63,911 bases of DNA, filler included, from Reclinomonas americana ATCC 50394 (GCA_048213135.1; 21 parts of 21 records of this genome joined end to end with filler, not necessarily neighbours in it); one strand, 5' to 3'; positions 1 to 63,911 are shown, counted from the first letter of the whole stretch. The notes: generated from the sequence alone by a model not told the origin. Made by a program: numbers and translations.

Positions 1-33
1 GAACGAACGGAACGAACGAACGAACGAAGAAGA

Positions 34-86
<53 letters not shown>

Positions 87-286
87 CGAGAAGAGAGACA
101 AGATAAAGAACTGCAAAAAAGAAGCATTGGAGAGAACAGGAGCACAAAGGCACCACAATCATAAGAAAACACAGTGAGAATGCCAGTGAGTTGCCGGAGA
201 CAGCACAATGCGAGAACAATGCACATGATCACCACAGAAAAATGCATGCATTCACCCCTCTCTCTCTCTCTCCCTTGCTCTCTCAC

Positions 287-504
287 CTTCCCCATCCCAA
301 CAAGTTGAACACCTCATCCGAGGTATACAACGACCGCGGTGCTCCCACAGTCACATCAAACAACTCTTGCTCTCCTCCTCCTCCTCTTGCGAATCCATTC
401 GTGTGAGGAGTGTGTGTGCGCAAGGAGGACCAGTCACTGCTCTGCTGCTTGTGCTCGGAGACAGGCCCGTCTCCGTTGGTGGAGGAGAGCAGAGGGCGGT
501 CCAT
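287..504 (-). CDS. First exon of a probable MFS transporter (SVOP/SV2-like), 3' part outside window
   Basis: MDRPLLSS...LYTSDEVFNLLGWGR followed by an AG|GTGAG donor. It resembles the 'YTxDEAxxxxGxGRFQ' motif that precedes TM1 of SVOP-like MFS proteins. Confidence 0.5.
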
Positions 505-828
505 TGTCGGCGCTCCTCTTGGAAATATGCGCGTGTCCTCCTTCGTGGTCAAGCAACTTCGCGTGGTTCTTGTGGGCAACGTACGGGATGCAATGCGCCT
601 TGTCACTTGTGGTGTTTGTAATACCCGAGCTGAGTGGCGACGAAGCTGTTCTGTCGCGCACCACCTCTTGTTTTGTCAGCCATTTCGACGTGGGATTTGT
701 GGACGTTTGTCGCATGTATTGGAACGTGTTTTGTTTGTTTTGACGGTGATCAACGCGAAGGGCACGGACGCGTGGACGCCTGCTTGAACAGAGGCCAGCA
801 GCAGCCCATTGCAGAGCATGTGTCTGTG

Positions 829-1037
829 CTATGCGGTGAAGATCGCAGTACGTTCTCGCCTTGTTCGAAGCTCCGAGAGCAAACGCACACAAGAAACCGT
901 GCACGTGCCGCTGTCGGATACGGCTCAACTTGGTCATCAAGACAGATGTTGCTTTGCCTGTGTTCTGCAGAGCGCTGTTCATCCTGGCCCGATTGCAGCG
1001 TCTGTGGAGCACAGCGCTGAAGTTTGTGGTCGTGCTC
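829..1037 (+). repeat. Dispersed repeat family, copy A (partial)
   Basis: Shares tatgcgg-gaagatcgcagt...ggatacgg-t-aacttggtcatcaagacag-tgttgctt with 39148-39510 and with the reverse complement of 62465-62823. Confidence 0.8.
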
Positions 1038-1365
1038 CTTTTGCTCCCATTGAATTAGTGGCCCCCTCGCAACGTATAGCGCGCTCAACGCCTGTTATCA
1101 ACGGGTGCTCTTGGCCAAAGTAGCCAGGCAAGTCAGCGGAATTCGCCTGGCGTCTGCAGCCGCGGAGTGGACGAGCAAAGCTTCCTTTTGCTCTGGCAGC
1201 CGTGGCACGAGAGGACTTCTGATCGCAACAACCATGACAATGAGCAACGAAACGCGGCTAACCACGCAGACGCAAGCACTCACCTGCAAGTCGACGACCA
1301 CCGGCATTTTTCCGACGACAACTCTGACGACGACCAACGATTCTCTCTCACAATCTCCATCTCCT

Positions 1366-1902
1366 TCACTCAGTCTTCTCATGCACACCCTCGCCTGCCG
1401 CCGCCGCCACGGCGCCACCTACCGTGCGCACCGAGCGAATGTAGTGCTCCACCATCACCTCACTCGGCACATGCACATAATAGGTCACATCCAGTCGCCG
1501 CGAATCATTAGTCACCAGCGTCACTCGCACGCCGACAACTCCATCGTCATCATCGCGCGAGTCCGCGTTCTTGCTGTAGTGTCGCTCCACCTGTGGCCGC
1601 CCCTCCACGCGCACACACAGGTTGCGTTCCATGTCGGTGACATACGACGGTGCCATCTCCTCGCGTGAGGTGCACACCACTTGGCGAGTGTCCTCATGAT
1701 CAGCAGCAGCTGCTGGTGGTGGTGCATCAGTGGTCGTGGTGGTGGAGGAGGCGGCCAGCACAGAGGCATTGAGTGTGACTTTGCAGTCGGGCGCCAGTGC
1801 GCTGAGCACGGCGTCCAGGTTGCCGGCGTTGAAGGCGTCGAGGTAGGCAGTCACCACGGAGACTGCAGAGTCGGAGGGTGAGACGGGTGATTCGGCGCTC
1901 AT
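1366..1902 (-). CDS. SnoaL-like/NTF2-fold protein, intronless
   Basis: VVTAYLDAFNAGNLDAVLSALAPDCKVT is a typical SnoaL-like N-terminal motif. ATG at 1902, stop at 1366. Confidence 0.7.
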   Translation of the reverse strand: MSAESPVSPSDSAVSVVTAYLDAFNAGNLDAVLSALAPDCKVTLNASVLAASSTTTTTDAPPPAAAADHEDTRQVVCTSREEMAPSYVTDMERNLCVRVEGRPQVERHYSKNADSRDDDDGVVGVRVTLVTNDSRRLDVTYYVHVPSEVMVEHYIRSVRTVGGAVAAAAGEGVHEKTE

Positions 1903-2096
1903 GGAGGGGAACAAAGAAGGGATGATTGAGAGGACATGAAGTTGTCGATTGGTGTTGTTCACTCGTGCTCAAGTTGTGTGGTGAGGCAATGAAGGGCTTT
2001 TGTAATTAATGGGCATAGAGTAGTCAGCGATGCAGTGCTGGAGTAAAAGGCCGGCAACAACAACAAATGCAAACAATGTACAGAGTGTAACCCTCT

Positions 2097-3925
2097 TTAG
2101 TCGTCGTCCTCGTCGTCGTCGTCCTCGTCGTCGTGGTCATACCCGCTACCATAGTACTCGCCGTACTCGTCGTCGTCGTCATCGTCGTACTCGTCGCAGT
2201 CGGCGTACTCGTCATCATCATCATCGTCGCCTTCCTCTTCCCCGTCGTCGTCTGCATCCTCCGGATCCGCGCCATCGTCAACGTCCTCCTTCTTGACGAC
2301 ACTCGCGACGGCCGCGGAACCCGGCTTCCGACGGTTGTTGTAGTCGCCGAGAAGGGAGTCGAGTCCGTTGCTCTCGATGATATCCACCAGCACGTCGGGC
2401 TCCACCGACGCGACCAGCTGCGCCAGTGCATCCGCCGACAATGCCGAGAAGTCTGTGTCGCCAGCAGTGAGTGACATGCACGCCCACACAACAGAGAGAG
2501 AGTCGCCTCACCGAGTGGCCCGCCGTCAATCATCCCCAACGATGCCGCCACCTCTGCCATCCTCTCCAAAGGTGGCAGTGCCGGATTCGATGCGACCACC
2601 CTCGTGCCATGCAGCTTGTCGTCGTCCGCCTTGGCCGGTGGTGCAGCCGCGGTTGTCGCAGTTGTAGATGACGCTGCTCCATCGACCTCGACGCCCCCTG
2701 CCTTATTGCTGTTCTTCTTCCTCCTCCTCCGCCTCTTCTTCTTGCTGGCTTCGGCCACCGGCGCTGCTGATGTTGCTGCCTTGTTGCTCTTCTCGCTTGC
2801 AATTGCCGCCTTCTTCCCACTCTTGCCCTTGCCGACCGCCTCGTCGTCGTCGTCGTCGTCGTCATCGCTGGCCATCAGTCCCAGGGCCCTCATCTCCTCT
2901 TCGTCGCGCTTGGGGTTCTCCTCCCGCCACTGCCACACGCTGATAACTCCTTGCGCGTCGCCACTCACGACGTACTTGCCGCAAGGCGAGACGGCGATCG
3001 TTTGCACGATTACCTCGTGCGCATGCCACTCGTGTACCTTTCTGCCATTCGCCATGGAACAGATACCGCAGTCGCCTTCGCTATCGGCGTAGACAAAGTG
3101 CTTGCCGTCGGGGGTGACGGCGAGCGCGCTCACCGAATTGAGTTGGGTCTCGAACTTTGGATCCCAGTCGCCCATCTCATCGTCATCGGAATCCACATCC
3201 ACGGCGTCATCCAGAGACCACACACCCACGTCATCGTCGCCGGCGACCACGTGCCGGCCATCGGGACTGAAGGCGGCGCATTTTACCGAACCAAAGTGCC
3301 CCGACAGCGGCTCCTCGCCGTTCCCCAGCGACCACAGGCACATGGAACCGCTCTCGCTGACGCCGATCACATACTGCCCCTCATCCTCGTCGACGACTGG
3401 CGACGCGGCGACCGCATCGACCCCTTCGTAGATGCCGTGCAATCGGTGCTCGCACTTCCCAGTCGCCAGCGACCACACGCCCACGAACATGTTGTAGCCC
3501 GCGGTCACCACGCGCCGTCCATCGGGGGTGATCGCGATCGACGGAACTCCTCCTCCGTGTCCACTCAGCTGCCGCACCTGTTGGCCTGTGGCCAGCGACC
3601 ACACGCGAATGGTGCTCTCATCGCCGCTACTCACAATGTGCTGCCCATCCGGGGTGACAGCGACACAGAACACAGGGCCAGTGTGGCCCTTGTACTGGCG
3701 CACTCGCCGGCCAGTCTTCAGCAGCCACAGGCGCACCACCTTGTCATCGCCGCCGCTGACAATGTGTTGGCCGTCGGGGGTGATGGCGACCGAGAACACA
3801 ATCTCCTTGTCGGCTTGCCAGGAGTATGTGAACTCGGTGAGGCGTTTGTGGCGAGAGGAGGGACTGGAAGAGATACCGAAGAGAGGGATAGAGAATGAGG
3901 CGCGCAACGTGGGATTATCCGCCAT
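2097..3925 (-). CDS. WD40-repeat protein (~7 repeats) with basic patch and acidic tail; exons 3925-2512 and 2452-2097
   Basis: Repeated GH...VAVTPDGQHIVSGGDD..VRxW units, KKKRRRRRKK motif, GT-AG intron 2511-2453, and a D/E-rich C-terminus ending at TAA 2097. Confidence 0.85.
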
Positions 3926-4116
3926 TCTTGGCGCAGCGATCGACAAGGAGCTGCAATGCACCCAGAGGACACGTCATCGAACGTCACCGAGTGCGTTCTC
4001 GAAGCCGCGAAATCGGTGAGCCAGTGTCAGAGAATGAAGAAGGGATACTGAACACGCGCTCATGTCAGAGAACGACGCGCACATTGGCAACAGCATGGTA
4101 GCGTTTATTTTCAACT

Positions 4117-6931
4117 TTACTTGTACAGCGCGGCCTGGAGGTCAGGCAAAACCGACCCGATGACACGAACGAGCAGTCCGCCACTCCCGGCTGCACCCAG
4201 AGACCACACCCACATCGCCTTGCCACTGCCGCATACGATGCGTTCACCATCGGTGGTGATGGCAACAGACTTTATCGGCGCAGTGTGCCCCTCCAACCGG
4301 TGCACTTCTTCGCCGCTCGCCAGCGACCACACGCGCACCGTCTTGTCCTCACTTCCGCTCACCACAAGCTGGCCGTTGGGAACAACGGCGACAGACCGCA
4401 CCATATTCGTGTGACCCAGCAGTCGTCGCACCTCTTCGCCACTTGCCAGTGACCACACACGTACCGTGTTGTCCAAGCTTCCGCTGACAATCAGCCGGCT
4501 GTCGGGTNNNNNNNNNNNNNNNNNNNNNNNNNNNNNNNNNNNNNNNNNNNNTTAATTAATTAANNNNNNNNNNNNNNNNNNNNNNNNNNNNNNNNNNNNN
4601 NNNNNNNAACGTGCTTGCCGTCGGGAGTGACGGCAACAGACGACACGCCAGCATCATGTCCAGCAAACTTTAGCACTTCGGCGCCGGTCGCCAGAGACCA
4701 CACACGCACCTTTTCGTCGTCACCCCCACTGACAATGTGCTGCCCGTCGGGGGTGACAGCTATGGAGGTCACGGTATCGCTGTGCCCCTTGAACGGCTTC
4801 CGCGGCCACATCACACTCGTCACATCCGCCTCCCGAAAGTCAGCCTCACGCGCAAACGCCATGCACAGGTTCGCCCCTCGCAAATCCGCTCCTCGCCACA
4901 CCGTTCGGTGCATCACCGCATCGCGCAGATCCGCACCCCTCACTCGCACACCCGACAGATCTCGCCCACTGAACGGCACCTCTGCGAGGCACAGTGCACT
5001 GGCTGCACTCGACGCCAATGCCGCCATCCTCTCATCTTTCCGTGACGCCACAGTGGCATTCCACAACACGTCATGCAGCGACGGCTCGGCTCGTACTTGC
5101 TCGGCGACGAATGACAGAACGGAGCTGAGGCCCTGCATGAACGGCAGCGGAGTGAGCATAAAGTACATGCTGACATCTCGTGCTTTCTACGCTCACTTCG
5201 TCCGAGGTAAGCAATGTTCGCTGGCCACTGAAGCTGGAGCACAGTCTGTCGACTCGATCCTACCGGCGACAACGACAACCAGCGAATCAATAAAAAAAAT
5301 TGCGCGAGCCACAAGGCTCAGTGCACACAGCAGTCGCCCACCTCCCAATCGGCCTCCTCGTTGGCCAACACATGCACATCTGCGAGCCACGATTGCGCAG
5401 CAAAGTACTCCAGCACAGACTTGTGCACAAACTCCACGCGTTGTTGCGATACCCCCAGTCGGCTCCACTTTAACAACGCCTGTGCCAGCTCTTGCAAATG
5501 AACACAGCGGCGTCGATGGCGCAGCAAGCACAGAGCAAATGACGCAACAGCGCGCACAAGCGAATTCTGCGACGGATCATCACGGTCGAACCACTTGTCC
5601 CACACGTGTCGCTCCGCAATGACGCGCTGCAGAAAACCAGCGAGAGCGTGAGACGATAAACGCAGTGAGAGAATAGGGTTGCCGTTCAACGTACCTCGCC
5701 CTGCCGCACAGATGTCAGTGAGTGCTGCATCATTTCGCCGGCGAGATCCGAGCAAAAGTCCCACACACGAAGGCAAAAGTCCTCTTCCGACTCCCCGTCG
5801 CCATACAGCTGCGGGCCGAGTGGTCATTTCACAACGTACCCACGCATGAATTGCTCATTAGCGATACCTGCCACACACCTGTCGAATGTGCACCTGATGA
5901 TGCTCGAATTCCCATCGCAGCTTGTGTTTGGCAAACGCCTCGTACAAACGTGCACGAGTCACACGCGTCGCAGATGGCGCAGAAGCGTGGCCGTGATACA
6001 GCCTTTCCAAATCCTCCGTCACCACAACAATCATGTTCAACATGAGTGGCTACATGCGCGAAACAAAGGTCAACGAACAAAACGAGACGAGCATCGAATT
6101 CCTTCAGCAACCAGCGACTCACCGACGACGCCAGCCCGTCCAGCCCAGGCGTGTGCTCGATCTGTTGCTTGTGTTGCTGCCACGAACGCGGGTGGTCCGC
6201 GCGTGACTCCACAAATCTACTCGCGCACACAATCGCAGTGTGAGCCCAAGGCACAAGAGATTACACAAAACGGAATCACACTCAACTGTTGCAGAAAGAG
6301 GTCAATGTCGTCCTTCGAAAACAGGCGCAGCATGCATCGCGCCATCGTGCGCTCCGGCTGCTGCAAACGCGCCGCACGCGACAGGCGCGGATCCACGGGC
6401 ACAAAGTGCTCCTCGGCCCACAAGTTGCCGAGTCGGCTGATGAACTCGCGTCGCACCGACACCACCAGCAACACATTTGGCCATCTCTGCATTTGTGGAA
6501 AGGTTAAGCTCTCTTTCTTGCGCTCTCACTGGCGGTCAGTGTCACGTCGCAACATCGAGCTCGTGGTGGACATACAAATTGCCCGGTGGTTCGCCACACT
6601 CATCGTATCCATCGAGGACCAGTACGACTGTGCCGACACGCCGAAACTGCACAATGCAGCCTCCGTAAAGATACACACACATACACACCTATACACCCAC
6701 ACATACGCACCTCGTCCTCTGTCATTTGAAGTCGTTCTTCCATCGCCGCTTCGTTGGCCTCGCGCAAGAGGTGAGGCAGCAGGGCTTCAGGTTTGCGCAG
6801 CACTTCAGCGCGAGGAATGCCAGCCAGACGAGCCGACAGCACCAATGTGTCGTCGCGCCGGTGCAGGCGAGTGGTCAGCTGACGCAGAAGTACGGACTTG
6901 CCGCCACCGGACCATCCGGACACCACCAGTA
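4117..6931 (-). CDS. NACHT/STAND NTPase + pentapeptide repeat + WD40 (NWD/NLR-like) protein, multi-exon, 5' end incomplete
   Basis: Walker A GWSGGGKS, Walker B VVLVLDGYDE, VVSVRREF, FVHKSVLEYFAA, pentapeptide GADLRDA..GADLRGANL, and WD40 repeats VRVWSLASGEEV. Spans the gap at 4508. Confidence 0.85.
4508..4607. other. Artificial scaffold spacer (one of 20 in the window)
   Basis: N-run + TTAATTAATTAA (stops in all frames) + N-run, 100 nt. Repeated at about 6982, 8650, 10038, 11932, 17933, 19632, 23095, 26857, 29498, 30805, 32707, 34567, 37424, 40228, 47976, 49516, 53429, 60174 and 61808. Confidence 0.99.
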
Positions 6932-8244
6932 CCTGCCGAGAAGGAAGCAGAAAAGTGAGTGTACAAAGAGAGAGAGGCGATNNNNNNNNNNNNNNNNNNN
7001 NNNNNNNNNNNNNNNNNNNNNNNNNTTAATTAATTAANNNNNNNNNNNNNNNNNNNNNNNNNNNNNNNNNNNNNNNNNNNNGTGAGCTGCCTCTTTGTCG
7101 CGATCACCCTCGTGCATGCTGGCCACATTGTCGGTGGACGCCTCGTGTTGCGGACGGTGACGATGAAAGGCCGAGTTTATAGCCCCTGCGACACGATGCA
7201 CGCACACCTCACCGTGATGCGTTGCCGGTTGTGGGGCGATGAAAACACTCGAGAGAATAGATATCTTAGGAGGCCACGAGGCACTTACACAGTCCACACG
7301 CACGCATGCAGTTGGCAAGCACGAGGGGAGTTGATCGCGACAGGAGTTGCAGTGGGCGACGCACGGGTGCACTGCCTGCGTGCGAGTGAGCGGGGTGTGG
7401 TCGGAAGTTTGTGTGTGTGTGTTGTGCATGTGCATCTGCACATGGACACACTCTCACGCACTCTCTCTCGCCCTCACTCACTTCACTTGCCTGTTGGTGT
7501 GCATCCGTGCTGCGTCCTCGCCAATGATGATCATCAATTAAGGAAGGAGACGCACACACTGAAAAACACGCACGCGCACACGCACACACAGACACTTTGC
7601 ACATGCACATGTGTGTGTGATGCCGCCTGTGCGCACTCTGCATTCTCCTCTCGCACTTTTGCTCCCCTCTCTTTCGTGTTTCGTGCACGCTCGTCCCAGG
7701 TTGTGCGCAGGTGACCTCGTCACCTTGCAATTGCCACTGTGGTGCGGAGTGTGCACGAAGAAAGAGAGTTGAGTGAATGAGAGACGGGAAGGGAGAAGTG
7801 CGAGTGTGCTGGTCGGTCTTGCACTCTGTGTGTGTGTGTCTGTCTCTGTGTGTGTGTGCTGTGCAAGTGTGTGCTGTCCATGAGATTCCGTTACACTTGA
7901 TCTGACGGCCAACACGCTGCAACAGAGATAGAAGGGAGAGAAGGAGAGAGCGAAACCTCTCAATTACTGCCAATCATAGTGCCACCCTCACCCACACTCC
8001 GAAAGAGAGAAAACAGAGCCACACGATTACTACCTCGCCCACACTCTCACTGACAATCACAGTGCAGCCCTCATCCACCCTCCTCCCTATCTCTGTCACC
8101 ACAATGAAACGCTGAGATCTCCTGTTGTCCATCTCTGTGTCTCCCATTCACTGTGCGCAGAACAAGCGCCACCACACACAAAAAGACAAACTGTGAAACA
8201 AACCCCCCACACGACTCTCCCCCCCAAACTCTGCGTCCTCCACC

Positions 8245-10515
8245 TTAGGGCTTGCAGCGACCCATCATGCGCGCAAACATTGGCACGTCACGAATGTGCG
8301 GCACGTTGGCCATCCACATCACAAAGCGCTCCACACCGAGACCGAAGCCACCGTGCGGGCATGAGCCGTAGCGGCGCTGATCAATGTACCAGTAGTAGAC
8401 GTCGGGAGCAATGCCGGCGCGTTGGAAGCCAGCAATCAGTTTCTCCTGCACGCGAGCAGTGAGGTTCACATGATTTGTGGAACAAAGTGAGAGAGAGGGA
8501 GAAAGGGAGAGCGCGATGGAAAGACAAGAGCAGGCTTGCCTGTGATGTGCCCCACACAACAGACGACCCGAGTTGTCACCAAAATGACACACACTCACTA
8601 TCACCCACAGGCACCCGCGTGCACAGAAATCTATTCACGACAAAATGCTNNNNNNNNNNNNNNNNNNNNNNNNNNNNNNNNNNNNNNNNNNNNTTAATTA
8701 ATTAANNNNNNNNNNNNNNNNNNNNNNNNNNNNNNNNNNNNNNNNNNNNCCTCCTTCCTCCCCCCTCCCCCCTTCCTCCCTCCCTCCCCCCTTCCTCCCC
8801 TCCCTCCCCCCCTTCTCCCCTCCTACCCCCTTCACCCACCTCCTCCCATATGCGCATGGATCCACCGACAATCTCGCCCACACCCGGCGCCAGCAAGTCC
8901 ACACTCTCCGTCAAGTCCTCCTCTCCCGGCACCGGCTGCATGTAGAACGACTTCATGGCCGCCGGGAAGTGCGTGAGGAACACCGGCTCGCCAATGAGCT
9001 CCAACATCTTGCGCTCGGGGGCGTCGGAGATATCCTGTCACGCCAATCCATGTCAGCAACCTCCACTACTCCTCCCCCTTCTCCTCCTTCTCCTGCCAAC
9101 AAGTGCACGCACATCGCCATACTCAAACTGCTCGCCCTTGTCGTTCTTGGCAATGCCGTGCTCCTGGCAAAAGGCGATGGCCTCCGAGTAGCGCATGCGG
9201 CGGAACGGTCGCTGCCACACCTTGAAATCCGGGTTCATCTCCAGCAACTCCGCGCCGTGCGCCTCCAGCATGCGGCGCGACACGTCGCACACCATGTCCT
9301 CCAGGTAGCCGAGCAGCTCCTCAAAGGTGATGAACGGCATCTCACCCTCCAAGTGAGTGAACTCGGACAAGTGACGGCGAGTGTGGCTCTGCTCAGCGCG
9401 GTACGACGGAAGAATGCAGAACACGTCGCCCAGCGAGGTGTTCACGGTCTCCAAGTAGAGCTGGGAGCTCTGCGTCAGGTAGGCCTGCGCAGCAATGATG
9501 AATGACGACGACGATGAGAACTGGAACAGGGCAACCACGACTGGAACTGGATCACACCTTCTCGCCAAAGTAGTTCAGCTCAAACAGCGTGGAGCCACCC
9601 TCCACCTGCGTCTGCACCAGGGTCGGCGGCATCACCTCGTGGAAGTTCTTCTCGAAGAAGTGGTCGCGGAGGGCGCGGATGATCCAGTCACTGAGTGGAG
9701 AGTGAGCAAGCAGCATCGCCCGCAGGACTCGAACGCTGCCTTCTCTACTCACCGCATGCGCATGATCTTGGTCACGCGGTCGCCGCGCAGCGTCAGATGC
9801 CTGTTGTCCATCAGCGTGTCGACGTTCGAGTCGGGGTTCACACGCATCGTGAACGACGGATCGGCACGGTGAATCGTGCGCCAGAAATCGGCACGAATCT
9901 CAAAGCCTCCCGGCGCACGCTCGTCACGCGCCAACTCGCCCACCACCTCCACCGACGACTCCTACTCACGAAATCATCAGCTACACATGAATCCACACCA
10001 TGGTCGCAGCGGCGTACGCACCAGCGTGAGATCCAGTNNNNNNNNNNNNNNNNNNNNNNNNNNNNNNNNNNNNNNNNNNNNTTAATTAATTAANNNNNNN
10101 NNNNNNNNNNNNNNNNNNNNNNNNNNNNNNNNNNNNNGAGAGACGCAACTCGCTGCTCGCGTGTATCCGCCTCCTTGTCGCGCTTCTTTGCCTCGGGTAA
10201 TCACCATCGCACACACACGCAAGAGAGAGAGAGAGGTTGCTGTCAGCACACACACACGCGCGCGCACTTGGGACATGTCTCATCGCGCACGTGCGCGACT
10301 TATCTGCACGCTTCTTCTGCAGCTTCTTGAACTGCGCCTGCGACATCTCCTCACCCGTCTCCGGGTCCACCACCTTTAAAAGCGCGCGTGAGACAACTGA
10401 CGCACTTGAAAGCATGACATAGACTCAACTCACTCACCATTACTTTCTTCTGCTCCGGGGCCGCTGCCGCCGCCGCTGTCGAGCTGCTTCCACCCTCTTC
10501 TGCGTGATCGCTCAT
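8245..10515 (-). CDS. NARS1: Cytoplasmic asparaginyl-tRNA synthetase, multi-exon, spans two gaps
   Basis: [89 protein letters not shown]. Confidence 0.96.
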
Positions 10516-10569
10516 GTCAAATGTCAAACAAACAAAACAAGTTCGAAGTGCGGAAAATTCATCGCCTAT

Positions 10570-12120
10570 AGATGGACCTTTGAAGTGCAGCAGGCGGTGG
10601 AAGGTGCTGGTGTGCCCGTTTGCCTGCGCCATGTCGATGGGCGTGGCACCGGTGCCGTCGACAATGGTTACGGAGAATGGCTTGCGGCGTGCGAGGAATT
10701 CGGCGGCTTCGGTGCGGCCGAGGCGCGCGGCAATGTGGATGGGCTGCGAAAGGGAAAGGGAAAGGGGGGAGTTGGAGGGAAGTTATAGAGGTGCAGAAGC
10801 ATGCTGTAAAGCAAGGCAGCTGTTGTGCTGTTTCAGAACCAGTCGCGAGAGAAGGACATACTGGCAGTGGCACATGCGAAAGGAAGCACTTCCACAACTG
10901 CATCGGCTGCAACAAGCCGGGTCGGCTGGGCTATCTCTATCCTCGCTGAACTGGCGATAGCTCAGAGCGTAGACGCACGCCAAGATGTATCGACAGACAT
11001 ACTGGACTTATCTCAGCTTCCTCTCACTTGCAGACCAGGCAATAATTCAGAGCCGTATGAACGAAAGGAGAAAGCACTGCCACAAATGCATCGTCATCAA
11101 GGAGACAGGGCCTGCTGGACTGAGAACCTCTCAATTACAGAAGTGCAGATTGATCAGAAGAGAAGAAACGCCAAGAATGCGAGATGTATCGGAAAGGCAT
11201 ACTGGACTTATCTCAGCTTCCTCTCACTTGCAGTAGTTCAGAGCGTCACATGAACGAAAGGAGAAAGCACTTCCACAGCATCGGCTGCAACGAGGCCAGG
11301 CCTGCTGGACTATCTCTGCCTTCCTCTCACCTGCAGCACTGCTGATAGGTCAGAAGAGAGGACGCACGCCAAGAATGCGAGATGTATCGAAAGACATACT
11401 GGACTTATCTCAGCTTCCTCTCACTTGCAGACGTAGCGATAATTCAGAGCCGTATGAACGAAAGGAGAAAGCACTGCCACAAATGCATCGACCGCAACGA
11501 GGCAAGGCCTGCTGGACTGAGAACCTCTCAATTGCAGAAGTGCAGATAGATCAGAAGAGAAGACGCACGCCAAGAATGCAAGATGTATCGCAAATACATA
11601 CTGGACTTATCTCAGCTTCCTCTCACTTGCAGACCAGGCGACACATGAACGAAAGAAGAAAGCACTTACACAACTGCATCGTCATCAAGGAGACAGGGCC
11701 TGCTGGACTCTCAATGCCTTCTCTCACACGCAGAAATGAAGGTGGCGGAGAGCCATAGAAGCATGAAAGAAGAAATTAACTGCAGAACTGCGTCTGCAAC
11801 GAGACTGGGAACAAGATGGCACAGGCCCACGAGAATGCCAAGAACACAAGAACAAAGCACTTCAACGCTGCATCAAAATCAACGGCCGTCTCTCTCTCTC
11901 TCTCTCCTCCCTCCCTCTCTCTCCTACTCTCNNNNNNNNNNNNNNNNNNNNNNNNNNNNNNNNNNNNNNNNNNNNTTAATTAATTAANNNNNNNNNNNNN
12001 NNNNNNNNNNNNNNNNNNNNNNNNNNNNNNNGACGACGACCGACCGACGAACGACGTACGAACGAACGAACAACGAAACAACAACACTACTACTACGTAC
12101 ACGACTACTAACTACACGAC

Positions 12121-12180
<60 letters not shown>

Positions 12181-14299
12181 TTCCCCTTCCCCCTTCCACT
12201 CACCAATCTCCCATCGCTGCTCTCCATCATATCGCCCTCCGGATTGGCATCATCCTGCAACAATCGTCGCAGGAGTGCAACGCTGCCGCACGCGGCAGCC
12301 ATGTGCACCGGCAGAGAACCACCGGTGGTCGGCGTGGTGGCGGCCTTGGGGTTGGCACGCAGAAGGATATCGGCAACCTCGACGTGTCCGTGGGTGGCCG
12401 CCAGGTGCAGTGGCTATTGCGTAAAAGAGAGAGAAGGAGAATGGGTCAGCAATGCACCTCAATGTCATTGGTGGGCCGACACACACCAGGAATCCGCCCT
12501 TGACGGTGGCCCGGCTGCTTGATGTGGGCGATGCCGACAGCAGCACGTTGACAATGTCGGCGTGGCCGCGGCAAGCGGCGCAGTGCAGCGGTGTCATGCC
12601 ACGTTCGTCGGCAATCGTCACCAGCTGCGGTGCAGTCTCCAGCAAATACTCCACCACCGCACAGTGTCCTGCACTCGCCAAAGTCAGTCATCACACCACA
12701 TCAGGCCACCTCGCGCAGCGCACCATTTTCCGCCGCCGTCAGCATCACCGACTCCAACGTGTCGGTCAGCGAGTCCAGCGACTCGGGCGCCATCTCCGCA
12801 ATCATCATCAACATGTCCAGATTGCCATTGGCCGCGGCGTAATGTATGGGCTGTGTGCGCGCGAGCGCGGGTGTGGTTGGTGTCACACAGAGGGGAAGCA
12901 AGTGACGAGGATAAAACGAGGTCAGGCTCTCACCGCCGCAAATCCCTGCTCATTGGCAGCCAACGTGTGATCCTGTTCCAGGAAGAATCGCACCAATTCG
13001 AGGTTGTCGCGCTCGGCGGCCATATCCACGGCCTGCATCGGGCTCATGTGATGAGCGCGAAACCAGGCAACAAGTATTGCTCACAACGCACCAGCTTGCC
13101 GTCGTCGTCGCGCTGCTTGACGCCTGCGGGGAATTTCTCCGCCAGCAGACGCACCATGTCGTCGTTGTCCTGCAGCACCGCCAAGTGCAGGGCCAGTCGG
13201 TTCTGCTGATTGAGATACTCGGGCACGAGGTGATTGGTTTCGATCAGTGCCCGCGCAATCTCCACGGTGCCTCGTGTTGCCGCCAAATGGATCGGCTGTG
13301 CGTGTATTATCGTCAGAGCAGTAAAACGAACCATACGAACTTCTCCGATCTCAACTCACCAGCAAGGCGTCGTGCCCACCGACCATGGCCAGCTCGGGAC
13401 AAGCCGCAAGCAGCGTCTCCGCCGCCTCCACACCGTTCACAAAGATGGCGAGATGCATTGCCTGCCACAGTTTCCCCTCCCCGTGAGTCTCCTCACCTCC
13501 TCCACACCACAGGTTTTCACGCAACAGTCCAGCCATCCATCGTCCGTGCCATCAACGACTCGCGCTTCTTTCGCACATGCGCGCCCACTTTCAGCCGCAA
13601 GCGCGCCACGTCGTGCGTCAACACGGCGAAATGCACAACGCTCAGCGCTCCCGGAACACTGCACGAAAAAATCAGCATCAAAAACTCCACCAATCGTACA
13701 CCGACAACTCGTTCCTCAACTGCGTAATCACTTGCATGCTGTCCTCCTCTGCAGCCTCCTCTGCATGCACGCGACGCACAAGCCGCACCAGCAATCGCTG
13801 AGGCATCGTCGGCCTCGATCCAAACACGTCGGCAAGCGTGCGACTGCTCCTCTCGTCGTCCACTCGCGCATAGATCACTCGCGAACGCTCTGTTCCATCG
13901 GCCTTCTGCTCCGTGAACAGTGCGGCCAGCAGAGAGACCTCCACAGAGAAGCCGAGCGTGGAGAGACACTCGGCACGCTCGATGCGATCACACAGTTGAC
14001 GAATGGTGGAGTGTCGCGTAAGCGGTGATTCGCCGTCCACCACTGGCGTTATGTAAAGCAGCGGTGAGGGCAACGGCAGCTCGAAGATGCCACCGTAGAC
14101 CGCGAAACGGAGAGGCCCCTGAGTGTGGGGAAAGAGAGAGAGAGAGAGAGTGAGTGTCCGTCCTCTGTGATAAGTGTGTATGGATCGGAATAACGTCGAG
14201 TTGTGCGGCTTCATCGACTGTGAGGCCGTGTCGCACGAGGGCGATGAGAGGTGCAGAGAGGCCGAGGGCGAGAGCGCCCGCTGCCTGCACATATTCCAT
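10570..14299 (-). CDS. Ankyrin-repeat protein, multi-exon; 3' end has no stop before AsnRS
   Basis: Many ANK motifs (PIHLAATRG, LALHLAVLQD, PIHYAAANG, TPLHCAACRGH, TPIDMAQANGH) joined by GT-AG introns. Putative start MEYVQ at 14299. Confidence 0.8.
10855..11790 (+). repeat. Intronic ~200-bp tandem repeat (4-5 units) with invariant 36-bp core
   Basis: CATACTGGACTTATCTCAGCTTCCTCTCACTTGCAG occurs identically at 10998, 11198, 11395 and 11597. The intervening sequences are related to one another. Confidence 0.92.
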
Positions 14300-14433
14300 C
14301 GTCGAATCTTTTGTTGAAGGGACACGAGATGCAGGACGGTCGACGTGCAAGAGCCCTGAAGACAGAGAATTGCAAAGTCGAAGCATGCTTTCGTATTCTT
14401 CGCTGACAGCGTCGTACATTTTCAACAAGCGCA

Positions 14434-17400
14434 TCAATTCATCTTTTTGTTCTGCACCGTGTGTGTCACCACGAATGCGCAAATGGTGAACACGGATAGT
14501 GCCGTCTGCACACAGAGCGAGGGAGGTGGGTGAGCAAGGACAACATTTGGAGCAAGCCTCTCTCACATACCTTGGTCACAAAACCAAAATCCAGTCGCAG
14601 ACCTGCAGACGATGAGAGATGAGCACAAGCGAAACAATAAAACCTGCCTTGCGAGTGAACGCACCGTAGATCTTGAAGCCGGTGCTCTCGCCCACCGACA
14701 TGTAATACAACAGGAGCGAGTCGAGATCGCGAACCAGCGTCTCGTTATTGGTGACCAGCGTGCGCAAGCGGGCCACCGCTTTCCGACTCTACACACAGCG
14801 GTGAGAAGAAGAAGAGATGCATGCAGATCGAGACGCCGAGAAAGGGAAGGAGAGACAGGCACGCCACGGACTCCACTCCGCAGAGTCGGATTCACACAAT
14901 CGCACCCGATTCAAGAGAAACAGGGGCAGTCAAACTCGCTCACCTTGCCGGACCGTGATGTGACGACGGCGGCCGCCAACAAAAAGATGAGCCCGACAAT
15001 CGTCGTGTGAATGAAGCGGATGATCCAGACGAATGAGCTGCCGTTCTGCACTTGCGAATACACCTCCACCACGATCAAGCCGATGCACACCAAAATCACC
15101 GTGCCGAGGTACCACTGCAAGTTATTTGTGAGTCATTCCCTGCTCTATTTACGCTTTGCGTGGTGCGCGCAACTTCCACTTTCTTGTTGGTATCCGACAG
15201 TGCATCCGCCATGGACATGTGGTCACGCATGGTTCGCTGCGCAGGTCGTCGTTAGTGAAAGGAACACACGTCTTTCCCGTTCTCTCTGTATCGACTTACA
15301 TGAGTATTTGTGACGCCTCGCTCCTGGATGCGATGTACAAGCCTGGTCCACTCGAGCACCTGACACGAGGCACATGTGAGGCTTTGAGAAGGAGAGAGAG
15401 AAGGAGGTCAGAATATTTCACACCTTCAGCATGCAGATGGCGATGAAGATGCAGATTGCGCCCGATGCCAGCATGTGGAACACAACGTCGCTGACAATGA
15501 GCAATGTGATCCATACCTGAAGGGCGGAGGAGGGAAACGTCAGGCGAGGGAGGTGAAAAAAGGACGACCAGTATCATGACGAAACTTCGTATCGTTGAAG
15601 GTCGTGCTGGATGTAGTGCACGCTCTACACACAAGATACCCAGGTAAGTAGAGAAAAAGCAAGCGTATACCACAACCCTGCTCGACAACGCAACGACGGG
15701 TGTGTCCACTCCGATTCCGATGGCCACGAAAAAGAACCACACCAGCACCACTTGATTCAAAGCTTTCCTTGTGGCCGCCAGATCCTGCGCGACAGAAGTG
15801 AGCGGCAAGTGCGACACACAATCATGTTCTCTCCCCCGTCAGCGACGCACCGAGTAAACACACTCTTGCATGAGTCGGATGAAATCGTGTGAATACGTGT
15901 AGGCCAGCGCAAATGCCACCGAGGCGACAAAAAAGATGCTCATCAGAATGTTGTAGAGCTGCGCACCCAGTGTCAGGCGACACCGGTGGGAGAAGAGAGA
16001 GCGCACACGCACTGACACGCACCTGCTCATGCTCGGCCTGATCAAAGAGCACCAGTGCAATCACTTGGCAGCCAATGGCCACCGACGACATTAAAACGAT
16101 GAGCAGAATGTGCCATGTCCAGGCCCAGGAACTCGGGTGCCTGCATATGGGGGAAGGGATGGGGGAGAGAAGGAAAGAGAGGGAGAGAGAGAGAGGAGGT
16201 GAGAAAGAGGGAGGGAGAGGGAGGGAGAGGGAGGAGGGAGGAGGGAGGAGGGAGGAGGGAGGGAGAGAGAGGAGGGAGGAGAGAGGTAAACGGGCAGAGA
16301 CGGACATATAAGCAAAGAGAGCCACAAGGACGGAGGGAGGGCGGGAGAGAGAGAAGAGAGAGAAATGTGGGAGAGAAAGGGAAGGGAGATACGGAGTCAA
16401 GTGCAGTGAGTCACAGACAAGCAAATCCCCAGGGAGGCAGACAGCGGGAGCGAATGCCGGGAACGAAACAGACAAGCAGACAGACAACCAAGGGGCAGAA
16501 AGAGCTCACTGTGGGGGAGGGAGAAACCAGGATAGAAAGCGGCAAACGAGGGAGAGACGAAGTGGCCGCGAGAGGGTTGAAAGGGAAGCAAGATAAAGAA
16601 TCACAATTTATCGTCCCATTGCCTCTTTGACGCACCACAACGACAAACTCCGCAGCAAGTAGTAGAACGGCTTGGACACCGCAAACAGCTCGCGGCAGTC
16701 AAAAATGAGCTTATTGCGCGTGGGCACCACGGCGTACTGTGGCAACTTGGCGGCCGCCGACTCGTCCAGCGAGTACAACGACATGGAACGCTCACGAAGG
16801 CTGGTGCGGCCGTGGCCATTGGGTCGACCACCGGGTGTATGGTGATGCTGGGCGCCGCCGCCACCGCCACCACCACCACCTCCAGCAGCGGCAGCGGCGG
16901 CTGCGTCGCCATCGTCGCCGTCATTGTTGACGCTGCCGTTTGTGGCATTCGGTGTGGACGAGGCATGATGCAGGAATGCCGTGGCCGGCAACATGGTCTT
17001 GACCTGCGCGGGGCGAGAGTGAGAAATAAGAGAAAGGGGGGAGGAGGAGGAAGGAGCTGAGATTGACCTTTCTTGCTGAATGCGTCCGTGCACTTGTCCT
17101 GCGCTCCAGCGACGAGGGTGGTTGGTGATCGGCTGGCTGCATGATCGATGACCGCCTCGCATCGTGCGTGCCTCGGTGACCGCTCTCCTCGTCGTCCTCG
17201 CCACTGCTGTATTCGGCGTCGTATTCCTCGGCGTCGTCGGCGCCGTGCGCACGTGCTGTGGATCGAGGGGGAAGGGCACAGAATCAGCATGCAGCATGCA
17301 CTTCCTCCCTCGAAAACATGGACGCAACGAAAACGATCGCCGTATCGCAAAGCGCCGTTGCCATTGCCGGAGCTGTTCTCCCGATGTGACAACAGGTGCT

Positions 17401-17443
17401 CGGTGTCTGGTGATACGGGGCCCGCCGGCGAGTCCCTGGCCAT
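14434..17443 (-). CDS. Gustatory receptor-like (GRL / DUF3537-type) seven-TM protein, multi-exon
   Basis: The spliced product has a long N-terminus and multiple TM helices. It includes DHMSMADALSDTNKKVEWYL, GLIFLLAAAVVT and the C-terminal LLYYMSVGESTGFKIYGLRLDFGFVTKTALSVFTICAFVVTHTVQ, which matches the TM7a/TM7b pattern. Confidence 0.7.
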
Positions 17444-17509
17444 TCTGGAAAATGGAGGGGGTGTGAGAGGGCAGGGAGAAGAGAAACAGAAAGAGAGAAG
17501 AGAGAGACA

Positions 17510-17870
17510 GCAACAGGGAACACCTTGGCAGTAAAGGGGAAGAATAGACAGCTTCAACAAACTGAGTGAACGATGTACACTCCCGATGCCATCGAAACAG
17601 TACACATGCAACAGCGAGAGTGGGACAGCGGCAAGGAAGTCATGGGAGACGCCGTGATAGTGAAGAGGAAGAAGAGACAGCATCAAAGTCATGCACACAA
17701 TGCACACTTCCGATGCCACCGAAACAGCACACACACATGCAAGAGAGAGAGAGAGAGAACAACAGGGAAGTCAAGAGAGACGCCTTGGCAGTAAAGGAGA
17801 AGAAGAGACAGTCATCGGTGAATCTGCGCACAATGCACACTACCGATGCCACCGAAACGGCACACACAAA

Positions 17871-17880
<10 letters not shown>
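17510..17880 (+). repeat. Degenerate ~130-bp tandem repeat (3 units)
   Basis: Recurrent ccttggcagtaaagg / gagacag / tgcacact-ccgatgccaccgaaac-gcacacac blocks. Confidence 0.75.
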
Positions 17881-17914
<34 letters not shown>

Positions 17915-18051
17915 CCTTCGAGGACGACAACGNNNNNNNNNNNNNNNNNNNNNNNNNNNNNNNNNNNNNNNNNNNNTTAATTAATTAANNNNNNNNNNNN
18001 NNNNNNNNNNNNNNNNNNNNNNNNNNNNNNNNACGGACGTACGTACGTCTA

Positions 18052-18133
<82 letters not shown>

Positions 18134-18189
18134 ATGTACACACACACACACACGGCCCTCAACTCTTTCCCTCACTGATCACTCACCAG

Positions 18190-19286
18190 GTTACTCCCTC
18201 GCGCTGATAACATTACCGCCACCTCGGAGAGCACGTGTCCCCTCGGCAACGAACCACAACCAGTTGCTCTCACTCTCCTCTCTCCTCCCTCTCTCCTCAC
18301 CCACTCACTCACCGATGATCAGTGCGAGTCATGTCAGTACTGCACTCTGCGCAACGCCACCTCCTGCTGCGATGAGTTTGTCGACAGTGCGATGCACGCT
18401 GCGTATTGGCGCACGCGACAGTGGTGGGAGGATGCGGGGCTCGTGGACTCGCCCACGCATGTGTGCTCGCAGTTCATTCGTCGCTACTGGTGCAGCTGGT
18501 GTGAGCCGCGAGGTGTGATATGAAAGCGGACGCGAGCTGTCATCATTTGGCCTGTCGTTGACACTTGATCTTTGGCAGCGCACATGTTGTTGCATGTCCC
18601 GCCGACGGTCAACGACACAATGATCGTCATGGACGAGATGGGAGACGACAGCAACGAGACCATGACGGGCAGTGACAGCAACAACAGCACCAGCAGCGCG
18701 CAGTTGGTTGTGTGTTCGTCGTTCTGCGCGGCATCGTATTGCGCGTGCGGTGGCCTGCTGTTGCGTCGTCGCTCGCACAATGTATACAGGTGCTTGTCTC
18801 ACACCGCGTGAGCAGCGTGCAAGCCGGCGTGCAGCTCTCCGATTTCTATTCCCAGGCGCAGTGGTGCCAGTTGTTTGTCAATCCATACTTTCACGTCAAC
18901 GACTCACTGCCGTGCTTCGAGATGGAGTGCGAGGGCTCACTGCTCGGCGCCAGTCGCTCCACCAACTCGTCGCACGTGCCGCTGCCGGTATCCATGTGGG
19001 ACGAGCAGGAGACGCAGTCGGCCAACGCCTCCTTTCTCAACAGCCTCAACACGGAGGCCGCCGCCAAGTTCGCCGCCAGCACCGACACCACCACAGCCTC
19101 CACCACGCCAAGAGTGCGCAATGCGGCCGCCCGTGGTGGCGAGAGTGGCTCGAGAAGAGGTGAGTGACTTGAAGCGATCGGAAAAACTCACTCGTGTACT
19201 CTCTGCCTCTCATTTTTTAATGCCCGCCCACGCACCTCCCCAGGCCTATTATTAGTGATCGCCCTCGTGCTTGTAATCGTGTTGTA
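18190..19286 (+). CDS. Unknown extracellular protein, 3' part, hydrophobic C-terminus (TM or GPI signal)
   Basis: Cys-containing exon (FYSQAQWCQLFVNPYFHVNDSLPCFEMECEG) with N-glycosylation sequons. An AG|GTGAG intron leads to GLLLVIALVLVIVL-stop. Upstream exon structure is uncertain. Confidence 0.5.
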
Positions 19287-19378
19287 ATATAAAGAGAGAA
19301 AGAAAGACTTTGTCTTTTTTCGCGCGCAAAATTGGACCGTTGGATTGACGTTTCGTGCGAGAGAACGTGAGCGAGAGA

Positions 19379-25178
<5,800 letters not shown>

Positions 25179-25320
25179 TCCCTACGCCATCACAATGTCA
25201 ACAATGAATTCAATCAATGCGTTACTACCATGCCCTGTCGCTAAAATCATCGTCATTATATTGGTATTCGTCGGTGGGTGCAGAGGAGGAGCATGCAGCA
25301 AAAGTGGTTTGTCGCCAAAA

Positions 25321-26820
25321 CTACTGGTCACCGCCACCACTACCACTGCCACCAGCACCGTCACCGGCTCCCAGTCGTCTGACCTCCTCTTCGTGCGCTG
25401 CTCGCCGATGCATGGCGCGTGCGTCGCCCTCCTGCAGCTGCCGCCGAGCCACCGCCGCACGCTCCTGTGCCGCACGGTGCGCCAGTCGTGCCTCCTCCTC
25501 CAGGTCACGCTCCTCCATATTGATGGTGGAGCCGTTCTTCACGCCGTAAAAGGAGAGGTCGCGCATGTCGTCGTCGAGCTCCTCCGGGAACGGCACACTG
25601 GCGTCCTCCAAATGCCACAGTCGCTGCAGCGCCGGCTCCAGCTTGAACAGCGCCTGCGTCAGTGCCTTCAGCTTTTGCACGGTCATGGTCAGCGGCAGCC
25701 GCTTCTTTTGCTCCGGCTTGGTGGCGCTCGCGGCACTCATCGTGCGCAGTGTGACCTCTGTTCAACACAAGAGTGCATTAAAAAAAAAAGGAAGGGAGAC
25801 AGCGAGAGGGAGAGGGAGAAGGGACGCACCAACAAGCTCTGTGCTGCCACTCGCCGCCTGCTGGCTCTCCGCCAACGCCTGCGCCAGCACGTCGGGGTGC
25901 TTTTCCGCGAGCTCGACAAAACGCGGATGTGCGACGTGGAACTCGGCCTCTGACAATCGCTGTGATGCGACAGAGACAGGTGAGTTGCTGCGAATGGAGC
26001 ACGGGAGAGAGTGGAGACGCTGCGCTACTCGCCTGCTGGTCCGGCAAGCAGTAGCGCTTCAAGTAGAACTTTTCCGCATCCACCCGCTCCTTGTCGCGCA
26101 CCGTGCTGCCATTCAGCATGTGCAGGTGGCCGAGGCGGGAGATCACCAGCTGTCGCGATGCACTACTGCTGAAATCGCACAGCACAGGGTTGCGCTGGAA
26201 GCGGAGCTCCTCCAGCAGCGGCATGTGATGCAGCGCGTCCACGCTCGACCATTCGCGAATCGCATTGTCGGACAAGTGCAGAGCCTGCAGCGCGGGGAAC
26301 GGTTCCGCGACGCCCTCGAAGGAGATGTGGCTCAGGTCGTTGCTGTTGAGGATCAGGCGCTCCAGGCTGAGTTAGAGAGAAAAGAGTCAGCAAACGGAAT
26401 GATGCCGAGAGAGAGATGGAATGACGAAGAGAACTGACCGTGGAAGGCGAGAGAACTTGAGGACGTCGCGCCAGTCGGAGAGGAAGTTTTCTTCCAGGTT
26501 GATGACGCGCAGGTTGGGGAAGTCGCCCACGTGGCCGTCTGAGGGGGAAGAGGGGAGAAAGGGGTGAGGGAGGGAAGGGGAGGGAGGGAGAGGAGACAGG
26601 CAGCGAGGGATGGGGATCCCAATCAATCAACCTTCGCAGAGCACAACTCACCACCCGGAATGCTGCTGATTTCGTTGAAGCACAGATGCACCTCCTCCAA
26701 GTTGGGCATCCCCTCGCGCAACATCTCAATCTGCGCCCAGTCGACCAGCGTGGAATTCAACACAAGCACGCGTAATGAGGCGGCGCCGAGATCCAGCGGC
26801 GACTCCAGACGAGCAAAACT
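25321..26820 (-). CDS. TBCE: Tubulin-specific chaperone E (LRR + C-terminal ubiquitin-like), 5' part in gap
   Basis: LRRs (LRVLVLNST, LEEVHLCFN, LEELRFQRNPV), ERVDAEKFYLK, and UBL KRLPLTMTVQKLK...ELDDDMRDLSFYGVKNG. Confidence 0.9.
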
Positions 26821-27100
26821 GCGCCATGCACGGAAGCGAGTCAGGGAAGTAAGCATNNNNNNNNNNNNNNNNNNNNNNNNNNNNNNNNNNNNNNNNNNNN
26901 TTAATTAATTAANNNNNNNNNNNNNNNNNNNNNNNNNNNNNNNNNNNNNNNNNNNNTCACTCACTCACTCACTCACTCACTCACTCACTCACTCACTCAC
27001 TCACACACACACTCACACACTCACTCACTCACTCACTCACTCACTCACTCACACACACACACTCTCTCTCTCTCTCTTCCTCTTTGTTGTGTGACACCAG

Positions 27101-30100
27101 TGCCAACGCCTACGGAGCAAGCGCTGCTGGTGGCGGCATTGGTCTGTGGGGCCCAGCAATGATGGTGTGCCGCGCACTGGGCATCGAGTCGACCCTCCGC
27201 AGCACCGGAAAAATGATGGACTGCGCAGGTTGCTTACCCCCCACGAGACGAGTACCCCTGCTCCCGCAGGCTCACCTTTATCGCCTGCTTTGCCTGCTTG
27301 TTGTTGTGACAGGCTATCGAGAGCACCAGGGAGGTGCGTGGCTTGCGCGGCCGTCGCCTCTTGAGCAGTCGCGGTTGACGCGATGCTTGTGTCTGCCGCG
27401 GTACGAGTTGACCAGTGCACTGTTGACGGAGGCGAGTGCGTTGCGCGCTCTGGACAGTGCCAGTGCGGTGACGGTGGCGACGGGTCGGCGTGTGGTTGGC
27501 TATGAGGAGTTTGCGGGTGGGGTGCGCGTGAGGATGGAGGATGGTGCGGTTTCGAAGAGAGAGTGTGTGTGTGTGTTCGATGACGGTGGCAACTGACGAG
27601 TGATGGTTTCGCAGGCGAGCAGATTGATGCTTCCTACCTGGTGTGTGTGGGCAGTCAAACAGGGGAAGGAGAAGGGACAGGGAATGAGTGTTGTGAGTTA
27701 GACGAGAAGGGATTCCGATTGCGAAAAAATGCAACGTTGAGTGAGACTACATGGGATTCGAAGTTTGAGGTGGACACGAGCTCTGTAGGGAGATTGTAAG
27801 AGTGTGCGTATGTGAGAGAGATGATGAGAACGAGAACCAGACGTGTAGGGAATTCCGATTGCAAACGCGACGTGGATAGAGATGCGGAGAAGAGACAGTT
27901 GAAATTAAAAAAGTGTGGGGCGGGCGCGAGTCGAAAAGAGATTGTGTGGGTGTACATGCGTGAGAAAAGGAGATTGAGAATGCGACAGTAAGGGAGTGGA
28001 AGAAGGGGAACGAGCGAGACGAGAGAGTTGAACACGAGTCACTGCGCAAGCTGCATGACAGAGGCTGGGAGATGGAGAGTTTCACATTACAAGTTGTTTG
28101 ACTGTCGTGTGCAGATCGCCGCTGATGGCATTCGATCGACTGTGCGTTCTCACATGTATCCCGACGTGCAACCGCAGTATTCAGGCTACAGTTGCGTGCA
28201 CACGCTTCCTCGGTCGCGCTCACTGTGCTCATTTCTCATCCACTCAAAAATAGCCTACTTCCGCTGCGTCACCGATCGTTTCCCGGAAATCTCCGCGCAT
28301 CATCCCGCCTTTGAGACATGGGCCCCACATCGCCGATTCGGTATGGTGCCGCTTGCCGATCCGTGGTTGTTTTGGTTTGCTGTCGAGGAGCGTCCGCCCT
28401 TGGGGCCTGGAGAAGCTGTTGGTGCGCCCATTATCTTCCTCTCTTACCTCCGTCCGAACACTTCCTGAGTTGGCGTGCAGATATGCAAGCCGAGAAGAAC
28501 ACGTTGCTGCAGAATTTCGGGCGGACCTTCCACACACCCGTGGAGCGCCTGATTGCCGAAACGCCCGTGTCGCAGTGGTATCAGACCGACATTTACGAGA
28601 TGCCATTGCTGAGTTCGTGGAGTTCGTCCAGTGGCCGCGTGATTCTCACGGGTGATGCGGCGCACGCCCCCGCACCGAACCTTGCGCAGGTGAGGCGTGA
28701 AAAGGGGGAGAGAGGGAGAATGGGGAGAGGGAGACGTACTCGGCACAGTGAGGCATAGAGCGAGATTCGACATTGCATGTTGCACAGCGAACAGATTGCT
28801 GGTGATTCATCGGATAGAGATGGAGCACTGCTTTGAGGATGGCATTGTTCCCGTCGTGTGGTGCTGTGAGGACGAAGAATGGGGGAAAGCGCGCACCCAT
28901 ACTTCTCTCTGTTTCCTCTGCATCGACACAATGCCGCTTTCATCCCTCTGTCCATTCTTCTCTTTGTCGCCCTCTGTCTCACCCTCTCTCGCCTTACCTC
29001 TTGCCATCTCATTCTCTTTTACCACCTCTGTTCCTCTTCGTTCCTCTCCACATTCCACCCTCTCTCTCACCTTCTGTTTCACCCTGTCTTTCTTGCACTC
29101 CCCTCCTATCTCTTCCTGTCTCCCCACACTTTGACTCCCTGCCTTTGACCATCCTACCACCTCTGCTCACATCTGTTTTCTTCTCTGCATTCTAGCCTTA
29201 CACTCTCTCACCTATTTTCTCACCTTTTGTCTGACCCGCTCACTCTCTCCGTCTCTGTCTCGCTTCTCTGTTCTCCTTCTTGATACTGTTTTCTTGTTTG
29301 TTTTTCCTGTCCGCTCTCGCATTACCCACTCACATCACGTTCTCCTTCTCCTTCCCCATTTCTTTTTCCCTCACCCTTTCCCTCAGTCTTCCCCTCTCCC
29401 TTCCCCTTCCCCTTCCCCTTCCCCCTCCCCCTCCCTCTCCCCTTCCGTCTTCCCCTTCCGTCTTCCCCTTCCCCTTCCCTTCCCTTCCCCTTCCCCTNNN
29501 NNNNNNNNNNNNNNNNNNNNNNNNNNNNNNNNNNNNNNNNNTTAATTAATTAANNNNNNNNNNNNNNNNNNNNNNNNNNNNNNNNNNNNNNNNNNNNTCC
29601 TCCTCCTCCTCCTCCTCCTCCTCCTCCTCCTCCTCCTCCTCCTCCTCCTCCTCCTCCTCCTCCTCCTCCTCCTCCTCCTCCTCCTCCTCCTCCTTCTCCT
29701 CCCCTTTCCCTCATTCCCCCCACCCCGCAGGGCGCCGGCCTGGCCCTCGAGGACTCCATGTTCTTGGCCTCGCTGCTCGCCGAACACTTCCGTTCGCCCG
29801 ACAGCGTCGGTCCGCAGCAGGTGGCGAAAGAGTTTGAAGACGGGCGGCGCAAGCGAGCTCATTTCGTGCAGGTGCGTTGCGAGTGCCACAGCGCATTGCA
29901 CTCGTGTCTTTGACTGACGCACTCTTTGGGGAGAGCAGCTTGGTGCGCGTGCTGTGGCCTTTGTTGGACAGCAGCGCAAGCCACTGTCGACCATCCGCGA
30001 TCGCCTTCTCACCATTGTACCTGACGCACTGAAGACGCCAGTATTTGATCGTCTGCATCGGTGTGAACAAAAGAGAGACTGCACTTCCCGTTTCAATCTC

Positions 30101-31782
30101 CTTCTCATCTTTATCTCGTTTCTTTTCTCCTCTTATCTCAATGCTGATACTCTTCTCGTTTCGTGGCAGGCTGATGCTCGGCTGGTACTACACTCCGCCC
30201 TCCATCACTGGCTCGTTGTACGAGCGGTGTCTCGGTCCGGAGCAGTTTGCCACACTGACCGAATCCATTCGACAGTTCCACCGCGGTGCTGCAGTCGGGG
30301 AGACGTCGGTGGTGGCGCTTGGTCGCACGCGGGTGGATCGCGCCGACAGCAAGGTGGCCTCCATGCTGGCCACTCTTTTGCGGTTGCCACGACAGACATC
30401 GGCCGTTGCGTCGCTCTGCAGAGAAAAGTGTGATGATGATTTTTTTGCTCATGTTCGTGCGGCAGATGGATTTTGACGAGCCACTGTACACGCGCGTGCG
30501 TGCCACCAAGGACGGGTGTGAAGTGTGGACGCGCAAGTTTGGCAAGGCGGAGATTGTGTTTGGTGAGTGGTTGGGGTTGAGAAGGGGTCGATGTGAAGAG
30601 CACTGTCGAGAAGACACATCTTCCCCTGTTGCTGTGCTGATTATCGCGCGACAGAAACCGTACAATGGACGCGACAAGAGTGCTTGGTAGAGGAAGGACC
30701 ACTGGGTCTGCGCTTTGTGTTTGACTTGGAGCCGGATGGACAGGGCGGATTCGAGCATTTGCATGTTGGTAAGTGAAATCATGATGGTCTGTGTATTCCT
30801 TAAGNNNNNNNNNNNNNNNNNNNNNNNNNNNNNNNNNNNNNNNNNNNNTTAATTAATTAANNNNNNNNNNNNNNNNNNNNNNNNNNNNNNNNNNNNNNNN
30901 NNNNTTTTTTCACTCCACCCCGTGTCTCTCTTCCGTTCGATGTTGGCCTATTTCTCTCATGTATCCTGTCTCCATCGTTTGTCTCCGAAATCTATCGTTG
31001 TTTCCTCTATACTGTCTTATTCCATTCACTCTTCCTGCTCTGCTTCTCCCCTCCCGCTTCTCCTTGTTTTGTCTTCCATTATCTTCCATTTTCTCGCATC
31101 TTGTTCGCCCTTCTCTTTCTATTGCCCTCTCGCGTGCTGTTACTGGTCGGCTTCGTTGCTTGTCTCTACTGTGCTTCTCCCCTCTCGCTTGTACCTTGAC
31201 ACCTTCGTCTTCTTTGTTCTCTTTCCTTCCCATCCATTTTTTCGCATCTTATTCTCCCCATTGCTCTCGCTTGCGCTCTCTCTGTCCCTTCCATATGTCG
31301 TCTTCTTAATCGCTACTTCTGTTCGTCTTTTTCTTTTCTCTGCTCTGCCTCTCCTCTCTCCCTTGTACCTCTACACCTTGTCTCCTTGTTTTTTCTTCAA
31401 ATTCCCTTCCATCTTCTCGCTTCTTGTTTGTGACCATTCACACCCCATTTCTCTTGCCCTTCTCTTTCTTTTGTCATCGCGTTTCTTGTCTTCCGTGTTT
31501 CTTTGTATTCGTACTCCTCTCTTTGTCGCTCGTCATTGCCATTCTCACTCGCTTTCTCCGTCCCTCTGTCCTCGCCTCCACTTCAACACCTTCGTCTTCC
31601 CCTCCCTCCCCGCTCTTGTCTCTTTTTCTCCTTTCCTGCCCCTGTCCTCTGGATTCCCCTCCCCACCCCTCTCTCCTCAGGTCCGCGTCCCCATATGGGC
31701 CGAGCGCTTTGTCGGGCCCGGCGGCGTCATGCTGCAGTACCGCGGAGTGATTGATACGATATCCAAGGTGCTGGAGAAGTAA
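27101..31782 (+). CDS. FAD-dependent monooxygenase fused to a C-terminal DUF4166-like domain; 5' end in gap
   Basis: GGGIGLWG, AADGIRSTVR, YSGYTYFR and ILTGDAAHAPAPNLAQGAGLALED. These are followed by FATLTESIRQFH...EVWTRKFG...LVEEGPLGLRFVFDL...MLQYRG. Confidence 0.85.
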
Positions 31783-31914
31783 TATATAGAGATCACCTGC
31801 CCCTTCATTGGTCTTCACGACACTGCATCGCTATTTTTTCGTCGTGTGGGCGAGCTCCTTGTGCGATCTTCATCTCGCCGAGCAGCGCGCATGCATGATC
31901 TCCTGCACTCGGTC

Positions 31915-33102
31915 TCACCGCGCCTCCAAAAATCGCCTTCGCACCTCCAACGCACGCGTGTACAACTCGGGGTCGAGTCCATTCACCACCTGCAGCACAC
32001 GCGCCTCACACACCAACGCGGCTCCCAGCATGGCATCATCGCCGTCATCGTCGTCATCACCACTGCGGCCTCGCGAAAAGAGCGTTCCAATCACCAGCAC
32101 CACATCGTCGACAGCAGGCGGTGCCTGGCTGAGCAGTTGCAGACTGACGCGTAACCGTGAGTCGCCCAGCGGGTCGCGGATCACCAGGAGGTCGTCGGCG
32201 AGGTGGATGGCGGCGACTCTGAGAGAGGAAGTGAGAATGGAGGAGGAGGAGGAAGAAGGAGAAGGAGAGAAGGGGAGGAAGGAGGAGAAGAAAGGAAAAG
32301 AGAGAGAGAGGATGAAGGAGAGCGCTGAGAGAAGAGGAGGAGTTGTCTGTGGAGACAAGCACACCATTGGGAAGCGAGAGACGGACGGAGAGGTAGTGTG
32401 CGTGAGAGATAGGCATCGAGAAAGGGAGTGAGAGAACTTCTCTGCTCAGTTGTCTCTGAGTTTTCATTGCAGGTTGAATGAACAAGACGGAAGAGACAAG
32501 GAAGGCATAGAGATAGAGGGAGGAGGAGGAGGAGGGGGAGAGAATACAGAGAAGGACGTGTGAGAGCCTTGTAAGATGAAGAGGAGTCGTCTGCACAGAC
32601 AACTGCGGAAAGACAGAGAGAGTGAAGGAAAGAGAGAGAGAGAGTGAGAGAGAGAGAGTAAGAGGGAGAGAAAAAAAAAGGGAGGACTTGAGAGAGCCTT
32701 ATAAGANNNNNNNNNNNNNNNNNNNNNNNNNNNNNNNNNNNNNNNNNNNNTTAATTAATTAANNNNNNNNNNNNNNNNNNNNNNNNNNNNNNNNNNNNNN
32801 NNNNNNGAAAGACACAGAGAGTGAAGGATAGAGAGAGAGAGAAAAGAGAGAGAAAGAGAATCAGCGATCACAGAGTGATGAATGCACAACAATCAATGCC
32901 TTTTCCCTTTCCCTCTCTCTCTCCCCCTCTCTTATGCCTCTGCCCCTCTCTCACACCCCTCATTGTGCCCGTCTCTCTCACATACACACACACTCAACTT
33001 TCCCATCACTCGCACACATCGCCCGACTGCTGCAGCACCCTGCTCAAGCACCTCTCCAATATGCATCGCTTCTCCATGCTTCATGTCCACATTGAATGCC
33101 AT
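31915..33102 (-). CDS. TEN1: CST complex subunit TEN1 (OB fold); exons 33102-32999 and 32218-31915
   Basis: GRCVRVMGK...VLVIGTL...EARVLQVVNGLDPELYTRALEVRRRFL matches the TEN1 pattern. Confidence 0.8.
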
Positions 33103-33435
33103 TCTCCTCAAGAGATAAATGAACGATCGGAAAAACAAAATTGGAGAAGGACAAGTCGCGAAGTCAGAAGACTGTTCCACTCACAGATGAACAATGAGAC
33201 GTCGCTGGAGAGGACTATCGCATCCCAAGAAACACACACAATAGCGAGAGCAGTGGACTATAGGAATTGAGGGAAGGAAATGACTCATGTGCCTCTCGTT
33301 ACACAATGAACGGCTCCTAAGTGGAGACCGATCACCACCATGTTGACCGCAAGAGACGCAGAGGAGCAAAGGAATTGCAGCATTCAATGGAGCACTACAT
33401 CAGCAGCGGCATTGGTGGCATGCCCTTCCTGTCTG

Positions 33436-36249
33436 TTACATCGTATCGCAGTTCGGAGGCGGTGGCATGGCGGCAGTCTCACACGTCGCCTTGCAGTCGA
33501 CAAAGCTGCCACTGGGGGTGCTGAAGCGCGCAAACGACGTGGCGCCTGAGCAGCGACCCGGGTCGGCGATGCATTCGCAGTTGGGGCCACTGTTGGGCGC
33601 ATTGCACTTGCAGTAGCCGGCGACGCACAGGCCGCCGTTGATGGCTTGTCCGTTGGTCAGCTTGGCGCCGGCCTCCACCGAGAGGCAGTCGGCGTGCACC
33701 ATGCACTGTGCGCGAGAGAGCGAGCAGTAGAGACCGTCGAAGCCTGCGTTGCAGACGCACTTGCCGCTGCCGTTGCATGTGCCGTTGCCGTTGCAGGTGG
33801 TGGCGGCGTCGCAGTAGACGGAGCAGGAGGAGCCGAAGAAGTCGGAGTTGCAGACGCAGGTGGCTTCACCGGTGCAGGTGCCATTGCCGCTGCAGGTGGT
33901 GGAGGCCTGTGTGGAAGGGGATTTAGGGGAAGGGGAAGGGGGAAGAGACGGAGGAAGAGAAGGGTGAGGGAGGAAGGGGCAGGGGAAGGAGAGGGGAGAG
34001 GAAAGGGTGGAGAAAAAGGGGGGAGAGGGGGAAGAGAAGTGGAAGGGGAAGGGGGGAAGATCATGGGGAAAGAGAAGGGAAAGAGAAGGGAAAGAGAGGG
34101 CAAGAGGAAGGGGAATGAGAAGGGGAAGAGAGCGGAAAGAGAGGGGGAAGAGCAAGGGGGAAGAGAGAGGGGCGAAGAGAGGGAGAGAGAGGACGCAAAC
34201 AAGAAGAGGGGGTTTGAGAGGAGGTGGGCTGCCAGAGTCATAGAGTGGAGAGGAATGGAAGACACGAGACACAGCGAGAGAAGCGAGAAGGAAGGAGGCA
34301 AGAGGAGTGGTCCGTTGTGTGAGCAAGCTCCTGTCCTCACCCCTCCAATCACCTTTGCCTTCTTCTCTATCTTCTCTCTCTCCCCTTCCCATCGCACTCA
34401 CCTGGCAGAACTTCTCACACTTCGTGCCATAGTAGTTGACGGCGCACTGATCGCACGCCGCGCCGGTCCAGTTCTTCGTGTAGCACACGCACGAGCCGGT
34501 GCTGTCGCAGGTTCCGCGACCGGTGCAAGTGGTGGCCGCAGTGCAGTACTTGTTGCACGTCGCCCCNNNNNNNNNNNNNNNNNNNNNNNNNNNNNNNNNN
34601 NNNNNNNNNNTTAATTAATTAANNNNNNNNNNNNNNNNNNNNNNNNNNNNNNNNNNNNNNNNNNNNCGTGGCGCCGTAGTAGTTTGGCTTGCACTGGTTG
34701 CACGAGGCGCCGGTGAAGTTGCCGGTGCACACACACTGACCGCTGGCGTTGCAGGTGCCGTTGCCGTTGCAGGTGGTCGCCGCATCGCAGAAGACGTTGC
34801 ACGTGGCACCGTAGTAGTTGGTGTTGCACTGGCACGCTCCGGCAGTGCTGCAGGTGCCGTTGTTGTTGCAGATGGCGGGCGAGCACTTTTGATCGCACTT
34901 GCTGCCGAACGAGCCGGCGTTGCAGACGCACGCGCCGGCGCTGGTGCACGAGGTCGCGTTGTTTGAGCAGGTCACGAACGGGTGGCATGAGCAGAAGGGG
35001 CCAGTCCAGCTGCGTGAGGGGGAGAGGGGTGAGAGGGGTGGGAGGGAGAGCGGAAGGTGGGTGTACTCACGTGGCGCACACGTTAGCACCGCTAGTGGCG
35101 GTGAAGCAGTTGTTGTGGCAGACGCACTTGCCGCCAGAGCAGTAGCCCTGGAGAGGGAGAAGGGAGACGGTGAGGGAAAGGTCAGGGAAGAGGAAGGGGA
35201 TGAGGGAAGAGGAAGAGGTTGAACAGCGAAATCGAGAGTGGAAGAGGAAGTTCAAACGCGCATGTGAGACAACAGGGAGGAGTGAAGACGGGCCTTCTGT
35301 GTCAAGGGTCCACCGTGGATCCAGAAAGAGGGAAGACCAAGAGGACAAGAATGAGACAGACTCTCGGAGAGGAAAGAAAAGGAGGAGGACGATGAGGCTC
35401 CAAGGCACCACGTGCACGAGTTGTCACGACAAGTGTAGGAGACTTGGGAGAGGAAGCATTCGAAGGCGCACTCGTTTAAGAAGTGAGAAGTCCACAAGGT
35501 CAGAAAGACGTCAGGAGTGCATTCTTTACGACAAGTGCAGGAGAGGTGAAGAGGAAGAAGTCTCCTTCACAATACTTGCAGTGCAATGCATGCCGAGGAG
35601 GGAAGAGGAGGTTTAATGTGAGACAGGGAGGAGGAGTGAAGACGGCCCTTCTAGTGTCAAGGATCAACGGTGGATCCAGGGAGAGAGAAGAGCAGGTTAG
35701 ACTCCAATTGCAAAGTGCAGATCTGAGCCCATGAGGAGAGGAAGAAAGTGCTCTCCTTCCACTGCAAAGGATCAGCGGTGGATCTTGGAAGAGGGAAGAG
35801 CAGGAGGACGCAAACGAGACAGACTCCAATTGCAAAGTGCAGATCTGGAGCTCGAGGTGATCATGAGCTCATGAGGAGAGGAAGATGCAGCGCTCGTTCA
35901 ACTGCCAAGGATCAACCGTGGATCCAGTGAGAGGGCAGCTAGGTTCCAAGACAGAAGTGCATTCTCAAGTGGGGTTTTCCACGATCTTGATATCAATGTA
36001 CATGGCAAACCCCTTAGGAAAAAATTAAACACAGTTGCAATGAAGACAAAAACGCAACATTCACTCCGCACTCGTTGCCAGTGGCAGTGCATGTGCCGCC
36101 TGCGCAAAACGTTGCACAAGTGAGTGTGACAGAGAGAAAGAGAGAGAGAGTGAGTGAGTGAGTGAGTGAGTCGACTTGCCTTGAGCACGCGCCACACTGG
36201 CCACCGCGATGAGGCACACCACAAAGAGAGCAATGTTGAGAGTCGACAT
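33436..36249 (-). CDS. Secreted cysteine-rich EGF/laminin-EGF repeat protein, multi-exon
   Basis: Signal peptide MSTLNIALFVVCLIAVASVARAQ, tandem CxxxxTCxGNGTCxxxGxCxCxxxxxGxxC repeats, and no TM segment seen. Confidence 0.88.
35270..35930 (+). repeat. Intronic degenerate repeats in EGF gene intron
   Basis: gaggagtgaagacgg-ccttct-gtgtcaagg-tc-ac-gtggatccag and gactccaattgcaaagtgcagatctg each recur 2-4 times. Confidence 0.7.
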
Positions 36250-38227
36250 GCGGTCTGTGTGAGAAAGAGGGTGTGTGTGGAGTGAGTGAGAGACATGTCA
36301 CACATGACGCACACTGAACTCGGAAAAACAAATGACGAGACAAGAGTGACTGAGAGTGAGTGAGTGAGTGAGTGAGTGTGAGAGAGAGACAATGAGAGAG
36401 CAAGATGCGAGTGTAAAGTGTGAGAGAGCAAGAGTGTGTGTGTGTGAGTGAGAGGTGACGCGCACATGCGAGTGTGTGTTTGTTGTGATGAGTGTGCAAG
36501 GGAGAAGTGACAAGAACCAGGTGGTTTCTGTTGACGTGGTTTCTGCGCTCACCGAAAGGCGTTTGAGAAAATGAATGAATGAATCTCGCAAAAGCCTTGA
36601 GCCTTCCCGATTTGGTGTCGGAGAAATGCAATGCAATATTTGTTCGCGCGGGGATATTTTCATTGGCTGCATGGGTGGGTGCGGGTGCGTCTCGCTGTTG
36701 TGGTGGTGGGCATGGAGTTCTTGTGAGGGTGTACATGTACACTCTCATTTCACGAACACGCTCCTGTCGATATCGATATCAGAAAAGAGCCGGAATGAGG
36801 AAGCCGGCAACAACAGCAACAACTTTACTAATCCAAAAAGAAACACAGCTGCATGATGATCACCATCTTGAGTGAGCACCAGAAACTCAGACATCACGAA
36901 AAAAAGGTGTTTTGCTGGTAATCGATCCCTATTTTGACCCGTCAATTTCTCAGTTGACACCCGCATGATCCACCATCCCACAACTGCAGATCACCTCTCT
37001 CCACTCCTGCGCCCATAATCACTCTCCACTCCCCTACTAATCAAGTGAGAGAGGCCATGGCAAGCGCATCCTTCGATGAACTCAGCTCTCTTGCAAGTGC
37101 TTGTCCTCGACTGTGGGTCCGCAGCACGAGGCAGCACACCCGTTGATCGGCATTCGCCTGCCGGTTGACACCCCCCGCGGTCTGCGTGCTCATTGCGAGC
37201 ACGTAGTCAGCAACCCCGCGTTGACCAGCTTGCTGGTTGACAATTACGACGGTCTTGCGTGCTCCTCGTGAGCACGTGAGACTTGTACCTGCGCTGCCGC
37301 ACTCCTCTCTCTTTTTGTTTTTTGCCCCCTCTCAAAGCGTTACAAAAATCGGCAACAACTTACATGTACTACTACTGAGGCAAACAAAAAACACAAAATG
37401 AACCATCCTCCTCCGGAGGATCCNNNNNNNNNNNNNNNNNNNNNNNNNNNNNNNNNNNNNNNNNNNNTTAATTAATTAANNNNNNNNNNNNNNNNNNNNN
37501 NNNNNNNNNNNNNNNNNNNNNNNTCGGTGAGGACAAATGGGAAGGGGGAAGGGAGGGAATGGGGAAGGGAGGGGAAGGGGAAGGGAGAGAGAGATGAGAA
37601 CAAGAGGACTGCGTTCTCTGCCGACACGTGTCGGAGTCGGTCGCCTTTTGCACACTTGCCCTCTTTGTCCCTTCTCTCAGCATTCTTGGCCATCTCTTTT
37701 CGTCTCCGCAACAAACACTCCATTTGTGTTCCTCTCCGGTTCACTGTCTGCTAGTCTCCATGCTATCCATCACTGCATATCCCATGCTTCGTCCACTTTC
37801 ACTGTCAGTTGTAGAATGCCTCTCTTTTCGTGGCCCTCCACCTTCTCTCCGTTCCTCAGTTCACCATGTTTCTCCTCCTGTCGCTTCCTCCACTTCACTC
37901 TCTGCTTCTTTTGTGCCCCTATTCGCAGCCTCTACTCTCCTCAACTGTGACACATCGCTGACAATTCTTTGTCACTCAACACTTCCTTTCAACTCACCCT
38001 CGCCACTTCGCTCACTGTCTCTTGTCCTCTTCGGCGCTTCTCACTGCAGCGCTTCCTATTGATCTTCTGCATCTCCTTCTTAGCTCTCTTCCCTCGCTTT
38101 AAACGTCTCTTAACTCTCATTCTCCTGTCCTTTACCGCCCCATCTCATCACTTCCTTTAAAACTTCTGCCTTTGTCTCTCTCGACGTTCCCTTTCCCCAT
38201 TCCCTCCCCCTCCCGTTCCCACTCACA

Positions 38228-38740
38228 TTAAACTCCGCAAACGGCAAGCACTCTGGCAACGGCGCCCCCAGCACATACGTCTCCAACCCGACCACGCCGT
38301 CCTGCGTCATACCCACGCGTCCCAGACGACTCAACAGCGCCGCCATCTGAAACCACTCCGCCTCGCCCTTGCCGCGCGCCACCTCCGCCACCAAGTACCC
38401 CTCTGGCTCGTCCTCCAGCGCGTCCCACACCATCATCGGCCGCGCAAACACCGCCTGCTTCTCGCGACACTCGCGCACATGCGCAATCGTCTGTGTGGCG
38501 CGTTGTGCGTGGTAGGCGGCCTCGCGCGGGTCCTCGTCGCCAGCGACACTAATGAACTCGTCGCTCTCAGTGTCCATGCGCATCACTGGCGAGTGATCGG
38601 CACTGGCGGGTGCTGTTGGTGCGGGCGACATGGGCGAGAGACAACTCACACCAATCGTGTTGGTCGTGTTGGTCGTGTTCACCGTGCTCACGTGCGTGAG
38701 CGCATGCTGTTTTGTGTGGGATGCGAGCTGCTCCTCCATG
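38228..38740 (-). CDS. Unknown protein, first exon (rest not resolved)
   Basis: GC3-rich ORF MEEQLASH...ETYVLGAPLPECLPFAEFN ending at a GTGAGT donor. No family was recognised. Confidence 0.6.
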
Positions 38741-39147
38741 CTCGGTGGTGTCGGCGGAAAGCGGTTATAACGAGCATGAGACGCGACGCGCGTGGCAGGT
38801 GTGAAAAGGAGGTGCGCTGGACAATGGTGGACAGATGACGTGGTAAGAAGGGGAAGGGGAAGGAAGGGCGAAGGGTAGTGGCTGAAGGAGGAGAAGCACA
38901 ACGTGGTCGCCAATCGAGCTGTTTGTACGATGAGAGACCCGATCGCGATATCGAAGTTATGTCAATTTCGATATCTCGCTTGCCGAATGCAGACGGCATC
39001 ACGGCTGCATGATGCTCACTTTCTAAAGCGGATACTTTGAAAGGACCACCGATATGGAACCTCTCCGGCAACATGACAAGCTCTCTTCGGTTTCAACTAC
39101 GTCACACCACCACTGTTTTTGCTTTGCCTGCTTCACGGATCCGGACC

Positions 39148-39510
39148 CGGCTTTGCTTTGTTTGCCTGGCTTATGGCCTTTCCCCGAATTCGATGTGTCG
39201 TGTACGATCGCAGAAAACGCTATGCGTCTATGCAACTGCGTCAAATCCTCTGTTCAACGCCGCTTATGCGGCGAAGATCGCAGTTCTCGACTTGTTCGCA
39301 GCTCCGTGAGCGAACACACACACACACATGGAACCTGCTGCTGCCTCAAGATTGGTGTCTGTGTTGATGTTTTGGATACGGTTGAACTTGGTCATCAAGA
39401 CAGCTGTTGCTTGTTTGTTGGTGAATGAATTTGTTGTATTTCGCAATATCGGAATTTATATCGATCGTGAATTCAAAAGCACTTGCAAATGCAGGCAGGA
39501 ATTATATGTG
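39148..39510 (+). repeat. Dispersed repeat family, copy B
   Basis: Aligns with the reverse complement of 62465-62823 (ggctttgctttgttt..tgcgtctatgca..tgcgtcaaatcc-ctgttcaa..gctgctgcctca-ga-tgg-gt-tgtgttgatgttttgga) and with 829-1037. Confidence 0.88.
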
Positions 39511-39932
39511 CTGCGCGAGAGAGCGGCTACACTTGTTTTCTCAGCGTTTTTGACACGCTACGCCGCGAGATAAAGGGTTGCATGAACGAAATTTCGACTT
39601 GTCCGTTGTGATTTTTCGGAGAAATTGGACGACGCGTGTGAGAAAGAGTGAGAATGAGCGCAGGGCATCGTCCGTCGCGCAAGGTGTGTGACTTGAGCAG
39701 CAGAGAGCGACAAGTGAGAGACAGGGTGAGAGAGACTGAGAAAGGGAAGTGATCTTTCGAGATTGTTCTTTCACGTGCACGCTCACTCTGTCGCGTGTGA
39801 TTGTGTACGCGAGTAAGAGAGAATAGAGAGGGAGAGAGGGAGAGTAAGAGTAAGAGAATCAGTGGTGTGAGAAGAGATCTCACGGTCGCGAGTGACGGAG
39901 AATGAAAGAAAGAGAGACAGATAGAGCAAGAG

Positions 39933-39967
<35 letters not shown>

Positions 39968-40534
39968 AAGAGAGAGAGAGAGCAAGAGAGAACGTGTGTG
40001 TGTGTGTGTGTGTGTGCGAACGGAACAAAGCACTCATTCCCCGGTCGGTTTTCGCCTCTTTTCTCTCGCGGTCTCCTTGATTTCCTCGGCCATCTGTGTC
40101 AGCCTTGTCCTTTGCTCTCGTCCTTGTCTGTTCACCAAAGCCCACTCACGCTCACATCGTGAGTCCACTCTCCTTGTTCCCCTCTGTTGCCCTCTTTCCC
40201 CATCTCTTCCCCTTCTCTTCCCCCTTCNNNNNNNNNNNNNNNNNNNNNNNNNNNNNNNNNNNNNNNNNNNNTTAATTAATTAANNNNNNNNNNNNNNNNN
40301 NNNNNNNNNNNNNNNNNNNNNNNNNNNTCTCCCTCTCTCCTCTCTCCCTCTCTCCCTCTCTCCCTCTCTCCTCTCTCCTCTCTCCTCTCTCCTCTCTCCT
40401 CCCTCACCCTTCCTCCTTCCCCCTTCACCTTCCCTCTTCTCTCCCCCCTTCTCTCCCCCTTCTCTCCCCCCCTCTCTCTCCCCCTCCTTCCCCTCCTTCC
40501 CCTCCCCATCTCACTTCCCCTCTCCTCTCCGCAG

Positions 40535-43030
40535 TTCCTTGAACGAGTGGAACGCAATGTGGTCCGCTCACGACGTGTGGTGGACCTGCTGAGCTCGTTG
40601 AACGAGCTAAAGGCCGTGTACTTTTCCGATTACGGGTGAGCTCAACACACTCCCTCTCCCTTTCTCTCTTTGCTTCCCCCGCCCTCACCCCTTCTCCTCC
40701 TCCTCTAGCCACCAGGAAACCGTCCGCCTCCGCCAAGAACTCGAAGCCGAAGCACCCTTCTCCACCTTTGGCACCGAGGCCTCGTCCATGGTCGACGAGC
40801 ACTGGGACGCCACGCTGCAGCACCACCCGCATCATCATCACCAACAGCAGCACCACCACCAGCACCACCCGCAGCCTGCTGGCTCCCGTGGCACCGCCGT
40901 GCAACGACTGGCGATCCCCGCCGACCGCGTGTCGTCCTCGGCGCCCACCTCGTCGCGTCAGCACCTCACCCCCCGCGAGCAGGCCTCGGCGACCGCCATG
41001 TCGGCCGGCCAGTCGCCGCGCTCCCCACGCGCCTACGTCATGGGCGTCAGTGGGGCGCCGGCACCGCCGTCGCAGCAGCAGCAGCAGCATGCATCACAGC
41101 CGCCACCCCCGTCGCAGATTCAGCTGCTGGCAGCAGCGGCGGCGGCCGTGAATGGAAACGGCAATGGCACTCCCTCGCCCTACTCGTCGCCCATGTCGGG
41201 TGCCGGCGATGCGGGTGACGTGGTGAATCGTGTCGATCTGGCGCTGGCCGCCTCGGCGTCGCCGCTGACGAATGGTCACGCACACGCGTCGCATCGCTTT
41301 GTCGTGGGCGACAGCGAGGAAGATGGTGCGGAGGAGGGGGAGGAAGGGGAGGAGGAGGACGAGGAAGAAGACGAGGATGAGGAGGAAGACACGTTGGACG
41401 CCACCATGGCACAGCCGTTGCCGCTGACGGCGCACACGCAGCCGGCGGTGGAGGCGCTGCGCAGTCGCCTGTCGCGTCGCGCGGGCCAGCATTTGCGTAC
41501 CGAGAGTGGCAACCTCACTGGCATTGCCACGCTGGCCATGAGCTCGCCCTCGGCCAGCCTGCTGTCATTACAGTCGCCGCAGACGTACTCGCCCGGCGCC
41601 TCCAGCGTCGGCTCGATGCCCGAGGCCGTGTCGCCGATGAACAACATTGAGGATGCGTTGCATGTGGAGGGCGAGAGCCCGTTGCCGCGAAATCGCCGCC
41701 CCTCTGGCCTGCGCGTGGACACGACGCAGAGTGCCGTGTCGAGTCCGGTCGCCGGCGCACCGCACGGCCGGTTGGTGGGTGTGACTCCGATGAATACGCC
41801 GACGGCGGCGGCCGGTCGGCATGCGGCGTCTGTGTTTTCGTCGCCGGCGGCGGCGGCGCCGGCGTCGCGTGCGGTCACCATGGAGGATTTGATGAGTGTG
41901 TTGAGGCAGAGGGCGGGGGATTCGTCGTCGGGTGAGTATGTAGGGAAAGGGAGGAGAAGGGAGGGAAAGGGAGGAGAAGGGAGAGGGAGATGGAGAGGAG
42001 AAGGGAGAGAGGGAGAAGAGAAGCAGGGAGAAGTGGAGAGGGAGAGAGGGAGAAGTGGAGAGGGAGAGAGGGAGAGGGAGAAATGGCGAGGGACAAGGAA
42101 AGATGCGAGAAGAAATGAGAGAACGGCGTTGTGAGGATAAGTGAGGAGGAGTGAGACGGAAAAGGGTTAAGGTGATAGGAGACGAAGACGATAAGAGGGA
42201 TCGTAATAGGAATAGAGAGTGGAGTTGGGATGAGAGTTGCGAGAAGGAGAAGATACAGAGCAATGCTTACAGTGACGGACAGCGTGAGAGAAGGAGAGAG
42301 GGGAGATGAGTGTGCGAGGGAGAAGGAGAAGAGAGGGAGAGAACAGAGAGGGACAAGGAAACATGCGTGAGACGAAATGAGAGAATGGGTTTGTAAGGAT
42401 AAGTGAGGGCGAGTGAGTGAGGATGTTAGGATAATTGGGACGGAAAAAGGTTGAGGTAATGTGAGTGAAGGAGTGTGGACTGAGAAGGGAGAGGAGATGT
42501 GAGAGGAGACGAAGTCGAAAATAGTGCAAGAAGGAGAAGTGACAGACGGCGATGCAAGAGATGAAGAGAAGATGACGAAGGTGAAAGAGCACGAAAGCAG
42601 AAGCGACGTTGCACAATGAGCCAGAAGAGAGAAAGCGTTGGATGCGAAGATTGTTCATGAATGCAGAGGCAATGTTCGCGTCATTCTCCTGAAGCACTGT
42701 TTATGCGTTTCGCGCTTCATCCATTCTTCCACAATCGTTCGCCGTCGGTGTGTTCTTCCTCTTGCGAGAACGACGATGGAGCAAAAGGATTCTCCTTGGC
42801 CTGCTCTGCTAACTTGCTCCCCTCCCTCCTTCTCTGCTTCACAGATGGCTCGCCCGTCAGCCCTGTACCGGGACGGTCTTCAAGTGCCGCCTCGTCGCCG
42901 GCCGGTGCGCCACAAAGGGTGAGATTAATTGCGTTTCTCTCTCTCTCTCCCATTTCACCTTCTCTCTCGCTGACTCAGAACTCTCCTGCAGCGCAACGAC
43001 AGCTGGAGCACGTTTGTCGGTGACCGATGA
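40535..43030 (+). CDS. Unknown protein, 3' part with long low-complexity/disordered tail
   Basis: Exons 40535-40636, 40709-41931, 42845-42918 and 42992-43030 splice in frame. A conserved-looking FLERVERNVVRSRRVVDLLSSLNELKAVYFSDYG segment is followed by H/Q, acidic and S/P-rich tracts. Confidence 0.7.
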
Positions 43031-43165
43031 GCGCGCCGGTGTTACCCCACGCATCAGAGGACAAGTGGGGCATGTGATTTCCGCTTCAGGCCGGAGAGAG
43101 AGAGAGGGAGACAGGAAAATGACTGTGAAAAAGAGTGTTGTTGATTATCTTTACGTGCGCGCTTA

Positions 43166-46100
43166 TCATGGTTCCGCGGGCCTTCTTCTTTCTTCTCCCG
43201 TAGGAGGGGAGGCACGAGGTGACAGCGAGGACACTTGTTGCACGGCAAGCACTCGATTCAAGTCCTGCCGCAGGCGTGCCAACTCGGCCAGCACTTGTGA
43301 CAGTTGTGGATCGGCAGAGGGGCGACTGGCGCGCGCAATGTGCGGGGCGTCGGTGAGAGCATTGTCTCGATTGTAGCGATGGCGCCGCTCGTGACTGGCG
43401 CGAGGTCAGTATGCATCAAAATTGCAATGGCATCAACACGAAGGAGAAACGCAACATCCCGTAATGCCGGCTGTGACGGCGGTGTAATGCGTGCTGCTGC
43501 TGCTGCTGATCGTGCTGCGCTGCCGCTCCTTGATACTCGTCTGCGTCGCTGCTGGTATTACCACCGCCACCAATACCGCCGTAAAGAGGACCTGGAGAGG
43601 AGTTGCTGCCGTCTGGCGGTCGCACGAGCAGCAACTCGGATTCGTCCACTTGGATGCCGTCGCTCGACAGCATGGGTTTCTCACTGTGCGACGCGTTGTG
43701 AGGGACGACCACAGACGACAAACGGCGCCGGAGTGCAGACAACGAACGAGTTGACGCTGGCACTGGACCTGTTGTGCACGAAAGGGATATGAGCGGGGGG
43801 AGGGATAGAGAGAGAGAAAGAGAGAAACGAGGCACGCAACTTGGCTGGATCGGCGTCCCCGTGGCTGTGATCATGATCTTCATCGTGTTTCGGTGGAATC
43901 TATACAAACTCTCTTTCATCAGCGCCCGTTCCAACATTCGCAAGAGTGCAGCATCGACGCACCCCCGACACTGCCCAGTCGGCCAGCGCGTCCTTGACGG
44001 CGAAGAACGCATCCTCGGTGATGAGGATGAAAATGTTGAGCACCGAGTAGATGAAGAGGGCGACAAAGGTGTACATGTACACGCGGGAGGTGTACGCCAA
44101 CGCCGCTGACTCGCCGTAGGTGGCGTCGAAGGTGTCGCGAACGACGTCTCCGTTGAGCACGGCGAAGAGGGTGACGCAGGTTTCGCCAAAGGTGGCGAAC
44201 TGGAAGCAGGGAGAAAGATTAGGGCAATGGGAAAGGGAAGGGTGGGAGGGGGGAAAGGGGAAAGGGGAAGGAGGAAGGGGGAAGGGGGAAGGGGGGAAGG
44301 GGGAAGGGAGAAGGGGAAAGGGTGGGAGGAAGGGGTATGGGAGTGAGGGGTAAGGGGATGAGGAGAAGGCAAAAGGAAGAAGAGTGAGAACAAAGGGAGC
44401 ATGCAACGAGAGGAAAGAAGTCACAGTGGACATGGCGTGTTTGGCTGGTGATTATGCTGTGGATGCAAGTGGGGAAAGGAGGGAGATGGCAAGAGGAAAA
44501 AAGACAAGCGAGAGGCGAAGAAAGAACTGCAAGGCAAGAGCGATGAGTACAGAAATGCGACTCAAAGATGCTCCTAGTCTCCTACAGCTGCGATAGATTG
44601 AAATTGTGCATCTGAGAAATGGAAAGCGAAAGAAGAGAAACGGAGCAGCACAGTGCTAGAAAACATGAGAGGCAGAGAGAGACAAGAAAGAGGCGATGTG
44701 GGAAAGTGAAAGGGATGAAATAATGACGAATGGACAAGCTCTGCGTGGTGAACGCGACATACCCCTGGCGCAAACGTGCCGAACAGAATGTTGCCCACTG
44801 CAATCACAAAGATACCAATCAGCAACTGTTGCACACTCTGATACACATCGTCCAGCCACGCAACTGAGAGCGTAGCCGATGAACACAGGCAGTGTGCCGA
44901 TGACGAAGCGGAACACGTTCTTCAGTCCACCTCGCAGCGTGGTGATGAGCAACTGCGTATGTGGATGAGAAAAAAGTCACCTGTAAGAGGACGAGGAGGA
45001 CCGAGTGCACAAGACGCACATAGAACTTGGGGTGGTACTCAAAGTAGCGCACGACGTTGATCCAACTGGCAAAGGCAGCCACGCCAACCCACAGATTCAC
45101 GGAGAAGCGATCATAACTCTGCGGAAATGAGATGAGGCGAAGCAAGAGGAGACAAGCAGAATTCAATGAGTGACCTTGAACGTCATTTGCGAGAGGGCAA
45201 GAGAGGCGCCGACTGTGGGAACACGAACGAGTGAGAGAGAGAAGGCGCACTCCACGCAAGGGGTCAGCGAAGCGCAACTAATGTTGGTGAGGTTGGAGAT
45301 GAATGTGATCACCCACCAGGTGTTGAAAGGGCGGAACTCACGTCTGCGGGGAAAATGAGGTGGCAAGCAGGTGACAGCAACTGCGTAGGGAGCACGAAAC
45401 TCCAGCGTGACACCATCCCAGCCCACATGTGGTCCGTCTGTGTGTGGTTGCGTTCGTTGGCGCTGGCGAGTTGGGGGAGAGTGAGTCAAAGAGAGAGAGA
45501 GAGGGAGGAAGAGAGAGGCAGGGAGAGACACGGAGAGGAAGAGGGAGAGAGAGTGGGAGAGAGTAAGAGAGAAAGAGAGAGAAAGAGTGAAAGAGAGAGA
45601 GACAAGACAGACAGAGAGAGACAGACATATACGGAAAGGGAGAGAGTGAGAGAACGAGGAGAGAGAGAAAGAGGAAGAGAGTTAAAATAGAGTGCGTACT
45701 GATCACAGCAGAGTTGTGAGCGAATCACTGAGTGTGCACGCTGCTATGACCAATGTCAACTTACTGTCTGCATCCACCAGCACTTTTCTCTTACCCACAA
45801 AGGTAGACACATTTCTTGCACGAGATCGAGAAGCAGAGAAGATGAGGAGAGTTTTGCTTCCAAAGTTATGTGCCTTGATAACCTTCCGACGTTGCAAGGC
45901 TATAGAGCCAGCACGCCTCATTGCATTCGGCTGTTGAAACTCACACATCTCACTCACTTCTCTCTCTCTCGCTCTCGTTCTCTCTTTCTCTCTCACCTCT
46001 ATATCTCTGTCTCTCTCTCTCTCTCTGTCAGTCAGTCCGTCTTTCTCTCTCTCGTTCTCCCTTCCTCTCGCCTTCCAGTTAGGAGAGAGCATTCACATGC

Positions 46101-47896
46101 TCTCGCGCTCTCACTTAATCTCTCACATTCGTTCTGCAGAACGAGTGTGTGTCTCTCTCTGGCAGTCAGTCTGTCTTCACTCTCTGTCTTTCTCTGCCAT
46201 TCTCTATCTCCCTCTTGAGAGAATGTTCACACCCTCCCGCGCTCTCACTTTATCACTCTCGCTTTCGTTCTGCAGAACGAGTGTGAGGCAGGCGGCCACC
46301 AGTCTCGAAAACAAGCACGTGTAACTCTGCTGGTATCCTCTCTCGGAGAATTTGACACGCTCTACCCACTTCTGATCTCCCACACTCACCCGATACATAA
46401 TGTACGCCTGGATGATGGACTTGGTGGTCAGTGCCAGCGACCAGACCGGCAGCACAATGAGGAACACGCTGAGCCAGAAGTTGGGCGAGCGGACGAGCAC
46501 GGTGATGGAGGCTGCACAGGAGGAAAGAGGGGGAAAGGAGGGCAAGGGGAAGAGTGAGGAAAAGAACGAGGAGAAGCGAGGGAAAAGAGGGGAAGTGAGG
46601 GGAAAGTGAGGGGGAAGTGAGGGGACAATAAGAGAGGCGGAAGACAGGGGAAAATGGGAAGATATGAGTGGAATGAAAGCAAAGGGCGAGAGGACAGTGG
46701 AGTGTGCGAAGGAGATGCATCACAGAGAACAGGAAAGCTAAAAACAGTGTACGAGTGGACTTTTGCCAGAGAGAAAGAGAGAAAGCAACATACGAGAGTG
46801 GAGGAGAGTTCACCAACAACTCAACAGATCGACTGCATAAAGTTGCTTGCAGCAGGTTGGCAAGCTCAACAGCCTTTTCCTCATGCTCTATTCTCCGAGA
46901 GCATAAGGGACGAGATAGAAAGACGGCATGCAGTCACAAAGGAAACCAGCTGCTCATATTCTTACTTCTTCGCTTCTCTAACAGCGCTAGAGCAGGAGGC
47001 AACGAAGGTCAACCATCCCCTTTCCCCCCATTTTCGCACCTTCCTGATGCGCACAGAACGACGGTGTAAAGCTAATCGACTCGAGAATCGAGCCGCCGCG
47101 ATGCGAAAAGTCGAATGTGTTCTGCGCGCTGGTCAGCTTGCAATCACTCATTCATCGCCCTCCGCCATCCACCTCACCTGCAGATTCCACACCACGCACT
47201 CCAAGTAGCCACTCGACACATCCTTGCTGCGGATCGAATACCGCACCTCCATGGAAGAGAGGCGGCCAAAGAAATCTGTGCGCACACACACACAAAGTGA
47301 GAGAATAACCGCGTGCGGCGCCATCGCCTCTCTCTTCGACAAACCCGTGGCCGCATCCGAGTTCACGTCCTGCAGTGGACCCAAGTCATTCGCCGTGATG
47401 ACATATACGGTCTCCACGAGCGCCGAGTCAAACTCCTCTTCGTAGGTGCGATCGCGCACAGAGGAGGACTGGAAGGTGAAGGTGTGCAGCTCCACCGAGT
47501 ATGGCTTCCCGTCCACGTCGGTGTCGTAGTACACGTCGAGGCTGGTGCTCGATAGTGCCACGTACTGTTAAAAAGGGGAGGGGAGGGCAGGGAGAGAAGA
47601 GGAGAAGAACAGAGGAGAATAGAATAGAGTGGAGCGGAATAGAAAACGGCACACGCCACGAAAGATGGGAAAAAAGAGAGAGGAGAAGGACAGAGGAGAA
47701 TGGAATAGAACAGAAAACGGCACACGCCGCGACAGATGGTGCGGAAGTGCGAGGAAGCGAGCAGAGAGAAGGGAATAGAGTGGAGCGGAATTGAATACGG
47801 CACACGAACCAAGACAGACGAAAGAGAGAGGAGAAGAGCAGGAGATCGGAATAGAGTGGAGCGGAATGGAAAAAGGCACACGCCACGAAAGTTGGG

Positions 47897-47959
<63 letters not shown>

Positions 47960-48462
47960 AGAACGACACGACGACNNNNNNNNNNNNNNNNNNNNNNNNN
48001 NNNNNNNNNNNNNNNNNNNTTAATTAATTAANNNNNNNNNNNNNNNNNNNNNNNNNNNNNNNNNNNNNNNNNNNNGTTCTGTCTTGTCCTCGTCTGCTTG
48101 TCCTCTCTCAGACTCTCTCTTCCTTCTACTACTCTCTCTCTCTCTCACTCACTCTCTCTCTCTCTCTCTCTTCTCTCTTCTCTCTCCCTCCTCTCTCTCT
48201 CTCTGCAGCACTCAACATTGGTCAACACCAGACACGCAGTGACGACGTGGATGAACATCTTGAAGGGGAACTTGCCGAACTTGTACCACTGAGAGCAACA
48301 CACACACACACACAGAGTGAGAGAGACAGAGAGAGACAGAGAGAGACAGAGGTGACAAAAGACCTTGTTCAATGGTGATAGATAGAGTGGAGAGGTGGAG
48401 GGCATGTGCTTGCCGCGAAAGGCGCGCGGCTTGCGACAGCACAACAGCTGCTCAAGTGCCAT
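43166..48462 (-). CDS. MCOLN: Mucolipin (TRPML) cation channel, multi-exon
   Basis: LSPLNKWYKFGKFPFK, FNTWWVITFISN, WINVVRYFEYHPKFY, LITTL..RF..G..PVFIGY, pore TLFAVLNGDVVRDTF and YMYTFVALFIYSVLNIFILITEDAF. Confidence 0.93.
47615..47890 (+). repeat. Intronic ~75-80-bp degenerate tandem repeat (4 units)
   Basis: gaatagagtggagcggaat-gaaaacggcacacgcc recurs near 47622, 47702, 47773 and 47849. Confidence 0.8.
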
Positions 48463-48870
48463 TCTTGAAGAGTGAGATGTGAGTGCGCGTCCTGTGAAGT
48501 CTCCGGACTCGGAGCAAGCCTCTCTCTCCATGCAGAAAGTATGGAAAGCAGTTGGTATCACAGCAGTAGCACTTGTGCAGTGAGGAAGGGTGAGAACAAG
48601 CGTTGCACTTGGTCTGTATGCAAGCATGTGTCCCGATATTGGACAGTTGCGCGAGAACGAATGATGCAGAAGGCTGGAGAATACGCGCAGAGAGTGCAAG
48701 GACGAGCACGGGCACATTGTTGACCTTGGGCTTGCGGTGTTGCAGCTGTGTTCGAACTCTGCCGAGTTTGCAAGCCAATGGTCACGAGCGCAAAGACCCA
48801 CTGGGTGTTGCAACTGGCAAACCTCGGCTCCCTCCTTGACACTGAATACGAGACGATCCACACCAACACG

Positions 48871-49515
48871 CACTGAAAACGCCGTGAAAAGACGACCTTT
48901 CGTCCGTCGATATCGCGACGTTTTATGTCCTGCCTCTTAAAAGGCCTTCTACGTGCCAAACACCTTGCATCATAATTCGCCATAGCACCACCTTATAGTC
49001 TGTCACATTATGCGCCGCAATACACACTGAGAACACCGTGCAAACACGACCTTCGCCGCTTTTTGTCCTGCCTCTCTTCACTTTCTCAATCTATGACCTC
49101 TCCAGGAGCAACCACCGGAGGCACTCCTCCTCTCTCCGCCTCCTCTGCCTCCTCACAACAACAGAGACCTCCCTCACTCTCTCTCACAGCCTCCTCTCCT
49201 CTCCTTTGCAACAACAGTTGCAAGAGAGCTCCAAAGTCGGCTTCTTCTGTCAGCACTGCAAGCAACTATGTTGCTGTTTGGAATAGTAAAGCTGCTGTTG
49301 GTGTCGTTTTTGTTGTAGCAGCTGGGTGGAACGATATTGATATCGATTACAACGTCGACAAACTGTAAAGGCCTTCTACGTGTCAAGCACCTTGCATCAT
49401 AATTCGCCATAGCTCTACTTTGCAGCCTGTCATACTATCCACCGCAGTACACACTGAAAACACCGTTTGAACACAACCCTTCGCGCCTTTTGTCCTGCTC
49501 TCTTCATTTCTCACA
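48871..49515 (+). repeat. ~150-bp direct repeat (two full copies ~427 bp apart plus a partial) upstream of mucolipin
   Basis: aaggccttctacgtg-caa-caccttgcatcataattcgccatagc...acacactga-aacaccgt at 48940-49088 and 49367-49515, with a 3' half copy at 48871-48938. Confidence 0.85.
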
Positions 49516-50202
49516 NNNNNNNNNNNNNNNNNNNNNNNNNNNNNNNNNNNNNNNNNNNNTTAATTAATTAANNNNNNNNNNNNNNNNNNNNNNNNNNNNN
49601 NNNNNNNNNNNNNNNGAAGAGAAGGGGTAAGAGAAGGGGGAAGGAGCAAGGGGAAGGGCAAGGGGGAAGAGAAAGGGGGAAGCGAAGGGGCAAGCGAAGG
49701 GGGAGAGAAGGAGGGAAGAGAAGGGGGAAGAGTGGGGGAAGAGGAAAAGGGAGGAGAGGAGATGAGAGGAGAAGAGAAGGGGGAGAGTTGGAGGAAGAGA
49801 GGGGAAGGGAGTGGTGGTGATATCGAGAGACGTTGAAAATGCGCCTAGGCAGATGACCTGGTGCGTGAGTGAGAGAGAGTGTGTGTGAGTGCAGAGGGCA
49901 TCGGAATCTCCTGAACAACCGAGAAAGATAGCAAAGAAAGTAGTTGTGAAGGCGCTTCGCGAGCTGGTGGCGAGCGAGGGCGCGCCCGCATTGCTGAAAA
50001 CAAAGAGGAGATTAGCCTTGGCCTCTCTGCATTTTACCATTCTACACTGCCCCTGTAATCGGCCTTCACCGACGTACGTTTCACGAGACCGCACAAAAGA
50101 CAGACAGCAAACGAAGTAGGAAACACGAGGTGTATTCAGCAGACCATTTCTCTCACTCTCCCCGCCCTTCCCTTTCCCTCCCTCCCCCTTCCCCTACACC
50201 AG

Positions 50203-51322
50203 GACATCGAATCCGACATGCGCCTCTACGAAGGCATCCGCGAGGACGAGGCGCACCTGGAAAACATCGACCGCAGCATCTCCAGCGAGGCACACCGCGA
50301 GGAGATGCGCCGCTTCGCCGAGGAGGAGGAGACGCTGCGGGCGGATCTGGCGCGCATGGAGCACGAATTGCGGCAGATCGAGACCGAGGAGGCCAAGTAC
50401 GCGGCCGAGCGTGACGAGCTGGCGCGCCGCGAGGAGGACTACTGGGAGCAGTATTTTGACTACCAGACGCAGCTGCACGACTTTTTCGAGGAGCGCGACT
50501 CGATCCAGCTGCGCACGTGCGCCCTGCTGGAGAAGCACCAGAAGCTGAAGGCCACCAACGTCCTCAACGATGTGTTCCACATCGACAAGGACGCGCATTT
50601 CGGCACCATCAATGGTCTCCGTCTCGGCAAGTTGACGTCGATGCCGGTGGAGTGGAGTGAGATCAATGCGGCGCTCGGGCACACGTGTTTCCTCGTGAGC
50701 ACTATTGCGAGGAAGATTGGATTGGAGTTTCAATTGTTGCGCGGGAGGGGGAAGGAGGGGGGAGAAGGGGGAGAAAGGGGGATGGGACAAGGGAGGATTG
50801 AGAGGGCTCAGAGATGGAATTTCGCTGACTCTGATAGTCTCCCTCTCTTGATTTTGGGAGGAAGGAGGGGGTGATTGTGAAATCAGGCGCAGCGGAGGAA
50901 GAATTGATGAATAGAAGAGAAGTCTCTGGCTTTGATTCAGAGGATATATGGTGCTGTTGTCAGTCTTGCTGACTTTACTATTGGTCTCGGTCGCTGACGA
51001 CTTGAGCTGGTGTGTCCTTCTTTCCTCGTTCTCTCTCTCTGTTTGTCAGTCGTTCTTTAATCATGCAGTCTGGCGGCAAGTCTCTCTCATTCTCTACATT
51101 TCGCTCTCTTTCTCCTGTCGCGCGCGTGCTGCCTCTCGCTCCAGCTGGCTCCACTCCCCCTTTGCTCCATCGCGTCTCTAATTGTCAATTTCTGGCACCG
51201 ACTTGCTCTCTCTCTCTCTCACTCACTCACACTTGCACTCAGTCTCTCTTTCTCTCTCTCCCTTGCTCTTTCGCGATTTCTCATTGTCGATTTCTGGCAC
51301 TGACTCTTATCTATCTCTCTCT

Positions 51323-51367
<45 letters not shown>

Positions 51368-52365
51368 GTTCTCTCTCTGTCTCTGTCTCTGTGTGTGTGT
51401 GTCTGTGTGTGTGTGTGCGTCCCTCCCTCTTTCCGTCTCCTTCGTCCTCTCTTTGCTCACTGCCTCGGTCAACAGAAACCGCCTGACGCCCATGGGGAGC
51501 TACTCAAAAGTCACCAAGCTGGACCGCTCGCGCACGGTCTACGACCTGGCCGGCGGCGGCGGTGGCATGTTTTGGAACAAGAAATTCGACAATGCGCTGT
51601 GCGGTTTGCTGGAGTGCGTGATGGAGACGGCGGCGTTTCTTGCCACGAGGGATCCGTCGTTTTCGCTGCCGTATCCGTTGCGTGCATAGGGGGGAAGAGG
51701 GATGGGGGAGAGGGAAGGAGAGAGAGATCATCGTATCTGCTGCTCTGTGTGTGAGAGAGGGGGGCGGCAAGCAAAGAGATTGTGATACGTTTTTGCTCGA
51801 TCTTTTCGTCTCAGTCGAACCGCGCATGTGGTTAGAGAGTGGCAGAGAAGGGTTAAGGCATGTGGGGCCATGGCTGTTTCTGCGTCTTAGGAGACTCGGA
51901 ACGTGACAAAAGAGAGAGAGAGAGAGAGAGAGGACGTCTCTATGCATCGAGCTGGTTGTTGCATAGTGCAGTACCTACGTGTCTCCTTTGCGTTACTCTG
52001 GACTCATGATTGGGCATCGATTACACTGCTGTCTCGATTTTGAGAAGAATGGTAGAGCGAGAGTGAGAACATGTTACCAAACTGTTGTGCCTGTTGCATT
52101 TGAGAAGCAGAATGAGAATACTCATCTTATGTTCCTTCCTTTCCTCCTCCGTGCAGCATCGATGGAGAGACAGTGGGCGAGCTGTCCGTGCGACTCGGCT
52201 CCTCGGACGAGAAATGGACAAAAGCCATGAAGTACATGCTGCTGGACATCAAGTTGCGTCTCCTGTGCGCGATTGCTGAGTGCCTCGCTGTGCGCTCACA
52301 CCTCTTTGTTGCGCAGAGCGTGCTTGACGTGTGTTGTTGCGCTGAAATCACAAAGACCATCGTAA
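50203..52365 (+). CDS. ATG6: Beclin-1/Atg6, 5' part in gap
   Basis: LKATNVLNDVFHI, FGTINGLRLG, VEWSEINAALG, KKFDNAL, LPYPI, WTKAMKYML. Confidence 0.95.
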
Positions 52366-52449
52366 GTCGGAAACAAAGTAAACCGACAGCATGCATCGAT
52401 GTTACTTTTGTCAGTTTCTCCTCTAACTCTCTCTCTCGGTCGGAGCGCT

Positions 52450-52606
52450 TTACGATCCGCCACCACCGCCGGCACCGCCGCTGCCGCCGCCGGCAAAGAG
52501 TCCGTTGAGCACCATGATCAGCACCACCGGCACAATGTAGATCCAGTATTTGGCGAAGAAGCCCGGCTCGGGGGCGGCGACCGGGGTCTCGCGGCGGACA
52601 GAGGGC
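52450..52606 (-). CDS. EMC10: ER membrane protein complex subunit 10, last exon
   Basis: [23 protein letters not shown] followed by a Gly-rich end, matching the EMC10 C-terminal TM motif. Upstream exons were not located. Confidence 0.75.
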
Positions 52607-53557
52607 CTTTAGGGGGGAGAGGGGGTAAGCTCGTGATCATACACACACACTCTCACTCTCCCTCTCCGTTTTCTCTCTTGTGCACATCGGTCGACAGCAG
52701 TACACAAGTGCAGTCCAGCACTCTTTTCTATGTTCCCCACTCTCTCTCTATTGTACAATTCAGACAAGCATACATCGTGACAGCAAGGAGAAGTCGATGA
52801 GCCTCTCTTACTTCCCTAATCATCTGTGTATCGCGTAAAGATAGAGAGTGCAACACGCCGTTACCTCTCGCTACTTCTCTCACTTTTCTTACAACGTGTG
52901 CAGGTCGCATAAGAGCGACAAACTCAAGCACAAACCACGGGTCGGGTGAGCGGTAACTTTGTTTTTAATCTCCCTTGCGAGCGGTGGCACACTACCACAC
53001 TCACACAGGTTTGACATCTATGTACTTTTTCGCTCCCACTGCGTGCATCTAATGCATGCTCCTGTGCGCTGAAAGTTCTGCAGACATCATTACGAATTCG
53101 AACGGCGACGCACTATTCTCTGCGCGTGTCTCACTCTCTCCTCATCTGCAAGTCAAACACCTCTTGTGTCGCATACTATTTTGAAAAAAACACATCGCAA
53201 GGGTTACAAAACTCAACCCTCGCTACTTTCTCTCTCTCTCTCTCTCTTTCCCTTTCTCCCTCCCTCCTCCTTTCCCCCTCCCTCCCCCCTTCCCTCGCTT
53301 CTCACCTCACCGCCCTTCCCTTCCACTCACCCTCCCCTTTTCTCTCTCTCTCCCTCCCTCCCCCTTTCCCTCTCTCTGCCCCTCTCACTCTCATCCTTCC
53401 CCTTTCTCCCTCCCTCCCCCTTTCTCCCNNNNNNNNNNNNNNNNNNNNNNNNNNNNNNNNNNNNNNNNNNNNTTAATTAATTAANNNNNNNNNNNNNNNN
53501 NNNNNNNNNNNNNNNNNNNNNNNNNNNNCTCTTCTCTCTCTCTCTCACCTCTCCTTC

Positions 53558-53593
<36 letters not shown>

Positions 53594-54477
53594 CCATGTG
53601 TGTCTTTTCTCTCTCTCTCTCTCACTCACCATCAGACACTGCAAATTGCACCTCGAATCGTGCTTCAGTGAGGCACACAGCGCACACACTGCACAGTGCG
53701 AAGAGAAGCAGCAACGAGAGGCGCATTCTCTCAAACAACAATGTGAGAATGTGACAATCAATGTGTTGCGGGACGAGGGGACCCTTCTATGGGCCTTTCC
53801 TGACTCTGTGTCCATGTGGTGGGGAGAGAAGTTGAGTGGTAGCTACTTGGGAGACAGCAGGAAACAGAAAAAGGCGAAAAATGCCTCAAAAACGCTCAGA
53901 AACGTCAAAGTGCTCGCACTATGTGGTCTCCCTGCTAGCGGAAGGAAGAAGGGGAAGAAGGGAGATGAGAGCCGAGTACACGAGCAACAGGTGCTTTGAT
54001 GACCAAGAGCATCTTGAAGGCAGGGCAGCTGCAGAGGAATCCATAGATTTCCTGGCAGCAGGAGGTCCAGGCAGCTGGCCAGCTCGACTTCAAGGTATGC
54101 CCGCTCTTTTGCTACTGTCAAGACAACAGCTGCTTGATTTCACAGTTGTTGCACCAACGAGGGTCGACCGGCGAGTAAATCGCGGTCGCTGCGATCTTGA
54201 TGCACTTGCTCGATCTCGATATCCTCTCTCGCTCACGCATGTTGTCTCGCCTTCAGTGACGGCTGCACACACGAGTGAAGCGATCCGATGCATGCCACCC
54301 CACTATACGCAGCGCCGAGAACACGGCTTGCTCCCTCGTCCTTCCCCCTCACCTCACCCCTCCCTGCTCTCTCCAACAACCAAAAACCTTCACTCTCACT
54401 GAAAGGAAAAATATAGAAAAAGAGACGAGTGCATGCAAGAAGTAAAGAGACCAAACGGGAAGAAAGAAAAACCACTG

Positions 54478-55522
54478 TCATAGATTGTGGCTGGCGGAGA
54501 CGGTGGCGGCGGCGGAGAGCGACGAGCGTCGCAGAGCGTCCGAGGGAGTGGTTGGCGTGTTGGCGTCGTCGTCGTCGTCGTCGTCGGAGCCTTCGGATTC
54601 GTCGAAACGCGAGTGCAACTGCTCGTAGAGTCGCAGCGCCTCGCGTAGTGTGCGCGCCTCTTGTGGGTGGCGCTGGAGGGCGCGCAGGACGGCGCTGACA
54701 CCCTGCCGCTGCTGCACGGCCATTTCCAGAGTGGCGCCAGCGCTGGATTGGGAGGTGCGGCGCACGGCGGGGGAGCGGGTGGGCGGGCTGGAGGGGTCGA
54801 GGTGTTCCGCGTCCAGATCGGCCGAGTGCTGGCGGATGCGCGGGGCGGCGCGGGGGGCGGGCAGGATGTCCAGCTCCACGTCCTAGAGAAGGGGAAGGAG
54901 AAGGGAGGGGGAGGGAAGGATAAGGGTGAGGGAAGGAGAAGGGCGAGGGACGGAGGGCGGGAGAGAGAGGAGGGGGGAGAGGAGAGAGAGAGAGACTTGG
55001 AGTGACAGGAAGGGTAAGAGAGTGAGGAGGTAAAGAGGAGAGAGACGAAGGGACAGTGAAGAGAAACAGAGAGAGAAAGAGGATGAGAGAATGGTCGACG
55101 AAATGAACAACAAAGACTGCGAGAGAAAAGTGAGAATTAAACAGAATGAGAGAGAAGCGAGAACAGTGAGGGAGACAACGAAAGAAAACGACAGAAAGAA
55201 AGGAATAAAGAGATAGAAAACGAGAGAGAGCAAGGGAAGAGACGTAGAAAGAGAGAAGGAGAAAAAGGCCGAAGAACAGAGGAGGCGAACACAAAGGGGA
55301 GTGAGAGAAAGAGAGAGAGAAGAGAGCAAGGTAAGCGAGAAAGCGAAAGACAAGGAGAGAAAAGCGAGAATAGAAAGGGAAAAGAGAAAATAAGAGAGAG
55401 ATAGAAACGAGAGAGAAAGAGAGAAGAAAAGCGTGCGAGAAGAGACGTAGAATGAGAATGCGAAAGGGACCGAGGAAGGGAGGAGGGCCAAAGAACAGAG
55501 GAGGTGAACACATTTGGGAAGT

Positions 55523-55553
<31 letters not shown>

Positions 55554-58500
55554 GCTGAGCGAGACAGCGAGAAACAACGAAGAAAAAAGCGAGAACGGAC
55601 AGAAGAAGGAGAGATGAAAGAGACAGAGAGCAAAGGGGGAATGCGTGCAACAATAAACAGCAACGCGATGATCGAGTGGGTGACGGGAGAGAAAGAGCGC
55701 AGAAGAGGAGAGAGAAAGAGAGAGAGAGAACAAAACCCTCAGCTTTGTCCTGCGCTAGAACGCGAGATACGGTCGTCAACATCACAAGAAAAGAAGTGCC
55801 TATCCCGTCCTTCTCCGTTCCCCACTCTTCCATTCTCCCGTTCCTATCTCTGTCCCTCTTCCTCTCCCTTCCCTCTCCCCCTTCCCTCATTGCCCACTCG
55901 ACCACCTACCGTCTTGGGCTTCCACGCCTTGTCAAACGAATCCGACTGCACCTGATCAATCGATTGCACCTTGCGACCAGACTCGCGGATAAACCACTTT
56001 TGCAGGTACTTTTCGTCAAAGAGCGCCACATAGCTGAAATCGCGCGCCTTGCGCTCCTGCATGACCTCCGCCCAGTACTGCTCGACGGAGCTGTACATGC
56101 GGGCCGACTTGGTGAAGTCCACCTTCTTGGCCATTTCGACGCCAATCAGGCGCAGCAGCGGGAGGGTGCTGGCGCCCTGCAGGCCTACCGTGATCAGCAC
56201 CAGCACCAAGGTGGTGGTGAAGATGAGCGGGGCGTGGTCGGAGGGGCCTGTGAGAGGGGGCAAGAAGGGTAAGGCGAAGGGGAAGGAAGTTAAGAGAGAA
56301 GGGAGGGAGGAGAAGAGAGAAGACGAATACGGCAGACAATACGGAAGAACAACGACGTACCAAGCTCGATGAGGAGCTCAAAAGAAGGATTTTAGCAAAC
56401 GAAATCCATATGTCACCCTCTTCCCTCAAAGACTGAAGAAATAACAGCACATAGTCATCTCTTCTCCACCCTGACACACAGGCGGTGGACGACACGAGAT
56501 GCGCCTTCCACGAAAGCAAGACCAAAGGTATCCTCTCAACCCTCTGTCTCTCAGCAGCGAAGAGAGACACAAAGGCGGTGTACCTTCACGAGAAGCGAGA
56601 CCAGAGATCTCTTTCCGAACCGATTATCTCAAAGCAGAGAAGAGAGACACAAGGGCGGTGAATAACACGAGCGATGCGTTCTCCCCACAAAGAAACAAAC
56701 GAAGCAAAATCTAAAGACGGGCACGAGAGGAAACGAGATAAGCTCTCCACAAAGAGATACAATGAACAGCGCAGTCTCCATTCTCTCAGCGCTGAAGAGA
56801 GACACAAAAGGGACACATGGCAGGAGAGAGAACTCAACACGCACACTGCTCTCTCTCTCAACCCATGACACCGCAGCACAGAAGATTCAAGAGCGACATC
56901 TCTTCAACTCCCTCTCCCTTTCCTTCTCCCCCTTCACCCCATTCCCCCTCCACGCACCATCCGGCCGCAGCATGTTAATGGCCAGTGCGAAGGCAATGGC
57001 TCCACGCAGACCGGAGAACCACATGACAAATTGGTTCTTGCCGACAATCTTCTCCTCGGGGCGGCGGAAACGGTTGAGCAGCGCCGAGATCGGGAAAATG
57101 TGCACGGCACGGCCGACCAAGCACAGAATGAGAGACCAGATGATGAATGGGAAGTCGAACTTGTGCTCGAACGTGAAGACGGCCAGGCCGAGGTAGGAGA
57201 ACACCCACGTCTCGGCCATGAAGGCGCACGAGCGCACGACGACCTCCAGTGTTTTCTGGAGAGGGCAAGGAGAAGCGAGTGAGTGAGTGGACTCTGATGA
57301 GCATGGGAGGGAAGGGAAGGTGGTCACAAAACCTCGCCGGCCGGACTCAGGTTGCGGCGTGTGTAGTAGTTCATGAAAATGCCGGCAGTGAGGATGCACA
57401 AGATGCCGGACAAGTGCATGGCCTCGGCCATCAGGTACGGCAGGAAGGAGAAGACGAGGTTCAGGGCGACCTGTTGTGGGGGGAAAGAAGGGGAAGGTGA
57501 GTATATTTTGCAGACAGTCTCCAAACGAAAAATGTGAAATGGTTCACTATTTCCCTTCTCTTTTCTCGCCTACTCTTTTCTCTCTTCCACTCTCTTCTAT
57601 TCTCCTTATAATAATAGAAACTTCACTGATCCATTCACAACAATGCGTATTTCGTCTCCTTGTGTTTCTTCTCTTCTCTGTCCTCTTTTCTTCTCTCCAA
57701 TTATCCTGCCTTGGTTATCACCTCTTTCCTTCAACGACGGAAATGATGAAGGTGCTTTTCTTCTCTTCGTCTGCACCTATCGTCTTCCATCCATTTTCTT
57801 TGCTTCCCTCTTCAATTCTCTTCACCTCCCCTCTCCTTTATATCGCTTCTCCACTTCTTTTCTTTCGTCACTTCTCTGTCTTCTATACTCTTCTCATCTC
57901 CTCTCGTCTCTCCTCTTCTCCAATCTTGTGTCTTCTCGTCTCTTCCTTCTTTCTCTTCTGCTTCTCATCCATTCTCATCATGGAAGGGAAGTCATGGATG
58001 CGATTCTCTTCACTTCGTCTCCACCTATCGTCACTTCATCTTCTTCTTTGGTTCTATTCCCCCTCCCTCTCCTCTCTTCTCTCGTCAACTCATCATCTCT
58101 CGTCTCTCCCTTCTCTTCTTCCCTCATCTTTTTTCTCTTTCTTCTCTTCTCTTCCCTCTCTCTCCTACCTCTACTTCTCATCTCAACTTTCACTTCTCCT
58201 CCACTCTTAAATGTCTTCTCATTTGCACCCATGCACTCACTTCCCCCTTCTCTCTTTTGCACTCCCTTCCCCCTTCTCCACTCCCTTCCCACACTCACCT
58301 CAATGTGCGGGTACCGATCAACTCGCACGTGCTTGAAGAAGAGCGCCGAGAGGAACGAGCCCACCACTCCGACGGCAATCGAGCCAAAGAAGAGGATGCA
58401 GAAGGAGCCGAGAGCACCGCCGACCGAGCCGAGGGAGAAGGGAGCGCCCTTGAAGGCGGCCACCGTGCTGTGCGCAAGGGAGGAGAGAAAGAGAATGAGA

Positions 58501-59701
58501 CGACGGCGAGATATGCGAGTGGCTTGCGTGGGCGTGGCGCAACTTGAACAGCACAATGGACACGGCGTCGTTGACGACACTCTCGCCAAAGACGACCATG
58601 TACAGAGTGGCATTCACACCCAGGGCGTTGAAAATGGCCAGCGTGGCGACGGGGTCGACGGCGGAGATCAGGGCGCCTGAGGGCAAGGGTGAGGGGAAAA
58701 GAATGAGGCAAGGTACAACGACTGCTTCTCTATCAGCAAATCGTTCTGAAAGAGTCTCTCAGAAACGGAACCCGAGTCAAAGGCCTTCGAAGTGAGAAAC
58801 TCGACTGTCTCTCAGTCCAGCTCTGAGCGCGATTCTCTCTCTCTCTCTCGCGGAGCAGGAGTGAGAGACTTGAAAGATCATAACCGACTATCACTCAGAA
58901 ACGCTATGAGTCTCTCAATCACGGGGCAAGAGTCCCACCCTCAATGCAACGTGTCTCTTAATCACGGAGCAAGATCACTCAGTCCAGCGCTCAGCACAAA
59001 AGTCTCTCTATCATGGTACAGGCTACGTAAAATTGAGCGTCTTCTCTCTCGCGTACTCTCTCCTTGCTCATCCCTGCGAGAACCAACTTTGCATCACTCC
59101 TCCCCTTCCACTTCTCCCTTCTCTCCCATCTCCCTTCCCCATTCGCACTCACCAAACAAATAGCAATCGAGGAACGGAACGCGCGCCGAGATACCCCACT
59201 CGCCAAACGTGTAGAGTCCCGAGCCAATCACCACGCACGACATGACGGTGCCGAAAATGGCAAACGCGCAAATGCTGCCAATGTTGGCGAAAAAGTCGCC
59301 GCGATTCATGTTGTAGCCGGCCTCGAAAATGATACCGGGCAGCAAAAAGATGAAGAACAGCTCCGGGTCGAGGCGCACAATCGAGGTGACCTCCTTGCCG
59401 GCCAGGCGGACCGACAGGCCAATGACGATGCCGATGAGGATGGTGGCGCAGCTGGAGGGGAGGAGAGAGAGAGAGGTGAGCGATGAAGACAGGAGCGCAA
59501 CGAGACAAGAGTGGATTCAAATGACAAACCTCTCGGGGAGCAAGTGGAAGTGCTGCAAGAGGAGGATTGGGTAAAACAGAGTCAGTCAGAGCTGCTGCGT
59601 AGGTGGCGATGACGAGCGGGCGAAGCGACGCAACGAATTTGAGCAGAATGTATGTGCTGGTGATGCAGAGGACGAGAATGCCAAAGAGCACCAGCAGGTA
59701 T
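54478..59701 (-). CDS. CPA1 Na+/H+ exchanger (intracellular NHE/NHX type), multi-exon, 5' end unresolved
   Basis: [76 protein letters not shown]. Confidence 0.95.
56495..56860 (+). repeat. Intronic degenerate local duplications in NHE intron
   Basis: ctctcagc-gcgaagagagacacaa and acacgag-gatgcg blocks recur. Confidence 0.55.
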
Positions 59702-59867
59702 CTGTGTGCGAGTGGGGTGAGTGGGGTGAGTGGCGGGGGAGAGGGAAGGAGGAGCAACAAAAAAGGAGACAGAACTGTCTCTTGCTTCTGTGTCTCCCTC
59801 CACTTCGTCTCGCGAATGGCAGAGTGCAAGACTGATTGCACGCCACATCGGCATATCGTGCAGAATG

Positions 59868-59906
<39 letters not shown>

Positions 59907-60273
59907 CAGACGAGACGATTCTCGCCGGCCACCACAGTGTCACCACTGAGCGAAAGAGCGCAAGACAGTTTGCGAAATGCGCACAAACCTTTGCTGCCAC
60001 AGGCAATCGTGCACAGGAGAGGACACACAGACGTGACTACCTGCCTGAACTTCTGTGTCTCACTATGTCTCAGTGTTGCGCATGTGACAGGCAAAGCCCG
60101 ATGCCACACCAGACTCAGCGAGCAATCAACGACGCGGAAGAGGGACACTATTTTCACCTGAATCAGTCGTGTCNNNNNNNNNNNNNNNNNNNNNNNNNNN
60201 NNNNNNNNNNNNNNNNNTTAATTAATTAANNNNNNNNNNNNNNNNNNNNNNNNNNNNNNNNNNNNNNNNNNNN

Positions 60274-60314
<41 letters not shown>

Positions 60315-60381
60315 GAATTGGCACACTGTGTGAGTCAAGCAAGAAATGCGCTTGATTGTACATCTTACGATGATGCATGTC

Positions 60382-60418
<37 letters not shown>

Positions 60419-60711
60419 GTCAACATAAGAGAGCGGGGCTGCAGGGGACACGCTGTAAATCCAGAAAGTAATTCGCACAGTTGTGCATTATTCGGTGACG
60501 GATGTTAGGCTGAGAGAGATAAAGAGAGACTGTGTGTCAACAGCAAACTCGTGTGGTCGCGCTTTGTCGAAGACACATCCTTTCGCGTTGAGAGAGAGAA
60601 AGAGAGAATGAGAAGTTAGGCACACTATGTGTGTCATCAACTAACTCGCGCGGTCGCGCTCTTTGAGATACCATGTCACACTCATGTCTTCCCTCACCCT
60701 TTCCCATTCAG

Positions 60712-61665
60712 CGTCGAGGATTGCCTGCAACACCAGTTCGGCGAGTTTTACCTGACGCACGCTGTCGGCGGCGCGTTCCAGGCCCTCTACGACAACTACC
60801 AGGGCATTGCGGATTCGTTTGCCAACTTTTGGGGGCAAGTGGCCAAGCGGTTCGCGAATGTGCCAAATGTGCTCGGCTATGAGGTTTGTGTTCAGTTTTC
60901 TGAAGACCCACGCTCAATCAGGATACAGGGAGTGCACGAGACAGTGAGAGAGAGGCAGATAGACAGAGAGAGAGAGACAAAGACACACAGACAAACTAAC
61001 AAAGAAATACATTGTGAGACAGACAGACCTTCCAGTGAGGCCGAGAGGGAGAACTGACGAGACGAGACGAGCGTAGAGCGAATGCCATCGTGTGTCAAGA
61101 GAATGAGAGTTGCTGTCTCGAACCTTGCCAATCTTGTCTTCTCTTGTTCTTCACATCACGCAGCTGATCAACGAACCGTGGGCTGGCGATGTCCTCGCAC
61201 ACCCATCGCTCATCCTTGAGCTCGGCCATGCAGACAAGGTCAACCTCGCCCCGCTCTACGATCGCGTCGCCAAGCAGATTCGCCAGTACGACACGCAAAA
61301 GCTGGTGTTCTACGAGCCGACCACCACCGATGTTGCGTCACATTGCCTCTTTTTCTTGAACTTGCGAGTCTTGCAGCCGTCATCTGTCTCGTTCATCGAT
61401 TCTGTCTCTCGGGTGACTTCTTTCTTAGTTCTTTCTTGCTGCTTGCCCACTCGTTGATCGGACCTCGCTCTCTCATTTGTAGGCTGTTGTCTCTGTGTCT
61501 GTGTGTTCTGCGTTCGAATCTCTCTAATCTTTTTCTCCTTCCAGTTTATGGCTGTTCTTTGATTCAGTTCTCATCATCGCTTGTCTTCCTTCCACAGGTG
61601 TATCCACTGGGCTTCCCCTCTGGCCCGCTTGGTCCCGAGTACAATGACCGCAACGTGTTGGCCTA
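60712..61665 (+). CDS. Endoglycoceramidase-like GH5 glycoside hydrolase, internal exons
   Basis: AFQALYDN..FWGQVAKRF..VLGYE|LINEPWAGD (catalytic NEP), LVFYEP and GFPSGPLG..NVLAY. Confidence 0.88.
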
Positions 61666-62085
61666 GTTGCGTCCTTCCTTCTTCATCAATCGTGTATTTT
61701 TTGGCGACTCAACTAACTCTCTTCGTTCCTCTCTCTTCTGGTCCTCTCTTCTCCCCCTTGTCCTCCACTGTGCCTCTCCTCATCTCGCCTTCTCTCCCAT
61801 ACTCTCCNNNNNNNNNNNNNNNNNNNNNNNNNNNNNNNNNNNNNNNNNNNNTTAATTAATTAANNNNNNNNNNNNNNNNNNNNNNNNNNNNNNNNNNNNN
61901 NNNNNNNGAGAGAGCAAGAGAGCACGAGCACAAGGGGTTCTTTGTTGACGCACAGGAGGAACAAGTCGGAAGGAGACTGTGTGACTTGAGTGAGAATGAG
62001 AGAGAGGAACCTTGTGCATTCTCCCCTCTCTTCCCTTCTCTCTCCCTTGTCTCTCTCTGTGCGCATTTTGCAACTCAACAACACT

Positions 62086-62351
62086 CCCTCCTCCTCGGGC
62101 CTGTACTTCCCGCCTCCTCCCATTGGTGCAGCAGCAAGTGCGCCTTTGTCCATTCCATCCGCCTGTGTCGCCACTGCTCCTGCCTCTCTTGTTGCTGTTG
62201 TTGTTGTTAATGTTGTGTGATCGCGAAGCAGTTGTGAGAGAGGTCGCGGTCGCAGATATGCATCTTGTTCTTCTTCTTCTTCGTCTGCTGCGTCGGCGTC
62301 GATGTCGACGCGGGTGGTGGAGGGCGCTGGTTGGCTGTGAGAGCAGCCCAT
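62086..62351 (-). CDS. Unknown protein with N-terminal MGCxxS acylation motif, first exon
   Basis: MGCSHSQP... The ORF runs toward the gap and the exon end is uncertain. Confidence 0.5.
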
Positions 62352-62464
62352 TTCACATGCGAGCAGGGTGTGGGGGGAGAGAGAGAGAAAGAGATAAGGA
62401 CTTGTCCTGTTCTGTTACGATCGGGAAATCGTTCTGCAGCAGCAACAAAGGGTATCGCTGGTAA

Positions 62465-62823
62465 GCGAGCACCACAAACTGCAACTGAGCAAGAGGCAGT
62501 CCGCAGTGGAAACACATGAACAGCAGACAGACATAGAATTCACGTACAGTTGCAATATTAATATCGAATTTGAATTCTCTGCGGCTGATGATCGCAAGTC
62601 CAACAAACAAGCACAGCTGTCTTGACGACCAAGTCCATCTGTCCAAAACATCAACACAAACGCCAGTCCTGAGGCAGCAGCTGGTTTCTTGTGTGGCGCT
62701 GCGCGATCGATCTTCAAACCGCATAAGCGTGATTGAACAGTGGATTTGACGCACCTGCATAGACGCAGCGTTTATAGAATGACCAATCTCGGTAATGGCC
62801 GTAGCCAGAAACAAAGCAAAGCC
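62465..62823 (-). repeat. Dispersed repeat family, copy C (inverted)
   Basis: The reverse complement aligns with copies at 39148-39510 and 829-1037. Confidence 0.88.
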
Positions 62824-63402
62824 GCAGTGCGAGTTTGCCGTTCGCGTGGACAATTAATTGCGCGGGAAATTGTGCACCAACGCTCGGCAATTCTATGTGC
62901 TTGCTGGCAAGTATGCCCTATATATCCGCGCAGGTCTCGGTACGTGCAGCTGCGGAATCGTAGCTGACTCCGACATGTACTTTAAATTTTGTCCGATTTC
63001 AGGCAAAAAGACACTGTGTGCATGCACGCTGCGTGCTTATTGCGAACCTCAAGTGCCGCTGCGACCCGCAACCCTTGCCGACAACAATCTCTCGAACAGT
63101 CTGCATTCCGAATGCGTAACAAATTGCAATTGGCATATGCATGCGCAATTTCATTCCTCTGTGCGCAGCGCTGCGACTGTCCCCCCAGGGCCCTCAATCG
63201 CACCACCTGCATGCACCCGAATCGCACACACACACACACACCCGCTATTTCACGTATGGGCCCGGTCCACACCGGGACCTCTCACATTGGTCGAAATTGA
63301 GCGCGTTCGGTTTTCTCACCCGATATTTCACACGCACTTGCGGACACGGCTAATAAACCAAACTTGTGTCGGTGTCTGTGGAGAGCGGACAACGCAGAAA
63401 GA

Positions 63403-63802
63403 ATGAGCGCCTTCCGCCTGTCTCTTGTGTTCTGCATCATAGCGCTACTCGCAATGAGCGCGCTGCTGGCCATGGCCAACGACGCCACCGAAGAACGAGG
63501 TGAGCTACAACACACACTCGCTGCATTGCATCCCCTCCGTCTCTCTCACACACTCACTCTCACACGCAGTGGAGCATCGCCGTCCACGACACATTCGATG
63601 GACGAGTCACAAGGTGATGGAGCGACGTGCAGCGCGTGCGGCTGCTCGTGCGGCTGCCGCAGTGGAGGAGGATGCAGAGTCGCGTCTGCGAGGTGGTGTC
63701 AGCACGCAGGCTTTCACGGTCGACACGACGCAGCTGTTGGCGCCACACACGGGGCCTATCATCCCCAACGTGAAGACGTACGCCATCTTCTGGGGCACCA
63801 CG
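63403..63802 (+). CDS. Secreted protein, possibly PHI-1/EXORDIUM-like; first two exons
   Basis: Signal peptide MSAFRLSLVFCIIALLAMSALLAMA. Exon 2 ends HTGPIIPNVKTYAIFWGT, similar to the YHxGPxL...YxIWYG motif. Confidence 0.5.
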
Positions 63803-63845
63803 GTGAGTGTGAGTGGAGAGGAGAGAGAGAGAGCGAGAGAAAGAG

Positions 63846-63886
<41 letters not shown>

Positions 63887-63911
63887 GAGGGAGGGAGGGA
63901 GGGAGGAGAGT

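What the first reader, a model, noticed from the sequence alone, without database searches (positions are those of the whole stretch)
5543..61671. A major atypical class of 5' splice sites: H|GTTGCG, never preceded by exonic G
Seen: reconstructing conserved proteins places donors at GTTGCG at 6553(-), 15173(-), 24913(+), 28191(+), 43455(-), 43840(-), 44864(-), 50736(+), 51677(+), 52253(+), 58543(-), 59634(-), 61332(+) and 61666(+), and probably at 5548(-) and 10149(-). Many restore family motifs exactly (Beclin LPYP|IDG, NHE IVLFN|T, mucolipin YALM|GNILFG, monooxygenase YSGYT|YFR). In all 16 the last exonic base is A, C or T, whereas GTGAG-type donors here mostly follow G. Variants H|GTTGAG (6287, 32998) and H|GTTGCA (21652) also occur. 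Known: rare human GTTAAG-type donors are read by U1 snRNA in a register shifted by one nucleotide. Inference: GTTGMG is the ordinary G|GTGMG motif shifted by one base. This organism may therefore use shifted or bulged U1/U6 pairing, or a variant snRNA, as a mainstream donor class.
Basis: partly seen in the sequence, partly recalled or inferred. Interest (0 to 1): 0.8.

Follow-up and report, generated by a model that had tools for sequence, protein, structure and literature searches.

The report
Abundant GTTGCG intron starts in protist
In this unidentified intron-rich microbial eukaryote, roughly a quarter to a third of introns begin with GTTGCG rather than the usual GTGAGT-like signal, which hints that its splicing machinery reads intron starts in an unusual way.

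Summary
All 16 sites carry GTTGCG with A, C or T before it. Five are the best-scoring junction against homologues (NHE 59634 and 58543, Beclin 50736 and 51677, mucolipin-like 44864). 52253 has moderate support. A self-trained gene finder that started with no donor preference made GTTGCG its commonest donor, 14 of 62. Six persist when GTTGCG is penalised.

Of 18 homology-tested donors, 0 of 6 GTTGCR follow G, against 10 of 12 others (p=0.0015). These introns match the others in length, branch-like motif, pyrimidine tract and CAG end. They are ordinary GT-AG introns with a different 5' end.

H|GTTGCGT fits G|GTNNGT moved one base. However, a canonical U1 5' end pairs worse with verified GTTGCG donors (mean -0.7 kcal/mol) than with random GT sites (-2.5). 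GTTGAG, which should pair better, is never a predicted donor. I infer a non-canonical reader, probably a variant U1 5' end.

There were no RNA reads, no genome and no snRNA gene, so the mechanism is untested. The scan holds no earlier GTTGCG note.

The parts
59553..59634 (-). NHE gene intron, donor TTC|GTTGCGT
   Evidence: Best of all GT/GC..AG combinations against P0123 (111 vs 100); gives LLKF|HFHLLPE as in the homologue.
58468..58543 (-). NHE gene intron, donor CAA|GTTGCGC
   Evidence: Best junction, 268 vs 259; gives SIVLFN|TVAAFKG with the same length as the homologue. Also predicted by the gene finder.
50736..51475 (+). Beclin gene intron, donor ATT|GTTGCGC (740 nt)
   Evidence: Best junction against 9 Beclin homologues, 153.9 vs 146.3. 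Gene finder agrees.
51677..52156 (+). Beclin gene intron, donor TCC|GTTGCGT (480 nt)
   Evidence: Best junction, 86.8 vs 78.1; gives LPYP|IDG. Gene finder agrees.
52253..52316 (+). Probable last Beclin intron, donor CAA|GTTGCGT (64 nt)
   Evidence: Spliced tail has mean score 67.5 vs 63.1 unspliced over 120 homologues: better 63, equal 22, worse 35. Moderate support.
44798..44864 (-). Mucolipin/PKD-channel-like gene intron, donor TCA|GTTGCGT
   Evidence: Best junction against P0121 and P0122, 84 vs 72.5; gives FIGYAL-M-GNILFG with the homologue's spacing. The gene finder missed it.
43769..43840 (-). Predicted intron in the C-terminal tail of the channel gene, donor CAA|GTTGCGT
   Evidence: Gene finder with trained donor table only. 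No homology in this tail.
43395..43455 (-). Predicted intron, donor GAT|GTTGCGT
   Evidence: Chosen even with GTTGCG penalised. Read-through stops after 13 codons; ACTGAC branch-like motif; 76-codon frame resumes.
24913..24976 (+). Predicted intron downstream of the condensin CAP-G domain, donor AGC|GTTGCGT
   Evidence: Chosen even with GTTGCG penalised. Intron ends are inverted copies, GTTGCGT...ACGCAACAG.
30405..30465 (+).
   Evidence: Chosen even with GTTGCG penalised.
35148..36058 (-).
   Evidence: Chosen even with GTTGCG penalised. Flanking exon scores are low, 5.8 and 13.3.
61332..61597 (+). Predicted intron, donor GAT|GTTGCGT (266 nt)
   Evidence: Chosen even with GTTGCG penalised. Read-through stops after 41 codons; strong pyrimidine tract (0.87) before CAG.
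28191..28253 (+). Flavin-monooxygenase-like gene intron, donor ACA|GTTGCGT (63 nt)
   Evidence: Match to chain 2rgj_A ends at ...YSG, one residue before the donor. Gene finder with trained table. Gives YSGY-T-YFR.
15115..15173 (-). Predicted intron, donor GAA|GTTGCGC
   Evidence: Gene finder with neutral or trained table. Read-through stops after 8 codons.
15517..15694 (-).
   Evidence: Gene finder with neutral or trained table.
17256..17328 (-).
   Evidence: Gene finder with trained table only.
6487..6553 (-). Probable intron in a STAND NTPase gene, donor GAT|GTTGCGA (67 nt)
   Evidence: Read by me's sequence in the gene's own frame (one search scored another frame): read-through stops after 3 codons; CTTAAC branch-like motif; joins ...HHELD to RWPNVLLVVSVRREF. 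The gene finder split the gene here instead.
29876..29933 (+). Ambiguous: GTTGCG donor or CAG|GTGCGT 4 nt upstream
   Evidence: Predicted under all donor settings. A 29872..29935 intron keeps the same frame, and both alternatives end in GAG, a poor acceptor.
61666..61671 (+). Claimed donor CTA|GTTGCGT whose intron runs off the contig
   Evidence: Predicted exon ends here; in-frame TA|G overlaps the donor. No downstream exon found.
5543..5548 (-). Claimed donor GCT|GTTGCGT, unverified
   Evidence: Read-through stays open for 76 codons. The candidate 69-nt intron has no branch-like motif and pyrimidine fraction 0.4.
10144..10149 (-). Claimed donor CGA|GTTGCGT, unverifiable
   Evidence: The intron would run into the assembly gap at 10038-10137.
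21652..21714 (+). Condensin CAP-G gene intron with variant donor ATC|GTTGCAT
   Evidence: Best junction against 21 homologues: 77.9, vs 74.3 for the GC reading and 66.8 unspliced.
59452..59529 (-). Contrast class: NHE intron, GAG|GTTTGT
   Evidence: Best junction, 160 vs 134.
58677..59152 (-). Contrast class: NHE intron, TTG|GTGAGT
   Evidence: Best junction, 244 vs 232.
57471..58298 (-). Contrast class: NHE intron, GAG|GTGAGT
   Evidence: Best junction, 183 vs 171. Corrects the gene finder's AGT|GTGGGA at 58292.
57256..57332 (-). Contrast class: NHE intron, GAG|GTTTTG
   Evidence: Best junction, 246 vs 239.
56248..56957 (-). Contrast class: NHE intron, ATG|GTGCGT
   Evidence: Best junction, 279 vs 249.
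44953..45019 (-). Contrast class without exon-end G: channel gene intron, TAT|GTGCGT
   Evidence: Best junction, 151 vs 138.
44200..44762 (-). Contrast class: channel gene intron, GGG|GTATGT
   Evidence: Best junction, 197.5 vs 190.5.
20723..20784 (+). Contrast class: CAP-G intron, GAG|GTGTGT
   Evidence: Best junction, 146.9 vs 139.6.
21245..21308 (+). Contrast class: CAP-G intron, AAG|GTGCGC
   Evidence: Best junction, 100.7. The gene finder's CTT|GTCTTT at 21272 scored 94.6.
22068..22132 (+). Contrast class: CAP-G intron, CAG|GTGGGT (weakly resolved)
   Evidence: 51.1, against 47.5 for the gene finder's GGT|GTTTTT at 22074.
22446..22506 (+). Contrast class: CAP-G intron, GAG|GTTCGC
   Evidence: Best junction, 103 vs 83.6.
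9035..9112 (-). Contrast class without exon-end G: AsnRS intron, GAT|GTGCGT
   Evidence: Alignments to solved AsnRS chains end at ...FEYGD(V), at the donor. Gene finder agrees. The acceptor was not tested by homology.

Best explanation
GTTGCG(T) is a genuine, abundant 5' splice-site type of an unidentified, publicly unannotated, intron-rich eukaryote. About a quarter to a third of the introns that can be placed in the window start with it.

Shown:
- These introns have the same lengths, branch-like motif, pyrimidine tract and CAG end as the rest. They are ordinary GT-AG (U2-type) introns that differ only at the 5' end.
- Donors come in two nearly exclusive forms. One is G|GTNNGT, with an exon-end G and relaxed +3/+4. 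The other is H|GTTGCGT, with no exon-end G and invariant +3 to +6.
- The second form is the first form moved one base into the intron.

Inferred:
- Whatever reads the site, most likely the U1 5' end and later U6, sits one base further 3' of the cut in the second form. The intron's first G then takes the place the exon's last G normally takes.
- So I expect a U1, or a second U1 copy, whose 5' end complements G-GUGCGU / GUUGCGU rather than G-GUAAGU.

My odds: the class is real, about 0.9. The one-base offset relation holds, about 0.6.
For: The class is real.
- Five GTTGCG junctions and one GTTGCA junction are the top-scoring splice among all GT/GC..AG combinations against homologues.
- A gene finder trained on the window, starting from a uniform donor model, converged on GTTGCG as its commonest donor: 14 of 62, against GTGAGT 8 and GTGCGT 5.
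- With the donor model switched off, GTTGCG is still 6 of 62, against 0.44 expected from 51 of 7236 GT sites (p=5e-6).
- With GTTGCG penalised to the table's floor, the same 6 remain.
- Look-alike hexamers of similar abundance did not rise: GTTGAG 0 of 39 sites, GTTGTG 0 of 52, GTTGCA 1 of 56.

There are two forms.
- Homology-tested donors: 0 of 6 GTTGCR follow G, against 10 of 12 others (Fisher p=0.0015). Both exceptions are T|GTGCGT.
- Union set: 0 of 21 against 34 of 49 (p=1.7e-8).
- All 4 gene-finder donors that homology overturned were non-G, non-GTTGCG donors. Three were replaced by G|GT donors and one by T|GTGCGT.

The 3' machinery is the same. Median length is 69.5 vs 73 nt, CAG end 16 of 18 vs 29 of 31, pyrimidine fraction 0.71 in both, and a branch-like motif in 18 of 18 vs 27 of 31.

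One-base offset. Matrix log-odds are +54.2 nats shifted against -157.7 unshifted. +7 T (16 of 21) matches +6 T (22 of 34), and the G-free -1 matches the G-poor -2 (2 of 34).

- With the canonical U1 5' end, verified GTTGCR donors average -0.73 kcal/mol, random GT sites -2.54 and other verified donors -6.77.
- With a hypothetical 5' end carrying G and C at positions 5 and 6, the averages are -6.38 and -9.77, and the weakest verified donor moves from +0.5 to -3.1 kcal/mol.
Against: - There is no RNA evidence at all, so every junction rests on homology or on a home-made gene finder. Only 11 of the 15 gene-finder donors I could test by homology were right.
- The sample is one 64-kb window with about 70 introns.
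- Against the window's own background (G precedes 19.5% of GT sites), 0 of 21 has only p of about 0.01. Active avoidance of G is therefore much less secure than the lack of the usual G preference.
- Three of the 21 sites are unverified or ambiguous: 5548, 10149 and 29876.
- A sense-strand GTTGCG at 26722 lies in what looks like a leucine-rich-repeat exon and is not used by the model, so the hexamer is not sufficient.
- The variant-U1 idea rests only on duplex energies with sequences I made up, and no snRNA of this organism was seen.
- The U1 5' end is among the most conserved RNA sequences in eukaryotes (recalled), which lowers the prior.
- The strict C at +5 is not explained by any tested feature.
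Confidence: 0.5

Rival explanations
1. An ordinary U1, and then U6, reads GTTGCG in a register shifted by one base or with one U bulged out, as shown for rare human donors. No change in the machinery is needed.
For: - The positional match to G|GTNNGT moved by one base.
- RNAduplex does choose the shifted register for TCA|GTTGCGTGG and for the model site.
- Shifted, bulged and asymmetric-loop registers exist in human, where a curated 2.1% of 5' splice sites may use noncanonical registers (PMC4856993, passages read).
Against: - Predicted pairing is negligible: a mean of -0.73 kcal/mol for 6 verified sites, below random GT sites at -2.54.
- GTTGAG would pair better (-6.7 vs -2.3) yet is never a predicted donor, 0 of 39 sites.
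- The bulge version predicts a preference for G at -1, and 0 of 21 is seen.
- A mechanism that serves about 2% of human sites would here have to carry about 30% of donors.
Confidence: 0.12
2. GTTGCG is not read mainly by U1 pairing. A protein (U1C- or LUC7-like, or a lineage-specific factor), or the U6/U5 stage, selects this intron-anchored class. It would be this organism's version of the known split between exon-anchored (AG//GUNNN) and intron-anchored (NN//GURAG) donors.
For: - The strong anticorrelation between exon-end G and a fixed intron motif is the pattern reviewed as two 5' splice-site classes, ascribed to U5 loop 1 versus the U6 ACAGA box (PMC11732430, sections 7 and 11 read).
- Canonical U1 pairing fails to explain the class.
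- The strict C at +5 is not explained by pairing to any canonical snRNA (my own base-by-base reading, not a tool result).
Against: - By my manual reading, GUUGCG matches the U6 ACAGA box poorly in the normal register. Only with a one-base slip do +6 G and +7 U find C and A.
- No protein with such specificity is known to me (recalled).
- Nothing in the window bears on it.
Confidence: 0.18
3. The introns really start three bases later, at GC (GTT|GCG...), so they are GC-AG introns preceded by an exonic GTT.
For: The GC reading keeps the frame. It was the runner-up in 6 of the 7 tests where both readings were scored; in the seventh both spliced readings beat the unspliced tail.
Against: The GT reading scored higher in 7 of 7 tests: 111/100, 268/259, 153.9/146.3, 86.8/78.1, 84/72.5, 77.9/74.3 and 67.5/64.2. 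It reproduces the homologue's exact spacing against the 66-74% identical NHE. No GC donor won any of the 17 junction tests that allowed GC.
Confidence: 0.04
4. Chance or artefact: the junctions are misplaced by eye and by a self-reinforcing gene finder, and GTTGCG is just a common hexamer of a GC-rich genome.
For: - Overall enrichment of the hexamer is modest: 51 vs 36.8, with 2 of 100 shuffles as high.
- Iterative training can amplify early chance hits.
- 4 of 15 testable gene-finder donors were wrong.
Against: - Five independent homology-placed junctions.
- Six other sites chosen with GTTGCG penalised.
- Already 3 of 45 at the first, uniform iteration, against 0.32 expected (p=0.004).
- Equally common look-alike hexamers were not amplified.
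- The -1 base was never used by any method, yet it separates the classes.
Confidence: 0.04

Closest known systems
Shifted-register and bulged 5' splice sites of human (Roca and Krainer 2009, cited as reference 10 in PMC4856993; Tan et al. 2016, PMC4856993, passages read)
   Same: The donor motif looks like the usual motif displaced by one base relative to the cut. The first intron G would face the U1 base that normally faces the last exon G.
   Different: In human these are a small minority: a curated 2.1% for all noncanonical registers together. They pair measurably with canonical U1. Here the class is about 23-33% of donors and has a single fixed sequence. Its predicted pairing to canonical U1 is below that of random GT sites, and the better-pairing GTTGAG is not used.
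[quoted passage not shown]
   Same: Exon-end G and a strong intron-side motif are anticorrelated. One class leans on the exon side and the other on the intron side.
   Different: The intron-anchored class here is GUUGCG(U), not GURAG. Its G-U anchor lies at +6/+7 instead of +5/+6. The split is almost absolute, 0 of 21 with G at -1, rather than a tendency.
Strict GTGCGTG donors of Ostreococcus lucimarinus outside chromosome 2 (Irimia and Roy 2008, PMC2483917, passages read)
   Same: An atypical G+C-rich donor with a GCGT core and a CTGAC-type branch motif. Two intron populations with different 5' signals share one genome. The authors also raised matching snRNA changes as a possibility worth exploring.
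   Different: Ostreococcus has GTGCGTG without the extra T. The pattern there is tied to intron-poor regions of the genome. Here both forms sit side by side in the same intron-rich genes: the NHE gene has 2 GTTGCG donors among 7 tested.
U12-type (minor spliceosome) introns
   Same: A long, nearly invariant intron-side donor motif with no exon-side consensus.
   Different: The donor sequence is unrelated to RTATCCTT (recalled motif). The branch region, pyrimidine tract and CAG end are the same as in the other introns of the window. The frequency is far above any minor-intron share known to me, apart from the expanded system reported in Physarum (recalled).

Membership tests
U2-type GT-AG spliceosomal introns | GT at the 5' end and AG at the 3' end; removal restores the reading frame and the protein's homology | tested here: met
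   Six GTTGCR junctions are the best-scoring splice against homologues. 16 of 18 end in CAG, 1 in TAG and 1 in GAG.
U2-type GT-AG spliceosomal introns | Branch-like YTNAY motif and a pyrimidine tract upstream of the 3' AG | tested here: met
   Branch-like motif in 18 of 18. Pyrimidine fraction 0.71, the same as in 31 other introns. Branch points were not mapped.
Shifted-register (+1) 5' splice sites read by canonical U1 | Clearly better pairing to the canonical U1 5' end in the shifted than in the canonical register | tested here: inconclusive
   RNAduplex picks the shifted register for some sites, but the energies are negligible: mean -0.73 kcal/mol over 6 sites, against -2.54 for random GT sites.
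Shifted-register (+1) 5' splice sites read by canonical U1 | Rescue by suppressor U1 in the shifted but not the canonical register | not testable with these tools
   Needs cell or extract experiments. The organism's U1 is also unknown.
Bulged-nucleotide registers (bulge at +2/+3) | Exon-end position still faces U1 C9, so G at -1 remains favoured or neutral | tested here: not met
   0 of 21 have G at -1, where background gives 19.5% and the other donors 69%.
Two 5' splice-site classes (AG//GUNNN vs NN//GURAG) | Anticorrelation of exon-end G with the intron-side consensus | tested here: met
   Fisher p=0.0015 on 18 homology-tested donors and p=1.7e-8 on 70 donors.
Two 5' splice-site classes (AG//GUNNN vs NN//GURAG) | The intron-anchored class has GURAG | tested here: not met
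   It is GTTGCG. GTGAGT following a non-G base was predicted once (35070) and never verified.
U12-type introns | RTATCCTT donor and a TCCTTAAC-like branch site close to the 3' end, with no pyrimidine tract (recalled definition) | tested here: not met
   The donor differs, and the 3' features equal those of the other introns.
Introner-like or mobile intron families | Copies share sequence along their length or at their ends | tested here: not met
   All-against-all blastn of 49 introns: the hits inspected (20 of 191) were low-complexity CT/GA runs in long introns. Lengths range from 58 to 911 nt.
GC-AG introns | The cut lies before GC | tested here: not met
   The GT reading beat the GC reading in 7 of 7 tests.

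The most novel reading that the evidence does not exclude
This organism has re-tuned or duplicated its U1 snRNA. The 5' end would complement G-GUGCGU / GUUGCGU instead of G-GUAAGU and would be used in two registers one base apart. About a third of all introns would then depend on a natural 'suppressor U1', making this a rare case of co-evolution between the almost invariant U1 5' end and a genome's donor sites.
Probability: 0.3. Interest if true: 0.85.

Novelty: new variant of a known kind. Interest (0 to 1): 0.66.

Why it matters
Donor-site recognition by the U1 5' end is treated as nearly universal, and off-register pairing is known only as a rare exception in human. A eukaryote in which a fixed, U1-unfriendly hexamer starts a quarter to a third of introns, side by side with ordinary donors in the same genes, would do two things:

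- It would give a natural system for asking what sets the cut position when the first recognition helix is displaced.
- It would point to a changed snRNA or a new protein reader.

There is also a practical side. Standard gene finders trained on GTRAGT-like donors would mis-model many genes of this organism. My own finder got 4 of 15 testable donors wrong. The organism's proteins are absent from the searched collections: the best Beclin hit is 46% identical and the best NHE hit 66%.

Tried and rejected
RNA and genome.
- No whole genome is held.
- Rfam gave nothing at gathering score. At E up to 1 it gave 18 sub-threshold microRNA-family matches and no snRNA. The strongest cluster, at 32807-32960, sits on a GA/CT low-complexity inverted repeat.
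- No tRNA was found.

Organism. It was not identified. The best named relatives are only 48-59% identical: Pavlovales NHE and an Anaeramoeba channel. I did not trace unnamed records.

Gene finding. The first gene finder, with no splice-signal models, over-predicted and placed boundaries loosely; for example it gave Beclin 50685..51499. I replaced it.

Solved structures. Searches with the 61164-61331 exon and the 62000-62461 frame gave nothing useful. The family of the gene holding 61332 and 61666, and the exon after 61666, stay open.

Homology limits. CAP-G homologues are too distant to settle the junction near 24032 or 24913.

Pfam. Predicted exons of the 12032-17932, 29598-30804 and 60274-61807 genes gave no family.

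Literature.
- GTTGCG + intron + splice site gave 8 papers, none relevant.
- GUUGCG / GTTGCGT / GUUGCGU anywhere gave 2,980 papers. The 25 listed are primers, aptamers and microRNAs.
- GUUG + splice site + U1 snRNA + protist led to a diplonemid paper whose donors are (G)/GTATG, not this motif (PMC12621601, section 5 read).
- GTGCGT + splice site + U1 snRNA: none of the 15 listed papers held GTGCGT.
- These searches cover only open-licence PMC and bioRxiv. The motif may be in print elsewhere.

Rejected ideas. Introner family, U12-type introns and GC-AG reading (7 of 7 tests).

Full report
What the window is.

The 63,911 bases are 21 contigs of 1.2 to 7.6 kb. They are joined by a fixed spacer of 44 N, TTAATTAATTAA and 44 N. 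Neighbouring contigs are collinear. The condensin CAP-G domain and the asparaginyl-tRNA synthetase each continue across a spacer.

The DNA is about 54% G+C and carries intron-rich eukaryotic genes:
- Beclin (50059-52505, + strand);
- a Na+/H+ exchanger (54481-59701, - strand);
- a mucolipin/PKD-type channel (43169-47564, - strand);
- CAP-G (20429-24224, + strand);
- AsnRS (8248-9961, - strand);
- a STAND NTPase with pentapeptide and WD40 repeats (2027-6932, - strand);
- ankyrin, EGF-repeat, Ten1 and LRR/ubiquitin-like genes.

The organism's own proteins are not in the searched collections. The best Beclin hit is 46% identical, the best NHE hit 66% and the best channel hit 59%. No genome is held, no sequencing run was listed, and no snRNA lies in the window. 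Everything below therefore rests on homology and on statistics inside the window.

Checking the sites.

All 16 positions carry GTTGCG, preceded by A 8, T 5, C 3 and G 0. For genes with usable homologues I enumerated every GT or GC donor and every AG acceptor between two in-frame anchors. I translated each stop-free product and scored it (BLOSUM62, local) against the homologues.

The GTTGCG junction won at each of these sites:
- 59634: 111 vs 100.
- 58543: 268 vs 259. Both NHE tests used a 632-residue homologue whose exon-level matches are 51-74% identical.
- 50736: 153.9 vs 146.3.
- 51677: 86.8 vs 78.1.
- 44864: 84 vs 72.5.

The variant GTTGCA at 21652 also won: 77.9, against 74.3 and against 66.8 unspliced. 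At four of these six junctions (all but the two in NHE), and in the 52253 test below, the listed second-ranked candidate was the cut three bases downstream at GC; at the NHE junctions this was read from the peptide. The GT reading beat the GC reading in all 7 tests.

Site 52253 is moderately supported. The spliced tail scores 67.5 against 63.1 unspliced, and is better against 63 of 120 homologues and worse against 35. At 28191 the match to a solved flavin monooxygenase stops one residue before the donor.

Sites 6553, 43455 and 61332 need the intron to keep an open frame, and they have good 3' signals (for 6553 I read the frame myself from that call's sequence). Sites 5548 and 10149 could not be verified. 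The two GTTGAG variants gained no support.

An independent census.

I wrote a small Viterbi gene finder. It uses a three-periodic Markov coding model seeded from the Pfam-matched stretches, a strand-specific intron model, an acceptor matrix, and a donor table over GTNNNN. The table starts uniform and is re-estimated each round.

- At the first, uniform round GTTGCG was already 3 of 45 donors, with 0.32 expected (p=0.004).
- The finder converged to 14 of 62, ahead of GTGAGT (8) and GTGCGT (5).
- With the donor table removed, GTTGCG is 6 of 62, with 0.44 expected (p=5e-6).
- With GTTGCG forced to the table's floor while the other donors keep their bonus, the same six remain: 24913, 29876, 30405, 36058, 43455 and 61332. 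None of them is among the homology-verified five.
- Hexamers of similar abundance did not rise: GTTGAG 0 of 39 sites, GTTGTG 0 of 52, GTTGCA 1 of 56.

The finder is imperfect. Of 15 of its donors that homology could test, 11 were right. All 4 wrong ones were donors with neither an exon-end G nor GTTGCG, and homology replaced them by GAG|GTGAGT, TAT|GTGCGT, AAG|GTGCGC and CAG|GTGGGT.

By the three counts, GTTGCG makes up 23% (14 of 62), 28% (5 of 18 homology-tested) or 30% (21 of 70 in the union set) of donors.

Two forms of donor.

No method used the base before the cut, yet that base separates the donors.
- Among the 18 homology-tested donors, 0 of 6 GTTGCR follow G, against 10 of 12 others (Fisher p=0.0015). 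The two exceptions are both T|GTGCGT.
- In the union of 70 donors it is 0 of 21 against 34 of 49 (p=1.7e-8).

A caution is needed. In this window G precedes only 19.5% of all GT sites, so 0 of 21 against background is p of about 0.01. Loss of the usual G preference is certain. Active avoidance of G is only probable.

Of the 51 GTTGCG in the window, 5 follow G. By the gene models, three of them are antisense to predicted exons and two lie outside any model, so none is a predicted donor.

The hexamer is not sufficient. The sense copy at 26722 lies in what reads as a leucine-rich-repeat exon. In addition, 29876 may really be CAG|GTGCGT four bases upstream.

The rest of the intron is the same.

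Compared with 31 other introns, the 18 GTTGCG introns that have both ends placed show:
- the same length distribution (median 69.5 vs 73 nt; both reach several hundred nt);
- the same CAG end (16 of 18 vs 29 of 31);
- the same pyrimidine content before it (0.71 in both);
- a branch-like motif (18 of 18 vs 27 of 31).

The sequence they share, in the blastn hits I inspected, is low-complexity runs in the long introns. So they are neither minor-type introns nor copies of a mobile intron.

How it may work.

The donors that follow G read G|GTNNGT. +3 is G in 22 of 34, +5 is G in 29, +6 is T in 22, and -2 is A in 18 and G in only 2. The GTTGCG donors have T at +7 in 16 of 21 and no G at -1.

Moved by one base, the second form lies on the first at every anchor: G, T, G, G, T and the G-poor position before them. 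On the matrix of the first form the log-odds are +54.2 nats shifted and -157.7 unshifted. It speaks against a simple bulged U, which would keep -1 opposite U1 C9 and favour G there.

An ordinary U1 does not explain the class. Best-duplex energies with the canonical 5' end average -0.73 kcal/mol for the six verified sites. Random GT sites of the window average -2.54 and the other verified donors -6.77. GTTGAG would pair better (-6.7 vs -2.3 for the model sites) but is not used.

With a hypothetical U1 5' end carrying G and C at positions 5 and 6, the two forms reach -6.4 and -9.8 kcal/mol. In the call's duplex listings, T|GTGCGT, the only verified donor type without an exon-end G other than GTTGCR, goes from -1.1 and -2.2 to -9.0 and -10.1 kcal/mol. 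That is why I rank a variant U1, single or as a second copy, used in two registers, as the most likely reader. It is an inference from made-up sequences, not an observation. A protein or U6/U5-based reader is a serious rival.

Relation to what is known.

Off-register U1 pairing is established in human, but for a small minority of sites: 2.1% for all curated noncanonical registers (PMC4856993, passages).

The anticorrelation of exon-end G with the intron-side consensus is the known two-class or seesaw pattern, AG//GUNNN versus NN//GURAG (PMC11732430, sections 7 and 11). Here the intron-anchored class has a different sequence, displaced by one base, and the split is nearly absolute.

The nearest sequence precedent is the GTGCGTG donor of Ostreococcus introns outside chromosome 2. 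Its authors also raised matching snRNA changes (PMC2483917, passages). That motif lacks the extra T and is tied to intron-poor regions.

My literature searches for the GTTGCG motif found nothing relevant. They cover only open-licence PMC and bioRxiv.

Verdict.

I rate it a new variant of a known kind, with interest 0.66. The rating is limited by the single window, the absence of RNA evidence and the unseen snRNAs.

Noticed in passing
whole window; spacers at e.g. 4508-4607, 23095-23194, 61808-61907: The window is a chain of 21 small contigs joined by a fixed 100-base spacer (44 N, TTAATTAATTAA, 44 N). Neighbouring contigs continue the same genes (CAP-G, AsnRS), and contig ends fall in low-complexity GA/CT runs inside long introns.
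   Followed up: partly
24913-24976 (+): This GTTGCG intron begins GTTGCGT and ends ACGCAACAG, so its two ends are a 7-base inverted repeat. It is the only such case among the 18 introns I looked at.
   Followed up: no
27436-27445 (+) and 29872-29881 (+): GTGCGTTGCG occurs twice, overlapping a GTGCGT and a GTTGCG donor-like motif 4 bases apart. At 29872/29876 either could be the donor, in the same frame.
   Followed up: partly
26717-26722 (-): A sense-strand GTTGCG (T before it, C after) lies inside what reads as a leucine-rich-repeat exon of an LRR plus ubiquitin-like gene, and the gene model does not use it. It could be a cryptic or alternative donor.
   Followed up: partly
13520-13525 (-): Another candidate GTTGCG donor (ACT|GTTGCGTGA) in the ankyrin-repeat gene. 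A 150-codon open frame ends 2 codons after it, but the gene model places the exon end differently.
   Followed up: partly
61664-61671 (+): The claimed donor at 61666 overlaps an in-frame TAG (TA|G). Without splicing the protein would end exactly at the donor. The downstream exon was not found.
   Followed up: partly
50742-50800, 51690-51740 and other long introns: Long introns (480-911 nt) are filled with purine-rich GGGGA-type and CT-repeat low-complexity runs. Short introns cluster tightly at 58-82 nt.
   Followed up: no
32807-32960: A GA/CT low-complexity inverted repeat (25-nt arms, 80% complementary) draws sub-threshold matches to many plant microRNA families (best E 6e-5, 39.7 bits against a gathering score of 80). 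It is most likely an artefact of composition.
   Followed up: yes
2027-6932 (-): A large gene combines a STAND/AAA NTPase exon, a pentapeptide repeat and many WD40 repeats, spread over two contigs.
   Followed up: no
54481-59701 (-): The NHE gene's closest relative is an unnamed 632-residue protein. Identity to the query exon is 66%, and exon-level matches run from 51 to 74%. The nearest named ones are Pavlovales haptophytes at 48-52%. That is the only hint to the organism's affinity.
   Followed up: no
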